A stretch of 64,000 nt of DNA, taken from the NCBI GenBank assembly GCA_951406725.2, contig OX597842.1, positions 28,148,001 to 28,212,000 of the forward strand, written 5' to 3'. Below the pieces are notes generated by a model. That model had not been told where the DNA came from and ran no database searches. It was given only the letters and a program-made list of their open reading frames with translations. Origin of the DNA: Octopus vulgaris (lineage: Eukaryota). A program made the translations under genes and the position numbers. How positions within the stretch are numbered: the stretch's first letter is position 1; every line of letters begins with the position of its first letter. This document shows positions 1 to 64,000 of the stretch, in pieces.

Positions 1-225
1 AGTCGATGCGGTAGTGGCTACCGCCACGTTCGGATGGTTTTCTTGTGTGCCACCGGCACTGGTACCACAAAGATACAAGTTCCATTGATGTTCATCTATT
101 TTGATTTGTTTTGATTTGATTTGATTTTCACTTGCCTCAACAGGTCTTCACAAGTGTCACAAGAAGGAAGGTATGCACAGGTGGACTGACTACGTCCCAG
201 GTAGGGGCCACGGGTTATGGCCTGA

Positions 226-3200
226 CTAGTCTTGCCGGGTCTTCTCACGCACAGCATACTTCCATAGGTCTCGGTCTCTAGTCATTTCCTTAGTGAGACC
301 TAAAGTTCGAAGGTCGTGCTTCACAACCTCGTCCCAGGTTTTCCTGGGTCTACCTCTTCCACAGGTTCCCTCAACTGCTAGGGTGTAGCACTTTTGCACA
401 CAACTATCTTCAGCCATTCTCGTCACATGACCATACCAGCGAAGCCGTCTCTCTTGCACACCACAACTGACGCTTCTTAGGTTCAACTTTTCTCTCAAGG
501 TACTTACACTCTGACGATTATGAACACTGACATTACACATCCATCGGAGCATACTGGCTTCATTTCTTGCGAGCTTACGCATATCCTCAGCAGTCACGGC
601 CCATGTTTCACTACCATGTAGCATGGCTGTACGTACACATGCATCATACAGTCTGCCTTTTACTCTGAGTGAGAGGCCTTTTGTCACCAGCAGGGGTAAG
701 AGCTCTCTAAACTTTGCCCAGGCTATTCTTACTCTAGCAGTTACACTTTCAGCACACCCACCCCCACTACTGACTTGGTCACCTAGGTAGCGGAAGCTAT
801 CAACTACTTCTAGTTTGTCTCCCTGGAACGTGGTAGAAGTTGGTCTCTGCACATTTCCAGTGTTTATTGCTCCTGAGCATCTGCCACAGACAAAAACTAT
901 TTTCCTAGTTAGCCTTCCTTTGACATTGCTGCACCTCTTATGTGTTCATAGCTTACACTTGGTGCACCTTATAGAGTTTCTACCTACACCTTTTTTACAG
1001 ATCGAGCAGGGCCATCTACCTGAAGTCGTTTGTGATTGGTCTACCTTCCTACTTATTAGGACTTTGGTTTTGGCTAGGTTGATTCTAAGGCCCTTCGATT
1101 CTAATCCTTGTTTCCACACCTGAAACTTCTCCTCCAGTTCTGATAGTGACTCAGCAATTAGAGCAAGGTCATCAGCATAGAGGAGCTCCCAGGGGCATCC
1201 TGTCTTGAATTCCTCCGTTATTGCTTGGAGGACTATGATAAATAGGAGGGGACTGAGGACTGAACCTTGGTGGACCTCAACCTCTACCCTGAATTCTTCA
1301 CTGTACTCGTTGCCAACCCTTACCTTACTAGCAGCGTCTCTGTACATGGCTTGCACAGCTCTCACTAACCATTCATCTATCCCTAGTTTCCTCATTAACC
1401 ACCAGATAAGGGATCGGGGGACCCTGTCAAAGGCTTTCTCCAAGTCAACAAAAGCCAGGTACAAGGGCTTATCTTTGGCTAGGTATTTCTCCTGCAGCTG
1501 TCTTACCAGGAATATAGCATCAGTAGTACTTTTCCCTGGCACGAACCCAAACTGCATCTGATCTAGGCTAACTCTCTCTCTAATTAATTGGGCTATAACC
1601 CTCTCCGTAACCTTCATTACCTGATCCAGCAGCTTGATGCCCCTGTAGTTATTTGTATCTAGGGCGTCGTCTTTACCTTTGTAGCAGTTGACTATTATGC
1701 TGCTACACCAGTCATTGGGTATGACTCCTTCGTGTATCACCTGGTTAACTATACGGGTGACTAAGCTATAGCCGACACTACCAGATATTTTGAGCATCTC
1801 TGCAGTAATTCCTGATGGGCCTGTGGCTTTCCCTGTTTTCATGCTTCTAATTGCCTTATCTACTAAGGAACTGTTAACTTGGATTACTGGCCCCTCTGTT
1901 GGGTCGACATTCGGCAGACTCTCTTTATCCCATTCATTTTCCTCGTTCAGCAACCTTTCATAGTGGCGTCTCCAAGCATCTCTCTTTGCATCCTCATTTA
2001 GCGCAAGTGAACCGTCATCCTTGCGAACACATTTCTCTCCTACCACGTCACGATTCTCTCTCACACACTGTCTTACAACACGAAATACCTCAAGTCTTTC
2101 ATTCTCACGGCGCAGGACATTGGCAAATTTTTCCTTATCTGCCTCCCCTCTGGCTAGATAGACCTGTCTCCTAGCTTCCCTTCTGGCAGTCTGATACACT
2201 TCCCTGCTACCACCGTTCTTCCAGGCCTTCCAAGCCTGTTTCTTTTGTCTAATAGCCCTGTCAACAATATTGTTCCACCACCACGTTACTTTGGGTCTTA
2301 AGGGGACTTTGCACCAGCCACAGATCTGGTCAGTGGCTTTCAGCAGGTTGTCCCTCAGAAGCGTCCAGTTGTCTTCTACCCCCTGCGTAGCTATACCCCC
2401 TTCCATTTCGTCAAAGGCTTCAAGTAACATGTCTCTAAATCTCTGTCCATTCGCAGGGTCTTTAAGCATCCAGACCCTTCTTCTCCATGTTGGTCGTCTT
2501 CTAGTCGCCCTCTTAGTCCTGATCCTAAAGTCACTAACTACCAGTCTATGTTGTGGGGTGCATTCTTCGCCTGGGAAGGTTTTGGCATTTATAAGCAGCC
2601 ATCTTTCCCTTTTTCTGGCAAGGATGTAGTCGATTTGGCTAGTATGCCGGCCCGATCGGTAGGTGACCAGGTGGCTTGTCGGTTTCCTGAAGTTAGTGTT
2701 GCAAACCATAAGACTATTCGCATCGCAGAACTCCAGCAGCCTGGTTCCCTCCTCGTTGCGGGAACCATAACCGTAGCCTCCATGCACGCCATGGAAGCCC
2801 CCAGCACATCGTCCAACATGCCCATTGAAGTCACCAGCCACAAAGAGAAGGTCCCTGTCGCTCGTCAATGATGTGGTATGCAGTAGGGTGTCATAGAAAC
2901 AGTCTTTCTGTCCATCATGTAGCCCTGGCTGAGGGGCATAGGCCGATATAATAGTTGCTAAACTATGATGGAGCACTAATCTAATCTTAATTATTCTGTC
3001 ACATACTCTGATTACCTCGATTACCTTATCTACCCATTTTTCGGCGATAAGCATGTCCACACCCCCGACCCCGTCAGTATTCCCAGCCCAGAAAATCTTG
3101 TACCTCTGTCCTTTACCTGTGAGGAACCTAGCAGAACATCCTCTCCACCTCACTTCTTGAATGCAGCATATATCAACACACCTCCGTTCAAGCAATTCAA

Positions 3201-3393
3201 CGATCTCGCCAGATCTGCCTTTTAGTGTGCCAACATTGAGGGTGCCAACCCTGAGGGTGGGGGTGGTATTGGCCCTAGTAGCGTCATGGACCTGAAAAGA
3301 AAACTCGCGTTTGGCAGGATTCATAGACAAACAATAGAACTTAAGTTCAAACCGCGTACACAATACTAAACATATCTTGCAATGAATGACCAC
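226..3393 (-). pseudogene. RTE ORF: APE endonuclease - RT - PHD-type finger - C-terminal domain, interrupted by one in-frame TGA (946-948)
   Basis: ORFs 946..3393 and 226..852 are in the same frame, 31 codons apart. Motifs: TLNVGTL, CIQE, GDFNGH, IDYIL (APE); FVDLEKAFD, HQGSVLSP, LYADD, FRYLG (RT). The stop corresponds to TGG in the copy at 49946. Confidence 0.92.
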
Positions 3394-3503
3394 TACTTTT
3401 TATGGTAGGGGGTGAGGGTGGCGTAAGACTTGAAGTGTATCTTGCAATGAATGACCACTACTTTTTATGGTAGGGGGTGAGGGTGGCGTAAGACTTTGAA
3501 GTG
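3373..3503. repeat. 65-bp direct tandem duplication in the RTE 5' region
   Basis: tatcttgcaatgaatgaccactac...gacttgaagtg occurs at 3373-3437 and again at 3438-3503. Confidence 0.9.
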
Positions 3504-4064
3504 TACAAGGGAGACAAGGATGAGAAAATTTAGGACTTCCTGTACCGGTGGTGGTTTTGCACCGCGAAACCCGGCAGCCATTCCTTTTTTAGGAGAGAAA
3601 TATTTATTAGTAGGTATAAATACCTAAATTTTGCCTAATCTATGGGAGAAGCGTGAGCGATAAAGAGCTATAAATTATAAATACATTTATTCTATATCTA
3701 CGAGGCGTGAGACTGATCGATAAAATTAGAGGCAAGCTATAAGATTAAATATATATTTAATACAAGACATGAGACAACGATATATATATATATAAGTATT
3801 GACATGATCCAGAGACAAGCCAGGACAAGCTATCAAGTGCCAACGTGGGTCACAGTCTGAATGTGGGGGTATTATGGTCCCATGCGCAATCTGTTGTGTC
3901 TGGGGAGGGTCATTCTCTTTTAGTACCTTATTATTTAACACACTCACCGGTAAAATTTCCACTTATTTCTTATTTTTATTTTCCTAAAATTTTCGTTGCG
4001 TCTTGCAACCTTTTCAATAGTTTTGACTCTGTCCCTTATTTACACTGCGTTCCCTTTTGTTTGT

Positions 4065-4305
4065 TTGTGCGCATGTGTGTGGGTCAGTGTGTGTGTGTGT
4101 GTGTGTGCCTATACATGTACGTATGTGTGTGTGTGTTTGCATGTGTATATATGTGTGTGCATGCATATGTGTATGTGTGTGCATCTGTATGTACGTATCC
4201 TGCATATTTATGTGCTTGCCCGTCTGTGTTTGTGTATTTTCTATGTATGCGTGTGTGAGCGTGTGTTTGTATATGTATGCACCTCTGTCTCCTTGTGTGT
4301 GCATA

Positions 4306-4347
<42 letters not shown>

Positions 4348-4430
4348 GTAACGATGTACCATATTTGTATGTAAGGATGTGCATCTTTATATGTGTGGAT
4401 CCGTGTCTCCATATGTGTCTGTTCTTGTAA
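4065..4430. repeat. Degenerate (TG)n/(TATG)n microsatellite
   Basis: Direct sequence composition. Confidence 0.95.
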
Positions 4431-4669
4431 CCTATGTACCTATCCGTCTGAAATGGTTTTTAAAGAAATATTTCCAGGGTTTTCAAATGCAAAGAACACT
4501 TTCCCCTTTTCTCTGCGACTCTGTCTCTCTTTTTTGAACTGTTGTGGGTTGTAGAGGCGTGTTTGAAGTTACACAGTATAAACATGGACATCTTCCAAAC
4601 ACATACGCACACACGCATGCTCACACATACACATACACACGCACTCACACATTTTTTAAAATCTTTTTT

Positions 4670-5110
4670 CTTGATTCTGTCGTTTCGCTGCGGCCATGCT
4701 GGGGCAGCGCTTTGAAGAATTTTCGTCGATAGAATTGACACCATTGATAATTCATATTTCTTGTTCATCCTGGGACTTATTCTATCCATCTATTTCGCTG
4801 AACCTCTCAGTTACAGGTATATAAATATACCAAAACAGGCTGTCAAACGGTTTGGGGGACAAACACAGACACACAAATAAATGTTGCTTCCATCCACGAA
4901 ATCGTGGCCTGAACAGGTAAATAGCTTCACGAGTGTTTCTCCCCCGGCACAAAACCAAACTGCATCTCATCAAGGCTGACTCTCTTCCACTCACAAGATT
5001 TTGCTCAGCCCAAGGCTATATCAGAAGACATTTGTCCAAGGTGCCATGCAGTGGGACTGAAACCAAGACCACAGAGTTGCGAAGCTAGATTCTTAACCAC
5101 GTTGCTATGA
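4670..5110 (-). mobile_element. Cephalopod-type tRNA-derived SINE fragments
   Basis: gctgcggccatgctggggcagcgc and ccaaggtgccatgcagtgggactgaaacc segments resemble antisense octopus SINE sequence. Recognised by eye. Confidence 0.55.
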
Positions 5111-5219
5111 CTACCATTGCTGAAAATGAATTTCAGAGACAAATTTATAGAACAATTTTATAAAATTCTTCCCTTTACAGGCTAAAGAGATTTCTCCTTA
5201 CCATATTCATAACGAGAGA

Positions 5220-5757
5220 TAGACGAAAGGAATTTTTCATGGGGACTTTATCATTAAATTCTAAAACTGGAGAAATAAGCTGAACGGGATTCCAAGATAT
5301 TCATCATTACACCATGAAATGTGGATCATAAAAATAACAAAGACATTATGAAAATGTCAATTAAGCAGAGAGAAATTCCAAAAGTATAATATATACCCAG
5401 GTTCTCAGGTTGTCACAGCGCTGCCTATATAATAGAACAAATCTATTATTATAGATATATATATATTTGTGTGTGTGTGTGTGTGTGTGTCTTTGTGTCT
5501 GTGTTTGTCCATCCACCCCACTTGACCACCAGTGTTGCTGTGTTTACATCGTCATAACATAGCTGTTCCCCTCATAGAAACCGATAGAATATCTACCAGT
5601 TTTAAAGACGATAAAGAAATGAAGTTCTGGGTACGGGTATAAAATGGACAATGAGAAAATAAGCCATCTATTGTGTATGGATGACTTAAAACTCTTAGGC
5701 AAAGACAAGAATGAGCTTGAAGGCCTATTACATACCATGAAAGCATTCAGTGATGAC
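5220..5757 (+). mobile_element. Fragmented non-LTR RT, R4/Dong-like, interrupted by microsatellite and SINE sequence
   Basis: KGIFHGD near 5226, then SGYGYKMDNEKISHLLCMDDLKLLGKDKNELEGLLHTMKAFSDD at 5626-5757 (HLLYMDDLKL-type motif). Confidence 0.65.
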
Positions 5758-6665
5758 TGAGAGAGAGAGAGAGGGGGAGAGAGAGAGAGAGAAAGAGGGA
5801 GAGAGAGTGAGAAAGAGAGAGAGAGGGAGAGAGACAGAGGGAGGGAGGGAGGGAGAGAGAGAGAGAGGAGACAGGGGAAGAGAGAGCGGGGGGAAGGAGA
5901 GAGGGGGAGGGAGAGGGAGACAGGTGGAGGGAGAAAGAGGGAGAAAGAGAGAGGGAAGAAGAGAGAGAGGGAGAGTTTATGTATGTGCGTATGTGTGTAT
6001 GTATGTATGTATATATGTGTGTATGTATGTGTGTGTATGTATGTATGTACGTATGTATGTATGTATGTATGTATTATGTGTGTATGTATGTGTGTATGTA
6101 TGTATGTATGTGTGTGTATGTATTTATGTGTGTATGTATGTATGTATGTATGTATGTATATATGTATGTGTGTATGTATGTATGTATGTGTGTATGTATG
6201 TGTGTATGTATGTGTGTGTGTATGTATGTATGTATGTATATATGTATGTGTGTATTTATGTGTGTATGTATGTGTGTATGTATGTATGTATGTATATATG
6301 TATGTGTGTATGTGTGTATGTATGTGTGTATGTATGTATGTATGTATGTATGTATGTGTGTATGTATTTATTTGTGTATGTATGTGTGTATGTATGTATG
6401 TATGTATATGTGTGTGTATGTATGTGAGTATGTATGTATTTATGTGTGTATGTATTTATGTATGTATCTATGTATGTATGCGTGTATGTATGTATATATG
6501 TATGTATGTATGTAAGGTATGTATTTGTGTATGTATGTATGTGTGTGTATGTATGTATGTATGTGTGTATGTATTTAAATATGTATGTATATATATATGC
6601 ATGTGTATGTATCTATGTATGTATGTATGGCTTCAGTGACACACACACACACACACACACACACC
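5757..6665. repeat. (GA)-rich tract followed by long (TATG/TGTA)n and (CA)n microsatellites
   Basis: Direct sequence composition. Confidence 0.97.
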
Positions 6666-7071
6666 ATCGGCACGCCAACTTCAAAAGAACTTCCCCAATC
6701 CAACCGCGCCCTCTCTGTCTCTTTTGCTTCTATACCTATTATCGGATTTTGTTGGGGACCCTTTATGGTAAAGAAGTGGATGGGGAAAACGTGGGTAGGG
6801 GTTGATGTGCTAGCAACCATCTCCCTTCATTGTTTCACAAAGTAAACAACACCACAAATAACTACGCAGGGGCAGCCATGGTTGGAACAAGAGCAGCAAG
6901 CATTGTTAAAGGAGAAAAGAAGCATGGTCATTCCTTACCCAATTGATATTCTCTTATCGTCCATCACTTGTTCTGCGCTCATAAATGAGTTTCGTGTCCA
7001 TCGTAGACGTTGCTTCCTAATCAACGGTTCGTCTTCCTCCAACCTTGCCATGTCAGTCGATTCCTTTATTA

Positions 7072-7740
7072 AATAATAATAATAATAATAATGAAGTTAT
7101 TGTATACAGTGCTCAGGTGCCCCACAACTTGTCAAAAACTGCGTATAAAGCATCTGCCTGGGGAGTGAACAGTGTATGAGTCAGATAGATGCTTGCTTGT
7201 GTGTATGGAGGGGAGAAAGCTCAGGTGTGGTGTTGGAGAATCTCAGGAAGCATGGAAGTTTTCAAGGATGCAGTGATCCGACAACCAACAACTGATGCCG
7301 GCAGTTTGTTCCATGCTTCAGCAAGTCTCAGCTTGGAAAAATGTTTGGGAAAGCCATGGAAGGAGCGCTGCTGTTTTCTGACTTTGTAAACATGTGGACG
7401 GGTGTGAGACGGGTGGAGTTTGAAAAGGTGGTCAGAGTTATTGTTTGTAAGAGGGTTAATAATTGTCTGGGTGTCTGCCAAGTCAGCTGCCAGACGTCGG
7501 AGTTTGAATGTGTCGATGGCCAGGGAAGAAGTAAGGCGTTAGAGAATATGGCAAATGCCTGATGGAGGCTATTCTCTTGGTTGCAGGGCTTGCTTGCAGA
7601 CGATTAATATGGTGGGCAAGATAGGGGTTGCAGACGGGTGATGCAAATTGCAGGTGAGGCCGCAGGTAGATGGCCGGAGAGCGGCTGACGAAGGACTTGG
7701 TGAGTGATGCCAAGACACCGTCGGCCTTCTTGGCAATTTT
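7072..7740 (-). mobile_element. CR1-like LINE 3' fragment with (ATT)n tail
   Basis: LRPHLQFASPVCNPYL...ATKRIASIRHLPYS and RLAEAWNKLP motifs. Same family as 15525-15922. Confidence 0.8.
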
Positions 7741-7949
7741 AGCAGGGAACGATAGGAGGGCAGAGAAAAGAAACATTGGAGGGGGGAGCTGAGGGGATGG
7801 ACGAAGGAGAGGAAACCTGTGAAGAAACAAACAATGAAAATATATACAATTAAATGAGAATGAGTGATTTAGAGGAGAAATGAATGGGATGAGGATGAGG
7901 AGGAGGCGGATGAGGATGGTCGACCCCACAAACCACACACTCACACTCA

Positions 7950-8160
7950 GCCCTTTTTATATTCTCCCTTTTTCACACTCAGCCCTTTAAACATTCTCCT
8001 TTCACTGGCAACATACTTGCTATAGGCTTGCCTTTCACGAAACACACTTTGCCACAGGCATTTCTTCTCCACCCTTCTTTCCCCTTTCATCTCCAAAATA
8101 CTCTCAACCCCATCCAACACCTTTCTCACTTTGCAAGCAGCAGACGACACTTCATTCACC
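7950..8160 (-). mobile_element. Short degenerate 3' fragment of a Tx1/L1 element
   Basis: MKGERRVEKKCLWQSVFRER resembles the ORF2 C-terminus MKRKIRLEKKCLSQSVFRKR at 44.5 kb. Confidence 0.55.
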
Positions 8161-8209
8161 AAAGCGCATGCGTCAACTCACCCAACTCCTTCACTAAATA
8201 CATCCCCCC

Positions 8210-9075
8210 ACCTCTCTCTCTCTCTATGTCTGTCTCTCTCTCTTCTCTCTCCCATTTCCCCTTTTATTCTCTTACCCTCTCTCTCTCTCTTTGTCTGTCT
8301 CTCTCTCTCTCTTCTCTCTCCCATTTCCCCTTTTATTCTCTCACCCTCTCTTTGTATTTACTCCTCTCCCTCTTATTCTCTTACCGTCTCTCACTGTGTG
8401 TTTCCCCTCTCTCTCTCACCCTTCTCCTCCTCACACTGTATTTTTCTCTTTGTATTTCCCCCTCTCCCATTCTTCCTCATATTCTCTCACCCTCTCCCAC
8501 ACTCTGTATTTTCTTTCTCTCTCTTATTCTATCACCCTCTCACCCTCTTTGTATTTCCCTTCTCTCTCTTATTCTATCACCCTCTCCCACTCTCTGTATT
8601 TCCCTCTCTCTCTCTCACATTCTATTTATGCTCTCTCACCCTTTTTCCTCCTCACACTGTATTTTTCTGTCTGTATTTCCCCTTCTCCCTTTTATTCTAT
8701 TACACTCTCTCACTGTGTGTTCCCCTCTCTCTCTTTCCCATTTTCCATTCTCTCACCCTCTCTCCCTCTGACACTATTTTTCTGTCTGTATTTCCCCTTC
8801 TCCCTCTTATTCTTTCATCCTCTCTCACTCTCTGTCTTCCACCCTTTCTCTTGCATTCTTCTAACGCTCTCTTACCATCTCACTCTCTCACCCTTTCTCC
8901 TCCTCACACTGTATTATTCCATCTGTATTTCCCCCCTCTCCAATTATCTCTTACTCTCTCACCCTGAATCTCTCTTTGCATTTTCCCCTCTCCCATTCTC
9001 TCTCTTATTCTCTCTCTCTCGCATTCTCCTTATTCTCTCTCACCCTCTCTCCCTCTGACACCGTATTTTTCTCTC
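8210..9075. repeat. CT-rich low-complexity/minisatellite tract
   Basis: Repeating ctctcaccctctc...ctgtatttccc units. Paralogous tract at 44865-45200. Confidence 0.9.
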
Positions 9076-9932
9076 CCCGTCTTGGGTGGGCGACACGGGT
9101 GGAACGGAGGTTTTTGGAAATTTTGTCTTTTTAATTTTCGCTTTTAAAATGCGTCCTTCCTTTCTCTTTGATTTCCAAATAAGCTTTTTTAAATACTTCG
9201 AAATCAAAACTGGGCGCAGCCGTACCTTAAATAAGCAGTCTATTCACCTGCTAGAAATAGCAGCCAAATCTCACACAAACTCTTTTTCGCACATTTTTTT
9301 CTATTTGTAAATTTTTATTTTTTCCATAATCGGTTCATAGAATCCGATTATATCGCATTATTATTTCTATTTTTGTAAAAAGCTATTCGTAGGGGTTGGG
9401 ATGAGTTTCCACAAAAATCCCAAACTGGTCGGATTTGTTTCTTGGAGATAAAATTTCAGAGAAATTTCCCGCGGTAACCCCCCCCAAAAAAAAAACAGGT
9501 ATTATATATACTGTGTGGCAAAAAGGGAAAATAAAGGGTTCGTTTTATTAATAGATTTCATTGATTGGTTGAAATTGCAGAAATTGAAGAAAAAAACCCA
9601 AAAAATATCGGATCTTACAAACTATAGAATTTTCTCAAGAAAGCCAAGAGAAAAAGATGTTTTATAAACACATTCTACCAGTATATGGTGTTTTCTGTCT
9701 CCCCCCCTCAGCCTCACATTTTCCCCTTTACGTATTTAATAGACAAAACAGATCATTAGTTTGGTGTGTGTTAGAAAGGAAATATTTCTGCTTAAAACTT
9801 AAACCACTCTCTTAAGAATCGCAAAACAAGTCTGTCGAAGGCAAGACCCACCTTTACAGGCGGCCCAGGTGTGGCTGTTTGCTAAGAAACTCGCTTCCCT
9901 TGTGCCTGGAGCCGGGCCACATCAAAAAGAAC

Positions 9933-10352
9933 TGGGATCTTTTCGGTTTGAACGCCAGTTTTTCCTAGCGAGGTCATATGAAATTGTCACCCATAATCAT
10001 GACCCTAGTATCGATCTATTGCATTTCAATCTGTTTTAGGGTTAGGGTTAGGGTGGGGGAAGGGTATCTTTTTTTCTTCACAAATGTAAATAAGCCCAAT
10101 CTGTTTCTTAAACGAGGGACATATTCATACGGCACAGAATGTTTTTTTTACCTCAATAGACTTCATTGATTGGTTGAAATTGCAGAAATTGAAGAAAAAA
10201 ACAACAAATATCTTACAAACTATAGAATTTTCTGAAGAAAGCCAAGAGAAAAAGATGTTTTATAAACACATTCTACCAGTTTATGAAGTTTAAAAGTGTT
10301 TAGTTACGTGGAAATCATTTTAAAAAACTGCCGTTCAAACGGAAAAGATCCC
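9933..10352. mobile_element. Non-autonomous TIR element (MITE) with short TTAGGG run
   Basis: Termini gggatcttttcggtttgaacg ... cgttcaaacggaaaagatccc are inverted repeats. Related to the 17028-18426 element. Confidence 0.75.
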
Positions 10353-10604
10353 CATCTAGCCCTGTCATATTGTGTATGTTATGCTGAATCTCCCTGTGAA
10401 CTACATTAAGGGTATGTGTGTCTGTGGAGTACTCAGCCACTTGTGCATTAATTTCACGAGCAGGCTGTTCCATTGATCAGATCAAAAGAAACAAATGTTG
10501 TCATAACCGGCCGAGTGCTCCTAATGTGCTTTTGTCTGACCCATGCAAGCATGGAAAAAGAGATGTTAAAACGATGATGATGATTAGAAAAATAACCCTG
10601 AAAT

Positions 10605-10990
10605 ATTTCCTCAGGAAAATCTTTCCCACACAAGTTTCGATGTTAAGCGAGAAGGGTGGAGCAAACCAAACGACATTTCTGCGGCGCTTCCTTTCCTGGT
10701 GTCAGGGCCTGGCATGTAGGAGAGGCAGTCCTTAAATCCACTCCATGCCAGTGCCTCGTTGTAGAAGGGGGCAGCAGCGTCAAAGATATCTTGGTTCGAG
10801 GACAGATTCGAGATCCTCTTGCTTACACCTCTCACTAGGTTCTTGAAAAATATAGGGCTGGTGCCAGTTCTAATGCAAGACATTCTCTGGTTTGGCTTGT
10901 GATAAAGCTTGTGTCTACCAGAGCACAGATCGAAAGTAACATGGAAGAAAGTTACTGTGAGGAGTTTAGTCTTGTGTTGAGGTCCAGAAG
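10605..10990 (-). mobile_element. Penelope-like element fragment (RT C-terminal/thumb region)
   Basis: HVTFDL..YHKPN..KNLVRGVSKRISNLSSNQDIFDAAAPFYNEALAWSG matches PLE RT C-terminal motifs. Copy at 46110-46500. Confidence 0.75.
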
Positions 10991-11565
10991 GCAAGTTGCT
11001 GAAATGGGAAACTAACGAATTGTGGTTCTAATCGTTCTGCACATTTATCAGTGTGATAACTGAGGTATATTCGGCGATATTGTGGGGAGGAAATTTGTTG
11101 TTTGTGGACCATACAGCTCTTTTGGATTAAAATTCCTCTCGAATCAATTTAGTTTCGAAGGCAGCCCAAGCATCTGATTATGTAAATGAGGTTTTGGGGT
11201 GTGCAAGGGACGTTGGATTTGATTTTGAATATTTGCCCTTGTCTGAAATGGAATTCCGATCCTTCTAAAAGATTTTCTGCAAATAGGTGAACCACACTTT
11301 ACAACTCTTGCATCTGTTGTTCTAGGGAATAGTTTGGCATCGGTGAGAATCTTCAACAAGTAAGACTGAATAAAGAAGACTCATTTATCCCCAAATACAG
11401 ACCAAATAAATAAATATGAACCCATATTAAAAATAAAGGACTTACCCCATCTAATGTAGGGCATAAGCCAGAAAAAAATAGAGAGAACAAATAAAAATTT
11501 ACAGATTTACCTCCCCTTAACTGTAAAATATATGAATGAACAATTATCTCCACTTGCCGAATATA

Positions 11566-11860
11566 TTTTTTTTCAACTCTCAGTTTGATAAGCAACTCGA
11601 AACCGGTCCTTCAATTATTTTGAAAGGACAAAACCTTATTTTGTACAAAATTATATATCTTCTTTTTTTTCAACTCTCAGTTTGATAAGCAACTCGAAAC
11701 CGGTCCTTCAATTATTTTGAAAGGACAAAACCTTATTTTGTACAAAATTATATATCTTTTTTTTTCAACTCTCAGTTTGATAAGCAACTCGAAACCGGTC
11801 CTTCAATTATTTTGAAAGGACAAAACCTTATTTTGTACAAAATTACATATCTTTTTTTTC
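11566..11860 (+). repeat. ~95-bp tandem repeat x3, each with a hammerhead-like core
   Basis: Unit caactctcagtttgataagcaactcgaaaccggtccttcaattattttgaaaggacaaaacc... occurs three times. Confidence 0.92.
11585..11608 (+). ncRNA. Candidate minimal type I hammerhead ribozyme core (U3-A8 variant)
   Basis: TTGATAA-G-caact-C-GAAA-CCG-GTC, compared with consensus CUGAnGA-stemII-GAAA-stemIII-UH. Proximal stem I is poorly paired. Confidence 0.45.
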
Positions 11861-11921
11861 CATGGCTCTAATATACCCCTAAATCCTGTGAAACAAATCT
11901 TCTGATTTTTTCATCTTTTCT

Positions 11922-13003
11922 CATCATCAACATCATCATCGTTTAACGTCCGTTCTCCATGCTAGCATGGGTTGGACGGTTCGACCGGGGATCTGGGAAG
12001 CCAGAAGGCTGCACCAGGCTCCAGTCTGATCTGGCAGTGTTTCTACAGCTGGATGCCCTTCCTAACGCCAACCACTCCGTGAGTGTAGTGGGTGCTTTTT
12101 ACATGCCACCTGCACAGGTGCCAGGCGAGGCTGGCAACGGCCACGATCGGATTGGTGCATTTTACGTGCCACCGGCATGGGAGCCAGTCGAGGCGGCACT
12201 AGCATCAGCCATGATTCGGATAGCGCTTTTTACGTACCACCAGTCCAGGGGTCCAGGCATCTGCCGGGTGCCAGTCATAGGATTGGTTCAATTTCGATTC
12301 CGATTTCACTTGCCCCAACAGGTCTTCGCAAGCAGAGAAGTGGGGTTGGCATGGGTGCTTGTCGTCGGATGAGGTTCGATTTCGACTTTGCTTGCCTCAA
12401 CAGGTCTTTGTGTGTCCAAGGGAGGAAAGACATGCATAAGTGGGCTGGACTCACTTGTCCTGCCTGGTCTTCTCACGCACAGTATATTTCCAAAGGTCTC
12501 GGTCGCTGGTCATTGCCTCGGTGAGGCCTAAAGTTCGAAGGTTGTGCTTCACCACCTCGTCCCAGGTTTTCCTGGGTCTACCTCTTCTACGGGTTCCCTC
12601 AACTGCTAGGGATTGGCACTTTTTCACACACCTATCTTCATCCATTCTCGCCACATGACCATACAAGTGCAAACGTCTCTCTTGCACACCACATCTGATG
12701 CTTCTTAGGTCCAACATTTCTCTCAAGGTACCTACACTCTGGCGAGTATGCACACTGACATTACACATCCATCGGAGCATACTGACTTCATTTCTTGCGA
12801 GCTTACGCATGTCCTCAGCAGTCACGGCCCATGTTTCACTGCCATGTAGCATGGCTGTTCGTACACATGCATCATACAGTCTGCCTTTTACTCTGAGCGA
12901 GAGGCCTTTTGTCACCAGCAGAGGTAAGAGCTCCCTGAACTTTGCCCAGGCTATTCTTACTCTAGCCGTTACACTTTCAGCGCACCCACCCTCACTACTG
13001 ACT
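11922..13003 (-). mobile_element. 5'-truncated RTE LINE, present only in unit A
   Basis: (CAT)n tail at 11922-11940. ORF 12451..12915 is the RTE C-terminus. The equivalent site at ~47715 in unit B is empty. Confidence 0.9.
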
Positions 13004-13045
13004 TATATATCGACCATGTGTTTCTCCACTAAAATATTTTCTACC

Positions 13046-13082
<37 letters not shown>

Positions 13083-13119
13083 CATACATACATACATCAT
13101 ATATACATACTCTCTATCT

Positions 13120-13169
<50 letters not shown>

Positions 13170-13597
13170 CATACATACATATATATATTAAACTGTTAAG
13201 AGTAGATATTAGACCTTGATCTTAGCCATAAGACTGAGAAGCAATATCTATGTGTGTGTGTGTGTGTGTGTTTCTATGCTTGTCTCCCTCAACTGCTTGA
13301 CAACCAATGTTAGTATGTTTACATCCCCATGACTTAGTAATAATACTGATTATTCATTTTTATACTTTTTATGATCTAGTTATATGTTTTAAAAAAATAC
13401 ATTTTATTTTATATTTATGATTTGGTTTATGTCTATCATTGTTTGAATTGCATAATAGTGGTTTTATCTCGAATTTATAGATATTATATATTTATATTGT
13501 AAAATTTGATTTAATACTAAATTGAATTTTCCCCTGTAAGTTTGGAGTTATACTCCCTAATATTATTATTATATATTATATATATATATATTATATA

Positions 13598-15140
13598 TCA
13601 TCATCATCATCATCATCGTTTAACGTCTGCTTTCCATGCTAGCTTGGGTTGGACGATTTGACTGAGGTCTGGCGAACCAGACTCCAATCTGATCTGGCAG
13701 AGTTTCTACAGCTGGATGCCTTTCCTAATGCCAACCACTCCGAGAGTGTGGTGGGTGCTTTTATGTGCCACCGGCATGGGGGCCAGTTTGGTGGTACTGG
13801 CAACGGCCACGCCCAAATGGTGCTTTTTGTGTGCCACCTGCACAAGAGCCAGTCCAGCGGCACTGGCAACGATCTCACTCGAATGTTTTTTTCATGTGCC
13901 ACCAGCACAAGTGCCAGTAAGGCGACGCAGGTGACAACCACACTCGAATGGTGTTTTTAACTTACCATCGGCACGAAGGCCAGCTTGTTGCTCTGGCAAC
14001 GATCTCACTCGTATGGTACTCTTAGCGCTCCACTAGCAACGGATACCAGTCACCAAGTTTGATTTCGACTTCGATTTCACTTGCCTCAACTGGTCTTCAC
14101 AAGCAGAGTTTAGTGTCCAATGAAGAAAAGGCACACATAAGGGGACTGGTTACCCCCTAGCATAGGCCACAAGGTTATGGTCACACTTGCGCTTGCCGAG
14201 TCTTCTGCAGCACAGCATATTTCCAGAGGTCCCGGTCATTAGTAATTGCCTCGGTGAGGCCCAATGTTTGAAGGTCATGCTTCACCACTTCATCCCAGGT
14301 CTTCCTGGGTCTACCAATTTTACAGGTTCCCTCATCTGCTAGGGTGTGGCACTTTTTCACACAACTATCTTCTTCCATTCTCGCCACATGACCATACCAG
14401 TGCAAACGTCTCTCTTGCACACCACATCTGATGTTTCTTAGGTCCAACATTTCTCTCAAGGTACTTACACTCTGTCGAGTATGAACACTGACATTACACA
14501 TCCATCGGAGCATACTGGCTTCATTTCTTGTGAGCTTACGCATATCCTCAGCAGTCACGGCCCAAGTTTCACTGCCATGTAGCATGACTGTTTGTACACA
14601 TGCGTCATACAGTCTGCCTTTTACTCTGAATGAGAGGCCCTTTATCGCCAGCAGAGGTAAGAGCTCTCTGAACTTTGCCCAGGCTATTCTTATTCTAGCA
14701 GCTACACTTTCAGCACACCCACACCCGCTACTGACTTGGTCACCTAGGTAACGGAAGCTATCAACTACTTCTAGTTTTTCTCCCTGGAATGTGGCGTAAG
14801 TTGGTCTCTGCGCATTTTCAGCGTTTATTGCTCCTGAGCATCTGCCACAGACAAAAATATTCTTCCCAGTTAGCCTTCCTTTGACATTGCTGCACCTCTT
14901 ATGTGTTCATAGCTTACACTTGGTGTATCTTATAGAGTTTCTACCTACGCCTTTTCTACAGATCGAGCAGGGCCATCTACCTGAAGGTGTTTGTGATTTG
15001 TCTACCTTCCTACTTATTAGGACTTCAGTTTTAGCTAGGTTGATTCTAAGGCTCCTTCGATTCTAATCCTTGTTTCCACACCTGAAACTTCTCCTCCAGT
15101 TCTGATAGTGACTCAGCAATTAGAGCAAGGTCATCAGCAA
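13598..15140 (-). mobile_element. 5'-truncated RTE LINE
   Basis: (CAT)n tail. Matches 226-1175 up to the LYADD region. Duplicated at 48636-50180. Confidence 0.92.
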
Positions 15141-15524
15141 TATACATACATATACACAACTGTATACCCATATATATACATATATAAATACATATATGCA
15201 ATTGTCAGATTTACAATTATTTCAACACATCTTCAGGTTCTATTTGAAAATATTATATATCTAATTTTACATCCCTTTAAAAATACGCAATACAATTAAG
15301 CATAAAAGATTAAAAATTAAGAAGAAAAATGATACTTTGAAATATTAAGAATTAAAATTTATTAATTATACATTATAAATATGAATTAGTATATATATAC
15401 ATCAATCATGTAAAATCAAGTATATGAGAAATACAGAATGTGAGATATAAGATTAAACATCAGAATAAAAATGTGTGTTTAAATGTGATATATACCAAGA
15501 AAAATTCAAATACACACATTGAAA

Positions 15525-15922
15525 CTCCGACGTCTGGCAGCTGACTTGGCAGACACCCATAAAATTATTAACCATCTTACAAACAATAACTCTGAGCACC
15601 TCTTCAAACTCCACCTGTGGACATGTTTACAAAGTCAGAAAACAGCACAGCTCCCATGACTTTAGGAAACATTTTTTCACGCTAAGAGTTGCTGAAGCAT
15701 GGAACAAACTGCCGGCATCAGTTGTTAGTTGTCAGAGCACTGCATCCTTGAAAACTTCCATGCTTCCTGAGATTTGCCAACAGTACACCTGATTTTCTCA
15801 TACATTATTCGCTTTCCAGACATTTGTACATTACTGCATATACTTTATATGCACTGTCTGACAAGTTGTGGTGCACCTGAGCACTGTATACAATAATTTC
15901 ATTATTATTATTATTATTATTA
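15525..15922 (+). mobile_element. CR1-like LINE 3' end with (ATT)n tail
   Basis: FRKHFFTLRVAEAWNKLP-coding segment. Reverse complement of the 7072-7500 family. Confidence 0.8.
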
Positions 15923-15989
15923 TATGAGGATTTGGTACAAGTAGTGAAGTTGACAACCAATCTAAGACTTTTTACAAAAGATCATTCTG

Positions 15990-16780
15990 ATGAAAGAGAG
16001 ATGTAGGAAATAGTGACATTTCTGTCGAACAAAGTCTAGGTGCATTCAAAATCAACCTGACTTACAACCTTTGTCTTTAATTCCAAGTGATTTTGTAGAG
16101 GCTGACCTTGCAAATAACTTCACAGACCCCGTGTGGCTTGCAAACAGACCCATTATTACTCCAACAAATGAAATATCACAATTTGTGAATGAATTCATGT
16201 TGACCAGGATCCCTGGCGAGGTAAAGATATACAGAAAGCTCAGATACAGTTGATAACGAAGCTCTGTACCTAATCAAATTCATCAACAAACTCCTACCAT
16301 CAGAGTTTCCATGGACATATCCTCACCTCAAAGACAAGAGGCTGCATTAGGTTTTCGAAGAATTTAGATGTTAAACAAGGCCATTGCAATGACACAGGCT
16401 ACGTTATTATCTGCTTGCACGATCTTATTATTGTGGCTGAGGTTGCTTGTGGTCCTTCTGCAGGATCAATGCTGGTAATCTCAAGGATTCCGCATGGGTC
16501 TCAATGACTGGAGTTCCCATTCACAGTTACCACATAAACAATTTCCTGTGGAACCAGTCTCTGCCTTGACATGCAGCAAGGCACAGGGACAGACATTTAA
16601 ACCAAGCAGAATATATCTTCCAACGCAATTCTTCTCCCGTGGTCAGCTGTAAGTTTCCTTTTCTAGATTTTGGATGAAGGCTAATGTAAAAATATTGGCT
16701 GGGAGAAATAGAAACTGTATATTGACTGACAATTGTGTCCACAAGGAGGTTCTACTTGAAAACAAAATGTGCATTTTAAG
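15990..16780 (+). mobile_element. Degenerate Helitron PIF1-like helicase C-terminal fragment
   Basis: Frameshifted motifs IITPTNE, RNLDVKQGHCN, ISRIP, FPF, QFPV, KAQGQTF, FSRGQL, VHKEVL. Confidence 0.85.
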
Positions 16781-16931
16781 TAAGTTTCACAAAATGGAAT
16801 TTACAACTTTCGTTTTTTGAAAAATTCCACAGGATATTTAAACTGTCTCTATAACAATGGAAGTGTTTAGGGAGATGCTGGGACTTACAACAACAACAAC
16901 AACAACAACAAATGAAATTTCAAAGTTTGTC

Positions 16932-16937
16932 TTTATT
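16932..16937 (-). terminator. Candidate polyadenylation signal (AATAAA) of gene copy A
   Basis: Plus-strand TTTATT lies ~270 nt after the stop codon if the 17028-18426 insertion is removed. Confidence 0.3.
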
Positions 16938-17027
16938 TCCACAGTTTATCTAGAACAATGAGGGAACCAAACCAGTAAAGGGGTCTACAGGTGGTAGAGA
17001 GATCTGCTAGAATTAGTAACCAAATCC

Positions 17028-18426
17028 GGATCTTTACCTTTCGACCGGCAGATTTAGAAAATAATTTCTTGTAACTAAACACTTTCAAACTTCGTATTCT
17101 GGTAGAATGTGTTGTATAAAACATCTTTTACTCTTAGCGTTTTTGAGAAAAGTTTATATTTACAAAGTTATTTCGTGTTAAATTTGTCGTATTTCAGTAA
17201 TTTCAACCAATCAATGATGTGTATTCAGCTGAATAAAATTACTGCTAACCCATGCTAGCATGCAAAGCGGACGTTAAAGGACGATGATGATGATGATGAT
17301 GATGTTTGTTAACAACAACTGGTGGTATATATTTCGTTTGTTGTTGTTATTTATGACATCGTTCGTGCGTTTGTACTGGTTTTAGCTTTAAGGTGTTAGG
17401 GTTAGAGTTAAGGTTTTAGTGTTAGGGCTAGGGTTTTAGTGTCAGGGCTAAGGTTTTAGGGTTAGGGTTTTAGGGTTAGAGTTAAGGTTTTAGTGTTAGG
17501 GGTAGGGTTTTAGTGTCAGGGCTAAAGTGTTAGGGTTAGGGTTAGGGTTTTAGGGTTAGAGTTAAGGTTTTAGTGTTAGGGGTAGGGTTTTAGTGTCAGG
17601 GCTAAGGTTTTAGGGTTAGGGTTAGAGTTAAGGTTTTAGTGTTAGGGCTAGGGTTTTAGTGTCAGGGCAAAAGTGTTAGGGTTAGGGTTAGGGTTTTAGG
17701 GTTAGAGTTAAGGTTTTAGTGTTAGGGGTAGGGTTTTAGTGTCAGGGCTAAGGTTTTAGGGTTAGGGTTTTAAGGTTAGAGTTAAGGTTTTAGTGTTAGG
17801 GCTAGGGTTTTAGTGTCAGGGCTAAAGTGTTAGGGTTAGGGTTAGGGTTTTAGGGTTAGAGTTAAGGTTTTAGTGTTAGGGCTAGGGTTTTAGTGTCAGG
17901 GCTAAGGTGTTAGGGTTAGGGTTAGGGTTTGAGTTAAGGTTTTAGTGTTAGGGCTAGGGTTTTAGTGTCAGGGCTAAGGTGTTCGGGTTAGGGTTAAAAA
18001 AGTCTTAGCGAAAATAGTAGCTGAAAAACAGGAAAAAACATAACTAAAACCAGTAGAAATGCACGAACGATTCTGGTGGTGCCATGAAGTAAACATGTTT
18101 CAGATAGACTCGTTTTTCATACAAACGTAACTGAGATGAAATATGTCATAAATAACAGTGACAAACGAAATATACACCGCCAGAAGTTGTTGTTGTTGAC
18201 AAACAACGGCAGTAATTTTATTCAGATGAATACACGCCATTGATTGGTTGAAATTACCGAAATACGACAAATTTAACACGAAATAACTTTGTAAATATAA
18301 ACTTTTCTCAAAAACGCTAAGAGTAAAAGATGTTTTATACGACACATTCTACCAGAATACGAAGTTTGAAAGTGTTTAGTTACAAGAAATTATTTTCTAA
18401 ATCTGCCAGTCGAAAGGTAAAGATCC
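17028..18426. mobile_element. Foldback-type non-autonomous DNA transposon with long TIRs and 8-bp TSD
   Basis: Inverted arms of at least 220 bp (ggatctttacctttcgac ... gtcgaaaggtaaagatcc). TSD CCAAATCC at 17020-17027 and 18427-18434. Confidence 0.9.
17385..17997 (+). repeat. Telomere-like (TTAGGG variant) higher-order array inside the foldback element
   Basis: TTAGGG/TTAGAG/TTAAGG/TTTTAGTG variants in ~70-80-bp higher-order units. Confidence 0.93.
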
Positions 18427-18604
18427 CCAAATCCTACTCCATTCATAACTTATCACCTTAAAGAAGGACACATTAAACAATGTGGTTCTACGTTCTCTAT
18501 ACTTATGAAAAAGACAGGATGGTCCTGGATGGAAGGCATTTGATAATAGGTCTGTGGTGAAGACAGACTTGCGACTAAGCAACAGCAACAATTTACAAAG
18601 AAAT

Positions 18605-18810
18605 TCAATTGAATTCTGATGATAAACATTCAAGTGCATCATAATATTCAGTTTTTTCAAGAGCTTCTTTTAATATTCGAAGTGTACGTTTCGCTGGGTC
18701 ACAACGCTGAAACCATCTGAGCAGCATCTGGAAGCCTTGTTCCACAACGTCAAGAGGATAGTCCTGCCTGATGATTTCCAAGTCATTTTGTTTAATTTCT
18801 AATTCCCTTC
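18605..18810 (-). CDS. Gene A terminal exon: Death domain C-terminal part
   Basis: Acceptor ttttgcag|, phase 1. GRELEIKQNDLEIIRQDYPLDVVEQGFQMLLRW...TLRILKEALEKTEYYDALECLSSEFN* follows the death-fold pattern. Confidence 0.88.
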
Positions 18811-20632
18811 CTGCAAAAGAAATAAGAAATAATTGCAACAGCATTAACGATAATATAAAACCTGTATTAATTAGGACAAAGAAATTATGTGAATAGAAGA
18901 ATGAGAAATACTTAAGAAACAGGGAAATTAGAAGACATTGTTATCTATTTCTAAAGATGTTGACAAAAATATCAAACAATTTGAAATAAAGGCTGGAGAA
19001 GGAGAAGAATATTTTAAAGAATTGAAAATTACACATGAGAAAATGTCTGGTGAACAACTGGCAGGAGAAGTGTTTGTGTGGGTAGCAGTGTATGAGAGCC
19101 TAAAGAATTGACAAAGACCACCAACAGATAATTTCATCCAACCGTCCATTTTCTCTGCCCTCTATTCATAAGAGGTTTGTAGGGGAAGAGTCTTCAGGCA
19201 CCTCCTTCATATGATCCTATCAGAGGCAACCTTCATTAGAATTTCTGAAAGGATTTCCAAGCATGGCCAATTGAAACTATGGATATCATCCAACCATTTC
19301 ATTCTTGCTCTACCCCTAGGTCTCCTGTCAGTTGGCTCAGCTTGAAGAATCCCTCTTGTGGTTCTTTCCTGATATTTTAATCACATGCCAGGATTACTGG
19401 AGCTGTGAATTCTCAATGCAGAGAAGCAGTCACTTGACCTGGAGAGACCCCAAATCTCCAGCCTGCACACCTTGTTGAGTAACGTTACTCCAGAGACTCT
19501 TTGGAGGAATACAATCTCAGTCGTTTGATAACGTCCTGTGATCAATGCCTGAGATAGTCATTTGCGATGTCTTTCTACCTATGATTAATAAATATTTAAA
19601 AATTATCAACATTCAGAAATATCTCAAAAGTGGGGATTGTGTACCTGAATGATTTCAACCATCCCAAAGTAAAAACATAATACTGTTAGGTAAATATCAC
19701 ATATTATAGAGGGCACTGGCTTAAGGTTTTTGGATTCATGACTTATAACAAGAACTTCTATCATTGGATCAAGGCCACAATTTCAAAGAATCTAATACAG
19801 GAGAGGCCCTAGAGTAAACAAAGCAATGAGAAGAGTTCTACCAACATCTACACCATACACCTACAACACTCGGGTCCTGATAGAATCACTGCATTCACAA
19901 ACAAGCAAGTTTACAGGGAGGGCAGGTTAAGGTTAGGGCTGAGGAAGGACTTTGTATGTGGCAAATATACAGGAATAGTTCATAGGAACAAGTATGAAAG
20001 ACATAGTTGATAGTTTCTGTTACCTAAAGGACAGAATTAGAAGTAGAGGAAACTATTCTGAAAGCACAGTAGTTAGAAGGAAAACGAGATGAAAAATGTA
20101 CAGGGAGTTGTTATGTCTACTGGCAACTAAGGGATTCTGTCTCCATATGAGGGAGAGATTGCACTTTACAAATACACCTCATGCAATGTTACGTAGAATG
20201 TGAAAGATGCAATGGAAACTGCCAGGAAATGAGGTGAGCAGACATCACTAGAAGTGTAATGTTAATGTGTTGAAAACTTGGAGCCAAATAACTGGATCTC
20301 AGAAGAATCTGTGATAGTGTACAAGAAAAAAGATAATGGTATAGATATAGAAGGGACATGGCAGATGAAATCTGGGTAAAGAAGTGCCTGGAATTCAAGT
20401 GGAAAGAAACAAGCGATCAAACTGGACAAAGGACCACAACAACTCTGGGAGAAGTCGTCTGACCATTACAAACTTAGAAAAATGGATGTAAGGTGATGAT
20501 GATAATGGACCTGGTGTTAGTGGATTCATTTTATCCCAGTATATGACTGGTATATTTTGAATGATACCCAGAGGTATAGCAGGCTGGCAATGTTGTAGAT
20601 GATGTCCTTTCTTAATTTAGATAAATCATTTC

Positions 20633-21501
20633 TGAGTGTGAACTGCCATGCTACATGGCAGTGAAACATGGGCCATGACTGCTGAGGACATGCATAGGCT
20701 TGACAGAAATGAAGGTAGTATGATCCGCTGGATGTGGAATGTCTGTGTGCATACACGACACAGTGTAAACACCCTGAGAGGAAAGTTGGACATGAGAAGC
20801 ATCAAATGTGGTGTGCAAGAGAGACGACTACGCTGGTATGGTCACGTGTTACGTATGGATGAGGACAACTGTGTGAGGAAGTGCCACTCCCTAACTGTAG
20901 AACGAAGCTGTGGAAGAGGTAGACCCAGGAAGACATGGAATGAGATGGTGAAGCATGGCCTTTCAGAGGCAATGGCAGGAGACCGAGACCTTTGGAAATA
21001 TGCTGTGATTGAGAAGACCCAGCAACTAAAGGGAGATCGCAACCATGGCCGATGCCAGTGTTGCATGTCCAGCCCATTTAAGAGTATCCTTAATGCATCG
21101 GGTGACATGATATGCTTGAGAAGACCTGTTGAGTCAAGTAAAACCAAAATTGCAGCTGTGGCCAGTGCCCCATGACTAGCCCCCGTTCTGGTGGCACATA
21201 AAAACCATCATCCGAATGTAGTCGATGCCAGTGTCATCTGACTGACTCCTTGTGTTGGTGGCACGTAAAAAGGCCATCCGAACATGACTGATGCTAGGTC
21301 CACCTGACTGGCTCCTGTACTGGTGACACATAAAAAGCAGCCACTACACTCTCGGAGTGGCTGGCATTAGGAAGGGCATCCAGCTGTAGAAACTCTGCCA
21401 GATCAGATTGGAGCCTGGTGCAGCCACTGGCTCTCCAGACCTCAGTCAAACAGTGCAACCCATGCCAGCATGGAAAACAGACGTCAAATGATGATGATGA
21501 T
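20633..21501 (+). mobile_element. RTE LINE 3' fragment with (GAT)n tail; older RTE debris at 19960-20500
   Basis: ORF 20648..21175 MLHGSETWAMTAED...GRGRPRKTW. Copy at 55090-55958. Confidence 0.88.
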
Positions 21502-22494
21502 GGTTTCTATCAGCTGACTCAGGGGATATTGTCATGATCCCTTGAGTCAGGGATCAAAGGTTCAAATCTAATCCCCAGCACCTGCTCAATGTACCTGGTA
21601 AAGACATTTCTCTATGCTTCACTCTATCTAGATATATATAGGTACCATGGGGAGGTAGAAGACATTGCTGTAAATAATAGGAGCATTGTATAAATGATAT
21701 TTTAGGTTGTGTTAAACTGTCAGAGAAGGGGAAATGGGATATTGTGATGTTCATGCCTTTCCACGTGACATTTGTAATGTAAAGGAGAGTGAAATGATTT
21801 CAATTGAGAAACAAGATCAAGTTGAGTTTGAATTTTCTGTTGAGATTCTTTTTTTTCTAATATAAATGAGTGTTTCATTAACTTACAATGCTGAGTTCAA
21901 TCCAGCCATGAACACAATCAACAATGGGGCCTGTCTTCTATAGAGACAGGAAATATATGTTGACCTGGGACTAAAGAATTACAATAAATATAGAAAAACA
22001 GACTGGCCAGGGGAGAGATGACAACATGTCCCACACAATGCACACTCTCATTTTAAAAAGGTTACATTTGATAATGTGGTCCTCTTCACCCAAGAGAAAG
22101 AGCGATGGCACATCTGGAACCCTTTCCCCTTAATTCTGCCAGATTAAGGCAGATATCTGCCGAAATAAACATCAACAACAACACTCTACTAGTAAACTTA
22201 CTAAAAGTGTAAACAAGCAAAAACATTGTCATTAATTCACCTGTTTACTCTTAAACAACAATATTTTTGAGTCCCCTTTTACAAACGATAGTATTAACTC
22301 TACTGGACCTTCTAATTTATACATTTTACAACCGTGCTGACGTCCGTAGATATTTTATGAAATTTCAGTGATAGCTTTACTTTATAGCTAAACTTTCAAT
22401 TGGAAATTAGGAATGGAACCGGTTCTCAGTCATTCAAACAAACAAAAGTTTAGCTGAAAGTAAAATTTATAGAAATTGGGTATTTTATACTCAC

Positions 22495-22566
22495 CAAGTG
22501 GCTGCCATTTACCTGCCAACTTTTGGGACACCCTATGAAGATGCTTCTCCTCTACCATTACAGACT
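22495..22566 (-). CDS. Gene A exon: Death domain N-terminal helices (72 nt)
   Basis: tatttcag| ... |gtgagt, phase 1-1. Encodes ESVMVEEKHLHRVSQKLAGKWQPLG (L..W..LG death motif) and joins the terminal exon in frame. Confidence 0.85.
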
Positions 22567-23349
22567 CTGAAATAAATATTTCCAAATTTTACACTTCATA
22601 GCACAATTTCCCGATCTCTGTTAATGGTTTATATTTTATTATTGTAAGACATTCCTATCATCAATGGACAACTTCTGACCACTATAGGTTTGGTTGACAC
22701 TTTTATACTTCCTACAGTGGTCCTATATAATGGCTCAATATTTAGGTCCATAACAAAATAGACTGACCTTCCTAAGCCTCCTTTTTCTATTAAGACATCC
22801 TACTTAATCTAACAATGTTGCAATCATCTTATTTAATGATCACATGTTAACACCTTTTATCTTTCTTCTCTCTTATATCCATGCTAAACCTATGACATGG
22901 CATTGTCCCCTCACCACTGGACTTCACTTAATCAACATTCCCCTCATCTTTTGCTTAATTCTGATGTCAACCAAGCTGGTCATCAACGACCTTGACACAA
23001 ACTCATGTCACACCTGTTATCTTTGTCAAACGTTGCTGCTTTTAATCTTTAATTTTAAACTATGCAACTCACAGTTCACCAGAATTTCATCTGATTCAGG
23101 AAATATTTAAGGACTCCTTAATGAAATGCTTTTCTTTCCTGATGAGCAATGATTAGTTCTACACAGGTGAAACAGAAAGTGATAGCAAGTATCCTAAAAC
23201 ACTGTATACTTGCACAAAACATCTTTAACAACATGCAAATGTTCATACACAGATTATCGCAAAGGAAAAACATCTGAAATGGTACAAAAGAAGTGATATT
23301 TAAGAATATATTATCAAGATGGTGATATAGATCAAACTTCAAGCACCAA

Positions 23350-23810
23350 ATCTTGTTTTTGCCCAGAAGTTTTGACTTGGCAAATGCTTATTGCCCATCC
23401 TCGGTTTCTTCAATGACATCAATGCCTCTACTCTTATCGGACAATGAGATCGTCTACCACAGTCCAAAACGTTTTACAAGTTACTCTTTAACCTTTCGCA
23501 TCGTTTCTCCTGCTATTTTGAACTTCACTTGCTTCTGTTGATCTTTCACAAATGTCAGAATGCATTCATTATTTGTTTCAAACAGCATTCTTGAGCAATT
23601 AATTAGTCCATCCAATCTATCTAGGACTGATTGCATATACTTTGGATCTCTTGTTAGCATTTTTATGTCATCCATGAATGTCTTCTGAGGTGATTTCGCC
23701 TGAGTAATTTCTTCTCATAAATCTGCCGATCCCCATAACAAGCACAAACCAAGTGACTGATAGTGTGCAACCTACAGCTATTCCAGTTTCAATGTTGGAC
23801 ACATGAAAAT
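23350..23810 (-). mobile_element. Degenerate non-LTR RT fragment (Hero/R2-like)
   Basis: GIAVGCTLS and PQKTFMDDIKML...LDRLDGLI motifs. Absent from unit B. Confidence 0.6.
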
Positions 23811-24071
23811 CTTTCTAGTGCTTGTGCCACATTAAAATGTACTCAGGACTCTTTATGAAGTGGTTGGTGTTGGGGAGGGCATCCCCCCACAGAAAAGGTG
23901 GAATGTTTAAGGGAGATGTGTTTCTCAAGCAGTCAAGGGGGACAGTAACTCTGAACAAGAACTGACTTGGACAGTGATCACCCATCCATTACATGGAAGC
24001 AAGGAGAGCAGACTGTAAATGATGAGGACAATAACATCGATTGTATTGTATCTTGCAACCAGTGTCCATCT

Positions 24072-24120
<49 letters not shown>

Positions 24121-24899
24121 AATTGTCTCAGCAGCAGACCAAAGCTTCTTACTTGGACAAAGACATCATTTAATGGATGTAATGATAGATTTACTAACAG
24201 TGAAAAAAAAGACAGGGTGATCACACTTGTAAGCTTTCAACTTAACCATCTTGTTCAACAAGAACATCAACAACAATAATCAGTAAACTTATTGAAAATG
24301 TACAACAAACAAACACTGTCATTAACTCACCTGTTTACCATTAAACAACAAAATGTTTTTCTTCCTTCATTCAAAAGACAATATTAACTCTATTGTTTTT
24401 TTTTTCTAATTTAACCATTTTAGCAACAGAGCCAACACTGCTGGACATTTTATTAAATTTCTGTAATATCAATATTTTAAATACAATTCATGTTGTTACA
24501 CGACTGGAAAGTACAGAGGCTGCTACATGTAGATGCATAGAGAGAGAGAGAGAGAGAGATGAAGGAAGAAACAGGGAAAGAGAGTGAGACAACAATGAGA
24601 TGAAAGAAAAGTGAATGTATCTCATTATGGGGAGAGAACAGCTTCAGGGTTTATATTTTATCTTTTGTATTTTGGCCTCATCGTGAAAGACATTTTTCCT
24701 GTGTCTCATGTTTCCATATTTCTATAAAACCCCTTTATTGGATATTCTTGCATTTGTAGGTAACGAATAGAATTACTTTTATCGCTAACCATTCAAAAGA
24801 AATGTAACAATGGAACCTGTTCTCAGTCATTCACACAAATAATATATCTCAGGTGAAGGTAAAATTTATAGAAATCAATTACAGTTATTTTATACTCAC

Positions 24900-24950
24900 C
24901 AACAGATTCTGCAACCGTCTGGACTGCTTTTTCTTCAGACTTTGGACACA
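24900..24950 (-). CDS. Gene A linker micro-exon copy (51 nt)
   Basis: cttatttcag| VCPKSEEKAVQTVAESV |gtgagt, phase 1-1. Identical to 25203-25253. Confidence 0.65.
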
Positions 24951-25202
24951 CTGAAATAAGAATTGGAAATTAAGAATGGAACCTGTTCTCAGACATTCAC
25001 ACAAATAATATATTTCAGGTGAAGGTAAAATTTATAGAAATCAATTACAGTATTTTATACTCACCAAAGATCTACTTTTTCTTAACTTTACTGAAATAAG
25101 AATTGGAAATTAAGAATGGAACCTGTTCTCAGCATTCACACAAATAATATATTTCAGGTGAAGGTAAAATTTATAGAAATCAATTAGTTATTTTATACTC
25201 AC

Positions 25203-25253
25203 CAACAGATTCTGCAACCGTCTGGACTGCTTTTTCTTCAGACTTTGGACACA
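25203..25253 (-). CDS. Gene A linker micro-exon (51 nt)
   Basis: Consensus AG/GT sites, symmetric phase 1, no stop. Fits between the RING exon (phase 1 end) and the Death exon (phase 1 start). Confidence 0.7.
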
Positions 25254-26298
25254 CTGAAATAAGCATTTCAAAGTTTTATACTTCATAGTAAAATTTCTTT
25301 GTCTCTTTTAATAATCTATATTCCATTTTTGTAAGGCATTCATATCATCAATAGTCAATTGGTGACCACTATGCTTTCGGTCAACACTTTCTAAGCTGTT
25401 ACTATATAATAGTTCAATATTTAGAACCACAACAAAATAGGCAAACCTTTCAAAATCTCATCTTTCTCTTAAGACATCCTATATACTAATCTAACAATTC
25501 TGAAATTCTCTCACTTAGTTATCACTTCATAACACTCTTTTTCTCTTAGTTTTGTTGTTTCTTTCTTATGTCTTTGCTGGACAAGTTTAACGCAAAATTT
25601 CACATTGGTTATTTGTTCCTGCCCATTAGAAAATTGCAGACTACAGCCTATAAATGACCACAAAGGCACAAATTTCACAACTTTTAAAGTAAACGCAGTG
25701 GTGTCACCCAGCACACTGCCTCATGAAAGTCACTGCTAGCTCTCACTGTGCGCGCAACGGTGTGCTGCCATCTGTTGGCATGCTACAGAACTAGTCCATG
25801 AACTTTCTGATACCACCTTGGAGCAATGACCAGGCTTCATGTTCGAATTAAAACGAATCAACTCAAAAGTAAAACCAAAAGGTGAAAGAGTCAGAAAACA
25901 ATGTCTCTTTTAGCAGTAATCACATCTAAAAACTAACGAGTGTGAGTATAAAATGTCTAAAAGGATGGCAAACCTTATAACAAGTGTCAATCATATATAG
26001 TTACGAACAAGGAGTTGCATGTTCAAATCTCACTGGAACGCATATTTTATTCCTATCTGTATATTTTATGTTAATACCAAAACTTTGTTTAAATGTAAAC
26101 ATGCTCAGAGTTCAATACTCAATTTAACGAAAGTTATTTGAATATCAATATTTTTAAACAGATTTAATATTATATTGCTTTCAATTTATATCTAAAATAT
26201 ATATTCTAACCAGAGACATTCTGGGTATATACCCCCCCCCCAACACCAAGAAACACCATGTCTACACAGGTGGAACAGAAAATGGTAACAGGTGTCCT

Positions 26299-26511
26299 TA
26301 AGGCGGCAAACTGGCAGAATCGTTAGCATGCGGGGCGAAATGTGTAGCCGTATTTCATCTGCCGTTACGTTCTGAGTTCAAATTCCGCTGAGGTCGACTT
26401 TGCCTTTCATCCTTTTGGGGTCGATAAATTAAGTACCAGTTACGCACTGGGGTCGCTGTAATCGACTTAATACCTATGTCTGTCCTTGTTTGGCCCCTTG
26501 TGGGTAATAAA
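26299..26511 (+). mobile_element. Full-length tRNA-derived SINE with target-site duplication
   Basis: A-box-like tggcagaatcgttag and B-box gagttcaaattcc. Flanked by gaaaatgg(t/c)aacaggtgtcct direct repeats. Related copy at 29950-30160. Confidence 0.85.
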
Positions 26512-27062
26512 GAAAATGGCAACAGGTGTCCTCAAACATTCTACACTTGCATAAAAACCTCATTAACTACATATAACTGTTCATCCATATAATTTGCAGT
26601 GCAAATACCTGAAAAGGCACAAAAGAACTGCTTCTCAAGAATCTAGGATATTTCTCACAACCTTCTTCTAGACATCAATCAAAGTTTCCTCACTCGTTTA
26701 ATGACCCCTCTCTGAATCTGCCACATTGCAATGGGGTGAAAACCCAGCTACAAACAAATTTGAGGACACAAAATTTATACCTCTGTACAAGGGTTTGACA
26801 GACACAAACTGTCTTTCCGATGTTGTACTTAATAGAAAAATAACATTACAAGGAATATGTAACACTACTCACTCCCCATTCCACCACAAATGATAATTGA
26901 GATCAACTAATTGAAAATGCCTCTACAATGTTTTATAAATTACATCTAATTAGTGTTGGTGAAAATGATTGGGTCAATTTTCTGCCACTCATTGTGTGAT
27001 ACTAATGTTATTTCATATTTTTTCATTGAATATCTCATCAATAACTTATCAGCTGTTAATAT

Positions 27063-28315
27063 TTGTTGAAAATGTCTCAAAAGAAATCGATTCTTAAAGC
27101 TCAAAGGTCTCAAATCACTGCATTATCAAGTGAAGGATTCTCTCAATTTGAAATTGCAAGAAAACTGAAATGCTTGAGAAAAGATTTCCATCAAAAGTAC
27201 AATGCGATAAATTATTTCAAAAATTGTAAAGGACAAGGTCGCAGAACGTGTACAACCATGAGGGAAGACAGGTTGCTGAAGAGGACATCACTGGCAGATG
27301 GGAAAAACACCTCTTTTGACGAAGCTGCTGAGTTTTGGGTGGCAACAAAAAATGATATATCAACTTCAGTGAGAAGAAGAAGGTTATTAGAAGTTGAGTT
27401 CAAAGGATGTAAGGCCAAAAAGAAGCTGTTACTGTCTGAGGGGAACATGACGAAGCAATTGTGTTGGGCAAAAGAGCATGAAGATTGGACTGCTGATGAT
27501 TGGGCTAAAATTGTTTGGTCCGATGAAAGTAACTTTGATATATGTTCTCCACATTCAATTCCACCACTTTACTAGGCATAATTGAAGTTCTTACACTTGT
27601 ACAAATTTTTTTATTTGATACCAAAAATGATCAGTAATTTTTTTGTCTATCTTCAGATCTTTGGAAACTCAGGAGCTGTTTATGTTCACTGTAAAGTAGG
27701 GGAGGTTTATCATCCTGGATGTGTGGTCCCAACAGTCAAATTTGGATTGGGAAGTGCAATTGTTTGGGGTTGCATGTTGTCTTAAGGCCCTGGAATGTTG
27801 TTCACTTGTAAGGGCAGAATGAATGCCCACACTTACACCAACATGTTAGATCAAGTTTATCAACCTTCTTTAGCTAAAATCTTCAATGATAACACCCCAG
27901 ATGGCAAAATCATTCAACAAAATATTTCTGCATGCCACACATCCAGAGTCTCAATGGGTTGGTGAGGAGAAAGGGATGAGGGTGATGAAATGGCCTCCTT
28001 AGTCTCCAGACCTCAATCCCATTGAATATGTGGTGACACTTAGGTGCAAAAATGTTCTTGAAAAAGCGAATTAGAAACCAAAATTCATGGAGAGTGGCAG
28101 AAAACTGACCCAGCCACTTGTGCCAACTTAGTCTCAAGTATGCAAAAATGCCTAAAAGCAATTATAAAAGCAAAAGGAGGACACATCAAATACTAATTAT
28201 TGATGGGATCAACTCTAGAATGTTCATCAGACTGTTTTCAATTATTAAGTAAATGAGTTTCAATCATATTCCCTATTTTATCATAGCTGCTCTATAATTT
28301 TGGCCAAGGTTGTAT
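27063..28315 (+). mobile_element. Degenerate Tc1/mariner transposon (unit A only)
   Basis: HTH region, IVWSDESNF, VWGCM, WPP*SPDLNPIE and IIKAKGGHIKY* motifs, with stops and frameshifts. Right end ...ttggccaaggttg|ta. Left TIR not identified. Confidence 0.9.
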
Positions 28316-29156
28316 ATATTTATCAACAAGGATTTGTGTGTTTGAGTCACACTGGGAACTCATCTTTTATTTCTATCTCTGTATCGTATGCTAGCATCAA
28401 TACTTTGTTTAAATATAAATACATGTTCACAGTTCAATACTAATTTAGTACTGAATGAAAGAAATTTATTGTTCAATATTCTTATACTGAGAGATTCTGT
28501 GTATACACCCCAACAAAAGATAACTCCTATCAAACATTAGACTGATGTAATTGTTTGATATCTTCATAATATGATAAATCATGATGAATTTGTGCAATTC
28601 AACTTTGTAAAATATGTTGAAACTACCCCTGACATCATTTCCCAATTACAACATTTTTTATACACACCCAGGCTGATTGATTTAACCGTCAAACTCTGTA
28701 AACTTGGTCCTTAAACTCTCAGTTGAGATTTTATCCTTGAATCTCCCACTTTACCAAAGCTGACTCTGATGTTCTTGTAAGTAACATTCTCTTTAATTAT
28801 CAGCTCTCCATGATACTGATAAATCATTAATCACCTCTAATCACTCTCAATTGAAAGTAAAAGGTTTACAAATAAAACATTGGGGATTTGGTGATATTTC
28901 AGTTAGTTACCATTTATCTTATATTATCATTCGTTAGTCTTATGTTGCAAAGCACAGTCCTTTTGAAGTGTGATCAATCTTCTAATTGGATAAAGACAAC
29001 GTTTAGTGGATGTAGTGATAGATATACTATCACAAAGAAAGGACCCCATTTATGCCAGGTAAGGGCAGATCTGGGTCTCCACTACAATATGAAGTGCATT
29101 ATTCCATACCAGAAAGTTAATGAGACAACAGACAGATCAAGAAAGAATGTTCTTAC

Positions 29157-29299
29157 CAAATCCACTTTTGCTGCGTATGTGTTGTCGACATATGGGGCAT
29201 TGCTTAAATGTCATTTGAGAACAGCAATTCTGACAAATAACGGTATGTTGACATGGATAGAGTGTGACAGTAGCCTTTTTCTCTTGACACCACCGACAC
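29157..29299 (-). CDS. Gene A exon: RING-HC (C3HC4) finger of Mind bomb/IAP type
   Basis: ccacag| CRWCQEKKATVTLYPCQHTVICQNCCSQMTFKQCPICRQHIRSKSGF |gtaag. 143 nt, phase 2-1. Confidence 0.92.
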
Positions 29300-30290
29300 C
29301 TGTGGAACAAAATATTAACACATCCCATCATTAACATTCATTTATAATAAAATATTTCGTTGTGGACATGTTTAGAGTACAGAATATTAAGGGTCACAAC
29401 AGTAACCAGCAAGAGTAAATCATAAATTCTTCTGTAAACAATTACATACAAGTAGGTTTTGTGTGTACAAGTGTCACATTAACATACACATACAAGGGTG
29501 GGCTGAAAATATCAAAGGCTGACTAAGGTGCAGCCTTCCAACATGCCATCCCAGTCAAACAGTCCAATCCATGCCAGCATGGACAACAGACGTTAAATGA
29601 TGATGATGATGATGACATACGCATTGTTAGTGTGTGTTTTAGGTTATTTTCACATGAAAGCGTACATGACAACTGATTGAGTCAGAGAAGAGAGAGAGAA
29701 AAAAATTGTTGGTAGACAGATAAATCCTATTTACTTCTAAATAGCAATTTCAAAATGTGTTCGTTCACTTTATTATTTAGTACTACATTTTCATGGAGGT
29801 CACCGAACTCTAAAATAGTCAGGGATGGATGGTGAGGTATATCTGTCAACACAAGCAATCATGTGAATGTCATCAAAATAGTGTTTTTCGTTTGATCCAC
29901 TAACAACTGTATTTTCTGTTTATTGTTCTTATTATTGTTGTGTGGTCTTAAGGCTGCAAGCTGGCAGAATCATTAGCACACAGAGCAAAATGCTTTCTGG
30001 CATTCTGTCTGCCTTTACATGCTGAGTTCAAATTCAGCTGCGGTTGACTTTACCTTGCTGTTGATAAAATAAGTACCAGTTGAAAACTGGGGATGTTGTA
30101 ATTGACTTATCCCCTCCCTGACCTTGCTGGCCTTGTGCCAGAATTGGAAATCATTATTGTTGTCTTGAGTCAAGACACTAATGACGGAATAATACATTGG
30201 GAGAATTCAAACTAAATAAACATATAAACATGATTATATACAAAAGAGAAAATGTCCTGGTTTATCTTGTCGTTGCCAGTGAGTACTTAC

Positions 30291-30466
30291 AGTGATTGTA
30301 AAAATGTTTTTAATTTTTCTTTCAAATGTTGATTTTCTATGCAGTCCAATGGGGTCACTTTCTTATCATTACGATGGTATAAGCTGGCTCCATGGCTGGC
30401 AAGATAACTCAAAACTACTATTCCAGAGAGCCTCCTATCCATGTCCAGTTGGAGCTCTCTGCAGCA
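30291..30466 (-). CDS. Gene A exon: terminal ankyrin-like repeat and linker
   Basis: ttgcag| CCRELQLDMDRRLSGIVVLSYLASHGASLYHRNDKKVTPLDCIENQHLKEKLKTFLQS |gtaagt. 176 nt, phase 0-2. Resembles the pre-RING segment of Mind bomb proteins. Confidence 0.88.
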
Positions 30467-31471
30467 CTGCAAATGATGAAATATAAAACGATGAGTAGAA
30501 TATTACACAAATATATATTGTAGATAAACAAATCATGTCAAATGTAGGAAATATAATGGAACAAGTATCACAAATAACAGAACACAACAAACCAACAAGA
30601 ACCTATCTTTACAACAGGCTTGATAAAGCCAACTGGCCAGAACAAAAGAAATATTTATAGAAGAGTATTGTATATATAAATATAACACAACAACATAACA
30701 ACAATGGCAAGCTACATTTTGTTACACAAAGGCCATTTTAATTACCATGGGGGTCGTGTGATGGTCTATGGTCACTCAAGATTTTCTGTAATTCCTTGTG
30801 GAGATTTTAACTGGTCGCAACAAGAAGTATTTTTTTAACTACATATATACTCCTACTTGAATTTGTTTACCATCTGCAAAACTGCCATCAAAACTCAGAT
30901 TTTTGACATCTTCAGATCTGCATCTATGAAAGCAGTCACCCATATTTTCCTAATGGTAATTTCGATAATCCAAATATTGATTGGGAAACCTTTCACTGGT
31001 CACAAAGTGCAACTCATTTCCATAACAACAAACAATGAACAGAGAACACCAAGAATATAATAATTTCTTCAGACACAGCAACAAAACCAACACCAGACAG
31101 ACATATCCAAGCATATCAATAATGTTTCCAAAATTTATAAAGAAACATTTTTGGCTGATGAAGTGAAGTAAAGATTGGTGTGGTGGTTGAGGCAACACAC
31201 CAACACATTATAGTCAAGAAATTATTGAAACTGTTAGTCTGATAGACAATTCCTATAATAATGGGTCGTTGACTGGTAGAGTAGCTTCTTCTCACCAAAG
31301 TAGACATTACAACAATACACAGGTGACCATCAACTGTCTGAAATACATTCACACATCTGTAGTGACCATTACATATTTGGGAATCAAAGTGTTGCTTAAA
31401 TTCTGCAACAACAGACAAAAAACACCATCAAATCTACCAGTGGATAGATGCTGATGTCTTTCAAACAAACA

Positions 31472-31509
<38 letters not shown>

Positions 31510-32534
31510 GCACCTAGAAGTAGTTGATAGCTACTGTTATCTAGGTAATCAAGTCAGTAGTGGAGGTGGATGCGCCAAGAGCATAGCTACTAGAATAAGA
31601 TTAAGCAGGGCAAAGTTCAGAGAGCTTCTATCTTTGTTGGTAACAAAGGGCCTCTATGACTATCTGTCTAATTACATCGTCATTCATACAATCTTGTGAC
31701 ATCACACTTTTGTGCGCACATCTTAATGTAAATTCATTCTCATCACATCTCCCTTCTTTACAATCATTACAAGGGGTATTACTGTAGTCAATATACACAC
31801 AAAGACCAAGCCCTGGCAATATTTGGAACCCTAATTATCAACTTTGAATATACTCAGTTATATATTCATTATCATACTGATAAAAGAAACTTTCTTCGAA
31901 GTCCATGAATATATTTTCTTTAAATTTAATTGTCCATAAACGAATTTATTTTCCTTTCTTTGAAAAAGAATAATGCAATATGCTTTCTCGCAATTAACAC
32001 AGTTCAAGTCGTTTAACTTGAAATTCGATATTTAAAACAGTTTGTGAATTTCTCTTTCTTAAATTTAAAGACTTATCTCTGTCGTTGGTCACCTCTCCTT
32101 CATACAGTGATGGCAGTGTTTACATGACACATATTTAAGACAGGTTACCTTCTTTACAGTGGAGTGGCCATGCTTTTGAAGGTGAAAGAAGATGGAATAT
32201 TGTTAGTTACATAATACAACTAGTGCTATCAGGAGAAACTGGATTATTTAATACTAAAGGAAGAGAAGTGGATGGGAGTGAAAGAAAATAGCAAACAATG
32301 TCTGCCTGTTTCTCTATTTCTCTCTCTTTCTCTCACTCACACATACACACATCCTCCTCATCATCATTTTACATTCGTTTTCTATGCTGGCATAGGTCGG
32401 ATGGTTTGGGAGGAGTTGGTCGGCCACAGAGCTGCTCAGGCACCAATTGCCAGTTTTGGCATGGTTTCTACGGTTACATGCCCTTCCTAATGCCAACCAC
32501 ACACACACATTCACAAACAATTTTAAAAACTTAC

Positions 32535-32744
32535 CTCATCTAAAATAGGAATGCGTTTCACCTCAGAATGAAATTCCTCTTTCTCTGCTGCAATATGCAA
32601 ACAATTATTGCCATCCTTGTCAACGGCATTCATCTTTGCACCGCACGTGATGATTTCATGGACTATTCCGAGGTGGGCTGCATACACGGCTTCCAGTAAG
32701 GGTGTTCTTTTATCATCGTTCTCAATATCCAGTTTCACTGAATC
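32535..32744 (-). CDS. Gene A exon: ankyrin repeats
   Basis: cacaaag| DSVKLDIENDDKRTPLLEAVYAAHLGIVHEIITCGAKMNAVDKDGNNCLHIAAEKE...ILDE |gtaagt. 210 nt, phase 0-0. Confidence 0.9.
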
Positions 32745-33494
32745 CTTTGTGGAAGTAAAAATAGAAATTGAAAATGTACATGAAAATTAGGGTGGATGTG
32801 ACATTGCTGTCTTCTACTGGGTACTTGATCAACCTGATCATGTACATTTGATGTTTGTTAGTGTAGTCAACCTTCTGTAAGGTCCCTCTATAACACGCTA
32901 TGGATATTTGTTAGGGACATGATAAATCTATTAAGATGTCATAAACAGATTGTTTCAGCCTCATCTTCATTTATCCCTCACTATATAGTATGTTTTAGGG
33001 GACTAGAACAAGAGTGAAAATATAATTAGCAGATCAAGTCTAGTAAAGACGAATTATATACTTAATGTAAGCCTTTCATGTTGCTATGTTAATAAGGGAT
33101 TCATAAAACGGGGGAGTTGGTTAGTGTCCACATCCTTACATCACTGTACATACAGATGCATAAATATATTAACGTTATGGATGTAACACGCACACACACA
33201 CACATATATATATACACAAACACATATATATATACACACACATATATATACACACACATATATATATACAGACACATATATATACACACACACACATATT
33301 CATATAACAATCAAAATTGCCACTGAATATATATATATAATATATAAATATATGCATATATACATACCTACATATATATATATGTATATAGATATATACA
33401 TGCATATATGGGTACAAGACATAAAAAAAACGAACACAATGAGAAACGAAAACATAGAAATGAACTTTTCTTCGAACAACTAAAAAAAACAAAC

Positions 33495-34535
33495 AGATCT
33501 CTTGGATCCACTTTAGACAGCCTCTCCTTCTCTCACGCGTTCTCTACATTTAGGAGCCTTTCATAGTGGCACTTCCAAGCCTATTTCTTTGCAGAGTCAC
33601 TAACTGCAAGGGAGCCATCATCCATGTGAACACACTTCTCTCCCACAACATCACAATTTTCCTTGGCAAGCCAAAACACTTCAAATCTCTGCTCCTCACA
33701 TTGCAAGACACTGGCAAACTTCTTCCTTTCTGCTTCACTCATGGCTGAGTATACCTGCTTCCTAGCTTCCTTTCTAACTGCCAGATACAACTCCCAGCTG
33801 CCACCACCCTTCCCATCCTTGTCCCTGTCAATTACCCTTTTCCACCACCACATCACCCTATGCCTGGCTGGGACATTGCACCAGCCACAAATTTGGTCTG
33901 AAATTCTCAGCAAGTTGTCCCATTGGAACTTCCACTTATCCTCAATGCTGCAAGTCTGAAATTCCTCCTCCTTCCCATTATATGCTTCATTTAGGACATC
34001 ACTAAATTTCTGACTAATTGAAGGTTCCTTCAGCTTCCATACTCTTCCTTTCCAAACTGGCTTGCTTCTTGGAATCCTTCAAGCCAGTAGCTTGAACTCC
34101 CTAATGAGTAACCTATGCTGTGGGCTACATTCTTCTCTATTGAAGGCCTTTGCATTTATGAGCAGCCATGAATCCTGCTTTTGGGTGAGAATGTAGTCAG
34201 TTTGGTGAGCATGTACCTTGGATTTATAGGTTATCAAGTGGCTGGCCAGCTTTCTGAAGCAAGTGTTGCGATTATTTGGTCATTTGCACCACAGAACTCC
34301 AGTAGCCTTGCACTCCCCTCATTTCAGGAACCAAATCTGCGTCCCCCATGGAAGATACCTCGGTGCTGCCCAACATATCCATTGAAATCACTGGCCACGA
34401 AGATAAGGTCACAGTCATTTATCTTTGAAGTGGCCAGCAGAAGAGTGTCATAGAAGTAGCCCTTCAGTTGATTTGGCAGACCCAGTTGTCTGTGTGTGTG
34501 TGGGGAGGAGCGCATAGGACGAGATGATTGTTGCT
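33495..34535 (-). mobile_element. Old degenerate RTE LINE fragment (endonuclease/linker region)
   Basis: FYDTLL, SDFNGYVG, DQICGWC, VVGEKCV segments homologous to 946..3393. Confidence 0.85.
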
Positions 34536-35392
34536 GTGCCTACATTGACTGCAGCTATCAGCATCTGAAAAGGTTGTTTATGGACACCTGTAAATAGGAG
34601 TTAATCAGGTATTGTCACCACCAGCAGTGGAGGGTGCCGCATCCTGGCATTCATGCAATGCAATGTTAATACAAATACAGGTAAATAAGTTAGGTAGACA
34701 AATACAGTAAGGGTAGTTAATCCATTGAGTTAGGTAGGGAGAAGACAAGGGAAGTTGATTCATCATGTATTGATGGTAATGGATTAACGAAGCAATAGGG
34801 ACTGAGTGCAGCGTACCCTCATTTAGCTTTGTTGCTGGGGACAAGGACTTTTAACTTTTCTCTGCTGCATAATCTCAGCATGCAATGTGTCTGGTACGAA
34901 TAACTCTGTGTGTACATAAACATATACATACATATATATATATACATACATAGATATTTATACATATGTACAGAGGGGAAAAAGTAGCCAAATAAATTAT
35001 TGCACACAAGATAAAATGTTGACACCAACAATGTACATATATAACATATCACACACACATACAACATGACAGAGCGATATTAAAAGATGATGATGATGAT
35101 GATGATAGTATATATAATCTGATATATATGGGTTGAATTCATAATGACCTTGTTTTGTCTGACCATTGAAGATAGTACTGTCAGCAGTGGTGGTCAGTTG
35201 AACTATCAACACCAATACTACTGTCATCATTGTTATCACCAATATAATTATTCTTCACAGACCCAAGACCTGCCGTTTAAAGGCTGCTGCAGTGAAGTTG
35301 ATTAAACCCACCCAGCAGAATTTCACTGGTATTTTGATGATATTAATATCGAATATTAAAGACAGGATATAATTATGTATTTGTTAACTAAC

Positions 35393-35429
35393 CTGGGCCA
35401 GCATTGAAGCCACCACATCATGGTGTTGC
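35393..35429 (-). CDS. Gene A short exon (37 nt), ankyrin helix
   Basis: actttcag| (K)QHHDVVASMLAQ |gttagt. Phase 2-0 bridges the 38117 and 32744 exons and completes an ankyrin repeat. Confidence 0.8.
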
Positions 35430-35529
35430 CTGAAAGTTATAGAAAGAGGAAAGGAAAAAAATAATTATAATCAGATTAATTAAAACAAATGTAATTGGGT
35501 CATTACAACCTAATTGCATCAATAATTAC

Positions 35530-35564
35530 TTACACACATAATACATATTATACATGTGTGTATG

Positions 35565-35602
<38 letters not shown>

Positions 35603-35617
35603 CATACATATATATAC

Positions 35618-35660
<43 letters not shown>

Positions 35661-36161
35661 TATATATATATATACACACACATACATATATATATATATA
35701 CACACATACATACATATATATACACACATACATACATATATATATATACACACATACATACATATATATATACACACATACATACATATATATACACACA
35801 TACACACATACATACATATATATATATACACACATACATACATATATATATACACACATACATACATATATACACATACATACATATATACACACATACA
35901 TACATATATATATACACACACACATACATATATATACACACATACATACCTACATATATACAAACATACATATATACACATACATACATACATATATATA
36001 TACACACATACATACATATATATATACATACATACATATATATATACACATACGTACATACACAAATACATACATATATATATACATACATACATATATA
36101 TATACACATACGTACATACACAAATACATACATATATATATATATTTATATATATACACAC

Positions 36162-36192
<31 letters not shown>

Positions 36193-36339
36193 CACACATA
36201 CATACATACATATATATATATACATACATATATATATATACACACATACATACACAAATACATACATATATATATATATATATATACACACATACATACA
36301 TACATATATATATATACATACATATATATATATACACAC

Positions 36340-36370
<31 letters not shown>

Positions 36371-36436
36371 CACATACATACATACATATATACACACATA
36401 CATACATTATATATATATATATACACACATACATAC

Positions 36437-36469
<33 letters not shown>

Positions 36470-36480
36470 TACATACACAA

Positions 36481-36544
<64 letters not shown>

Positions 36545-36686
36545 ATACATATATATATATACATACATATATATATATACACACATACATACATACATAT
36601 ATATATATATATACACACATACATACATACATATATATATATATATACACACATACATACATACATATATATATATATATACACAC

Positions 36687-36717
<31 letters not shown>

Positions 36718-36722
36718 CACAC

Positions 36723-36755
<33 letters not shown>

Positions 36756-36881
36756 CACACATACATACATACATATATATATATATACACACATACATAC
36801 ATTATATATATATATACACACATACATACATACATACACATATATATATATATATACACACACACATACATACACAAATAC

Positions 36882-36941
<60 letters not shown>
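35530..36941. repeat. 1.4-kb (TA)/(TACA)/(CA) compound microsatellite
   Basis: Direct sequence composition. Confidence 0.98.
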
Positions 36942-36942
<1 letters not shown>

Positions 36943-37189
36943 AAATAAGAAAATGGAGAAATACACCTTAATGAATAATCAACTACCAGATAATACCCAA
37001 TCACATAATTTATTAACCAACTACATATGAACATCAAGGTCAAACATAATAGTACAGAACAAAACAATGCACATCAATGAGTAATATGATACAATAAGTA
37101 AAGGAACCGAAACATGTAAAATTCATAAGAAAATCAAAATTTATCTAATATAGTAGCGTTTTCAAACCTCTTTTTTACAAATATATATA

Positions 37190-37235
<46 letters not shown>

Positions 37236-38116
37236 TACATATACCCGAAAACAACCACGCACACATATATGTATATATATACATACACATACATACTGTT
37301 AACTAAAATAGTATTAAGAATCATTAAAATTAAGATAATATTAATTGTTAATACAACGAAAGGGGTTGGAAGGGTAATTCGTAATATACAAAAAAGAGGG
37401 GCCTAAAAGGGTAGAAAAAGGTAAGGGTTAATAAAAGGCAAAGGTTGGGAAATATTGAGATAAAATTTCTAAGAAGGGTATAAACTCAAAACCCAGATTT
37501 ACCATAACCAGTGTAAAGAAGATGTAGGTTATTTGCATAAGATACATAATTAAAAATTACACCACATATTCCGTAAACAATCAGAAGACTAGGAAACCGT
37601 CCAGATATCAACACTTGTAAATTTTATCTGAATATTTTCCAACAGTAATCAGACACAAGAACAGGAGTAAAGAGGGGGACAATTTATTAAATGAACCCCT
37701 GGATATTACTGGTACAGATTTTGACCCCAGCAGTTGAACTTGGAACACAAACGGATCAAAGTAAGGGGATGATTCTGCATTTAGCCCAAGGCCAGAGGAA
37801 AGAGGATAATTTCAAGAGAAGGTGGGGGGTGAGGTGTTTTACATGGAATGAAAGGAAGAAGGGAGAGGATTTGAACCTGTAACGTTGAGGTAACGAAGGA
37901 TGAGATGAAGTAAAGAATCCAGTCAGGTAACAACAACAACAACAACAATTATGATGATTAATTAATGAAGTTAGATTACAGTGTCATTAGAGTGTGAGAG
38001 AGAGAGAGGGGTGAAGCATGACGACCCATGGTGGGATTATGACATGAATGACTCGAAACAAGAAAACAAAGATTAAAGAAACAGATTTGGATAATCCAAA
38101 TCCATTGGGGACTTAC

Positions 38117-38373
38117 TTTTGAACTGCCAGATGGAGAGGGGTGTCACCGTCTTCGTCCACCTTATTGGCATCGATGCCATTCTGTTGCAGGAGAAAATCA
38201 ATAACTTCCTTGTGTCCATGAGTAGAGGCAAGATGTAGAGGGGTGTCACCTTGCTTGGTCTCAGCTTTAACATCCGTGTCTTTATGTTGCAGGAGAAGTT
38301 CAACAACGTCCTTGCTTCCATAGCCCGAGGCAACATGGAGAGCTGTTGCACTAAAATTATTTCGCTGATTAAC
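38117..38373 (-). CDS. Gene A exon: ankyrin repeats (most 5' exon found)
   Basis: tttag| VNQRNNFSATALHVASGYGSKDVVELLLQHKDTDVKAETKQGDTPLHLASTHGHKEVIDFLLQQNGIDANKVDEDGDTPLHLAVQ |gtaagt. 257 nt, phase 0-2. Confidence 0.92.
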
Positions 38374-39112
38374 CTAAAAAAGATAAAAAAGAAAGACATT
38401 AAAGATGGTGTTTATTGGGAACTTTGGGAAAATAACCGTGATGTGTGTCAGTATGTATGTGTGCGAAACCATCAAATTTTTAAAGTTTTTTCATGTTAAA
38501 TTCCGATATAATCCTAATCTACACCATTTGAAAGGGATTTGTAGAAATTTTCACAGAAACAAAATATCCACTTTTCTGAAAGTTATAGAAAAACAAAACG
38601 GATTTGGGTGAATTTTGAGAAAGTCAACTCCTCAACGTTTGAAAATTTGTTTTTACAACAATTTCCGATATAATTGGAATCTTCATCATCTGAAGCATTT
38701 TTGTCAAAGAAATTTCATTAAAAAATATCAATTTGTCTAAAAGTTATAAGGAAACAAATTCGTTTTCGGCATTTCTTGTTTCATTAAGGTTTTTTTCTAT
38801 TTCGAACCTCGCCCTGCCATAGAGATTTCTCCCCCGTGGGGCCTCCCTTCTCTCTCTCTCTCTTTCCCCCTCTTCTATCTAACACGCCAATCGACCCCCC
38901 CCCCCCGAAAAACCCCTAATCTCTATATAAACCAGTGTTTGCTCGGTTCCTGCCTCTACTCGATTCCTCATTGCTTTGCTTCGGATGATAAACTTGGATT
39001 TCAGAAATGTGCAGCTAAGATAACCTTGTTTCATTACCGTTTAGGCGCTGATCTCGAACCCCGATACCTTCTCCCCTCTCCATTAACTATCTCCCTCCTC
39101 TCTGTTTTAAGA

Positions 39113-39262
39113 ATTTTAACCAATGAAATCCCAACATCTTCGAATTTAAACCAATGAAATCCCAACATCTTCGAATTTTAACCAATGAAATCCCAGCATC
39201 TTCGAATTTTAACCAATGAAATCCCAGCATCTTCCAATTTTAACCAATGAAATCCCAGCATT
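39113..39262. repeat. 31-bp tandem repeat x~5, each with a CCAAT box
   Basis: attttaaccaatgaaatccca(a/g)catcttcga repeated. Confidence 0.9.
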
Positions 39263-39313
39263 GCTGCGTGATCGATATTCATAAAGAAATATAGCAGACG
39301 CACGACACACACA

Positions 39314-39347
<34 letters not shown>

Positions 39348-39422
39348 CACATGTATATACATTTGCACAAGCACATAGTAATTAATATATAAGCGTACAC
39401 ACACATACAAACGACACACACA

Positions 39423-39496
<74 letters not shown>

Positions 39497-39679
39497 CAGT
39501 CCGCAGTGAAGATTGTTTTTGTGCTGAAAAGTTTGAAAATTTGCTGTTTTGGTCGTGGAGGCCACTTCTTTTCTGCTGTTCTTTCCCCCTTGTTTCAAGG
39601 GGGAAGTGACGAAAAGACATGAATTTGCAACCAGTCTCCTCCGAGTCGGAGGAAAACGTTGAAAATTTGTTTGAAGGCG

Positions 39680-41207
39680 ATGAAGGCGAAAATGCGGGAG
39701 GAAGAATGTAGAAGTAAAGAGACGTCTCACGCGAGCCTCACAAAAGCAGACCACAATATGTCTGGCGAAGTTAGTAAACGACAAGAAAAGGCAAAGATAA
39801 AGTTTGCGAGTGCAGCAACTCGCCCCTGTGAAAATATAGTCATCAACAAGGAAGAATTAAAGAAATACCAAGGACTACTAAAAAAAGAAGGTGATAATGT
39901 GAAGTTGTTCCCTCCCAGTGAATTGATTTACGCGACGGAGAGAAAAACTGTCATATACAAGACTTATAATGTCAAAAATAAGAAAATTGACTTCGTACAG
40001 AGAGAAGCCATAGAAAAATGTTTGAGGCCGATATGGCAACAAACTACATTTATAACAAGGGGTAGTCGCTTCGGCACGGTAGAGGTGCGTTTCCCTAGCG
40101 AAGAAATAGCTAGGGAACATTCAACAAGAACGTTGAAGTCGGAAGAGGTAGTTCTTTTACCATTTTATTTAGGAATGAGAACTAGTAGAATAACGGTTAC
40201 GGACATTCCGCCCGAAATCGAGGTGGATTTTATAACAGCAGCGATTCTCTTAGGCAAAGAGGAAGAAATTGCCATTCTTCAGTCTAAAAGATATCGCCCC
40301 ACAACCTGGTATGGACAGGACTTAGAGCTTGTGATCCAAGCGAACCCTCGGACTTGGAAAAATTGCCAAGCTCCCTCACCATTGGAGATACCACCTTGAT
40401 GGTAATAGTCGAGGGAAGAAAACCGAGATGCTATAAATGTGGCGAGAAAGGCCACATACGGTCGAGCTGCAAGAAGACAGCGAAAGAAAATACTACAGAG
40501 GCAAGCACGACGCCGAAAACAACTTCACCGCTAGAAATAGCAGCCACGTCGCGCACCCCAATTGCCGAAATTCAGCCGACAACGGGAGAAAACGATGACA
40601 ACAACATCAACAACATCCAGGAGTGGGTCAACGTGGAAGCTTCAAAAAGAAGACGGAAACGGAAAAATCCACCCTCTTCGGATACACAGGACTATACTCT
40701 GACACAGACAAGCACACCCACACCCACAAATACAGTCGCAAACACACACGTAGCCAAAAAAACACACACACTGGAAAAAGCACACACAAACACTCACACA
40801 CCTACCACAAGCACGCACACACCTACAAACACCCACGCTTCTACAAGCACACACACACACAGCCCCCTCCACAATCACCTAACAAAAAAAAAAGAAACAC
40901 CTTCACGGCGATAAATAAAAACAATAACCCATTAAGGGAAAAAATTAATTTACTGAAATCGGCGAAAAAATATATCGCAACAGATATAAATAGTATTATA
41001 TCCGAAAATGTAGAATTTTATACGATAGATAACGCGGAATATTTTGAAATTAAAAAATCTTTTGCGGAGGATGTAGGCCCGTTACAGATGAACTTTTCAA
41101 GCCATCTGTACAAGCAATTCGCAAAAAAACTGACCTCGCAAAACACAACACTCACAGACAGAAAAGATGAGGGTGAAACTACACCCTCTCTTCCGTTAAA
41201 ACAGTAA
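39680..41207 (+). CDS. Tx1/L1 ORF1 (gag-like), split by two apparent frameshifts
   Basis: Overlapping ORFs 39659..40399, 40354..40914 (CYKCGEKGHIRSSC) and 40623..41207. One shift is probably at the A-run near 40885. Confidence 0.75.
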
Positions 41208-41226
41208 GTTTTAAACATTCGACTAA

Positions 41227-44200
41227 ATTTTCACATTCTCGTTTAAACTCGGTTGTATAAATACTCGCGGCCTGGGGTCGTATTGGAAGCAAGGCTACCT
41301 CCTTAACGACCTTAGGTCGCATCGTTTGGATGTAGTGGTAATTACCGAATCCAGACTGAGTGGGCTGCAGGCTTTTTCGGCCCTTCTAAACGGCTACGAG
41401 AAATACATTTCTCCCTGTCGACCTGGAGGGGGAGGAGGAGTGGCAGTGCTGGTCAGGAAAAACCTGGATTTAGAGATTAGAACTGTCTTTATAGATCCGG
41501 AAGGCAGGTTGGTCGTTTTGGATGTGACGCACAGCAGTGGTAAAGTGTTCAGGCTGGTCGCTGTCTACGCTCCCTGCGCAGGAAAAGCCGGGCAGAAAGA
41601 GTATTTCAAAAGCCTAGAGAATTTTCTTGGCACGTCGAACACGTTAGTATTGCTAGGTGACTTCAACATAATTTGCGATGCAAGCGTAGATTATGTTGGC
41701 TCGAGAAAGAATACGAGGGGATTACCTCACCTCAACGATATGCTAAGTCGTTTCGAATTGGCAGATAGATTCAGACTGGACCATCCAGACACTCCAGAGT
41801 GGACCTGGGCAAGAAACGACGGGTCGTCCAGATCTTATATCGATAGAATCATAACTAGAAGGAAAGATAAGAAAATACTTAGCTGTCCACAACACCATAT
41901 CGTCAGCTACAGCGATCACAAATTAGTGACCTGTACGCTCGACATAGATAGCATGTGTAGACGAGGTACCGGTTACTGGAAGCTAAACAAGTCACTATTT
42001 GACTGTGAAGCCTACAGGAATCGGATTAAACAATTAGTAATGAGGGCGTTAACCGGATCCATTATCAACAATAAATGGTGGTACGCCCTGAAAAGAGCCA
42101 TCAAATTTGAGTCAATTAGGTTTAGCAAAGAACTAGCTAGTGCTAGAAACAAAGTAGAAAAGGAACTAGTTAAGGCAATAGAGGAGGCAATGAGGTCAGG
42201 CAGTGCATCGAAAGTGTTAGCGGCGAGGTTAGCACTAGACCAACATCTCCAAGCTAAACATGAAGGGTGCATTGTCAGGGCTAAGATCCGTGCAATGAGA
42301 CAGGAAGGGATCAACGCAGCCGGATGGGCCCGGGTGGTAGAGGGCCAGCGTGGCAACAGCTCAACCATTCGATCCTTGACGGGCCCAAATGGTCGATTAG
42401 TAAACGAACCCGAGGAGATGTGCAAGGTGTTTCATGATCATTTCGCCCAGCTATTCGGGAGGAGCGGCGAGCTGGAGCGCGGGGAGAAGCTCGCAGACTT
42501 CCTAGCCGGTTCGCCGCGTCTATCGAGGCCGGACGCGGAATCTTGTGAGGCGCCGATCACAGCCAAAGAAGTCGAGGATATGTTGGCAGAATGCGGCGGG
42601 GACAAATCGCCGGGACTCGATGGTCTGCCTTACGAACTCTATAGTAGCATGCCAGACTTGTTTGGGCACCTACTTGCATGCGTGTACACCAACTGGCAGC
42701 AGAACGGGAGAATTCCTAAGTCTGTGAGCCGAGGGGTGGTAGCGTTGTTAAGAAAGGACCCAAACAAGGGGGATTTAATTGATAATTTCCGGCCTATCAC
42801 TCTGCTTAACGCAGAGTTGAAGATCTTGGCCAAGGTCTTAGCAAAAAGGTTGGCGAGGGTCGTGGGTGAACTTGTTGGCGAGGCGCAAACTTGCGCCATC
42901 CCTGGAAGGACCATCCAAGACAATCTCCACTTTCTACGCTATGCCTTAGAAAGGGTAAATAGGATTCCTGGCAAGGGTGGGGCTATGGTCCACTTGGACC
43001 AATCGAAAGCGTTTGATAGGGTGGACCATCAGTATCTGGCGGCGGTCCTCGCGGCGGCTGGCTTCGGCCCGACCTTCCGCGGATGGATCTTCGCTTTATA
43101 CAGCAACATCGAATCGGTAGTTCGGGTAAATGGTTTCCTTTCGGAACCGTTCAGCATTGAACGTTCGGTACGTCAAGGGTGTCCTCTCTCCCCGCTTCTC
43201 TACGTTTTGGCCCTCGAGCCGTTGCTGAGGAGGTTGGAAACTATGAGAGGCACCCCGCAAGATCTAGGGTGCGGAAAGTCAGCTTCGGCGTATGCGGACG
43301 ACATCACCGTCATCGTTTCCCGAGTCGAGCACCTACAGTGGGTGGGTGAGGCCTTAAGGGACTACGAAGCGGTGGCAGGAGCGAAAGTCAACCGGGATAA
43401 ATCGGTCGGCTTGCAACTCGGCACCTGGAGGGGCAAGTCGATGTCTTCCGACAGCGTCGTAGGACGTTGGACGGAAGGACCGGTGAAAATGCTTGGGATC
43501 TGGTTAGGTCCAGATCTCCAGATAGAGAAGAATTGGAGCGAGGTGGCGAGAAAGGTGGCTCTCCTAACTCAGACATGGTCTGAACGGAATCTGTCCTTGA
43601 AAGGGAAGGCGGAGGTTGCAGAAGTGTTTATCGCCTCTGTAATCACTTACCGCCTAACCGTAGTGCCTTGCCCCGATTCGTGGCTGAACAAACTGGAACG
43701 CATGCTCTTTCGCTTTTTGTGGAGGGGCAGCAGACCTCTTGTAAGGCGCTCTATTTGCTGCCAAAAGCCGCTGAACGGTGGGTTAGGGATGCCGTGGCTA
43801 AAAATGCGCAGACATGCGCTCAGGCTAAGGCACCTCTGGATTTACCTGGACGGTGAGCAGGTGTGGTCTCCGTTTGTCAAGCTGTTATTTCCACAGTTCA
43901 CATCGTTTAACGAACTGAACCCATGGATCAAGTGTAGACCGAGGTTGGGCATGTGGCATGCAGAGTGCTATCAGGCACTCGTGCTTCTCTCCCAGTCGGG
44001 CAACGCCGGTGGCGGGGCTACTACCGCGTTCTTCTATAGAGGGTTAGTAGAGTTTAAGTGTGACGACGTCCTAGGAGAAACTCTGGGCTTCGACGAAAAT
44101 CAACTGGCCAGCCTGTTCCAAAGAACATTCGGTCCGGGGCCTATGGATAATTACCAAAAGTCCCTGGCCTGGCAATGTTACAGAGGAGCTTTACCGGTTC

Positions 44201-44643
44201 GAGATAAGCTCTTTAGACATGGGTGTGCACCTTCGCCGGTTTGTGCAAGATGTAAGAGGGACAGTGAAACTGTCCTGCACGCGATTGTGCAATGCCCCAA
44301 GGTGACTGAACTCTGGACTTATGTCGAACACCTGCTGTCGCATTCGAGAAGAGTACAACTGTCGAGCGAATCTGTAATTAAGATAGTTCCGCCGACCTTC
44401 CTGAATAGGGAGGAGCGAGCCTGTTTTCTCTCGGTAGTTGCTATGGCGAAAGAAGTAGTGTGGAAGACGAGAGTAAAAGGAATTGCAACAGGCATGTTTA
44501 TCTCCAGTCTCGAGCTAATCGACTTTTTCGTTTTCCACATGAAACGGAAAATAAGGCTGGAGAAGAAATGCCTGTCGCAAAGTGTGTTTCGTAAAAGATG
44601 GAAGTCTACAGCAAGTATGTTGCGAGTGAAAGAACCTGTTTAA
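41227..44643 (+). CDS. Tx1/L1 ORF2: APE endonuclease, RT, C-terminal zinc finger; intact, no initiating ATG
   Basis: Open from the stop at 41224. Motifs CINTRGL, ITESR, GDFN, SYIDRI, SDH, YWKLN, KSPGLDG, DQSKAFDRV, RQGCPLSP, YADD, CARC...HAIVQC. Confidence 0.95.
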   Translation: MFTFSFKLGCINTRGLGSYWKQGYLLNDLRSHRLDVVVITESRLSGLQAFSALLNGYEKYISPCRPGGGGGVAVLVRKNLDLEIRTVFIDPEGRLVVLDVTHSSGKVFRLVAVYAPCAGKAGQKEYFKSLENFLGTSNTLVLLGDFNIICDASVDYVGSRKNTRGLPHLNDMLSRFELADRFRLDHPDTPEWTWARNDGSSRSYIDRIITRRKDKKILSCPQHHIVSYSDHKLVTCTLDIDSMCRRGTGYWKLNKSLFDCEAYRNRIKQLVMRALTGSIINNKWWYALKRAIKFESIRFSKELASARNKVEKELVKAIEEAMRSGSASKVLAARLALDQHLQAKHEGCIVRAKIRAMRQEGINAAGWARVVEGQRGNSSTIRSLTGPNGRLVNEPEEMCKVFHDHFAQLFGRSGELERGEKLADFLAGSPRLSRPDAESCEAPITAKEVEDMLAECGGDKSPGLDGLPYELYSSMPDLFGHLLACVYTNWQQNGRIPKSVSRGVVALLRKDPNKGDLIDNFRPITLLNAELKILAKVLAKRLARVVGELVGEAQTCAIPGRTIQDNLHFLRYALERVNRIPGKGGAMVHLDQSKAFDRVDHQYLAAVLAAAGFGPTFRGWIFALYSNIESVVRVNGFLSEPFSIERSVRQGCPLSPLLYVLALEPLLRRLETMRGTPQDLGCGKSASAYADDITVIVSRVEHLQWVGEALRDYEAVAGAKVNRDKSVGLQLGTWRGKSMSSDSVVGRWTEGPVKMLGIWLGPDLQIEKNWSEVARKVALLTQTWSERNLSLKGKAEVAEVFIASVITYRLTVVPCPDSWLNKLERMLFRFLWRGSRPLVRRSICCQKPLNGGLGMPWLKMRRHALRLRHLWIYLDGEQVWSPFVKLLFPQFTSFNELNPWIKCRPRLGMWHAECYQALVLLSQSGNAGGGATTAFFYRGLVEFKCDDVLGETLGFDENQLASLFQRTFGPGPMDNYQKSLAWQCYRGALPVRDKLFRHGCAPSPVCARCKRDSETVLHAIVQCPKVTELWTYVEHLLSHSRRVQLSSESVIKIVPPTFLNREERACFLSVVAMAKEVVWKTRVKGIATGMFISSLELIDFFVFHMKRKIRLEKKCLSQSVFRKRWKSTASMLRVKEPV

Positions 44644-47075
44644 TCGAGAATGTGAAAAAGGAGAAAGCAAAGTCTTCAGTGTGAGGATGTGGTTTGTGGG
44701 GTCAACCGCGTCCTCCGCTTCATTTTTTTGTTAATCACTCATTCTCATTTAATTGTATATATATTAATTGTTTGTTTATTCATACGTTTCGTCTCATTCG
44801 ATACCCTGACCCCAACGTTTGTTTTGTCCCCTCTTTTTCTCAACCTTATGGTGAATAAAGAAATACTCTCTCTCACCCATTCTCCTTATGCTCTCTCTCT
44901 CTCACCCTTTTTCCTCCTCACACTGTATTTTTCTATCAGTATTTCCCCTTCTCCCATCCTCCCTTTTATTCTCTCACCCTATCTCTCTCTCTGTATTTTC
45001 CCCCTCTCTCATTCTCTCACTTATTCTTTTACCCCCTCTCTCTTTCTGTATTTTCCTGTCTCTTATTCTTTTACCCCCTCTCTCTCTCTGTATTTTCCTC
45101 TCTCTCATCCTCCCTCTTATTCTCTCTCACCATCTCTCTCTCCCATTCTCCTTATTCTCTCTCACCCTCTCTCCCTCTGACACTGTATTTTTCTCTCTCC
45201 CCGTCTTGGGTGGGCGACACGGGTGGAACGGAGGTTTTTGGAAATTTTGTTTTTCTAATTTTCGCTTTTAAAATGCGTCCTTCCTTTCTCTTTGATTTCC
45301 AAATAAGCTTTTTTAAATACTTCGAAATCAAAACTGGGCGCAGCCGTACCTTAAATAAGCAGTCTATTCACCTGCTAGAAATAGCAGCCAAATCTCACAC
45401 AAACTCTTTTTCGCACATTTTTTTCTATTTGTAAATTTTTATTTTTTCCATAATCGATTCATAGAATCCGATTATATCGCATTATTATTTCTATTCGTAG
45501 GGGTTGTGATGAGTTTCCACAAAAATCCCAAACTGGTCGGATTTGTTTCTTGGCGATAAAATTTCAGAGAAATTTCCCGCGCTAACCCCCCCCCCCAAAA
45601 AAAAACAGGTATTATATATACTGTGTGGCAAAAAGGGAAAATAAAGGGTTCGTTTTATTTATAGACGACATTGATTGGTTGAAATTGCAGAAATTGAAGA
45701 AAAAAAACAACAAATATCTTACAAACTATAGAATTTTCTCAAGAAAACCAAGAGAAAAAGATGTTTTATAAACACATTCTACCAGTATATGAAGTTTAAA
45801 AGTGTTTAAGTTACGTGGAAATTATTTTAAAAAACTGCCGTTCAAACGGAAAAGATCCCCATCTAGCCCTGTCATATTGTGTATGTTATGCTGAATCTCC
45901 CTGTGAACTACATTAAGGGTATGTGTGCCTGTGGAGTACTCAGCCACTTGTGCATTAATTTCACGAGCAGGCTGTTCCATCGATCATATCAAAAGAAACA
46001 AATGTTGTCATAACCGGCCGAGTGCTCCTAATGTGCTTTTGTCTGACCCATGCAAGCATGGAAAAAGAGATTTTAAAACGATGATGATGATTAGAAAAAT
46101 AACCCTGAAATATTTCCTCAGGAAAATATTTCCCACACAAGTTTCGATGTTAAGCGAGAAGGGTGGAGCAAACCAAACGACATTTCTGCGGCGCTTCCTT
46201 TCCTGGTGTCAGGGCCTGGCATGTAGGAGAGGCAGTCCTTAAATCCACTCCATGCCAGTGCCTCGTTGTAGAAGGGGCAGCAGCGTCAAAGATATCTTGG
46301 TTCGAGGACAGATTCGAGATCCTCTTGCTTACACCTCTCACTAGGTTCTTGAAAAATATAGGGCTGGTGCCAGTTCTAATGCAAGACATTCTCTGGTTTG
46401 GCTTGTGATAAAGCTTGTGTCTACCAGAGCACAGATCGAAAGTAACATGGAAGAAAGTTACTGTGAGGAGTTTAGTCTTGTGTTGAGGTCCAGAAGGCAA
46501 GTTGCTGAAATGGGAAACTAACGAATTGTGGTTCTAATCGTTCTGCACATTTATCAGTGTGATAACTGAGGTATATTCGGCGATATTGTGGGGAGGAAAT
46601 TTGTTGTTTGTGGACCATACAGCTCTTTTGGATTAAAATTCCTCTCGAATCAATTTAGTTTCGAAGGCAGCCCAAGCATCTGATTATGTAAATGAGGTTT
46701 TGGGGTGTGCAAGGGACGTTGGATTTGATTTTGAATATTTGCCCTTGTCTGAAATGGAATTTCGATCCTTCTAAAAGATTTTCTGCAAATAGGTGAACCA
46801 CACTTTACAACTCTTGCATCTGTTGTTCTGGGGAATAGTTTGGCATCGGTGAGAATCTTCAACAAGTAAGATTGAATAAAGAAGACTCATATACCCCCAA
46901 ATACAGACCAAATAAATAAATATGAACCCATATTAAAAATAAAGGACTTACCCCATCTAATGTAGGGCATAAGCCAGAAAAAAAAAAATAGAGAGAACAA
47001 ATAAAAATTTACAGATTTACCTCCCCTTAACTGTAAAATATATGAATGAACAATTATCTCCACTTGCCGTATATA

Positions 47076-47650
47076 TTTTTTTCAACTCTCAGTTTGATAA
47101 GCAACTCGAAACCGGTCCTTCAATTATTTTGAAAGGACAAAACCTTATTTTGTACAAAATTATATATCTTTTTTTCAACTCTCAGTTTGATAAGCAACTC
47201 GAAACCGGTCCTTCAATTATTTTGAAAGGACAAAACCTTATTTTGTACAAAATTATATATCTTTTTTTTCAACTCTCAGTTTGATAAGCAACTCGAAACC
47301 GGTCCTTCAATTATTTTGAAAGGACAAAACCTTATTTTGTACAAAATTATAAATCTTTTTTTTTCAACTCTCAGTTTGATAAACAACTCGAAACCGGTCC
47401 TTCAATTATTTTGAAAGGACAAAACCTTATTTTGTACAAAATTATATATCTTTTTTTTTCAACTCTCAGTTTGATAAGCAACTCGAAACCGGTCCTTCAA
47501 TTATTTTGAAAGGACAAAACCTTATTTTGTACAAAATTATATATCTTTTTCTTTCAACTCTCAGTTTGATAAGCAACTCGAAACCGGTCCTTCAATTATT
47601 TTGAAAGGACAAAACCTTATTTTGTACAAAATTATATATCTTTTTTTTTT
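47076..47650 (+). repeat. ~95-bp hammerhead-like tandem repeat x6
   Basis: Same unit as 11566-11860, six copies. Confidence 0.92.
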
Positions 47651-47763
47651 CCATGACTCCAATATACCCCTAAATCCTGTGAAACAAATCTTCTGATTTT
47701 TTCATCATTTCTCTTTTTATATATATCCACCATGTGTTTCTCCACTAAAATATCTTCTACTCC

Positions 47764-47796
<33 letters not shown>

Positions 47797-47815
47797 TACA
47801 TAAATATATATGTGT

Positions 47816-47868
<53 letters not shown>

Positions 47869-47982
47869 ATATATATATATACATACATACATATATACAC
47901 ACATATATATACATATATATATACATACATATGTATGTATATATATACATACATATATATATACGTACATATATATATACAT

Positions 47983-48015
<33 letters not shown>

Positions 48016-48635
48016 CATACATACATACATATATATATACACATATGCATATATATATATATATATACACATACATACATACATACATACACATATATAT
48101 ATACTTTATTTAAAGCATATTACTCTACCACTGGTATTTGAGTACTCTTTTTTCCACCTTGTTTCACATTTATGTGTTTACTCCGGTATATATATATATA
48201 CACACATACATATATATATATATACATACATACATATATATATTAAACTGTTAAGAGTAGATATTAGACCTTGATCTTAGCCATAAGACTGAGAAGCAAT
48301 ATCTATGTGTGTGTGTGTGTGTGTGTTTCCATGCTTGTCTCCCTTAACTGCTTGACAACCAATGTTAGTATGTTTACATCCCCATGACTTAGTAATAATA
48401 CTGATTATTCATTTTTATACTTTTTATGATCTAGTTATATGTTTTAAAAAAATACATTTTATTTTATATTTATGATTTGGTTTATGTCTATCATTGTTTG
48501 AATTGCATAATAGTGGTTTTATCTCGAATTTATAGATATTATATATTTATATTGTAAAATTTGATTTAATACTAAATTGAATTTTCCCCTGTAAGTTTGG
48601 AGTTATACTCCCTAATATTATTATTGTATATATAT

Positions 48636-50180
48636 ATCATCATCATCATCATCATCGTTTAACGTCTGCTTTTCATGCTAGCATGGGTTGGACGATTTGA
48701 CTGAGGTCTGGCGAATCAGACTCCAATATGATCTGGCAGAGTTTCTACAGCTTGATGCCTTTCCTAATGCCAACCACTCCGAGAGTGTAGTGGGTGCTTT
48801 TACGTGCCACCGGCATGGGGGCCAGTTTGGTGGTACTGGCAACGGCCACACTCAAATGGTGCTTTTTATGTGCCACCTGCACAGGAGCCAGTCCAGTGGC
48901 ACTGGCAACGATCTCACTCGAATGTTTTTTTCATGTGCCACCAGCACAAGTGCCAGTAAGGCGACGCAGGTGACGACCACACTCGAATGGTGTTTTTAAC
49001 TTACCATCGGCACGAAGGCCAGCTTGTTGCTCTGGCAACGATCTCCCTCGTATGGTACTCTTAGCGCTCCACTAGCAACGGATACCAGTCACCAAGTTTG
49101 ATTTCGACTTCAATTTCACTTGCCTCAACTGGTCTTCACAAGCAGAGTTTAGTGTCCAATGAAGAAAAGGCAAACATAAGTGGACTGGTTACCCCCTAGC
49201 ATAGGCCACAAGGTTATGGTCACACTTGCGCTTGCCGAGTCTTCTGCAGCACAGCATATTTCCAGAGGTCCCGGTCATTAGTAATTGCCTCAGTGAGGCC
49301 CAATGTTCTAAGGTCATACTTCACCACTTCATCCCAGGCCTTAATAGGTCTACCTCTTCCACAGCTTCCCTCAACTGCTATGGTGTAGCAGTTTTTCACA
49401 CAACTATCTTCATCAATTCTTGACACATGACCATACCAGTGCAAACGTTTCTCTTGCACACCACAACTGATGCTTCTTAGGTCCAACATTTCTCTCAAGG
49501 TACTTACACTCTGTCGGGTATGAACACTGACATTACACATCCATTGGAGCATACTGGCTTCATTTCTTGTGAGCTTACGCATATCCTCAGCAGTCACGGC
49601 CCAAGTTTCACTGCCATGTAGCATGGCTGTTTGTACACATGCGTCATACAGTCTGCCTTTTACTCTGAACGAGAGGCCCTTTATCGCCAGCAGAGGTAAG
49701 AGCTCCCTAAACTTTGCCCAGGCTATTCTTATTCTAGCAGCTACACTTTCAGCACACCAACCCCGGCTACTGTCTTGGTCACCTAGGTAACGGAAGCTAT
49801 CAACTACTTCTAGTTTTTCTCCCTGGAATGTGGTGGAAGTTGGTCTCTGCGCATTTTCAGTGTTTATTGCTCCTGAGCATCTGCCACATACAGAAATTAT
49901 CTTCCTAGTTAGCCTTCCTTTGACATTGCTGCACCTCTTATGTGTCCATAGCTTACACTTGGTGCATCTTATAGAGTTTCTACCTACGCCTTTTCTACAG
50001 ATTGAGGAGGGCCGTCTACCTGAAGGTGTTTGTGATTTGTCTACCTTCCTACTTATTAGGACTTCAGTTTTAGCTAGGTTGATTCTAAGGCCCCTTCGAT
50101 TCTAATCCTTGTTTCCACACCTGAAACTTCTCCTCCAGTTCTGATAGTGACTCAACAATTAGAGCAAGGTCATCAGCAAT
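48636..50180 (-). mobile_element. 5'-truncated RTE LINE (duplicate of 13598-15140)
   Basis: Same boundaries and flanks as the unit A copy. Confidence 0.92.
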
Positions 50181-50559
50181 ATACATACATATACACAACT
50201 GTATACCCATATATATACATATATAAATACATATATGCAATTGTCAGATTTACAATTATTCCAACACATCTTCAGGTTCTATTTGAAAATATTATATATC
50301 TAATTTTACATCCCTTTAAAAATACGCAATACAATTAAGCATTAAAGATTAAAAATTAAGAAGAAAAATGATACTTTGAAATATTAAGAATTAAAATTTA
50401 TTAATTATACATTATAAATATGAATTAGTATATATACATCAATCATGTAAAATCAAGTATATGAGAAATACAGAATGTGAGATATAAGATTAAACATCAG
50501 AATAAAAATGTGTGTTTAAATGTGATATATAACAAGAAAAATTCAAATACACACATTGA

Positions 50560-50996
50560 AACTCCGACGTCTGGCAGCTGACTTGGCAGACACCCCTAAA
50601 ATTATTAACCATCTTACAAACAATAACTCTGAGCACCTTTTCAAACTCCACCTGTGGACATGTTTACAAAGTCAGAAAACAGCACAGCTCCCATGACTTT
50701 AGGAAACATTTTTTCATGCTGAGAGTTGCTGAAGCATGGAACAAACTGCTGGCATCAGTTGTTAGTTGTCGGAGCACTGCATCCTTCAAAACTTCCATGC
50801 TTTCTGAGATTTGCCAACACTACACCTGATTTTCTCCCCTCCATACACACATAAGCATGTATCTGACTCATACATTATTCGCTTTCCAGACATTTGTACA
50901 TTACTGCATATACTTTATATGCACTGTCTGACAAGTTGTGGTGCACCTGAGCACTGTATACAATAATTTCATTATTATTATTATTATTATTATTAT
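50560..50996 (+). mobile_element. CR1-like LINE 3' end (duplicate)
   Basis: Paralogous to 15525-15922. Confidence 0.8.
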
Positions 50997-51064
50997 ATGA
51001 GGATTTGGTACAAGTAGTGAAGTTGACAACCAATCTAAGACTTTTTACAAAAGATCATTCTGAT

Positions 51065-51850
51065 GAAAGAGAGATGTAGGAAATAGTGACATTTCTGTCG
51101 AACAAAGTCTAGGTGCATTCAAAATCAACCTCACTTACAACCTTTGTCTTTAATTCCAACTGATTTTGTATAGGCTGACCTTGCAAATAACTTCACAGAC
51201 CCCGTGAGGCTTGCAAACAGACCCATTATTACTCCAACAAATGAAATATCACAATTTGTGAATGAATTCATGTTGACCAGGATCCCTGGCGAGGTAAAGA
51301 TATACAGAAAGCTCAGATACAGTTGATAACGAAGCTCTGTACCTAATCAAATTCATCAACAAACTCCTACCATCAGAGTTTCCATGGACATATCCTCACC
51401 TCAAAGACAAGAGGCTGCATTAGGTTTTCGAAGAATTTAGATGTTAAACAAGGCCATTGCAATGACACAGGCTACGTTATTATCTGCTTGCACGATCTTA
51501 TTATTGTGGCTGAGGTTGCTTGTGGTCCTTCTGCAGGATCAATGCTGGTAATCTCAAGGATTCCGCATGGGTCTCAATGACTGGAGTTCCCATTCACAGT
51601 TACCACATAAACAATTTCCTGTGGAACCAGTCTCTGCCTTGACATGCAGCAAGGCACAGGGACAGACATTTAAACCAAGCAGAATATATCTTCCAACGCA
51701 ATTCTTCTCCCGTGGTCAGCTGTAAGTTTCCTTTTCTAGATTTTGGATGAAGGCTAATGTAAAAATATTGGCTGAGACAAATAGAAACTGTATATTGACT
51801 GACAATTGTGTCCACAAGGAGGTTCTACTTGAAAACAAAATGTGCATTTT
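51065..51850 (+). mobile_element. Helitron PIF1-like helicase fragment (duplicate)
   Basis: Paralogous to 15990-16780. Confidence 0.85.
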
Positions 51851-52094
51851 AAGTAAGTTTCACAAAATGGAATTTACAACTTTCGTTTTTTGAAAAATTC
51901 CACAGGATATTTAAACTGTCTATATAACAATGGAAGTGTTTAGGGAGATGCTGGGACTTACAACAACAACAACAACAAATGAAATTTGAAAGTTTGTCTT
52001 TATTTCCACAGTTTATCTAGAACAATGAGGGAACCAAACCAGTAAAGGGGTCTACAGGTGGTAGAGAGATCTGCTAGAATTAGTAACCAAATCC

Positions 52095-52872
52095 GGATCT
52101 TTACCTTTCGACCGGCAGATTTAGAAAATGATTTTTGTAACTAAACACTTTCAAACTTCGTATTCTGGTAGAATGTGTCGTATAAAACATCTTTTACTCT
52201 TAGCGTTTTTGAGAAAAGTTTATATTTACAAAGTAATTTCGTGTTAAATTTGTCGTATTTCGGTAATTTCAACCAATCAATGGCGTGTATTCATCTGAAT
52301 AAAATTACTGCCGTTGTTTGTCAACAACAACTTCTGGCGGTGTATATTTCGTTTGTCACTGTTATTTACGACATATTTCATCTCAGTTATGTTTGTATGA
52401 AAACGAGTCTATCTGAAACATGTTTACTTCATGGCACCACCAGAATCGTTCGTGCATTTCTACTGGTTTTAGTTATGTTTTTTCCTGTTTTTCAGCTACC
52501 CTAACCCTAACCCTAAAACCTTAGCCCTGACACTAAAACCCTAGCCCTAACACTAAAACCTTAACTCTAACCCTAAAACCCTAACCCTAACACCTTAGCC
52601 CTAACACTAAAACCCTAGCCCCAGCACTAAAACCTTAACTCTAACCCTAAAACCCTAACCCTAACACCTTAAAGCTAAAACCAGTACAAACGCACGAATG
52701 ATGTCATAAATAACAACAACAAACGAAATATATACCACCAGTTGTTGTTGACAAACATCATCATCATCATCATCCTTTAACATCTGCTTTGCATGCTAGC
52801 ATGGGTTAGCAGTAATTTTATTCAGCTGAATACACATCATTTCAAAATCTGCTGGTCAAAAGGTAAAGATCC
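52095..52872. mobile_element. Foldback element, unit B copy: interior inverted, right arm partly deleted, short CCCTAA array
   Basis: Same TSD CCAAATCC (52087-52094, 52873-52880). The core reads CCCTAA rather than TTAGGG. Confidence 0.9.
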
Positions 52873-53050
52873 CCAAATCCTACTCCATTCATAACTTATC
52901 ACCTTAAAGAAGGACACCTTAAACAATGTGGTTCTACGTTCTCTATACTTATGAAAAAGACAGGATGGTCCTGGATGGAAGGCATTTGATAATAGGTCTG
53001 TGGTGAAGATAGACTTACGACTAAGCAACAGCAACAATTTACAAAGAAAT

Positions 53051-53256
53051 TCAATTGAATTCTGATGATAAATATTTGAGTGCATCTTGACATTCAGTTC
53101 TTACAAGAGCTTCTTTTAATATTTGAAGTGTATGTTTCTCTGGATCATTACCTCGCTGCCATCTGAGCAGCATACGGTAGCCTTGTTCCACAACGTCAAG
53201 AGGATAGTCCTGCTTGATGATGTCCATGTCATTTTGTGGAATTCCTAATTCCCTTC
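53051..53256 (-). CDS. Gene B terminal exon: Death domain C-terminal part
   Basis: GRELGIPQNDMDIIKQDYPLDVVEQGYRMLLRWQRGNDPEKHTLQILKEALVRTECQDALKYLSSEFN*. Same acceptor and length as A. Confidence 0.88.
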
Positions 53257-55089
53257 CTGCAAAAGAAAGAAGAAATAATTGCAACAGCATTAGCGATAAT
53301 ATAAAACCTGTGTACTGTAGGCTGTATTAATTAGGACAAAGAAATTATGTGAATAGAAGAATGAGAAATACTTAAGAAACAGGGAAATTAGAAGACATTG
53401 TTATCTATTTCTAAAGATGTTGACAAAAATATCAAACAATTTGAAATAAAGGCTGGAGAAGGAGAAGAATATTTTAAAGAATTGAAAATTACACATGAGA
53501 AAATGTCTGGTGAACAACTGGCAGGAGAAGTGTTTGTGTGGGTAGCAGTGTATGAGAGCCTAAAGAATTGACAAAGACCACCAACAGATAATTTCATCCA
53601 TCCGTCCATTTTCTCAGCCCTCTATTCATTAGAGGTTTGTAGGGGAAGAGTCTTCAGGCACCTCCTTCATATGATCCTATCAGAGGCAACCTTCATTAGA
53701 ATTTCTGAAAGGATTTCCAAGCATCGCCAATTGAAACTATGGATATCATCCAACCATTTCATTCTTGCTCTACCCCTAGGTCTCCTGTCGGTTGGCTCAG
53801 CTTGAAGAATCCCTCTTGTAGTTCTTTCCTGTGATATTTTAATCACATGCCAGGATTACTGGAGCTGTGAATTCTCAATGCAGAGAAGCAGTCGCTTGAC
53901 CTGGAGAAACCCCAAATCTCCAGCCTGCACACCTTGTTGAGTAACGTTACTCCAGAGACTCTTTGGAGGAATACAATCTCAGTTGTTTGATAACATCGTG
54001 TGATCAATGCCTGAAATAGTCATTTGCGATGTCTTTCCACCTATGATTAATAAATATTTAAAAATTATCAACATTCAGAAATATCTCAAAAGTGGGGATT
54101 GTGTATCTGAATGATTTCAACCACCCCAAAGTTAAAATATAATACTGTTAGGTAAATATCACATTATAGAGGGCACTGGCTTAAGGTTTTTGGATTCATG
54201 ACTTATAACAAGAACTTTCACTGGATCAAGGCCACAATTTCAAAGAATCTAATACAGGAGAGGCCCTAGAGTAAACAAAGCAATGAGAAGAGTTTTACCA
54301 ACATCTACACCATACACCTACAACACTCGGGTCCTGATAGAATCACTGCATTCACAAACAAGCAAGTTTACAGGGAGGGCAGGTTAAGGTTAGGGCTGAG
54401 GAAGGACTTTGTATGTGGCAAATATACAGGAATAGTTCATAGGAACAAGTATGAAAGACATAGTTGATAGTTTCTGTTACCTAAAGGACAGAATTAGAAG
54501 TAGAGGAAACTGTTCTGAAAGCACAGTAGTTAGAAGGAAAACGAGATGAAAAATGTACAGGGAGTTGTTATGTCTACTGGCAACTAAGGGATTTTGTCTC
54601 CATATGAGGGAGAGATTGCACTTTACAAATACATCTTATGCAATGTTACATAGAATGTGAAAGATGCAATGGAAACTGCCAGGAAATGAGGTGAGCAGAC
54701 ATCACTAGAAGTGTAATGTTAATGTGTTGAAAACTTGGAGCCAAATAACTGGATCTCAGAAGAATCTGAGATAGTGTACAAGAAAAAAGATAATGGTATA
54801 GATATAGAAGGGACATGGCAGATGAAATCTGGGTAAAGAAGTGCCTGGAATTCAAGTGGAAAGAAACAAGCGATCAAACTGGACAAAGGACCACAACAAC
54901 TCTGGGAGAAGTCGTCTGACCATTACAAACTTAGAAAAATGGATGTAAGGTGATGATGATAATGGACCTGGTGTTAGTGGATTCATTTTATCCCAGTATA
55001 TGACTGGTATATTTTGTATGACACCCAGAGGTATAGCAAGCTGGCAATGTTGTAGACGATGTCCTTTCTTAAATTACATAAATAATTCC

Positions 55090-55958
55090 TGAGTGTGAAC
55101 TGCCATGCTACATGGCAGTGAAACATGGGCCATGACTGCTGAGGACATGCGTAGGCTTGACAGAAATGAAGGTAGTATGATCCGCTGGATGTGGAATGCC
55201 TGTGTGCATACACGACACAGTGTAAACACCCTGAGAGGAATGTTGGACATGAGAAGCATCAAATGTGGTGTTTAAGAGAGACGACTACGCTGGTATGGTC
55301 ACATATTACGTATGGATGAGGACAACTGTGTGAGGAAGTGCCACTCCCTAACTGTAGAACGAAGCTGTGGAAGAGGTAGACCCAGGAAGACATGGAATGA
55401 GATGGTGAAGCATGGCCTTTCAGAGGCAATGGCAGGAGACCGAGACCTTTGGAAATATGCTGTGATTGAGAAGACCCAGCAACTAAAGTGAGATCGCAGC
55501 CATGGCCGATGCCAGTGTTGCATGTCCAGCCCATTTAAGAGTATCCTTAATGCATCGGGTGACATGATATGCTTGAGAAGACCTGTTGAGTCAAGTATAA
55601 CTAAAATTGCAGCTGTGGCCAGTGCCCCACGACTAGCCCCCGTTCTGGTGGCACATAAAAACCATCATCCGAATGTAGTCGATGCCAGTGTCATCTGACT
55701 GACTCCTTGTGTTGGTGGCACGTAAAAAGGCCATCCGAACATGACTGATGCTAGGTCCACCTGACTGGCTCCTGTACTGGTGACACATAAAAAGCAGCCA
55801 CTACACTCTCGGAGTGGCTGGCATTAGGAAGGGCATCAAGCTGTAGAAACTCTGCCAGATCAGATTGGAGCCTGGTGCAGCCACTAGCTCTCCAGACCTC
55901 AGTCAAACAGTGCAACCCATGCCAGCATGGAAAACAGACGTCAAATGATGATGATGAT
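55090..55958 (+). mobile_element. RTE LINE 3' fragment (duplicate of 20633-21501)
   Basis: Near-identical sequence with (GAT)n tail. Confidence 0.88.
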
Positions 55959-56949
55959 GGTTTCTATCAGCTGACTCAGGGGATATTCTCATGATCCCTT
56001 GAGTCAGGGATCAAAGGTTCAAATCTAATCCCCAGCACTGCTCAATGTACCTGGTAAAGACATTTCTCTATGCTTCACTCTATGTAGATGTATATAGGTA
56101 CCATGGGGAGGTAGAAGACATTGCTGTAAATAATAGGAGCATTGTATAAATGATATTTTATGTTGTGTTAAACTGTCAGAGAATGGAAAATGGGATATTG
56201 TGATGTTCATACCTTTCCATGTGACATTTGTAATGTAAAGGAGAGTGAAATGATTTCAATTGAGAAACAAGATCAAGTTGAGTTTGAATTTTCTGTTGAG
56301 ATTCTTTTTTTCTAATATAAATGAGTGTTTCATTAACTTACAATGCTGAGTTCAATCCAGCCATGAACACAATCAACAATGGGGCCTGTCTTCTATAGAG
56401 ACAGGAAATATATGTTGACCTGGGACTAAATAATTACAATAAATATAGAAAAACAGACTGGCCAGGGGAGAGATGACAACATGTCCCACACAATGCACAC
56501 TCTCATTTTAAAAAGGTTACATTTGATAATGTGGTCCTCTTCACCCAAGAGAAAGAGCGATGGCACATCTGGAACCCTTTCCCCTTAATTCTGGAAGATT
56601 AAGGCAGATACCTGCCGAAATAAACATCAACAACAACACTCTACTAGTAAACTTACTAAAAGTGTAAACAAGCAAAAACATTGTCATTAATTCACCTGTT
56701 TACTCTTAAACAACAATATTTTTGAGTCCCCTTTTACAAACGATAGTATTAACTCTACTGGACCTTCTAATTTATACATTTTACAACCGTGCTGACGTCT
56801 GTAGATATTTTATGAAATTTCAGTGATAGCTTTACTTTAAAGCTAAACTTTCAATTGGAAATTAGGAATGGAACCGGTTCTCAGTCATTCAAACAAACAA
56901 AAGTTTAGCTGAAAGTAAAATTTATAGAAATTGGGTATTTTATACTCAC

Positions 56950-57021
56950 CAAGTACCATCCATTTACCTGCCAACTTTTGGGACACCCATTGAAGATGCC
57001 TCTCCTCTAGCGTTACAGACT
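56950..57021 (-). CDS. Gene B exon: Death domain N-terminal helices (72 nt)
   Basis: ESVTLEERHLQWVSQKLAGKWMVLG. AG/GT intact, phase 1-1. Confidence 0.85.
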
Positions 57022-58927
57022 CTGAAATAAATATTTCCAAATTTTACACTTCATAGCACAATTTCCCGATCTCTGTTAATGGTTTATATTTTATTATTGT
57101 AAGACATTCCTATCATCAATGGACAACTTCTGACCACTATAGGTTTGGTTGACACTTTTATACTTCCTACAGTGGTCCTATATAATGGCTCAATATTTAG
57201 GTCCATAACAAAATAGACTGACCTTCCTAAGCCTCCTTTTTCTATTAAGACATCCTACTTAATCTAACCATGTTGCAATCATCTTATTTAATGATCACAT
57301 GTTAACACCTTTTATCTTTCTTCTCTCTTGTATCCATGCTAAACCTATGACATGGCATTGTCCCCTCACCACTGGACTTCACTTAATCAACATTCCCCTC
57401 ATCTTTTGCTTAATTCTGATGTCAACCAAGCTGGTCATCAACGACCTTGACACAAACTCATGTCACACCTGTTATCTTTGTCAAACGTTGCTGCTTTTAA
57501 TCTTTAATTTTAAACTATGCAACTCACAGTTCACCAGAATTTCATCTGATTCAGGAAATATTTAAGGACTCCTTAATGAAATGCTTTTCTTTCCTGATGA
57601 GCAATGATTAGTTCTACACAGGTGAAACAGAAAGTGATAGCAAGTATCCTAAAACACTGTATACTTGCACAAAACAAGCATTTCAAAGTTTTATACTTCA
57701 TAGTAAAGTTTCTTTGTCTCTTTTAATAATCTATATTCCATTTTTGTAAGGCATTCATATCATCAATAGTCAATTGGTGACCACTATGCTTTCGGTCAAC
57801 ACTTTCTAAGCTGTTACTATATAATAGTTCAATATTTAGAACCGCAGCAAAATAGGCAAACCTTTCTAAATCTCATCTTTCTATTAAGACATCCTATATA
57901 CTAATCTAACAATTCTGAAATTCTCTCACTTAGTTATCACTTCATAACACTCTTTTTCTCTTAGTTTTGTCTTTCCTTTGTTATGTCTGTGCTGGTCATA
58001 TGACATGCCATTGTCCTCTCATCTCGAACCTTCACTAACCAATATTCTTCTCATCTTCTACTAAATTCCAGTCTCAACCAAACAGGTCTTCAAAGATCTG
58101 GCCACAAAGGCATGACACATTGCTTCAGGAAGGATAAACATACCCCAGCTCTCATTTTTATATGTTACTGTTGGTAATCTTTAATTTTAACTGCCCACAT
58201 CACACTTCACCAGAATACCACCTGATTCAGGAAAGATCTGAAGATATTTCAATGTCATTCATCCTCCTTAATAAGCAGCTTTTTCTTTTTCCAGGTGAGC
58301 AATGATTAGTTCTACACAGGTGGAGCAGAAAGTGATAACAGGTATCCTGAAACATTACATTTGTATAAAACCTCCTTAACTTAAAACTGTTCATCTACAC
58401 ATTATTGCAAAGGAGTTATACCTGAAATGGGACACTAGAATTCATTCTCAAGAATATATAAGACTCGCTAAGAGTCAGATCCTTAAACTCTCAGTCGAGA
58501 TTTTGTCATTGAAATTCTTACATTACAAAGCTGACTGTGATGTTGTAGGAAGTACTGTTGTCCTTAATTATCAGTTTCCCAAGATACTTATAAATCATTA
58601 ATCTCATATAAAAGCTGACAACTGAATATAAAAAGTTGATGTTTACTGATGGGACCTTGGAGATTTATTGATATTTCATTTATATTTCAGTAAAACGTAT
58701 TAATCTTATGTTGCAGACAGTACTCTTTTGATGTGGGACAGGTTTCCTACTTGGATAAAGACAATATTCAGTGGGTGTAGTCATGGATATACTATCAAAG
58801 AGAAAAGACACCTGGGACATCTTTTATCATACGTCTGTCAGATTATGACAGATCTGGGTCGATACAACATTATTCCATTCCATAATGTCATGTGACAAAC
58901 AGACAGATCATCAAATCATATTCTTAC

Positions 58928-59049
58928 CAACTCTCCTTTTGCTTTCTATACATGTTTTATACTTGGGGAATCTTTCAGGTTGAGTTTTGCTACTATCTTC
59001 ACAGGGTTGTAACTCCATGCTGGCTTCACTCTCTTCACAAGGCATACAT
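58928..59049 (-). CDS. Gene B exon: degenerate RING homolog, still open
   Basis: ccacag| CMPCEESEASMELQPCEDSSKTQPERFPKYKTCIESKRRV |gtaag. 122 nt, phase 2-1. Flanks are homologous to the RING exon flanks at 29.1-29.4 kb. Confidence 0.75.
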
Positions 59050-59403
59050 CTGTGGAAAAAACATAAAACACATCCCACCTATAACATTCAGTTCTAACAA
59101 ATATTACATGTTTGTTTTATGTTTACAGTACAGAATATTATGAAACACCAGACTGACCAGAGTGAGGTGCATGGCTAAGTTGTTAGGCTTTTGGACTCAT
59201 AGAGTAAAATTGCGGTTTCAATTCCTGGACAAGGCGATGTGTAAAGTTCTTTAGCAAAACACTTCAGTCTAGGTTTGCCCTGCATACAAACCTGCCCCTT
59301 GTTATAGGTGAGTCCATGTTCATTGATCTACATCTTATCAACTTCAGATGTGTTCCTCCAAAACAATTTTATTTGCCTCAGTTGATTGGATCAAAACCCA
59401 AAC

Positions 59404-59695
59404 GAGTTAGTTAGTTAGTTAATTTGGCTCAAAAGCAAATTGCAAGGCCATGTAGAGGGACATGGAGTTAAGTACAGGGTGGTGTTCAAGTAAAGAGTTC
59501 AGGCCACTTGAGGTCAAGGGAGGCTTTGAACAAAGCGGTCATCGGCATCTTCACCATCTCATCTGGCAGCTTGTTCCACGGATCCGCAACCCGGACGGAG
59601 AAAGCTCCTCTCCCTCGATTGAGATGAAATCGTCGCAGGTAGAGCTTTTCGGAATGACCCCGCAGCCGACGCTCTGGATTCACCTTCTACTGAGC
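59404..59695 (-). mobile_element. CR1-like LINE 3' end with (CTAA)n tail
   Basis: RRLRGHSEKL...AFSVRVADPWNKLP...FKASLD motif. Confidence 0.8.
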
Positions 59696-60849
59696 TATGT
59701 GCATACTGTTTAGCTTCTTATAAGGACAGGTGTGATAAATTGAGCTCTTCGTCATTCACCACCTGATACACACCTGAAGTTACATATTGTAGGTCCCTTA
59801 AATCATGACTCAATACCAGATGCAAACTGGTCTGAGGATATCCTCGTCCATGAACCATGACAGATTTAAATCGAGATACAAATTATTGTTTAAAAATAGC
59901 CACAGTTTATGCAATAAAGTTCACTATTTTTGATTCCTAAGTTAAAAGTACTGATTCCAATCTCATTTGTTAAACCTGGACACATTCTTTACTGTGCAAT
60001 GGTGTTTTTAGCATGGCTGGCTACATTTTCTTTCACAAAGACCTTTTTCATTACCTTGGAGGTGGTGCGATGGTCTATGCTTGCTCAAGCTTTTCAGAAA
60101 TTGCTTGTGAAGATTTAAACCAGTCACAAGAGGAAGTTTTCTGCGACATAAAAGCACATCAACATTTACCATCCTCGAAACTTTTTAGAGCTGCATCTAT
60201 GAAAATGGTCACCTATGTTCTCATACTTGTGATTTCAATTACCCAATATTGATTAGGAAATCTTTCACTGGCCACAAAATGCAACCGATTTCCTTCATTT
60301 AATGTTAGATTCAAACTAATCCCAAGTAGTCCTCTCTCCCTTAAAAGGTAACAACACTTTCGATCTGCTATTTACCACTGCTCCTGAAATTATCAGCCTC
60401 AATAGTGATGAACCCTTAGGTGACTCTGATCATACTCCAGTCTTGCAAAAATATTTCTAATGGATAGAAAGAAAGCCACCATAACCTCCAAACTGCTTCG
60501 CTTTCCTGGAACTCCTACTGTACTGAGGTATAGTTCCCTGACTGGCTTCGACTTTACAATTCTGGAGATGTCAAGACTAACCTTCAGCACATCCATCCTT
60601 AATTCATGAATAAGTGTCGGTGCCATGCAAACGTTTTAGAAGCCTGAATATGTGAGAGACTGCCAGGAAATATCGATGAGATGCTGGACGTGATAAAAGA
60701 ACAGGGGATAAAAGAAGAAGGTGCAACATGGTACCCTGCCATATTAAAGGAGTGATAAATGTACCGTTTTCACTGCTACTGAGATCAAATTCCATAAAAC
60801 CTGTTGAATTCTGCAATATCGCAAGGCTAATTGAAGCATATGTGCAATT

Positions 60850-62200
60850 ATGCTTCCTCTTGTCTTGGTGGTGTTATTCATCTGCTTCTCAAAGGGTGCA
60901 CCCTTTTTCTACTGCACCAGCTTTTTGTCCTCTTCTAATTCACACTTAGCCCAGTTTAATGGAAAGTTGCCATTATCCTCCCCGTTCAAAAAGGGAGTGA
61001 CCAGACATCCCCTGTTGACTACCATCCAGTCAGTCTCACAGAATTAATGGATCTACAGGAAGACATTTTGGAACATCTGGAACCCTCATAAGCTTATTCA
61101 AACTCCAACCATTTCGATTTATCCCTAACTGTTGCTGCATTGAATTTCTTCCCAGATGGTGGTTCATGGGTGGATATTATCTCTATCAACTTCACCAAAG
61201 TCTTTAATTCCATGCCACAGTGATCAATTACGGCACAACTGTCTGGAATGGGTGCGAGGACTAAATTATATAACTGCTTAAAATACTTACATTCTCAGTT
61301 GAAAAGACAGAGTCACAACACTAAGCTAACATTCTGCACCCAACACAGAAGACCTACAAGGAACTACTCTTGGTTTTCTCTTGCTCCTTCTATGTATCAG
61401 CTAAATACATGCCAACTATCTGCTATAGATCCTTTCTTCAATCTGACCTGGATACAATGCAGCAATGCACTGCTGATTGCAAACTCAAGCTGGCTATAGA
61501 ATGGTGCACCACTATACACTTTGGAATGAAAATTCAAAAATGTACCAACTCTCTCCAGAACAGCAAACTTCAAAAGTCTGCAATGTGTAATGCATGAACC
61601 ACATTTCTAAAAATCATCAGAAATATCAAAGTATTGCTCAGTAAAACCTCTGCCCGTCAATTTGTCAAGTTATCAGTTTAAAATTATGCCTGGCTATCAT
61701 ACGTCTACACTTACAGTTTACATTTCCAATCTGGAATCCCCATCCTGTCCAGAATATCTATTCAGAGAAGAACAACAAGGCAAATGCTCTCTCTTAGTTA
61801 CCATATCTTGAATATATTGCTTCTCTGGGTATTGACATCTTATTAGATGCTATATACCTTTGCTTCAATCTGATCTCCAAACCAGGCAAATACTCTCTGT
61901 TAGTCACCATATACTGAATGTATTGTTTCTCTGGGTATCAGCACGCTAAAGTTTTGAAGTCTAGCAGCTAATCTGGTATAATCCCTTAGGTTTATACATA
62001 ATCTTGCCAACAACAACTTTGGCAACATTTTTGAATTCAAAATCTCAGCCAGCAGCAGACATTCTTATAAAATTAAAATAAAAAACAGTGCAGCACCCAT
62101 GACTTTACGAAATACTTTATCTCACTCAGAATTATTTAAGCACACAACAAACCACCTGAGTCAGCTGTTAGCTGTCAGCATACGGCATCCTCCAAAATAG
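60850..62200 (+). mobile_element. Highly degenerate CR1-like LINE remnant
   Basis: Remnants PFKKG, VDIISINFTKVF, WNPH, and a 3' cagcacccatgactttacgaaatac segment similar to 15645-15680. Confidence 0.5.
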
Positions 62201-62612
62201 TCTTTTCTTACCGAGGATATATAGCCAGTACAAGGTGTTGATGTGGCTGCGTGTATGTTATTTACAAGAGTTCATAAAGAGATGAAGAATAAATTCAAGA
62301 CCTATATATTTACTACGGAAAAATATATTTTATTTACTGGTCGATGACGATACACAGAATTAATATGTAGCATCTAGTTGAATGAAATAATCTATACAAG
62401 AAAGTTCAGAGATAGGAAATATAGAAATAATAGCCAAGTGGTGGCTTTCAGCCATGTGTCGTAGAGAAACAGACGGACATAGCAATGACGTGAATGGCTC
62501 TAAGTCTAATCGACTAAGAAGCAAAGAGCAGGGTTAGCAAGCTTACATACACACATACATGCTTACATACATAACTACGTACGTATATATCCATATATAT
62601 CCATATATATAG

Positions 62613-62661
<49 letters not shown>

Positions 62662-63427
62662 CAAATACATATACCCGAAAACAACCACCCACACATATAT
62701 GTATATATATATATACATACACATACATACTGTTAACTAAAATAGTATTAAGAATCATTAAAATTAAGATAATATTAATTGTTAATACAACGAAAGGGGT
62801 TGGAAGGGTAATTCGTAATATACAAAAAAGAGGGGCCTAAAAGGGTAGAAAAAGGTAAGGGTTAATAAAAGGCAAAGGTTGGGAAATATTGAGATAAAAT
62901 TTATAAGAAGGGTATAAACTCAAAACCCAGATTTACCATAACCAGTGTAAAGAAGATGTAGGTTATTTGCATAAGATACATAATTAGAAATTACACCACA
63001 TATTCCGTAAACAATCAGAAGACTAGGAAACCGTCCAGATATCAACACTTGTAAATTTTATCTGAATATTTTCCAACAGTAATCAGACACAAGAACAGGA
63101 GTAAAGAGGAGGACAATTTATTAAATGAACCTCTGGATATTACTGGTACAGATTTTGAGCCCAGGAGTTGAACTTGAAACACAAACGGATCAAAGTAAGG
63201 GGATGATTCTGCATTTAGCCCAAGGCCAGAGGAAAGAGGAAAATTACAAGAGAAGGGGGGTGAGGTTTTTACATGGAATGAAAGGAAGAAGGGAGAGGAT
63301 TTGAACCTGTAACGTTGAGGTAACGAAGGATGAGATGAAGTAAAGAATCCAGTCAGGTAACAACAACAACAACAACAATAATTATGATGATTAATTAATG
63401 AAGTTAGATTACAGTGTCATTAGAGTG

Positions 63428-63460
<33 letters not shown>

Positions 63461-63564
63461 GAAGCATGACGACCCATGGTGGGATTATGACATGAATGAC
63501 TCGAAACAAGAAAACAAAGATTAAAGAAACAGATTTGGATAATCCAAATCCATTGGGGACTTAC

Positions 63565-63923
63565 TTTTGAACTGCCAGATGGAGAGGGGTGTCACCCTCG
63601 AGGTTCACCTTATTGACATCCATGCCTTTCTGTTTCAGGAGAAAATCAACAACTTCCGTGCGTCCATGAGTAGAGGCAAGATGTAGAGGGGTGTCACCTT
63701 GCTTGGTCTCAGCTTTAACATCCGTGTCTTTATGTTGCAGGAGAAGTTCAACAACGTCCTTGCTTCCAAAGCGACAGGCAAGATGGAGAGCTGTCCAATC
63801 ATGTTCCGACACAGCATTAACATCCGTGTCTTTATGTTTCAGGAGAAGTTCAACAACGTCCTTGCTTCCATACCAACAGGCAAGATGAAGAGCTGTTGCA
63901 CTAAAATTATTTCGCTGATTAAC
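63565..63923 (-). CDS. Gene B exon: ankyrin repeats (one more repeat than A)
   Basis: tttag| VNQRNNFSATALHLACWYGSKDVVELLLKHKDTDVNAVSEHDWTALHLACRFGSKDVVELLLQHKDTDVKAETKQGDTPLHLASTHG...GDTPLHLAVQ |gtaagt. 359 nt = 257 + 102. Confidence 0.92.
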
Positions 63924-64000
63924 CTAAATAAGATAAACAATAAAGACATTAAAGATGGTGTTTATTGGGAGAAGAAGGAAAAAAATGAAAAATGTCAGAA

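Follow-up and report, generated by a model that had tools for sequence, protein, structure and literature searches.

An octopus family of ankyrin-RING-Death genes derived from MIB2, with a variable ankyrin cassette: candidate diversified intracellular sensors

Two genes, copies A and B, in a 64,000-nucleotide stretch of Octopus vulgaris DNA (the window) are members of a gene family, numbering roughly 80 or more copies in the octopus, that combines ankyrin repeats (ANK), a RING and a Death domain. The family descends from MIB2, from which it kept ANK and the first RING (RING1) and lost the N-terminal substrate-binding region and the second RING (RING2). The chances are about even that its members are NTPase-free, NLR-like diversified intracellular immune sensors that signal by death-domain assembly.

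Copy A and its 5' surroundings have the following organization:

38117–38373, minus strand: variable ankyrin cassette exon, 257 nt (155 + 102 × 1), phase 0/2, the first exon that A has
35393–35429, minus strand: 37-nt exon, phase 2/0, in the place of the MIB2 127-nt exon
32535–32744, minus strand: ankyrin exon, 210 nt, length and phase as in MIB2
30291–30466, minus strand: last ankyrin exon, 176 nt, length and phase as in MIB2
29157–29299, minus strand: RING exon, homologue of MIB2 RING1, 8/8 zinc ligands
25203–25253, minus strand: linker exon 1, 51 nt, phase 1/1
24900–24950, minus strand: linker exon 2, 51 nt, duplicate of linker exon 1
22495–22566, minus strand: Death domain exon 1, 72 nt
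18605–18810, minus strand: Death domain exon 2, including the stop codon
38419–39449, minus strand: remnant of the introns upstream of A, matching the B 5' introns minus the 157-nt exon
39623–44643, plus strand: LINE (non-LTR retrotransposon) at the truncated 5' end of A

The seven exons listed for copy A in the original prediction are all encoded on the minus strand and have AG acceptors, GT donors and fitting phases. The complete set of nine exons splices into 400 codons with no internal stop, and the predicted ANK-RING-linker-Death order is borne out by this splicing and by Pfam (ankyrin, E 1e-28 at 38119–38373; zf-C3HC4_3, 6.5e-12). Copy A is a 5'-truncated duplicate that has neither a start codon of its own nor 5' exons. 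Its homology to B upstream of 38373 stops at about 39450, beside the LINE, whose frame at 41227–44643 is open over 1138 codons and encodes an endonuclease, a reverse transcriptase (RT) and zf-RVT. Copy A may act as a sequence reservoir, or else as an alternative 3' cassette driven from the promoter of B.

The second, structurally different copy that had been proposed is present, but its three middle exons (37, 210 and 176 nt) are missing, its RING is broken and its 5' exons lie outside the window:

63565–63923, minus strand: copy B variable ankyrin cassette exon, 359 nt (155 + 102 × 2)
58928–59049, minus strand: copy B degenerate RING exon, 122 nt, seven codons lost in frame, His and Cys ligands included
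56950–57021, minus strand: copy B Death domain exon 1
53051–53256, minus strand: copy B Death domain exon 2
64376–64532, 69808–69962 and 71405–71443 (window-equivalent positions): three 5' coding exons of B, past the window end
18394–23221: duplicated segment with a second copy at 52840–57676, 97.3% identity, part of the tandem duplication units

The 5' exons lie 0.4–7.4 kb past the end of the window and complete the gene at that end; the model begins 13 residues ahead of the first ankyrin repeat. The RING exon of B has lost its zinc ligands and has no Pfam match. The 5' exons of B keep the reading frame whether spliced to B or to A, and the deposited model P0001 (712 residues) fuses B, cut within its Death exon, to A. 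Among the 24 of 62 loose ends listed, none supports this join, and those at the copy A acceptor match the end of the 157-nt exon. Death exon 2 is 85.6% identical between A and B, with 95.5–100% in the flanking 200-base windows. A single gene conversion was rejected as the source of this divergence, since neither copy exceeds 94% identity to another fetched paralog; it is also disfavoured by the family-wide excess of exon over intron divergence.

Paralog counting identified matches to the Death exon at 123 of 150 scored candidates, to the last ANK exon at 117 of 144 and to the RING exon at 71 of 143, a multi-copy family rather than a conserved single-copy gene. The claim of a tandem pair is right in that two copies are present, but the unit is a genome-wide family, which had been missed. 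RING and then Death follow in order downstream of 54 of the 117 last-ANK loci, and a further 35 have Death with the RING undetected (seven retrocopies, 28 intron-spaced). Two contigs hold 79 of the 123 Death matches, and stops occur in only 6 of 113 when retrocopy arrays are excluded. All 30 relatives looked up are from Octopus, in three species. Decayed retrocopy arrays and frameshifted cassettes exist in the family as well. A protein search for longer relatives with the ankyrin region was dominated by generic ankyrin proteins, and an atlas search with RING plus Death returned no usable feature match. As had been surmised, literature and database searches gave no characterised family that combines ANK, RING and Death, and the literature searched holds no description of this one. 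The roughly 80 or more loci, which cluster on two small chromosomes, are masked by 'MIB2-like' and 'ankyrin-like' database names.

The descent from MIB2 can be followed along the gene. Seven consecutive exons share splice phases between the family (155/157/155+102n/37/210/176/143 nt) and the MIB2 gene on contig C26 (149/157/155/127/210/176/197 nt), and three have identical lengths. In a tree from which MIB1 was left out, 28 family-type rows are split from MIB2 by a 100/99 branch. The MIB1 ANK structure 8v0e matches the family ankyrin region by sequence and by fold. Pfam scans of P0001 and P0096 revealed none of the N-terminal MIB-HERC2, ZZ and Mib-repeat region, and genome matches to MIB_HERC2 and Mib-repeat lie away from the family clusters on C29 and C31. 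The MIB2 RING2 exon is on C26, and the Death exons take its place in A, B and the Death-bearing relatives. This origin, demonstrable exon by exon, had escaped the original prediction.

The predicted E3 label was not borne out. The zinc ligands are complete, in RING-HC spacing, in copy A and in 18/18 close RING exons, and copy A and most of these 18 paralogs share a C-P-x-C-R end. A profile of the family RING scores 43–48 bits on MIB2 RING1 and 12 on RING2. The available portions of two reports place the ligase activity of MIB1 and MIB2 in the last RING (bioRxiv 10.1101/2024.03.01.582834; PMC7815719): MIB1 ANK-RING1-2 shows no self-ubiquitination in the former, and in the latter MIB2 RING1 mutants retain activity and RING2 mutants lose it. 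Because the ligase-essential RING2 is replaced by the Death domain, E3 activity of the family is doubtful as judged from sequence, and 'E3 ligase MIB2-like' annotations probably misstate function. The RING is broken within open frames in B, P0242 and P0245, and the residue after its last Cys differs across the family. RING1 may serve chiefly as a spacer in the structure, one that copies such as B can do without. An alternative is that of active E3 restriction factors resembling TRIM5: a foreign protein caught by the ankyrin stack would be ubiquitylated by RING1, or RING1 would assemble signalling chains, with the Death domain taking over the oligomerising role of the MIB2 coiled coil. The intact ligands, the common C-P-x-C-R end, the zf-C3HC4_3 match and the presence of plant ANK-RING ligases (XBAT/XB3) among the look-alikes would suit it; nevertheless, the RING1 profile assignment, the MIB1 and MIB2 activity data, the broken RINGs and the variable residue past the last Cys make it unlikely.

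The C-terminal region scores as a death fold, as predicted. Pfam Death matches of A (1.2e-6) and B (9.2e-8) both exceed the curated cut-off, and P0001 reaches 1.7e-17. In the predicted model of the relative P0004, residues 206–294 form six helices at the C-terminus, which align with the FADD death domain over 94 residues (Z 14.1, rmsd 2.1). The best solved sequence matches are ankyrin-3 (E 2.4e-8) and RIPK1 (3.3e-7). Death exons diverge about tenfold faster than the neighbouring introns (pN 0.138, pS 0.079 and upstream intron 0.012 in 13 of 19 paralogs), with a pN/pS of 1.45 that is not significant in a conservative test (p 0.15). A Death gene at 12.81 Mb on C26 also consists of two exons, divided at the same point, and clusters with the family in the tree (84/94); it may be the donor of the family Death domain or a derivative, and no ANK or RING turned up in the 110 kb upstream. 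The octopus genome has a FADD gene (DED plus Death). Predicting a complex between a family Death domain and that of octopus FADD yielded no answer (score 0.00), which counts neither for nor against an interaction.

The most variable part of the gene is the cassette, which corresponds to the 155-nt exon of MIB2 enlarged to 155+102n nt. The 33 stretches analysed contain 27 intact cassette exons (251–968 nt), of which 23 measure exactly 155+102n; intact copies bear 1 to 8 additional 102-nt repeats within a single exon. Eight of the stretches have no intact exon; five are frameshifted, a state that is real or an assembly error. DARPin-type binder positions show pN/pS of 2–4, versus 0.5–0.8 elsewhere. 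At six pre-fixed positions, pN relative to overall pS is 3.9 (bootstrap 1.7–9.6) and 2.0 (1.2–3.5) in two subfamilies, against 0.63 and 0.77 at the remaining 28 positions. The position set randomised in ANK-N5C, as given in the part of PMC4308713 available, yields 3.3 and 1.9 in the family, and tree-based omega is 6.4 and 2.4. Random six-position draws equal the observed pN in 0.03–0.5% of cases. When distinct codons are counted in a recombination-proof manner, omega at the six positions is only 1.1 and 1.0 (not significant), with 0.31 and 0.64 in the framework. Fold-critical residues are invariant and the framework nearly so. The predicted rapid change is thus concentrated on the predicted ankyrin binding face, with one conservative count near 1. 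Repeats are barely more similar within one exon than between exons (0.892 versus 0.881; 0.784 versus 0.766). New specificities may arise by unequal crossing-over and conversion among 102-nt units. Among close paralogs pN/pS is 0.9 in the RING exon and 1.7 in the last-ANK exon, and purifying selection is therefore weak overall.

Splicing was analysed in contigs of four public runs with coded tissues; no run listed as carrying the sequences is on record as RNA, and these four are presumed to be so. Their depth does not serve to rank genes or tissues. The joint 30291/29299 is present in 4/4 runs, 29157/25253 in 3/4 and 24900/22566 in 1/4, and a loose end identical to the 37-nt exon joins at 38117. 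Splicing of family transcripts is shown. These junctions are supported at the level of the family: paralogs contain identical stretches, and the 3' end of the cassette exon has exact copies elsewhere, so neither the joints nor expression can be tied to copy A specifically. In the visible part of PMC4199593 supplement 1 (first 400 bases, by eye), one haemocyte transcript carries the ankyrin exon pattern of the family; its presence in haemocytes does not amount to immune specificity. In the available part of supplement 2, heavy infection goes with a 16-fold lower level (corrected p 0.039) of a haemocyte transcript labelled mind-bomb; what is visible of this transcript is non-coding, so it is not assignable to the ANK-RING-Death family. 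The existence of processed retrocopies implies that expression occurs in the germline or early embryo.

This last observation is consistent with non-immune recognition adaptors, serving neural identity, Notch-ligand trafficking, self/non-self tissue recognition or germline transposon control; MIB proteins are Notch-ligand ligases (bioRxiv 10.1101/2024.03.01.582834) and cephalopod neural families such as protocadherins are expanded (PMC9068888), according to the available text of both. This possibility appears quite improbable, given that the N-terminal Notch-ligand-binding region is missing, with its genomic matches away from the C29 and C31 clusters, and that ongoing diversification of very young paralogs would be more typical of parasite conflict. 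Decoys or dominant-negatives that mimic MIB2 and death-domain adaptors, soaking up pathogen effectors or damping host death signalling, would account for the loss of the catalytic RING and substrate-binding N-terminus, the fast-evolving Death surface and the many truncated forms; they would have no need for a combinatorial cassette varying on its binding face over a near-invariant framework, and we consider them distinctly improbable. Relaxed birth-and-death, in which an unstable repeat-rich region amplifies a dispensable MIB2 fragment with neutral variation, fits pN/pS near 1 in the RING, last-ANK and Death exons, the truncation of A, the lost exons of B, the frameshifted cassettes and the decayed retrocopy arrays, but is very improbable where exons outpace adjacent introns, variation falls on binder positions well beyond random draws, fold-critical residues are invariant and the family persists in three Octopus species.

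In the reading as intracellular sensors, the ankyrin stack, variable in length and hypervariable on its binding face, would recognise foreign proteins or modified proteins of the host, and a signalling assembly would be nucleated by the Death domain once the molecules cluster. As the proteins have no NTPase, we infer that a multivalent ligand, and not an ATP switch, activates them, and output may run through FADD/caspase-8 or an NF-kB-type death-domain pathway. MIB2 itself acts in TNF/RIPK1/cFLIP death signalling, as stated in the accessible part of PMC7815719. We count in favour of sensors the family size, the descent from MIB2, the cassette selection and its parallel in fungal NLR ankyrin repeats, the Death divergence, the scarcity of stops, the kept zinc ligands, the role of MIB2 in death signalling, the FADD gene and the haemocyte transcript with the ankyrin exon pattern. 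On the other side stand the distinct-codon omega, the non-significant pN/pS of the Death exon, the RING and last-ANK pN/pS, the frameshifted cassettes and the near-equal similarity of repeats within and between exons; a fast-changing Death domain is also unexpected if all copies use one conserved adaptor. Of the original sensor/E3/death-adaptor interpretation, the architecture, death fold, multiple copies and binding-face change stand, and 'E3' does not. A bolder version, which we advance tentatively, is that of a germline-encoded recombining library of DARPin-like binders built from a MIB2 fragment, each with its own fast-evolving death domain, which would replace NLRs without an NTPase and be reshuffled by within-exon repeat exchange and possibly by alternative 3' cassettes. 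The family is a concrete, testable candidate for what supplies cephalopods with varied pathogen recognition.

Compared with known systems, the family shares the ankyrin region and RING1 with MIB2, its direct ancestor; unlike MIB2, it has no MIB-HERC2/ZZ/Mib-repeat N-terminus and no coiled coil-RING2, and it has a Death domain, many copies and one ankyrin exon enlarged to a variable cassette. The family shows a traceable path from a conserved signalling ligase to a receptor-like family. Plant XB3/XBAT ligases and arthropod ANK-RING 'mib1-like' clusters likewise place ankyrin repeats before a RING; no Death domain occurs among the families listed for those clusters, and nothing in the analysis points to a common origin. 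ANKDD1A/B, ankyrins and PIDD1/RIPK1-type proteins join ankyrin or other repeats to a C-terminal Death domain, and their genes are known as low-copy and conserved; the family differs in having a RING and no ZU5/UPA or kinase. Orthology to ankyrins or ANKDD1 was ruled out: the ankyrin exons trace to MIB2, the RING stands between ANK and Death, and Pfam scans of P0001 and P0096 contain no ZU5. TRIM receptors such as TRIM5 also form an expanded family with a variable recognition surface and a RING. In contrast to them, the family has no B-box (none in Pfam scans of A, B, P0001 and P0096), coiled coil or SPRY, and its RING is internal and homologous to one that is dispensable for MIB ligase activity. 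NLR/STAND receptors share a repeat sensor with repeat-number variation and diversifying selection, the latter with one conservative count not significant. Neither the Pfam scans of P0001 and P0096 nor the precomputed domains of P0001–P0010 contain NACHT/NB-ARC, and the two NACHT matches in the genome are on contigs other than those of the family. Fungal NLRs with highly conserved ANK repeats (Podospora NACHT-ANK), as described in the available part of PMC4986451, have near-identical tandem repeats of variable number, with diversifying change on the concave face and a joined death or effector domain, as in the family; the octopus genes differ in lacking the NACHT/NB-ARC NTPase, in placing the sensor N-terminally and the effector C-terminally, and in being spliced, MIB2-derived animal genes. 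Engineered ankyrin binders (DARPin, ANK-N5C; accessible text of PMC4308713) resemble the family in their fixed consensus framework, in the hairpin and helix-1 positions at which they vary and in the changing number of their repeats, whereas the octopus proteins are natural and genome-encoded, with 34-residue repeats fused to RING and Death. The family thereby converges on the repeat strategy of fungal NLRs and on the positions randomised by protein engineers.

The seven exons originally predicted for copy A lie on the minus strand, have AG/GT ends and are compatible in phase. Together with two 51-nt linker exons they form 400 codons with zero internal stops.

25203-25253, minus strand, copy A linker exon, 51 nt
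24900-24950, minus strand, copy A linker exon, 51 nt
38117-38373, minus strand, variable ankyrin exon (cassette) of copy A
63565-63923, minus strand, variable ankyrin exon (cassette) of copy B

The predicted combination of ankyrin (ANK) repeats, RING and Death domain is real. Pfam detects the ankyrin repeats and a C3HC4_3 RING (E 6.5e-12), and the Death domains of both copies exceed its curated cut-off. The structure predicted for a relative, P0004 (mean pLDDT 83.4), bears out the death fold, with C-terminal helices that align to the FADD death domain over 94 residues (model alignment; Z 14.1, rmsd 2.1), and an ankyrin part that aligns to that of MIB1 over 110 residues (model alignment; Z 11.1, 33% identity).

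Copy B is a complete gene of 369 residues, formed by three 5' exons outside the window, a 359-nt ankyrin exon, a RING exon and two Death exons. It lacks the 37-, 210- and 176-nt exons, with the frame preserved across the skip, and an in-frame deletion of 7 codons in the RING exon has removed zinc ligands. Copy A has the full 3' part without 5' exons. The sequence upstream of 38373 corresponds to introns of copy B from which the 157-nt exon is missing, and the two copies cease to be homologous near 39450, adjoining a LINE. This element has an open 1138-codon ORF2 (41227-44643), which points to a probably young insertion. The 5' exons of copy A are absent, yet those of copy B could be spliced to it in frame (517 residues), suggesting that copy A is a truncated duplicate or, if not, an alternative 3' cassette. 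In the deposited model P0001 (labelled Octopus vulgaris) copies B and A are merged; this join has no support among the loose ends listed. The phase-1/1 linker exon is tandemly duplicated (24900-25253), with a frame-shifting 26-nt derivative at 25065-25090. Relatives carry 0-6 linker copies (P0002, P0095, P0096), which makes linker length a second variable module. Degenerate TTAGGG-rich telomere-like arrays lie immediately 3' of each copy (17388-17998 and 52498-52682), in opposite orientations.

In contigs from public runs presumed to be RNA, the junction 30291/29299 occurs in 4/4 runs, 29157/25253 in 3/4 and 24900/22566 in 1/4, and a loose end at 38117 is identical to the 37-nt exon. Family transcripts are spliced as predicted, but the junctions are not attributable to copy A because paralogs contain exactly the same stretches. 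Last-intron sequence (18400-23200) is covered by contigs from all four runs, which may come from unspliced transcripts of numerous, almost identical paralogs or from DNA contained in the runs.

Two tandem copies are present, as proposed, but the pair belongs to a genome-wide family. Genome searches yielded at least 123 matches to the Death exon (150 scored), 117 or more to the last-ANK exon (144 scored) and at least 71 to the RING exon (143 scored). Downstream of the 117 last-ANK loci (same strand, within 40 kb), RING then Death follow at 54, Death but no detected RING at 35 (7 of them intronless retrocopies), RING alone at 12, and neither at 16. Of the 123 Death matches, 79 fall on two contigs, C31 and C29, the latter of which carries the window (28148001-28212000); stops occur in 16 of the 123, and 10 of these lie within retrocopy arrays on contig C1. 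Tandem arrays of decayed intronless copies are found at C1:216.93-216.96 Mb (L031; period ~3.6 kb) and C1:102.71-102.73 Mb (L032), where single frames spanning the ANK/ANK/RING and Death exon borders point to processed retrocopies, presumably amplified after insertion. All 30 proteins in the species check (P0001 and 29 from a representative search, ~15 more family-like representatives lying outside it) bear an O. vulgaris, O. sinensis or O. bimaculoides label, as do the 10 hits of one further search and 5 strong hits of another. Restriction of the family to octopuses is likely, from searches that took in no squid or cuttlefish genome.

The survey of the cassette, of 155+102n nt, covered 33 stretches of C29 and C27. 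Twenty-five stretches gave 27 intact exons of 251-968 nt, 23 of exactly 155+102n and the other four short by 3 or 6 nt; eight stretches had no intact exon, with frameshifts in five, one with ~15 repeats. The repeat analysis used 72 internal units of 96, cap-like first units being left out. One subfamily, of 24 units from 6 exons, has 20 invariant positions out of 34, and most changes fall at positions 3, 4, 5, 7, 12, 15 and 16. At six positions fixed in advance from the DARPin design, pN relative to overall pS is 3.9 (bootstrap 1.7-9.6) in this subfamily and 2.0 (1.2-3.5) in the one to which A and B belong (48 units, 19 exons); the remaining 28 positions give 0.63 and 0.77. The randomised positions of ANK-N5C, a published set taken from part of PMC4308713, give 3.3 (1.2-8.2) and 1.9 (1.1-3.3). 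Tree-based omega is 6.4 and 2.4, values that recombination can inflate, and a distinct-codon-only count gives 1.1 and 1.0, not significant, with 0.31 and 0.64 for the framework. Judged from these sequences, the ankyrin framework appears to be under purifying selection, and the predicted binding face is unconstrained at the least, with positive selection probable.

Between the two copies, 14.4% of the Death exon bases are different (25 replacement and 4 silent changes), and the windows flanking the exon are 95.5-100% identical. In 13 of 19 paralogs, whose upstream introns match closely, Death exon pN is 0.138 and pS 0.079 versus 0.012 in the intron (substitutions only), and the core residues are invariant. 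Because pS too exceeds the intron value, old Death exon variants have probably been retained while introns homogenise. Relaxed selection is a live rival explanation, since the Death pN/pS of 1.45 is not significant when tested conservatively, and the values for the RING and last-ANK exons are 0.9 and 1.7.

The family descends from MIB2, with the canonical gene at C26:2.51-2.57 Mb. MIB2 exons of 149, 157, 155, 127, 210, 176 and 197 nt match, in order and phase, family exons of 155, 157, 155+102n, 37, 210, 176 and 143 nt. In an ANK-RING tree without MIB1, 28 family-type rows stand apart, across a 100/99 branch, from MIB2, sponge MIB2 and a paralog of C26 type. On two-RING relatives, the family RING profile reaches 43-48 bits for RING1 versus 12 for RING2, and the coiled coil-RING2 exon of MIB2 has no counterpart in Death-bearing members. 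In the consulted part of a preprint, ANK-RING1-2 of MIB1 shows no self-ubiquitination, and the active RING3 of MIB1 corresponds to the second RING of MIB2 (bioRxiv 10.1101/2024.03.01.582834); an excerpt of PMC7815719 reports that RING1 mutation of MIB2 leaves cFLIP ubiquitylation intact and RING2 mutation abolishes it. These activity data, the RING1-type RING and the loss of RING2 make the 'E3' label doubtful. The copy A RING nevertheless has its full set of ligands and could have gained an activity of its own; a family of active E3 restriction factors is unlikely.

A second set of MIB2 derivatives lies at C26:0.7-2.5 Mb and C20:45.05 Mb (L033-L037). It comprises many Mib-repeat matches that cluster near MIB2, together with ANK-RING1-RING2 proteins that are truncated at the N-terminus and lack Death (P0114, P0121, P0220); these are possible intermediates. 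At C26:12.81 Mb, a Death domain (L103:1310-5200) shares its splitting intron with the family Death domain and is preceded by a low-complexity exon, with no ANK and no RING; this gene is a candidate donor of the family Death domain, or an IMD/RIP-like adaptor.

The favoured reading, a role as intracellular sensors, every step of which we infer, has about even chances. The cassette would bind variable foreign or modified-host proteins, clustering would do the work of an NTPase, and an assembly seeded by the Death domain would pass the signal on to caspases or NF-kB. On this view the rapid evolution of the Death domain would stem from inhibitor escape or from pairing specific to each paralog, and it fits awkwardly with a single shared adaptor. 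The sensor reading has a fitting context in the action of MIB2 in TNF/RIPK1/cFLIP signalling (PMC7815719, in part) and in a FADD-like single-frame DED+Death gene ~95 kb from MIB2 (L101:4506-5057; C26:2.42 Mb). A haemocyte transcript in supplement 1 of PMC4199593 displays the family ankyrin exon pattern, by eye, in its first 400 bases, which do not include the Death part. The rivals are all of low probability and lie close together: recognition outside immunity is slightly less probable than the E3 restriction factor, a decoy function follows it, and neutral amplification is the least probable.

A full-text literature search, with subscription journals and the 2015 octopus genome paper beyond its scope, found no description of the family, although these may mention an expansion. 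Term searches likewise turned up no description in the main text of PMC9068888, PMC10700109, PMC4199593, PMC10138644 and PMC10970066; supplements of genome papers may mention the expansion. No cluster with ANK, RING and Death was found among the protein atlas rows listed, which does not establish absence from the atlas. Two mostly arthropod atlas clusters, with 200 and 60 members, consist of ~400-residue ANK+RING 'mib1-like' proteins and suggest that truncated Mind bomb has expanded independently elsewhere. At least 2 NACHT matches occur among 25 scored candidates of a single search, hinting at a scarcity of NLRs in the genome. Judged by defining features, the family falls outside the Mind bomb, NLR, TRIM and ankyrin proteins, despite its MIB2 ancestry. 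It appears to evolve like the sensor domains of fungal NLRs, whose ankyrin repeats, in the portion of PMC4986451 consulted, display the same repeat-number variation and concave-face selection as the family cassette.

Follow-up and report, generated by a model that had tools for sequence, protein, structure and literature searches.

Two neighboring gene copies on the reverse strand of an Octopus vulgaris contig, here called A and B, raise the question why exons encoding a death domain should differ between them far more than the intron that these exons enclose. Both lie in the window, the whole analyzed stretch of 64,000 nt, past whose end B continues, and they belong to a family of Octopus ankyrin-RING-death-domain genes that descends from Mind bomb. 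Their parts, and a retrotransposon between them, are located as follows:

18605–18810, reverse strand: copy A terminal exon, death-domain helices 2–6 and stop (Pfam PF00531 Death, 29.9 bits, cut-off 22.6; splice context)
18811–22494, reverse strand: copy A intron interrupting the death domain, 3,684 nt, containing decayed remnants of retroelements (1.7% divergence from B)
22495–22566, reverse strand: copy A 72-nt exon, which encodes helix 1 and the first part of helix 2 of the death domain (equal to the L047 exon, inside a 255-bp identical tract)
24900–24950, reverse strand: copy A linker mini-exon, 51 nt
25203–25253, reverse strand: copy A second linker mini-exon, 51 nt (family transcripts splice such an exon type to the 72-nt exon)
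29157–29299, reverse strand: copy A RING (C3HC4) exon, intact (Pfam zf-C3HC4_3, 45.6 bits; splice sites)
30291–30466, reverse strand: copy A post-ankyrin exon, Mind bomb-like
32535–32744, reverse strand: copy A ankyrin exon
35393–35429, reverse strand: copy A 37-nt exon, with an internal Met at which transcripts might be read from
38117–38373, reverse strand: copy A variable ankyrin-array exon, three repeat motifs; no exon of A was found farther 5'
39623–44643, forward strand: non-LTR retrotransposon with a zinc knuckle and an endonuclease and reverse transcriptase ORF of 1,138 aa
53051–53256, reverse strand: copy B terminal death-domain exon (Pfam PF00531 Death, 33.4 bits)
53257–56949, reverse strand: copy B intron interrupting the death domain, 3,693 nt
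56950–57021, reverse strand: copy B 72-nt exon
58928–59049, reverse strand: copy B degenerate RING exon, with an in-frame 18-nt deletion and loss of Cys/His ligands, identical in L040 (no Pfam match)
63565–63923, reverse strand: copy B variable ankyrin-array exon, four repeat motifs

The family start exon is absent from both copies. Two further ankyrin exons of B lie past the window end, and no ATG exon was found for this copy, including beyond the window. The retrotransposon occupies the expected place of A's 5' exons. Public gene models are unreliable in this cluster; one of them joins B and A as a 712-aa protein.

Exon and Intron Divergence of Copies A and B

Aligned without gaps, the terminal exons differ at 29 of 206 nt, with 20 amino acid changes and two purely silent codons, and the 72-nt exons at 9 of 72 nt, with seven amino acid changes and no silent codon (27 amino acid changes in both exons together). 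These counts agree exactly with those of a preceding sequence-only reading of the locus, which had also described the exons as free of stops; no stop codon is present and the splice sites are intact. The same reading had judged the enclosed intron to diverge by only a few percent, and indeed 63 of 3,677 aligned sites differ (1.7%; 63 of 3,675 in a second alignment), far below the exon rate (Fisher's P = 2e-19); a further 655 intronic bases contain two differences. If the cluster at about 18698–18718 is read with gaps, as a pair of 3-nt indels (BLAST), the exon count becomes 32 of 275 (P = 6e-15). The dN/dS of the pair, proposed there as a check, is not significant when A and B are taken alone (0.176/0.075; Fisher's P = 0.13), whereas the excess of replacements is evident in the clade to which they belong (see below). 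Even the path-averaged silent differences between the two copies, at 4 of 56 sites, are more frequent than differences in the intron (P = 0.016).

A Clade of Mosaic Copies

The intron of A and B is common to at least 14 copies, 13 of which match a 600-bp probe at 98–100% identity and one of which covers only a part of that probe; 12 of these paralogs were analyzed as clade c1. Intron distances in the clade amount to 0.7–2.8% among at least 12 copies, and A and B are not sisters: the intron of A is only 1.0–1.1% distant from those of L031, L038, and L034. For 23 of the 27 amino acid differences both states are also present among the remaining paralogs, and no state is private to A. These 23 differences are shared states, not changes that followed an A/B duplication. 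Furthermore, a tract of 255 bp that spans the 72-nt exon is identical between A and L047. Both copies are mosaics drawn from a common variant pool; that they are 5'-truncated mosaics within a clade of at least 14 had escaped the sequence-only reading. Spliced family joints were observed in four runs presumed to be RNA, none of them assignable to A or B.

Probable Positive Selection on the Death Domain

Across the 12 c1 genes, intron diversity (pi) is 0.018, whereas the exons have a piS of 0.069 (95% CI 0.035–0.107) and a piN of 0.141 (0.110–0.174). The resulting piN/piS of 2.05 is significant (bootstrap P = 0.0012), and that of the nine genes with a start-exon match is 2.19 (P = 0.0008). Codon site models, run with custom-written code on exon and intron trees, gave an M0 omega of 2.6–2.8, and M2a placed 32–34% of the sites at an omega of 5.6–5.8 (LRT 63–66). 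The LRT was 36 when double and triple hits were allowed, and 20 without A and B. None of 450 neutral-plus-conversion simulations reached a piN/piS of 2.05, the maximum being 1.40. With a separate tree per segment and multi-hit rates, codons 25–47 (P = 3e-4) and 48–68 (P = 0.025) were significant, codons 1–24 were marginal (P = 0.067), and codons 69–91 failed (P = 0.20). The excess of dN over dS in c1 withstands recombination and multi-nucleotide hits, with two of four segments significant singly. Segregating sites point in the same direction (64 of 164 0-fold vs. 4 of 19 4-fold sites), the 4-fold sites being too few to use. In clades c2 and c3, positive selection was not detected by the site model (LRT 0.8 and 0.6, respectively); their silent diversity likewise lies above that of their introns.

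The predicted model of the death domain has six helices (pLDDT 88.9), with RIPK1 as the best match by both sequence (E 1e-5) and fold (TM 0.85–0.88, Foldseek E 2–3e-3). Core positions are variable in 6 of 22 cases, compared to 49 of 69 elsewhere (P = 4e-4), and none of the selected sites is in the core. The hydrophobic core is spared by diversification, which bears out the earlier observation that core residues are kept in A and B. The selected codons (6, 7, 21, 22, 30, 32, 43, 46, 57–60, 75, and 80) map to parts of the domain that correspond to Ia, Ib, IIa, IIb, IIIa, and IIIb, by the type I/II/III interface definitions in excerpts of PMC11874512. They are spread over all three interface types and single out none of them; the homotypic interaction surface suggested by the sequence-only reading is one candidate for the selected surface.

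The ankyrin array, with 3–10 repeat motifs per exon, has its highest entropy at turn and helix-1 positions. For the ankyrin ends, site models with multi-hit rates gave LRTs of 22–34 and the tree-free piN/piS was 1.3–1.4, which is not significant (P = 0.06–0.13). The ankyrin exon appears to diversify as strongly as the death domain, so that the effect is probably not specific to the latter, a point that the sequence-only reading had likewise missed. Between B and its neighbor C, moreover, the RING exon differs at 9 of 121 sites vs. 10 of 1,614 in the introns, so that part of the effect is gene-wide.

Probable Gene Conversion and the Age of the Exon Variants

A PHI-like test detected recombination in the exons (P = 0.0005) and in the intron (P = 0.008), and singletons make up 33% of variants in the exons vs. 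70% in the intron. The silent diversity of c1 is 3–4 times its intron diversity, with a silent-equivalent tree length of 0.36–0.45 vs. 0.116 for the intron. Since silent sites are so much deeper than introns, homogenization of the introns probably acts besides selection. The c1 gene L035 differs from its O. sinensis match at 3 of 91 residues, whereas c1 paralogs differ at 24 on average; five of eight O. sinensis death domains match a retrieved paralog at 88 or more of 91 residues, and grouping of exons by ortholog across species was observed for one c1 gene. We infer that the exon variants predate what the introns suggest, an age argument that rests on one cross-species c1 match, and that selection would have held them against homogenization. 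Bulk import of exon variants from older clades was considered and rejected, as variants common to c1 and outer clades are not enriched in exons (42 of 108) over the intron (83 of 271; P = 0.15). Polymorphism in common with c2 (7 of 23 exon vs. 0 of 38 intron sites) and with c1b (6 of 15 vs. 11 of 103) was given no weight, because one third of the c1 exon sites are polymorphic anyway. Divergence dips within 100–200 bp of the exons, which fits conversion or splicing constraint.

The explanation that we favor with reasonable confidence is that A and B belong, as mosaics truncated at their 5' ends, to a tandem clade of ankyrin-RING-death-domain genes, that the death-domain surface residues of c1 have likely diversified under positive selection, and that short gene-conversion tracts likely shuffle variants among the copies and homogenize their introns. 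Diversifying selection and conversion had been offered beforehand as alternatives; both find support, selection at the level of the clade, and the two probably operate jointly.

Of the competing explanations, the one that survives best, though unlikely, is that the copies are old paralogs with long-fixed, distinct death domains and homogenized introns, where selection does no more than hold out against conversion and replacements are not truly in excess. It would account for the deep silent diversity and the stability of the domains across the species split, and it has a precedent in the gibbon L/M opsins, whose paralog exons diverge beyond their introns with intron conversion (PMC3213168, excerpt). 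However, homogenization alone cannot raise piN over piS, and ratios of 2.05–2.19 never occurred in neutral simulations; in addition, the exons are themselves patchworks, and omega already exceeds one by segment in codons 25–68. Snake SSP genes, too, have paralog exons that diverge beyond their introns, with KA/KS > 1 in young pairs (PMC6609765, excerpt). Unlike the opsins and SSPs described in these excerpts, with 2–5 copies, the octopus clade has at least 14, patchwork exons, and an intracellular signaling domain.

Quite improbable is a pure burst of selection after recent duplication, in which the introns would give the true age of the copies and the exons would have diverged entirely since then. 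The intron tree is star-like with weak support, omega is high, and there is no overall excess of variants from outer clades, all of which speaks for such a burst, but silent sites are raised too, most A/B differences are shared states, and the L035 domain has hardly changed since the O. sinensis split. Exon-targeted hypermutation in relaxed or pseudogenizing copies, by RNA editing with cDNA-mediated conversion, CpG decay, or an error-prone polymerase, is very improbable. Exon boundaries are sharp, differences are adjacent more often in exons (43%) than in the intron (12%), and several copies are damaged, A and B by truncation, L048 and L098 by frameshifts, and L044 by a stop. Against this, the core is spared, piN exceeds piS, CpG transitions are few, and neither c2, c3, nor the A-type RING exon is hypervariable; RNA editing and cDNA-mediated mutation of exons were rejected, as sense-strand A>G changes are not in excess (12 of 89 vs. 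22 of 211; P = 0.43). An assembly artifact, in which A and B would be alleles left uncollapsed or errors of the consensus, is hardly credible: their intron distance of 1.7% is near the 1.22% heterozygosity given for one O. vulgaris specimen in an excerpt of PMC10700109, and some paralogs have 1-nt indels, but at least 14 copies carry the intron, A and B differ in exon content with middle introns only about 69% alike, the differences keep frame and avoid the core, and in four independent DNA-type runs exon contigs differ at many sites and intron contigs at few.

Relation to Mind Bomb and Other Known Systems

Like Mind bomb (MIB1/MIB2), the octopus proteins carry a C3HC4 RING after their ankyrin repeats. 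An O. sinensis member aligns to the MIB1 chain 8v0e_A in one stretch (residues 3–124, E 6e-12), Atlas neighbors of the family include mib1-like and MIB2 clusters, and public labels read MIB2-like; region 190–395 of P0050, used as a query to find full-length relatives of MIB, returned generic ankyrin proteins only. Unlike MIB1/MIB2, the family lacks the N-terminal MZM (MIB_HERC2) substrate-binding region, which no family member contained among the 21 proteins scanned, and whose 10 genomic matches are all on other contigs (none on C29–C31). It also differs from their terminal catalytic RING in having a single RING, followed by a linker and the death domain. This RING is broken in B, L040, L035, and L031. 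As MIB1 activity depends on RING3 (bioRxiv 10.1101/2024.03.01.582834, excerpt), the RING that the family has retained may be inactive.

The likeness to RIPK1 is modest, as other death domains score nearly as well, and the label denotes likeness, not orthology; in contrast to RIPK1, the family has no kinase domain. A kinase-less octopus protein labeled RIPK1 (P0040), which may be IMD-like, has a death domain 41% identical to that of the family.

According to excerpts of PMC4986451, fungal NLRs with highly conserved ANK, TPR, or WD repeats vary in the number of repeats, evolve in concert, and are positively selected on the binding face of the ankyrins. The octopus ankyrin array varies in repeat number as these repeats are described to do. 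Unlike fungal NLRs, the family lacks NACHT and NB-ARC, neither of which was found in the members scanned, and diversifying selection extends to its putative effector domain. The primate CASP1/CARD16/CARD17 genes form a tandem death-fold cluster with conversion, pseudogenes, and positive selection (PMC11630849, excerpt); conversion is proposed there to keep the CARDs alike, whereas the octopus death domains stay about 26% different while their introns are alike.

Possible Function

The c1 copies likely exchange short stretches of DNA, and selection likely promotes novel surface residues, a pattern known from immune-recognition genes. In most variable receptor families, it is the sensor that diversifies, and the signaling adaptor domain is conserved for docking on a fixed partner. 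One young octopus clade varies its death-domain surface plus the ankyrin array; its sister clades conserve the death domain. The chances that these proteins are intracellular innate-immune or cell-death sensors appear about equal to the chances that they are not. As such sensors, they would bind targets by the variable ankyrin array and nucleate a signaling assembly by the RIPK1-like death domain. Pathogen inhibitors or partner matching would then press the surface of this assembly domain to change.

A more far-reaching and rather unlikely reading is a recognition library variable at both ends, in which a DARPin-like ankyrin binder would be combined with a per-gene surface code of the death domain, reshuffled by exon-centered conversion with truncated copies like A and B as donor cassettes, and only compatible death domains would co-assemble. 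If true, this would constitute intracellular self/non-self matching comparable to fungal allorecognition or clustered protocadherins. The clade offers about 14 natural death domains that have their core in common and differ at the surface, and with this panel the rules of death-domain specificity, and cephalopod intracellular immunity, become directly testable.

Divergence of the A and B death-domain exons

The units A and B, two 5'-truncated copies on the reverse strand, are partly duplicated and lie ~35 kb apart in the window. Both encode a death domain in a terminal exon (18605–18810 in A, 53051–53256 in B) and a 72-nt exon (22495–22566 and 56950–57021), and the exons of both score as Pfam Death. 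Ungapped alignment reproduced the counts of the sequence-only reading: the two terminal exons show 29 mismatches in 206 nt, with 20 amino-acid changes and 2 codons that change only silently; the 72-nt exons show 9 mismatches, with 7 amino-acid changes and no silent codon. The intron between them differs at 63 of 3,677 sites, and the higher divergence of the exons, as had been claimed, is real (P = 2e-19). That the change is mostly non-synonymous holds for the counts, but not as a selection signal in this pair, because the pairwise dN/dS of 0.176/0.075 falls short of significance (P = 0.13) and the pair's silent differences are by themselves more frequent than intron differences (P = 0.016). 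The alignment stops ~210 bp beyond the stop codon, where a tandem-repeat block (17213–18426 versus 52095–52841) is inverted between the copies.

A lacks ~1.1 kb, including one ankyrin exon. No start exon of B was found in ~20 kb of contiguous upstream sequence, and a genome search (40 candidates scored) recovered start exons for nine of the 12 genes of clade c1, which contains A and B, and none for A, B, and L041. A complete third copy, C (L034 with L066–L067), lies past the window end, head-to-head with B, with 99.7% identity to it across 657 intronic bases adjoining the 72-nt exon. Mobile elements in the window are:

39623–44643, forward strand: non-LTR retrotransposon, possibly young, located at the A/B junction where A's 5' exons are expected; its endonuclease/reverse transcriptase frame is open over 1,138 aa
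226–3399 (reverse strand), 12446–13004, 14058–15139, 49097–50178, 27060–27575: other LINE-type reverse transcriptase fragments and a Tc1/mariner-like remnant

The public 712-aa model P0001 fuses B and A, likely an annotation artefact. It omits B's 72-nt exon, cuts short its terminal exon, and takes its start from a short stretch lying 7 kb before the first genuine exon of B.

Gene family and architecture

The terminal exon had 137 matches among 150 scored genome candidates, mainly on contigs C29–C31. Of these, 34 were taken together with A and B (36 loci); 33 had a 72-nt exon match, and dropping L048 (frameshift) and L049 (length difference) left 31. At least 14 copies have a closely similar death-domain intron. 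The analysed c1 comprises 12 copies, leaving out L033 (no 72-nt exon match) and L048; L042 and L047, whose introns are shorter and more divergent, also fall outside it. The paralogs L098 (C29:27.60 Mb), L048, L044, and L033 are damaged by, respectively, 1-nt indels in two exons, a terminal-exon frameshift, a stop interrupting the 72-nt exon, and a 72-nt exon not found within 9 kb. In L034 and L041 this exon is reduced, in frame, to 57 nt. Of the splice junctions of family transcripts, one occurred in all four presumed-RNA runs, a second in two, and a third in one; the pattern of a variable exon with conserved flanks recurred in four DNA-type runs, including letters not in B.

The death domain is preceded by 51-nt linker exons, a RING exon, and ankyrin exons. 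The linker exons (window 24900–25253; L031–L064), detected in 0–7 copies per 10-kb locus, have flanks in common with the 72-nt exon. O. sinensis also has proteins with the ankyrin-RING-death layout, and relatives in O. bimaculoides show ankyrin and RING together with a similar domain at the C-terminus. In its ankyrin-RING part the family is related to Mind bomb, but it has no MZM region and only a single RING. Since RING3 is reported to be required for MIB1 activity (bioRxiv 10.1101/2024.03.01.582834), ligase activity of the family is uncertain. The predicted model of A's death domain has six helices (pLDDT 88.9), and RIPK1 is its best match by sequence and by fold (TM 0.85–0.88; no Foldseek E <0.001). 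The kinase-less proteins P0040 and P0044, in O. bimaculoides and Argonauta, carry a C-terminal death domain ~40% identical to that of A; proteins of this type are candidates for the origin of the family's domain or for its partner.

Probable selection on the death domain

Across paralogs, dN/dS lies above 1 in c1. Its intron diversity is 0.018, silent diversity (piS) 0.069, and replacement diversity (piN) 0.141, a ratio of 2.05 (codon bootstrap P = 0.0012) that was reached in none of 450 neutral simulations with conversion. In the other clades, c1b, c2, and c3, piN/piS is 0.68, 0.67, and 0.47. Codon site models, run with purpose-written code, gave an M0 omega of 2.6–2.8 for c1, and M2a placed 32–34% of sites at omega 5.6–5.8, with likelihood-ratio statistics (LRT) of 63–66 on two trees; c2 and c3 gave 0.8 and 0.6. 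The c1 LRT is 36 once double and triple hits are allowed and 20 without A and B. Restricting c1 to the nine members for which a start exon was recovered gives a piN/piS of 2.19, so A and B are not needed for the signal. With per-segment trees, codons 25–47 and 48–68 are still significant, codons 1–24 marginal, and codons 69–91 not significant.

The core residues are kept, as the sequence-only reading had stated. When 36 distant homologs are used to define the core, c1 varies at 6 of 22 core versus 49 of 69 other positions (P = 4e-4); A and B by themselves differ at 3 of 22 and 24 of 69 (P = 0.07). Selected sites do fall in regions assigned to the type I/II/III interfaces proposed for mapping (definitions as in PMC11874512), but are spread over all three. 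The helix-2 arginine aligned with that of RIPK1 is invariant, and the adjacent codons 21–22 are selected.

Recombination and age of the variants

A PHI-like test detected recombination in exons (P = 0.0005) and intron (P = 0.008), and the nearest paralog of A differs segment by segment. A and L047 share an identical 255-bp tract that includes the 72-nt exon, while their introns elsewhere are ~4–12% apart. For 23 of the 27 A/B amino-acid differences both states are present in other paralogs, and A has no private state. Shared-state A/B sites make up 29 of 38 in exons versus 30 of 64 in the intron (P = 0.004), and singletons 33% of exon versus 70% of intron sites. A simple import model is disfavored, because c1 exon variants are shared with outer clades no more frequently than intron variants (P = 0.15).

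The silent-equivalent tree length is 0.36–0.45, compared to 0.116 for the intron. Of eight O. sinensis domains compared with the 31 paralogs, five match at ≥88 of 91 positions, one is a mosaic (79/91), and two have no close match. The sole c1 match, L035, differs at 3 positions, the average among c1 copies being 24; published values are 2.5 Mya for the split of O. vulgaris and O. sinensis and 1.22% for heterozygosity (PMC10700109). From this one c1 comparison we infer that the exon variants may be older than the similarity of the introns implies.

Ankyrin and RING exons

The ankyrin-array exon encodes 86–323 aa across paralogs (27 matches). Its site models, run on 15 of the 16 distinct copies whose downstream introns are close (mean 1.4%), are significant (LRT 22–34 with multi-hit rates), with tree-free ratios of 1.3–1.4 that are not significant. 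The exon (window 38117–38373, 63565–63923; L071–L097) holds 3–10 near-identical 34-aa repeat motifs, whose variability peaks at positions 3, 5, 13, and 14 in our register. For the A-type RING exon, which accounts for 18 of 47 matches, piN is 0.044 and piS 0.053, with introns at 0.021–0.028. Between B and C, all three compared exons diverge more than introns. The RING exon of B (58928–59049) is degenerate and identical to that of L040, with a common in-frame deletion. L035 has a different RING deletion, found also in O. sinensis P0009, and the RING of L031 is frameshifted. These recurrent broken RINGs could represent decoy or adaptor-only forms.

Interpretation

Diversifying selection and conversion had been offered as alternatives. 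Selection in c1 is supported, as is recombination between copies, homogenization of the introns is probable, and the two mechanisms probably act jointly: we consider it fairly probable that positive selection on the surface, conversion, and intron homogenization together shape the c1 death domains. Surface change might be driven by pathogen inhibitors or partner matching. On architecture and analogy with fungal NLR repeats (PMC4986451), the chances that the family has an immune or cell-death sensor role seem about even; MIB2 is also reported to control RIPK1 (PMC5912950) and bacteria to target death domains (PMC11874512), both of which can be invoked for it.

Exon-over-intron divergence has been described for opsins (PMC3213168), snake SSPs (PMC6609765), and primate caspase-CARD genes (PMC11630849). 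No description of the family or its selection was found in the literature searched, although subscription papers or octopus genome supplements might mention it. The evolutionary regime is known and the octopus family apparently undescribed; what is unusual is diversification of the death domain itself, seen in one of its clades.

What the first reader, a model, noticed from the sequence alone, without database searches (positions are those of the whole stretch)
56950..63923. Copy B looks like an in-frame, RING-dead, shortened partner (possible decoy or paired regulator)
Seen: B's RING-position exon keeps both splice sites, its phase and an open frame, but is 21 nt shorter. It retains the first three Cys while losing the His and the later CxxC pairs. 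I could not find homologs of A's 37-, 210- and 176-nt exons (423 nt = 141 codons) in B. B's ankyrin exon ends in phase 2 and the pseudo-RING exon starts in phase 2, so direct splicing is in frame. A ~2-kb deletion (A 23221-25260, junction at ~57675) also removes the symmetric micro-exons without breaking frame. Inference: several frame-preserving losses suggest B is maintained as a ligase-dead ANK-Death protein.
Basis: partly seen in the sequence, partly recalled or inferred. Interest (0 to 1): 0.7.

Follow-up and report, generated by a model that had tools for sequence, protein, structure and literature searches.

The report
Ligase-dead copy in octopus gene array
This is one copy in a large, fast-changing octopus family of ankyrin-RING-death genes; it keeps an open reading frame but has lost most zinc-binding residues of its ubiquitin-ligase finger, so it would likely act as a non-tagging competitor within the family rather than as the partner of its neighbour (which lacks its own first exons), and its expression is not shown.

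Summary
The two-gene picture is not. B is one of at least 28 close RING-bearing copies. Its RING comes from a different subfamily than A's: an 18-nt deletion plus 9 amino-acid-changing substitutions leave 3 of 8 zinc ligands. The three-exon loss is one older deletion shared by four copies, one with an intact RING, so it is no mis-join and predates RING death. A lacks its own first three exons, so it is a poor partner. Frame preservation is weak evidence. Better evidence for a selected protein: 8 shared changes in 122 exon bases against 8 in 4,417 intron bases, and a second, independent RING deletion shared with Octopus sinensis. Public contigs show the ankyrin-to-RING splice only with intact-RING letters; B's own letters were not seen in the 5 of 8 runs covering them. 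B's start exon would fall in an assembly gap. The scan noted this family before on other DNA; its RING-dead members were not found in those notes.

The parts
63565..63923 (-). B ankyrin exon, 359 nt, phase 0 to 2 (one 102-nt repeat more than A); ends after the first helix of a repeat
62538..62543 (-). junction (6-nt microhomology beside a TA/CT microsatellite) of the 7.3-8.7 kb deletion that removed the 37-, 210- and 179-nt exons; same junction in B, R1, R2, R3
59410..59677 (.). 268-bp repeat insertion, 100% identical in B and R2, absent from R1, R3 and the long copies compared
58928..59049 (-). B ex-RING exon, 122 nt: 18-nt in-frame deletion (His plus one Cys) and 9 non-synonymous changes including Cys6Ser (58994), Cys7Phe (58969), Cys8Tyr (58960); identical in R2
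57675..57676 (-). junction of the deletion that removes the 51-nt micro-exons (A 23221-25260); seen in B only among 16 modelled genes
56950..57021 (-). B death-domain exon 1, 72 nt, phase 1 to 1
53051..53256 (-). B death-domain exon 2 with stop; holds a phase-0 GT site after 53105 that a public gene model uses to fuse B to A
39510..44860 (+). LINE retrotransposon between B and A, open 1138-codon endonuclease/reverse-transcriptase frame at 41227-44643; A's likeness to B's upstream DNA ends at its edge
38419..38420 (-). junction in A of a ~1,075-bp deletion that removes the asymmetric 157-nt exon present in all 15 other modelled genes
18605..38373 (-). copy A: exons 38373-38117, 35429-35393, 32744-32535, 30466-30291, 29299-29157 (intact RING), 25253-25203, 24950-24900, 22566-22495, 18810-18605; 400 open codons but no start exon or first two ankyrin exons of its own

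Best explanation
B is a RING-broken, open-frame member of a large, fast-diversifying octopus ankyrin-RING-death gene array, and it likely makes a ligase-dead ankyrin-death protein that would bind targets or death-domain partners of the family without tagging them. Shown: it arose in steps: (1) one microhomology deletion made a short subfamily (ankyrin joined straight to RING) of four copies; (2) the RING then changed (three loop residues and Cys7 in B, R2, R3; the 18-nt loss, Cys6 and Cys8 in B and R2); (3) B alone lost the micro-exons. Inferred: selection, not drift, fixed the RING changes; the product would act as a competitor or non-degrading adaptor for the family at large (for example RING-intact short copies such as R1), not for A, which as assembled has no 5' end of its own. 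The idea that the family are variable intracellular sensors is taken from earlier scan notes and is supported here only by the substitution pattern.
For: Shared junction in 4 of the 10 B-type RING copies, the other 6 keep the three exons; the four form one branch, 94/95, below the tool's starred level. RING exon: 9 changes in 122 nt against 15 in 1,490 flanking intron nt (P 3e-5); on the branches shared by B+R2(+R3) 8 of 122 against 8 of 4,417 (P 2e-9); all change amino acids. Leaving out three changes that may predate RING loss, 5 of 122 (P 1e-5), 3 of the 5 at ligand Cys codons (P 0.02, chosen after the fact). The motif shared by B, R2, R3 occurs at only these 3 places in the assembly, so no donor was found. 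Elsewhere the RING is conserved: 18 of 18 A-type RING exons keep all ligands. Death domain B-R2: pN 0.151, pS 0.026, intron 0.019. Private amino-acid changes in the death domain: B+R2 10 against 2.8 expected from private intron sites (P 7e-4), four short copies 16 against 3.3, nine close long copies 9 against 5.8. A second, independent 18-nt RING deletion in copy C29:21.23 Mb has an open frame and recurs in O. sinensis proteins P0008/P0009, 96.8% identical over 457 residues. The ankyrin-to-RING splice is real for the short subfamily: GT-AG joint 63565-59049 in one contig of run X9.
Against: No contig with B's own letters was seen: at 58960, 59029 or 59041 the five runs that cover them (X2, X3, X9, X11, X15) show only the intact-type letter, the X9 joint contig carries the 18 nt, and at 56990 runs X1, X3, X4, X9 show only the non-B letter (101 and 95 rows not shown; contigs drop rare variants, and these may be other individuals). 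B alone has 4 private amino-acid changes in the death domain against 1.7 expected, P 0.09 (the count was 7 with 12 genes and fell with 19). 9 of 9 non-synonymous is not significant by itself (P 0.19). Some private changes cluster (five in R2's first ten codons; two in one R3 codon) and may be single conversion tracts. Gene conversion can reset introns and spare a diverged exon, which inflates exon-to-intron ratios. B's start exon is unresolved: likeness to paralogues runs up to the 100-N gap at C29:28221031, about 0.55-0.65 kb short of it. The short form drops the end of the ankyrin stack, which may destabilise it (inference). Broken copies are common: 7 of 16 models were flagged broken (one of these opens if a duplicated unit is skipped; one lacked its ankyrin exon in my parse; single-base breaks may be assembly errors).
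Confidence: 0.5

Rival explanations
1. B is a young copy in decay (or a rare variant of this animal): after the short form relaxed constraint the RING broke, and the frame is still open only because little time has passed.
For: Terminal branches are about 0.4-0.5%, too short to expect many stops. B's letters are absent from the covered sites of 5 runs. The only public protein with the dead exon among 8 candidates is the model from this assembly. Breaks, partial copies and a frameshifted RING-less copy exist nearby. B's private death-domain excess is not significant.
Against: Neutral decay predicts the intron rate; the ex-RING exon changed 7-fold faster overall and far faster on the shared branches. 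No elevated intron divergence next to the exon (6 derived sites, one within 200 nt). Independent RING deletion kept in two species.
Confidence: 0.3
2. The ex-RING was not selected to be dead but was recycled: once the finger failed, selection removed free cysteines and the segment became one more variable linker, so B is simply a new ankyrin-death adaptor or sensor with no inhibitory role.
For: Three of the last five changes remove Cys; B has also lost the usual micro-exon linker; ankyrin and death exons diversify as in active copies.
Against: Cannot be separated from the best explanation by sequence; three Cys remain.
Confidence: 0.1
3. B and A work as one unit: a dedicated pair, or a read-through in which B supplies the 5' end that A lacks (B ankyrin donor 63565 to A acceptor 35429, both phase 2; or the GT after 53105 to A 38373, both phase 0).
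For: Both joins are in frame; public model CAI9744076.1 (P0001, 712 aa) makes the second join; A's 400 codons are open and it has no private death-domain change.
Against: The same annotation also fuses R1 to the next gene (P0007) and skips exons that are intact, so it is weak; the Val-Arg codons that make the GT site recur in paralogues; an intact LINE and B's stop lie between; A and B are head to tail and no closer to each other in introns than to other copies.
Confidence: 0.07
4. B's middle is an assembly mis-join, or B and R2 are two alleles of one locus placed in tandem.
For: The junction lies beside a microsatellite; the cluster has several 100-N gaps; 1-2% intron difference could be allelic.
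Against: Same base-exact junction in four places with their own differences; a spliced contig from an independent run shows the short form. Allelism of B and R2 would change the copy count, not the finding.
Confidence: 0.03

Closest known systems
Octopus 'MIB2-like' ankyrin-RING-death proteins in public annotation (e.g. CAI9744078.1 = R1, CAI9744076.1 = B fused to A; O. sinensis P0005, P0008; O. bimaculoides P0020)
   Same: Same family, same exons; B is already inside an automatic gene model.
   Different: The model fuses B to A, skips B's first death exon and does not flag the dead RING. No paper on the family turned up in three searches (listings only).
Mind bomb 1/2 (MIB1, MIB2) E3 ligases
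   Same: Ankyrin stack followed by a C3HC4_3 RING; P0005 aligns to an unnamed ankyrin-plus-two-RING protein P0023 (28% over 425 residues, E 8e-30), which I take for a Mind bomb fragment from recall.
   Different: No MIB_HERC2, ZZ or SH3_15 hit at E 0.001 in start-bearing members P0005 and P0016; one RING only; a C-terminal death domain; B has no RING.
TRIM49/TRIM51 active:inactive pair (PMC11992055, abstract and section 11 read)
   Same: A close paralogue with a diverged RING lacks ligase activity and represses the active one; this is the working model for B.
   Different: That paper locates the defects at dimer or E2 interfaces or the RING core; B has lost 5 of 8 zinc ligands. Binding there is by coiled coil and was shown by experiment; here it would be by death or ankyrin domains and is untested; B has dozens of paralogues, not one.
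Engineered E3 'decoys' (PMC6483598, 5 passages read)
   Same: Substrate-binding part without the ligase part acts as dominant negative.
   Different: Artificial, in plants; the passages gave no natural example.
cIAP/XIAP/MYLIP-type RING (PDB 6hpr, 3eb5, 2yhn)
   Same: Closest solved structures for A's RING, E 2e-7 to 9e-4.
   Different: No ankyrin or death domain shared; only fixes the ligand numbering.

Membership tests
Octopus ankyrin-RING-death family | Ankyrin exons, RING-position exon and two-exon death domain in the family's order and phases | tested here: met
Octopus ankyrin-RING-death family | Intact C3HC4 RING | tested here: not met
   3 of 8 ligands left; no Pfam hit
Mind bomb (MIB1/MIB2) | N-terminal MIB_HERC2/ZZ and SH3-like repeats (feature list recalled) | tested here: not met
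   none in P0005, P0016, P0001, P0002; B's own start exon is in a gap
Mind bomb (MIB1/MIB2) | Ankyrin array followed by two or three RINGs (recalled) | tested here: not met
   ankyrins present, one RING in intact copies, none in B
RING pseudoligase with an active paralogue (TRIM49/51 type) | RING-position sequence unable to support ubiquitin transfer | tested here: inconclusive
   sequence predicts loss of the fold; no assay
RING pseudoligase with an active paralogue (TRIM49/51 type) | Expressed as protein or spliced RNA | tested here: inconclusive
   short-form splice seen only with intact-RING letters; B letters not seen in 5 covering runs of 8
RING pseudoligase with an active paralogue (TRIM49/51 type) | Binds and represses an active paralogue | not testable with these tools
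   needs co-expression and ubiquitination assays
Dedicated gene pair (sensor/helper type; features recalled) | Two intact, adjacent genes with a one-to-one history | tested here: not met
   A lacks three 5' exons; A and B carry RINGs of different subfamilies and are two of at least 28 copies

The most novel reading that the evidence does not exclude
Octopuses carry a diversifying, immune-like array of ankyrin-RING-death ligases in which ligase-dead members have arisen at least twice and been favoured by selection, giving the array its own built-in decoys; B and R2 record the RING being dismantled step by step under positive selection.
Probability: 0.3. Interest if true: 0.68.

Novelty: new variant of a known kind. 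Interest (0 to 1): 0.43.

Why it matters
Inactive paralogues that restrain active ligases are known in vertebrate TRIMs (PMC11992055). An undescribed octopus array with intact, half-broken and fully broken RINGs side by side gives a natural allelic series (R1 intact, R3 one ligand lost, B/R2 five lost) on one short scaffold, which makes it directly testable whether loss of ligase activity can be selected in an invertebrate immune-like family. If B is silent, it is an ordinary casualty of a birth-and-death array, and the useful results are the corrected gene models (A has no 5' end; the public B-A fusion is doubtful).

Tried and rejected
Run search: no RNA holder listed; 24 runs, best share of words 0.42; 8 of the 24 were laid. 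X1, X4 and X12 gave no cover at the RING's diagnostic sites in the rows shown; no contig in 8 runs was listed across the 57675 junction, and the 62536-62735 repeat is skipped by the tool, so the deletion junction could not be checked in X15. B-to-A read-through was not tested: the laid stretches did not include B's last exon or A. Frame preservation as proof of maintenance: rejected (see verdict). 'B is a shortened A': rejected, the middle comes from the other RING subfamily. The first count of B-private death-domain changes (7) fell to 4 with more paralogues. No fold or complex was run: no tool-held sequence has B's whole death domain, and a model of the fused protein would give its two halves unequal alignment depth. 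A natural RING-less plant example that I recalled was not supported by the passages read and is dropped. Literature: five searches, listings and abstract starts only except PMC11992055 (abstract, section 11) and PMC6483598 (passages); no supplements were opened, and gene-family tables in octopus genome papers' supplements could list this family. Scan look-ups by words and near this place were empty.
Full report
Setting. The window is G000:C29:28148001-28212000. Public proteins on a contig of the same length are named Octopus vulgaris 'MIB2-like' or ankyrin proteins. It holds two head-to-tail copies of an ankyrin-RING-death gene on the minus strand, A and B, with an intact-looking LINE between them.

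Observation. B's RING-position exon is 122 nt against A's 143, keeps AG/GT and phases 2 to 1, and has no Pfam hit while A's scores E 6.5e-12 to zf-C3HC4_3. A's three middle exons are not in B's 4.5-kb intron (best tblastn E 0.13). The 2,040-bp micro-exon deletion is base-exact.

B is not a trimmed A. B matches A at 94-98% except between 58.0 and 62.6 kb, where it falls to about 70%. A genome search with that part gave 50 listed matches, 10 of them at 93-100% on C29. These carry a second RING type with a 140-nt exon. A's RING type has 18 copies at 96-100% among 40 listed matches; more distant copies lie on C31 and elsewhere. I modelled 16 genes (all 10 B-type, 6 of 18 A-type).

Order of events. 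Four of the 10 B-type copies (B; R1 at 28.24 Mb; R2 at 27.92; R3 at 28.04) lack the three exons, and all four share one junction, a 6-nt microhomology at window 62543-62538. They form one branch on 4,469 intron columns (94/95, not starred). R1 keeps an intact RING; R3 has Cys7Phe; B and R2 have an identical exon with the 18-nt deletion, Cys6Ser, Cys7Phe and Cys8Tyr, and share a 268-bp insertion. Only B lacks micro-exons. So the exon loss came first and is compatible with an active ligase; it says nothing about upkeep of a dead one. It also rules out a mis-join peculiar to B.

A is the damaged neighbour. Fifteen of 16 genes have the 157-nt exon upstream of the ankyrin exon; A has lost it in a 1,075-bp deletion, and no 152/155-nt exon or start exon lies between A and B. 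That exon is phase 2 to 0, so its loss would shift the frame of any upstream exon. The public model joins B to A through a GT inside B's last exon; the same annotation fuses R1 to the next gene, and I give it little weight. B's own start exon is unresolved: likeness to R2 and to the 27.6-Mb copy runs up to a 100-N gap and stops about 0.55-0.65 kb short of where they have it.

Is B under selection? Introns of close copies differ from B by about 1-2% in and below the gene (up to 7% further upstream), exons by 4-23%. For the death domain B-R2 pN is 0.151, pS 0.026, intron 0.019; over 12 genes mean pN 0.147, pS 0.070, intron 0.030. The family is diversifying, as earlier scan notes said. The RING is normally spared: 18 of 18 A-type exons keep their ligands; of 10 B-type, 5 are intact, 1 has a one-base loss in an A-run, 1 has Cys7Phe, 3 have in-frame 18-nt deletions. 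In B the exon has 9 changes in 122 nt, all non-synonymous, against 15 in 1,490 intron nt; on the shared branches 8 against 8 in 4,417. The depth columns for run X3 imply a contig with three of these changes but Cys7 intact (table 3; my reading), so three may predate the break; the other five still exceed the intron rate (P 1e-5) and three of them hit ligand cysteines (P 0.02, post hoc). Against: 9 of 9 non-synonymous has P 0.19 alone; B's own private death-domain changes are 4 against 1.7 expected (P 0.09), and only the pooled B+R2 count (10 against 2.8) is significant; unsampled alleles could have donated some, and conversion can reset introns. A second RING deletion, removing the last CxxC, lies in the 21.23-Mb copy, whose frame is open and whose O. 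sinensis match (96.8% over 457 residues) has the same loss.

Expression. Eight runs of contigs were laid; their RNA status is the tool's guess, though GT-AG joints show spliced molecules. One X9 contig joins 63565 to 59049 but carries the 18 nt and intact cysteines; loose ends in X2 (2 contigs, agreement 0.84) point to the same splice with R1-like letters. X3 and X12 join the RING exon straight to a first death exon with letters of other copies, so micro-exon skipping needs no deletion. The five runs that cover B's diagnostic RING sites show only intact-type letters. Contigs drop rare variants and the animals differ, so this is 'not shown', not 'silent'.

Mechanism. Shown: architecture, order of losses, substitution excess, splice of the short form. 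Inferred: with 3 of 8 ligands the finger cannot fold or recruit an E2 (established RING chemistry); a translated B would keep about five and a half to six and a half ankyrin repeats and a whole death domain, and would likely occupy targets or death-domain assemblies of active copies without ubiquitinating them, as TRIM51 does to TRIM49 (PMC11992055, section 11). Targets and partners are unknown. I put this at 0.5, decay at 0.3, recycled linker without inhibition at 0.1, a unit with A at 0.07, artefact at 0.03.

Novelty. The family is in automatic annotation and in three earlier scan notes; three paper searches aimed at it listed no description (listings only). Inactive ligase paralogues are a known kind. 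New here: the stepwise, apparently accelerated loss of the RING, its recurrence, and A's missing 5' end. Interest 0.43.

Noticed in passing
window 18605-39510: Copy A lacks its start exon and two further 5' exons; public model CAI9744076.1 fuses B to A through a GT inside B's last exon.
   Followed up: partly
window 39510-44860 (+): LINE with an open 1138-codon endonuclease/RT/zf-RVT frame; the same element lies downstream of copy R3 at about 97% identity.
   Followed up: partly
L057-L060 (G000:C29:21.21-21.24 Mb): Long-form copy with an independent 18-nt in-frame deletion of the last RING CxxC, open frame, same loss in O. sinensis P0008/P0009.
   Followed up: partly
L111-L120 (C31, C6, C28, C4): A further subfamily has Asp in place of the RING His in 9 of 10 loci fetched (L115 not parsed); all seven Cys kept. 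A variant ligand or another way to silence the RING.
   Followed up: no
L088-L089 (G000:C29:29364590-29371165): Copy with a long ankyrin exon followed directly by death exons and no RING; frameshifts and a phase 2-to-1 clash suggest a pseudogene or assembly errors.
   Followed up: partly
L021-L024 (G000:C29:28.21-28.25 Mb): B and the RING-intact short copy R1 lie head to head about 18 kb apart, but a 100-N gap at 28221031 separates them, so order and orientation are unproven.
   Followed up: no
window 56950-57021 and paralogues: The first death exon differs by 6-15 of 72 nt between copies whose introns differ by 1-2%; R1 and the 29.37-Mb copy have a 57-nt version.
   Followed up: partly
L034, L037-L038, L065, L075 (R3, 28.48, 28.27, 29.21 Mb): A phase 2-to-2 unit of the 157-nt exon plus ankyrin exon is duplicated in tandem in 4 of 16 genes; loose ends in X1, X4, X9 show ankyrin exons spliced to such a second unit.
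   Followed up: no
window 57020-58960: Several RNA-like contigs run from the RING exon on into the following intron or cover the intron above the first death exon (X1, X2, X3, X9): retained introns, early 3' ends or DNA in the runs.
   Followed up: no

Follow-up and report, generated by a model that had tools for sequence, protein, structure and literature searches.

Exon Chains at the Locus

The window, which is the whole 64,000-nucleotide stretch of Octopus vulgaris DNA analyzed here, carries two genes on the reverse strand, referred to as A and B. As shown in Table 1, each of them contains a variable ankyrin exon (exon V), a RING exon and two death-domain exons. From V onward, the chain of gene A comprises nine exons and encodes 400 aa (V, e2–e4, RING, two linkers, and two death-domain exons), and that of gene B encodes 252 aa (V, a degenerate RING, and two death-domain exons). 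Both chains have canonical splice sites throughout and no internal stops. Neither the 5′ exons of A nor the three constant exons missing from B were found within the window by tblastn with 12 paralogs or by blastn, and the DNA upstream of A contains a LINE and the downstream DNA of B. The RING of B keeps 4 cysteines, compared with 8 in three relatives. Either gene may be a pseudogene, since the 5′ exons of A are missing and B is without three exons and an intact RING.

Table 1. Coordinates of the exons and segments of genes A and B within the window.
Feature	Position	Strand	Remarks
Gene B, variable ankyrin exon V	63565..63923	-	359 nt; AG/GT; phase 0 to 2
Gene B, degenerate RING exon	58928..59049	-	in-frame 6-aa loss
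Gene B, death-domain exon 1	56950..57021	-	
Gene B, death-domain exon 2 with stop codon	53051..53256	-	Pfam Death
Gene A, variable ankyrin exon V	38117..38373	-	257 nt; phase 0 to 2; 2 full units
Gene A, constant ankyrin exon e2	35393..35429	-	absent from B
Gene A, constant ankyrin exon e3	32535..32744	-	absent from B
Gene A, Mind-bomb-like terminal ankyrin exon e4	30291..30466	-	absent from B
Gene A, RING exon	29157..29299	-	C3HC4 ligand pattern intact; closest solved relatives cIAP RINGs
Gene A, linker exon copy 1	25203..25253	-	51 nt, phase-1/1
Gene A, linker exon copy 2	24900..24950	-	51 nt, phase-1/1; peptide same as copy 1
Gene A, death-domain exon 1	22495..22566	-	
Gene A, death-domain exon 2 with stop codon	18605..18810	-	Pfam Death
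Intron after exon V of B	62680..63564		98.7% identical to A's 37250-38116; internal neutral yardstick
Old-paralogy segment of B	58480..60293		~70% identical to A 28708-31021; middle of mosaic
Recently duplicated or converted block	45059..57676		partner about 8947-23221; carries death-domain exons; non-coding 97-99.7% identical

A public O. vulgaris protein found by the death-domain search, CAI9744076.1 (712 aa), matches the exons of the window and fuses genes A and B, and exon V of B corresponds to its residues 119–238. In the last exon of B there is a GTAAGA donor-like site at 53105, absent in A, where CAI9744076.1 joins B to exon V of A.

A different in-frame RING loss from that of B was observed in the lineage of P0007 (O. 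sinensis) and P0137 (O. vulgaris), the member with many RefSeq isoforms, in which the RING lacks its last cysteine pair. Its presence in both species suggests a retained ligase-dead form. Tandem phase-1/1 linker mini-exons lie between the RING and the death domain, with two 51-nt copies in A (24900–25253). For one O. sinensis member RefSeq lists as many as 22 isoforms, and those examined differ in these linker units. The single-sequence fold of death-domain exon 2 had a pLDDT of 59.6 and was discarded. By inspection, no signal peptide or transmembrane part was apparent in the gene models or the fold.

Length and Repeat Units of the Variable Ankyrin Exons

The two V exons share a TAG acceptor and a GTAAGT donor and run from phase 0 to phase 2, so that the difference in size is exactly 102 nt (359 vs. 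257 nt), in agreement with the sequence-only reading of this DNA, whose quoted motifs were also all present in the two exons. Exon V of B consists of 3 full 34-aa units and the start of the next repeat. Tandem Repeats Finder independently reported a period of 102 with 3.1 copies at 63577–63892, and the Pfam scan found ankyrin repeats in this exon. The Rfam search gave no matches.

The units of B had been described as near-identical DNA. Units 1 and 2 are identical at 86 of 102 nt, with one uninterrupted match of 31 nt, and at the protein level only 24 of 34 aa are identical, so the description holds for the helix-2/linker half of the unit and not for the rest. The extra unit of B has its own hairpin and differs from the neighboring unit at 16 nt. 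We rejected the formation of B by simple tandem duplication of a unit of A, as the extra hairpin is unlike both hairpins of A. It resembles the internal hairpins of other paralogs, and since it is of the family's internal type, loss in A from a B-like exon or import into B would fit better and is likelier than a fresh duplication.

Family Membership and Relation to Mind Bomb

As judged from sequence matches and predicted folds, A and B are tandem paralogs in an octopus-expanded, Mind-bomb-derived family of ankyrin-RING-death-domain proteins. At least 24 named Octopus proteins were among the matches listed, and a representative search gave about 34 further candidates covering the constant region, of which the 10 looked up were all from Octopus. 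No non-octopus protein of the same architecture was present among the matches listed (the best 120 of 692 and the best 150 of 69,559).

The constant region (profile A2) gave one continuous match to MIB1 (8V0E, residues 246–381, E 4.7e-20). Moreover, the model of P0160 (pLDDT 86.6) superposed on 8V0E at a TM of 0.79 over the target, with other ankyrin proteins scoring better by E-value, and the members are publicly annotated as MIB2-like. The continuous match, the superposition and the source names together point to an origin from MIB. The terminal ankyrin repeats of MIB type followed by a RING are present, as indicated by the profile match, the fold, and the Pfam RING. There was no Pfam match to the MZM/REP region in P0001 or P0002, and the P0160 model is ankyrin from residue 3. 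The terminal coiled-coil RING3 is absent in A and B, in which a single RING is followed by the death domain. Some relatives (P0193 and P0207) carry a second RING at the end, where others have the death domain, and the PDB matches of P0193 were dominated by ankyrin proteins. NACHT or NB-ARC was found neither in the Pfam scans nor in the precomputed domains of the octopus matches. In the ESM Atlas all matches were below 0.9 and fell in ankyrin/RING and MIB clusters. Public gene models of the family can be chimeric, as in P0001. We found no earlier account of the family among the open-access listings and abstract openings searched; subscription papers and the supplements of genome papers may list an ankyrin/MIB expansion.

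Repeat Number Across the Family

To survey exon V, 66 octopus proteins were used, of which 48 gave the exon (16 had no start pattern and 2 no end pattern). These reduced to 13 distinct exons, and the length of all 13 was 52+34n aa. The numbers of full units were 1, 2, 2, seven times 3, 4, 4, and 7. The length of the exon therefore changes by whole units, in 34-aa steps, as had been proposed, and the repeat number is not fixed among paralogs. Differences in unit number recur in the records of three species. P0008, which was left out, has at least 5 units (one of them 33 aa long), and its end seems to be frameshifted.

A tree of the constant region was made with 19 of 33 sequences (5 failed the cap pattern, and in 9 the constant region was too short). 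Sister genes in this tree differed in unit number, with 3 vs. 4 in P0002/P0003 and 2 vs. 3 in A/P0160; for P0005/P0009 the numbers were 7 vs. 4, and this pairing was weakly supported. One unit is found in O. bimaculoides P0018 and several older members, and other branches show separate expansions, mostly of 33-aa units. On the other hand, neither of the two O. vulgaris/O. sinensis orthologue pairs differed in unit number (P0006/P0137, with 0 aa differences, and P0010/P0014, with 3), which is evidence against very fast turnover. By a consensus-identity proxy, used in place of T-reks, the repeat identity of at least 85% over 100 aa or more by which high-internal-conservation (HiC) receptors are defined was reached in 2 of 13 multi-unit entries (P0005 and P0009, at 0.88), and the values of A and B, 0.68 and 0.72, were below this level.

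Position-Specific Variability of the Repeats

The entropy of each position was calculated from 38 distinct units, after 5 units of two O. sinensis orthologues were dropped. We took positions 2, 3, 5, 13, 14, and 33 to be those randomized in DARPins, and positions 17, 18, 21, 25, and 26 to be the exposed back face. The former set agrees with the columns that vary in 6MOL. Entropy was highest at positions 13, 3, 5, and 14, all of them randomized in DARPins, and they map to the hairpin and the end of helix 1 in the P0160 model. The mean entropy was 2.74 bits in the DARPin set compared to 1.01 bits elsewhere (permutation P 2e-5). At the family level, variability was thus concentrated at the hairpin and first-helix positions, as anticipated by the sequence-only reading, and was not spread evenly over scaffold and surface among paralogs.

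Since any set of ankyrin repeats is variable at surface positions, the family was compared with a background of 127 repeats from 32 named non-octopus proteins. The entropy at the DARPin positions was 2.74 bits in the family vs. 3.43 in the background, and that of the exposed back face was 1.27 vs. 3.20, which means that the back face is unusually conserved. The nearest-neighbor changes between front and back were 57:14 in the family and 96:59 in the background (P 0.006); the repeats are related rather than independent, so these P values are optimistic. On these alignments, the variability of the front face relative to the back face is stronger than in unrelated ankyrins. Furthermore, the seven internal units of P0005 and P0009 did not vary at positions 15–30; ten positions did vary, 8 of them within 1–14.

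Divergence of Exons and Introns Between A and B

In the last two repeats, all 10 codons that differ between A and B are non-synonymous (12 nt changes), as noted earlier from the sequence. Taken alone, this count is borderline (simulation P 0.04–0.07), and for the whole exon V the pN was 0.082 and the pS 0.017 (Fisher P 0.083). The intron adjoining exon V differs at 11 of 863 aligned sites. Against this intron, 16 non-synonymous changes were observed in the exon vs. 2.5 expected (P 6e-9), a stronger signal than the codon count alone.

It had also been claimed that the scaffold is constant and that the ten changes bear on the binding surface, and neither statement held for this gene pair. Seven of the ten changes fall at positions 16–30 (helix 2 and linker) and two at sites randomized in DARPins, which make up 12 of the 49 residues compared; over these 49 residues the ten changes showed no enrichment at contact sites. 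The variability of the binding surface is accordingly a property of the family and not of the terminal differences between A and B.

The death-domain exons, for which the DNA differs by 12–14% and almost entirely at non-synonymous sites, were compared in the same way. All 9 nt differences in exon 1 are non-synonymous, and in exon 2 the pN was 0.158 and the pS 0.093. The introns around these exons differ at 2 of 654 and 63 of 3674 sites, and the intron divergence between A and B was 0.3–1.7% overall. Diversification of the output domain keeps pace with that of the ankyrin exon and is therefore not peculiar to the latter, where it had been placed before: the same non-synonymous excess is found in both. 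With the three exons pooled, the pN was 0.123 and the pS 0.043 (P 0.010), and none of the single exons reached 0.05 (P 0.083, 0.19, and 0.34); these values come from a single gene pair, the DNA of A and B. At 8 of the 10 differences in exon V, the states of A and B are each found again in other paralogs, which suggests conversion. The corresponding number for death-domain exon 2 was 12 of 20; most of the differences between the two genes are old states.

Mosaic Relationship of the Two Genes

Along the gene, the DNA identity between A and B is about 99%, then 70%, then 98%. In a purpose-made amino-acid test, pairs of sites were more compatible when close together than when far apart (P 0.0006 and 0.013), and the nearest paralog of A differs by module. 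The identity mosaic, the decay of compatibility and the module-wise nearest paralog point to ectopic conversion and exon swapping in addition to intra-exon crossover. Intra-exon unequal crossover, which had been suggested to shuffle specificity modules, can be kept as one mechanism and not as the sole one, because exchange between paralogs is also needed.

Proposed Mechanism and Alternative Explanations

We favor, with modest confidence, an explanation in which repeats are gained and lost in the germline and ectopic conversion takes place under diversifying selection, in a probable family of intracellular sensors. The evolutionary part, in which diversifying selection acts on the products of unequal crossover in the germline and of conversion, is probable on the comparisons given above. 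The immune part, an intracellular sensor or decoy which would signal through the death domain, stands about evenly balanced. Exon V would be the variable binding module of a protein consisting of ankyrin repeats, one RING, alternatively spliced linkers, and a death domain. Whole repeats would be added or removed by unequal crossover in the germline, within the near-identical DNA that encodes helix 2 and the linker; the simplest course for A is the loss of one unit by a B-like exon. Between neighboring genes, ectopic conversion and recombination in introns would exchange short tracts as well as entire exons, and new ankyrin faces and death-domain surfaces would be retained by diversifying selection. 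The concave ankyrin face may bind foreign or pathogen-modified proteins, with the death domain as the signaling part, and the ubiquitin ligase activity would be dispensable in some copies.

Among the alternatives, the one that survives best is churn under relaxed constraint, in which A and B belong to a cluster that is prone to recombination and made up of redundant MIB fragments, in part dead. Only whole-unit slips would then keep the frame, and conversion would fall in the exons because they are the sole homology left among old paralogs. The loss of the 5′ exons in A and of three exons in B, the broken RINGs of B and of P0007/P0137, and the variation of nearby non-coding repeats (a 95-bp repeat with 3.1 vs. 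6.1 copies) are in line with such churn, as are the non-significant single-exon tests and the pS of death-domain exon 2 (0.093), which is above the intron level. We nevertheless consider it unlikely, given that the pooled pN is threefold above the pS (P 0.010) and that the back face, which should be tolerant, is conserved while the front varies. Both chains also retain canonical splice sites and open frames, of which open frames alone are weak evidence, and one O. sinensis member has up to 22 RefSeq isoforms.

Expansions of F-box proteins in nematodes and of finTRIM proteins in fish are analogues for a second alternative, in which the members would be ubiquitin-ligase restriction factors: the ankyrin face would capture foreign proteins, the RING would mark them for degradation, and RING-dead copies would act as decoys or regulators. 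The RING of A, which keeps C3HC4 and matches those of cIAP1/2 best, and the descent of the family from an E3 ligase would suit this role. It is made rather improbable by the repeated breakage of the RING, with the death domain kept and diversifying, and by the position of the one RING of the death-domain members right after the ankyrins (in P0193 and P0207 a second RING lies at the end). In MIB1, the terminal RING3 alone is described as catalytically active (10.1101/2024.03.01.582834).

To much the same low degree we entertain a combinatorial receptor locus, in which one promoter would serve alternative V exons and RING/death-domain cassettes, in addition to the splicing of linker exons and the shuffling of repeats, with a repertoire that varies by individual and possibly by cell. 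Gene A lies downstream of B with its own 5′ exons missing, and every exon able to follow either V exon starts in phase 2; as the V exons run from phase 0 to 2, cassette splicing from a shared promoter could occur. The junction of B with A in the public model CAI9744076.1 is a further lead. In O. sinensis, XP_036370275 (X3) and XP_036370279-287 (X7–X15) have near-consecutive accessions and different paralogous 3′ cassettes, and a single locus is only presumed for them. If true, such a locus would provide a DARPin-like intracellular repertoire in octopuses.

An endogenous recognition code, with the ankyrin and death-domain surfaces co-diversifying for pairing with self or paralogs in development, neurons, or gametes, appears very improbable. 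It would accord with a death-domain surface that diversifies as fast as the ankyrin exon, with the stability of some orthologues between species, and with the many linker isoforms, and it is opposed by the lack of an apparent signal peptide or transmembrane part in the models or fold and by the link of similar repeat dynamics to host–parasite conflict in PMC5100051 and PMC4986451. Finally, an assembly artefact, with A and B as uncollapsed alleles or a misjoined duplicate, might be suspected from the large non-coding blocks of 97–99.7% identity and is scarcely credible in view of the middle segment, only about 70% identical and with a different RING type, the separate hairpin and 16 nt differences of B's extra unit, and the recurrence of unit-number variation in the records of three species.

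Comparison With Known Systems

The family is neither a canonical MIB nor an NLR. It resembles MIB1/MIB2 (8V0E) in having an ankyrin stack of similar size with atypical terminal repeats and then a RING. It differs from them in the absence of MZM/REP, in its one RING, which is often broken, in its many tandem copies, and in a death domain lying where the catalytic coiled-coil RING3 of MIB would be. The concave ankyrin face of MIB1 is described as highly conserved (10.1101/2024.03.01.582834), whereas that of the octopus family is variable, which is the reverse pattern.

Fungal NLRs with highly conserved ANK, TPR, or WD repeats (Podospora), as described in PMC4986451 and PMC13449251, have in common with the octopus family the variation of repeat number and a hypervariable concave ankyrin face. 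The proposed unequal crossover, the exchange of repeats between genes, and the coupling to death or effector domains are further likenesses. In contrast to the fungal proteins as described there, the octopus family is animal and MIB-derived, has no NACHT/NB-ARC, and carries its repeats N-terminal to the RING and the death domain. Moreover, most of its members are below 85% internal conservation, and the variation is seen between paralogs and not between alleles.

DARPins (6MOL; PMC8229355) are similar in their constant scaffold, the varied positions 3, 5, 13, and 14, and a variable repeat number. The octopus units are natural, however, and have 34 aa with one extra linker residue; variability is only moderate at their positions 2 and 33 and extends to positions 1 and 10. 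The zinc-finger array of PRDM9 is another animal tandem array in a single exon, in which the unit number and the contact residues change by unequal exchange. The octopus family differs from it in binding putatively protein rather than DNA, in forming a multigene cluster, and in having less homogeneous units.

No rearranging immune receptors are known in cephalopods. A binding surface variable in length and contacts, combined with a RING and a death domain, appears to be of a kind typically found in rapidly evolving sensors of foreign molecules. Repeats under concerted evolution are reported to be rare in animals (PMC5100051, PMC4986451) and often tied to host–pathogen conflict (PMC5100051). 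The conserved scaffold of a Notch-pathway ligase, turned into an ankyrin-death-domain protein with a variable face, would be a candidate for diversified intracellular recognition in octopus. The annotations "MIB2-like" and "ankyrin-3-like" at this locus conceal a distinct family and include fused gene models.

Repetitive Elements in the Window

A LINE on the forward strand (39623–44643) has an open ORF2 of 1138 aa with endonuclease, reverse transcriptase, and zf-RVT, and lies near the junction where the 5′ part of A is missing. It is preceded by five 31-bp repeats containing CCAAT (39111–39261), and a 21-nt inverted pair (41228–41248 and 44638–44658) lies on either side of its ORF2. A second LINE family is represented on the reverse strand at 226–3399, with endonuclease and reverse transcriptase, and by decayed fragments at 12451–13002, 14181–14906, and 49220–50101. 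A fragment of a Tc3-type transposase was found at 27060–27575. The 95-bp non-coding tandem repeat extends over 11566–11859 in the block of A, with 3.1 copies, and over 47076–47649 in that of B, with 6.1. In addition, an element that occurs at 17028–18426 and 52095–52872 has a TTAGGG-like satellite between inverted arms of 218 nt, and the interior of the copy in B is inverted relative to that in A.
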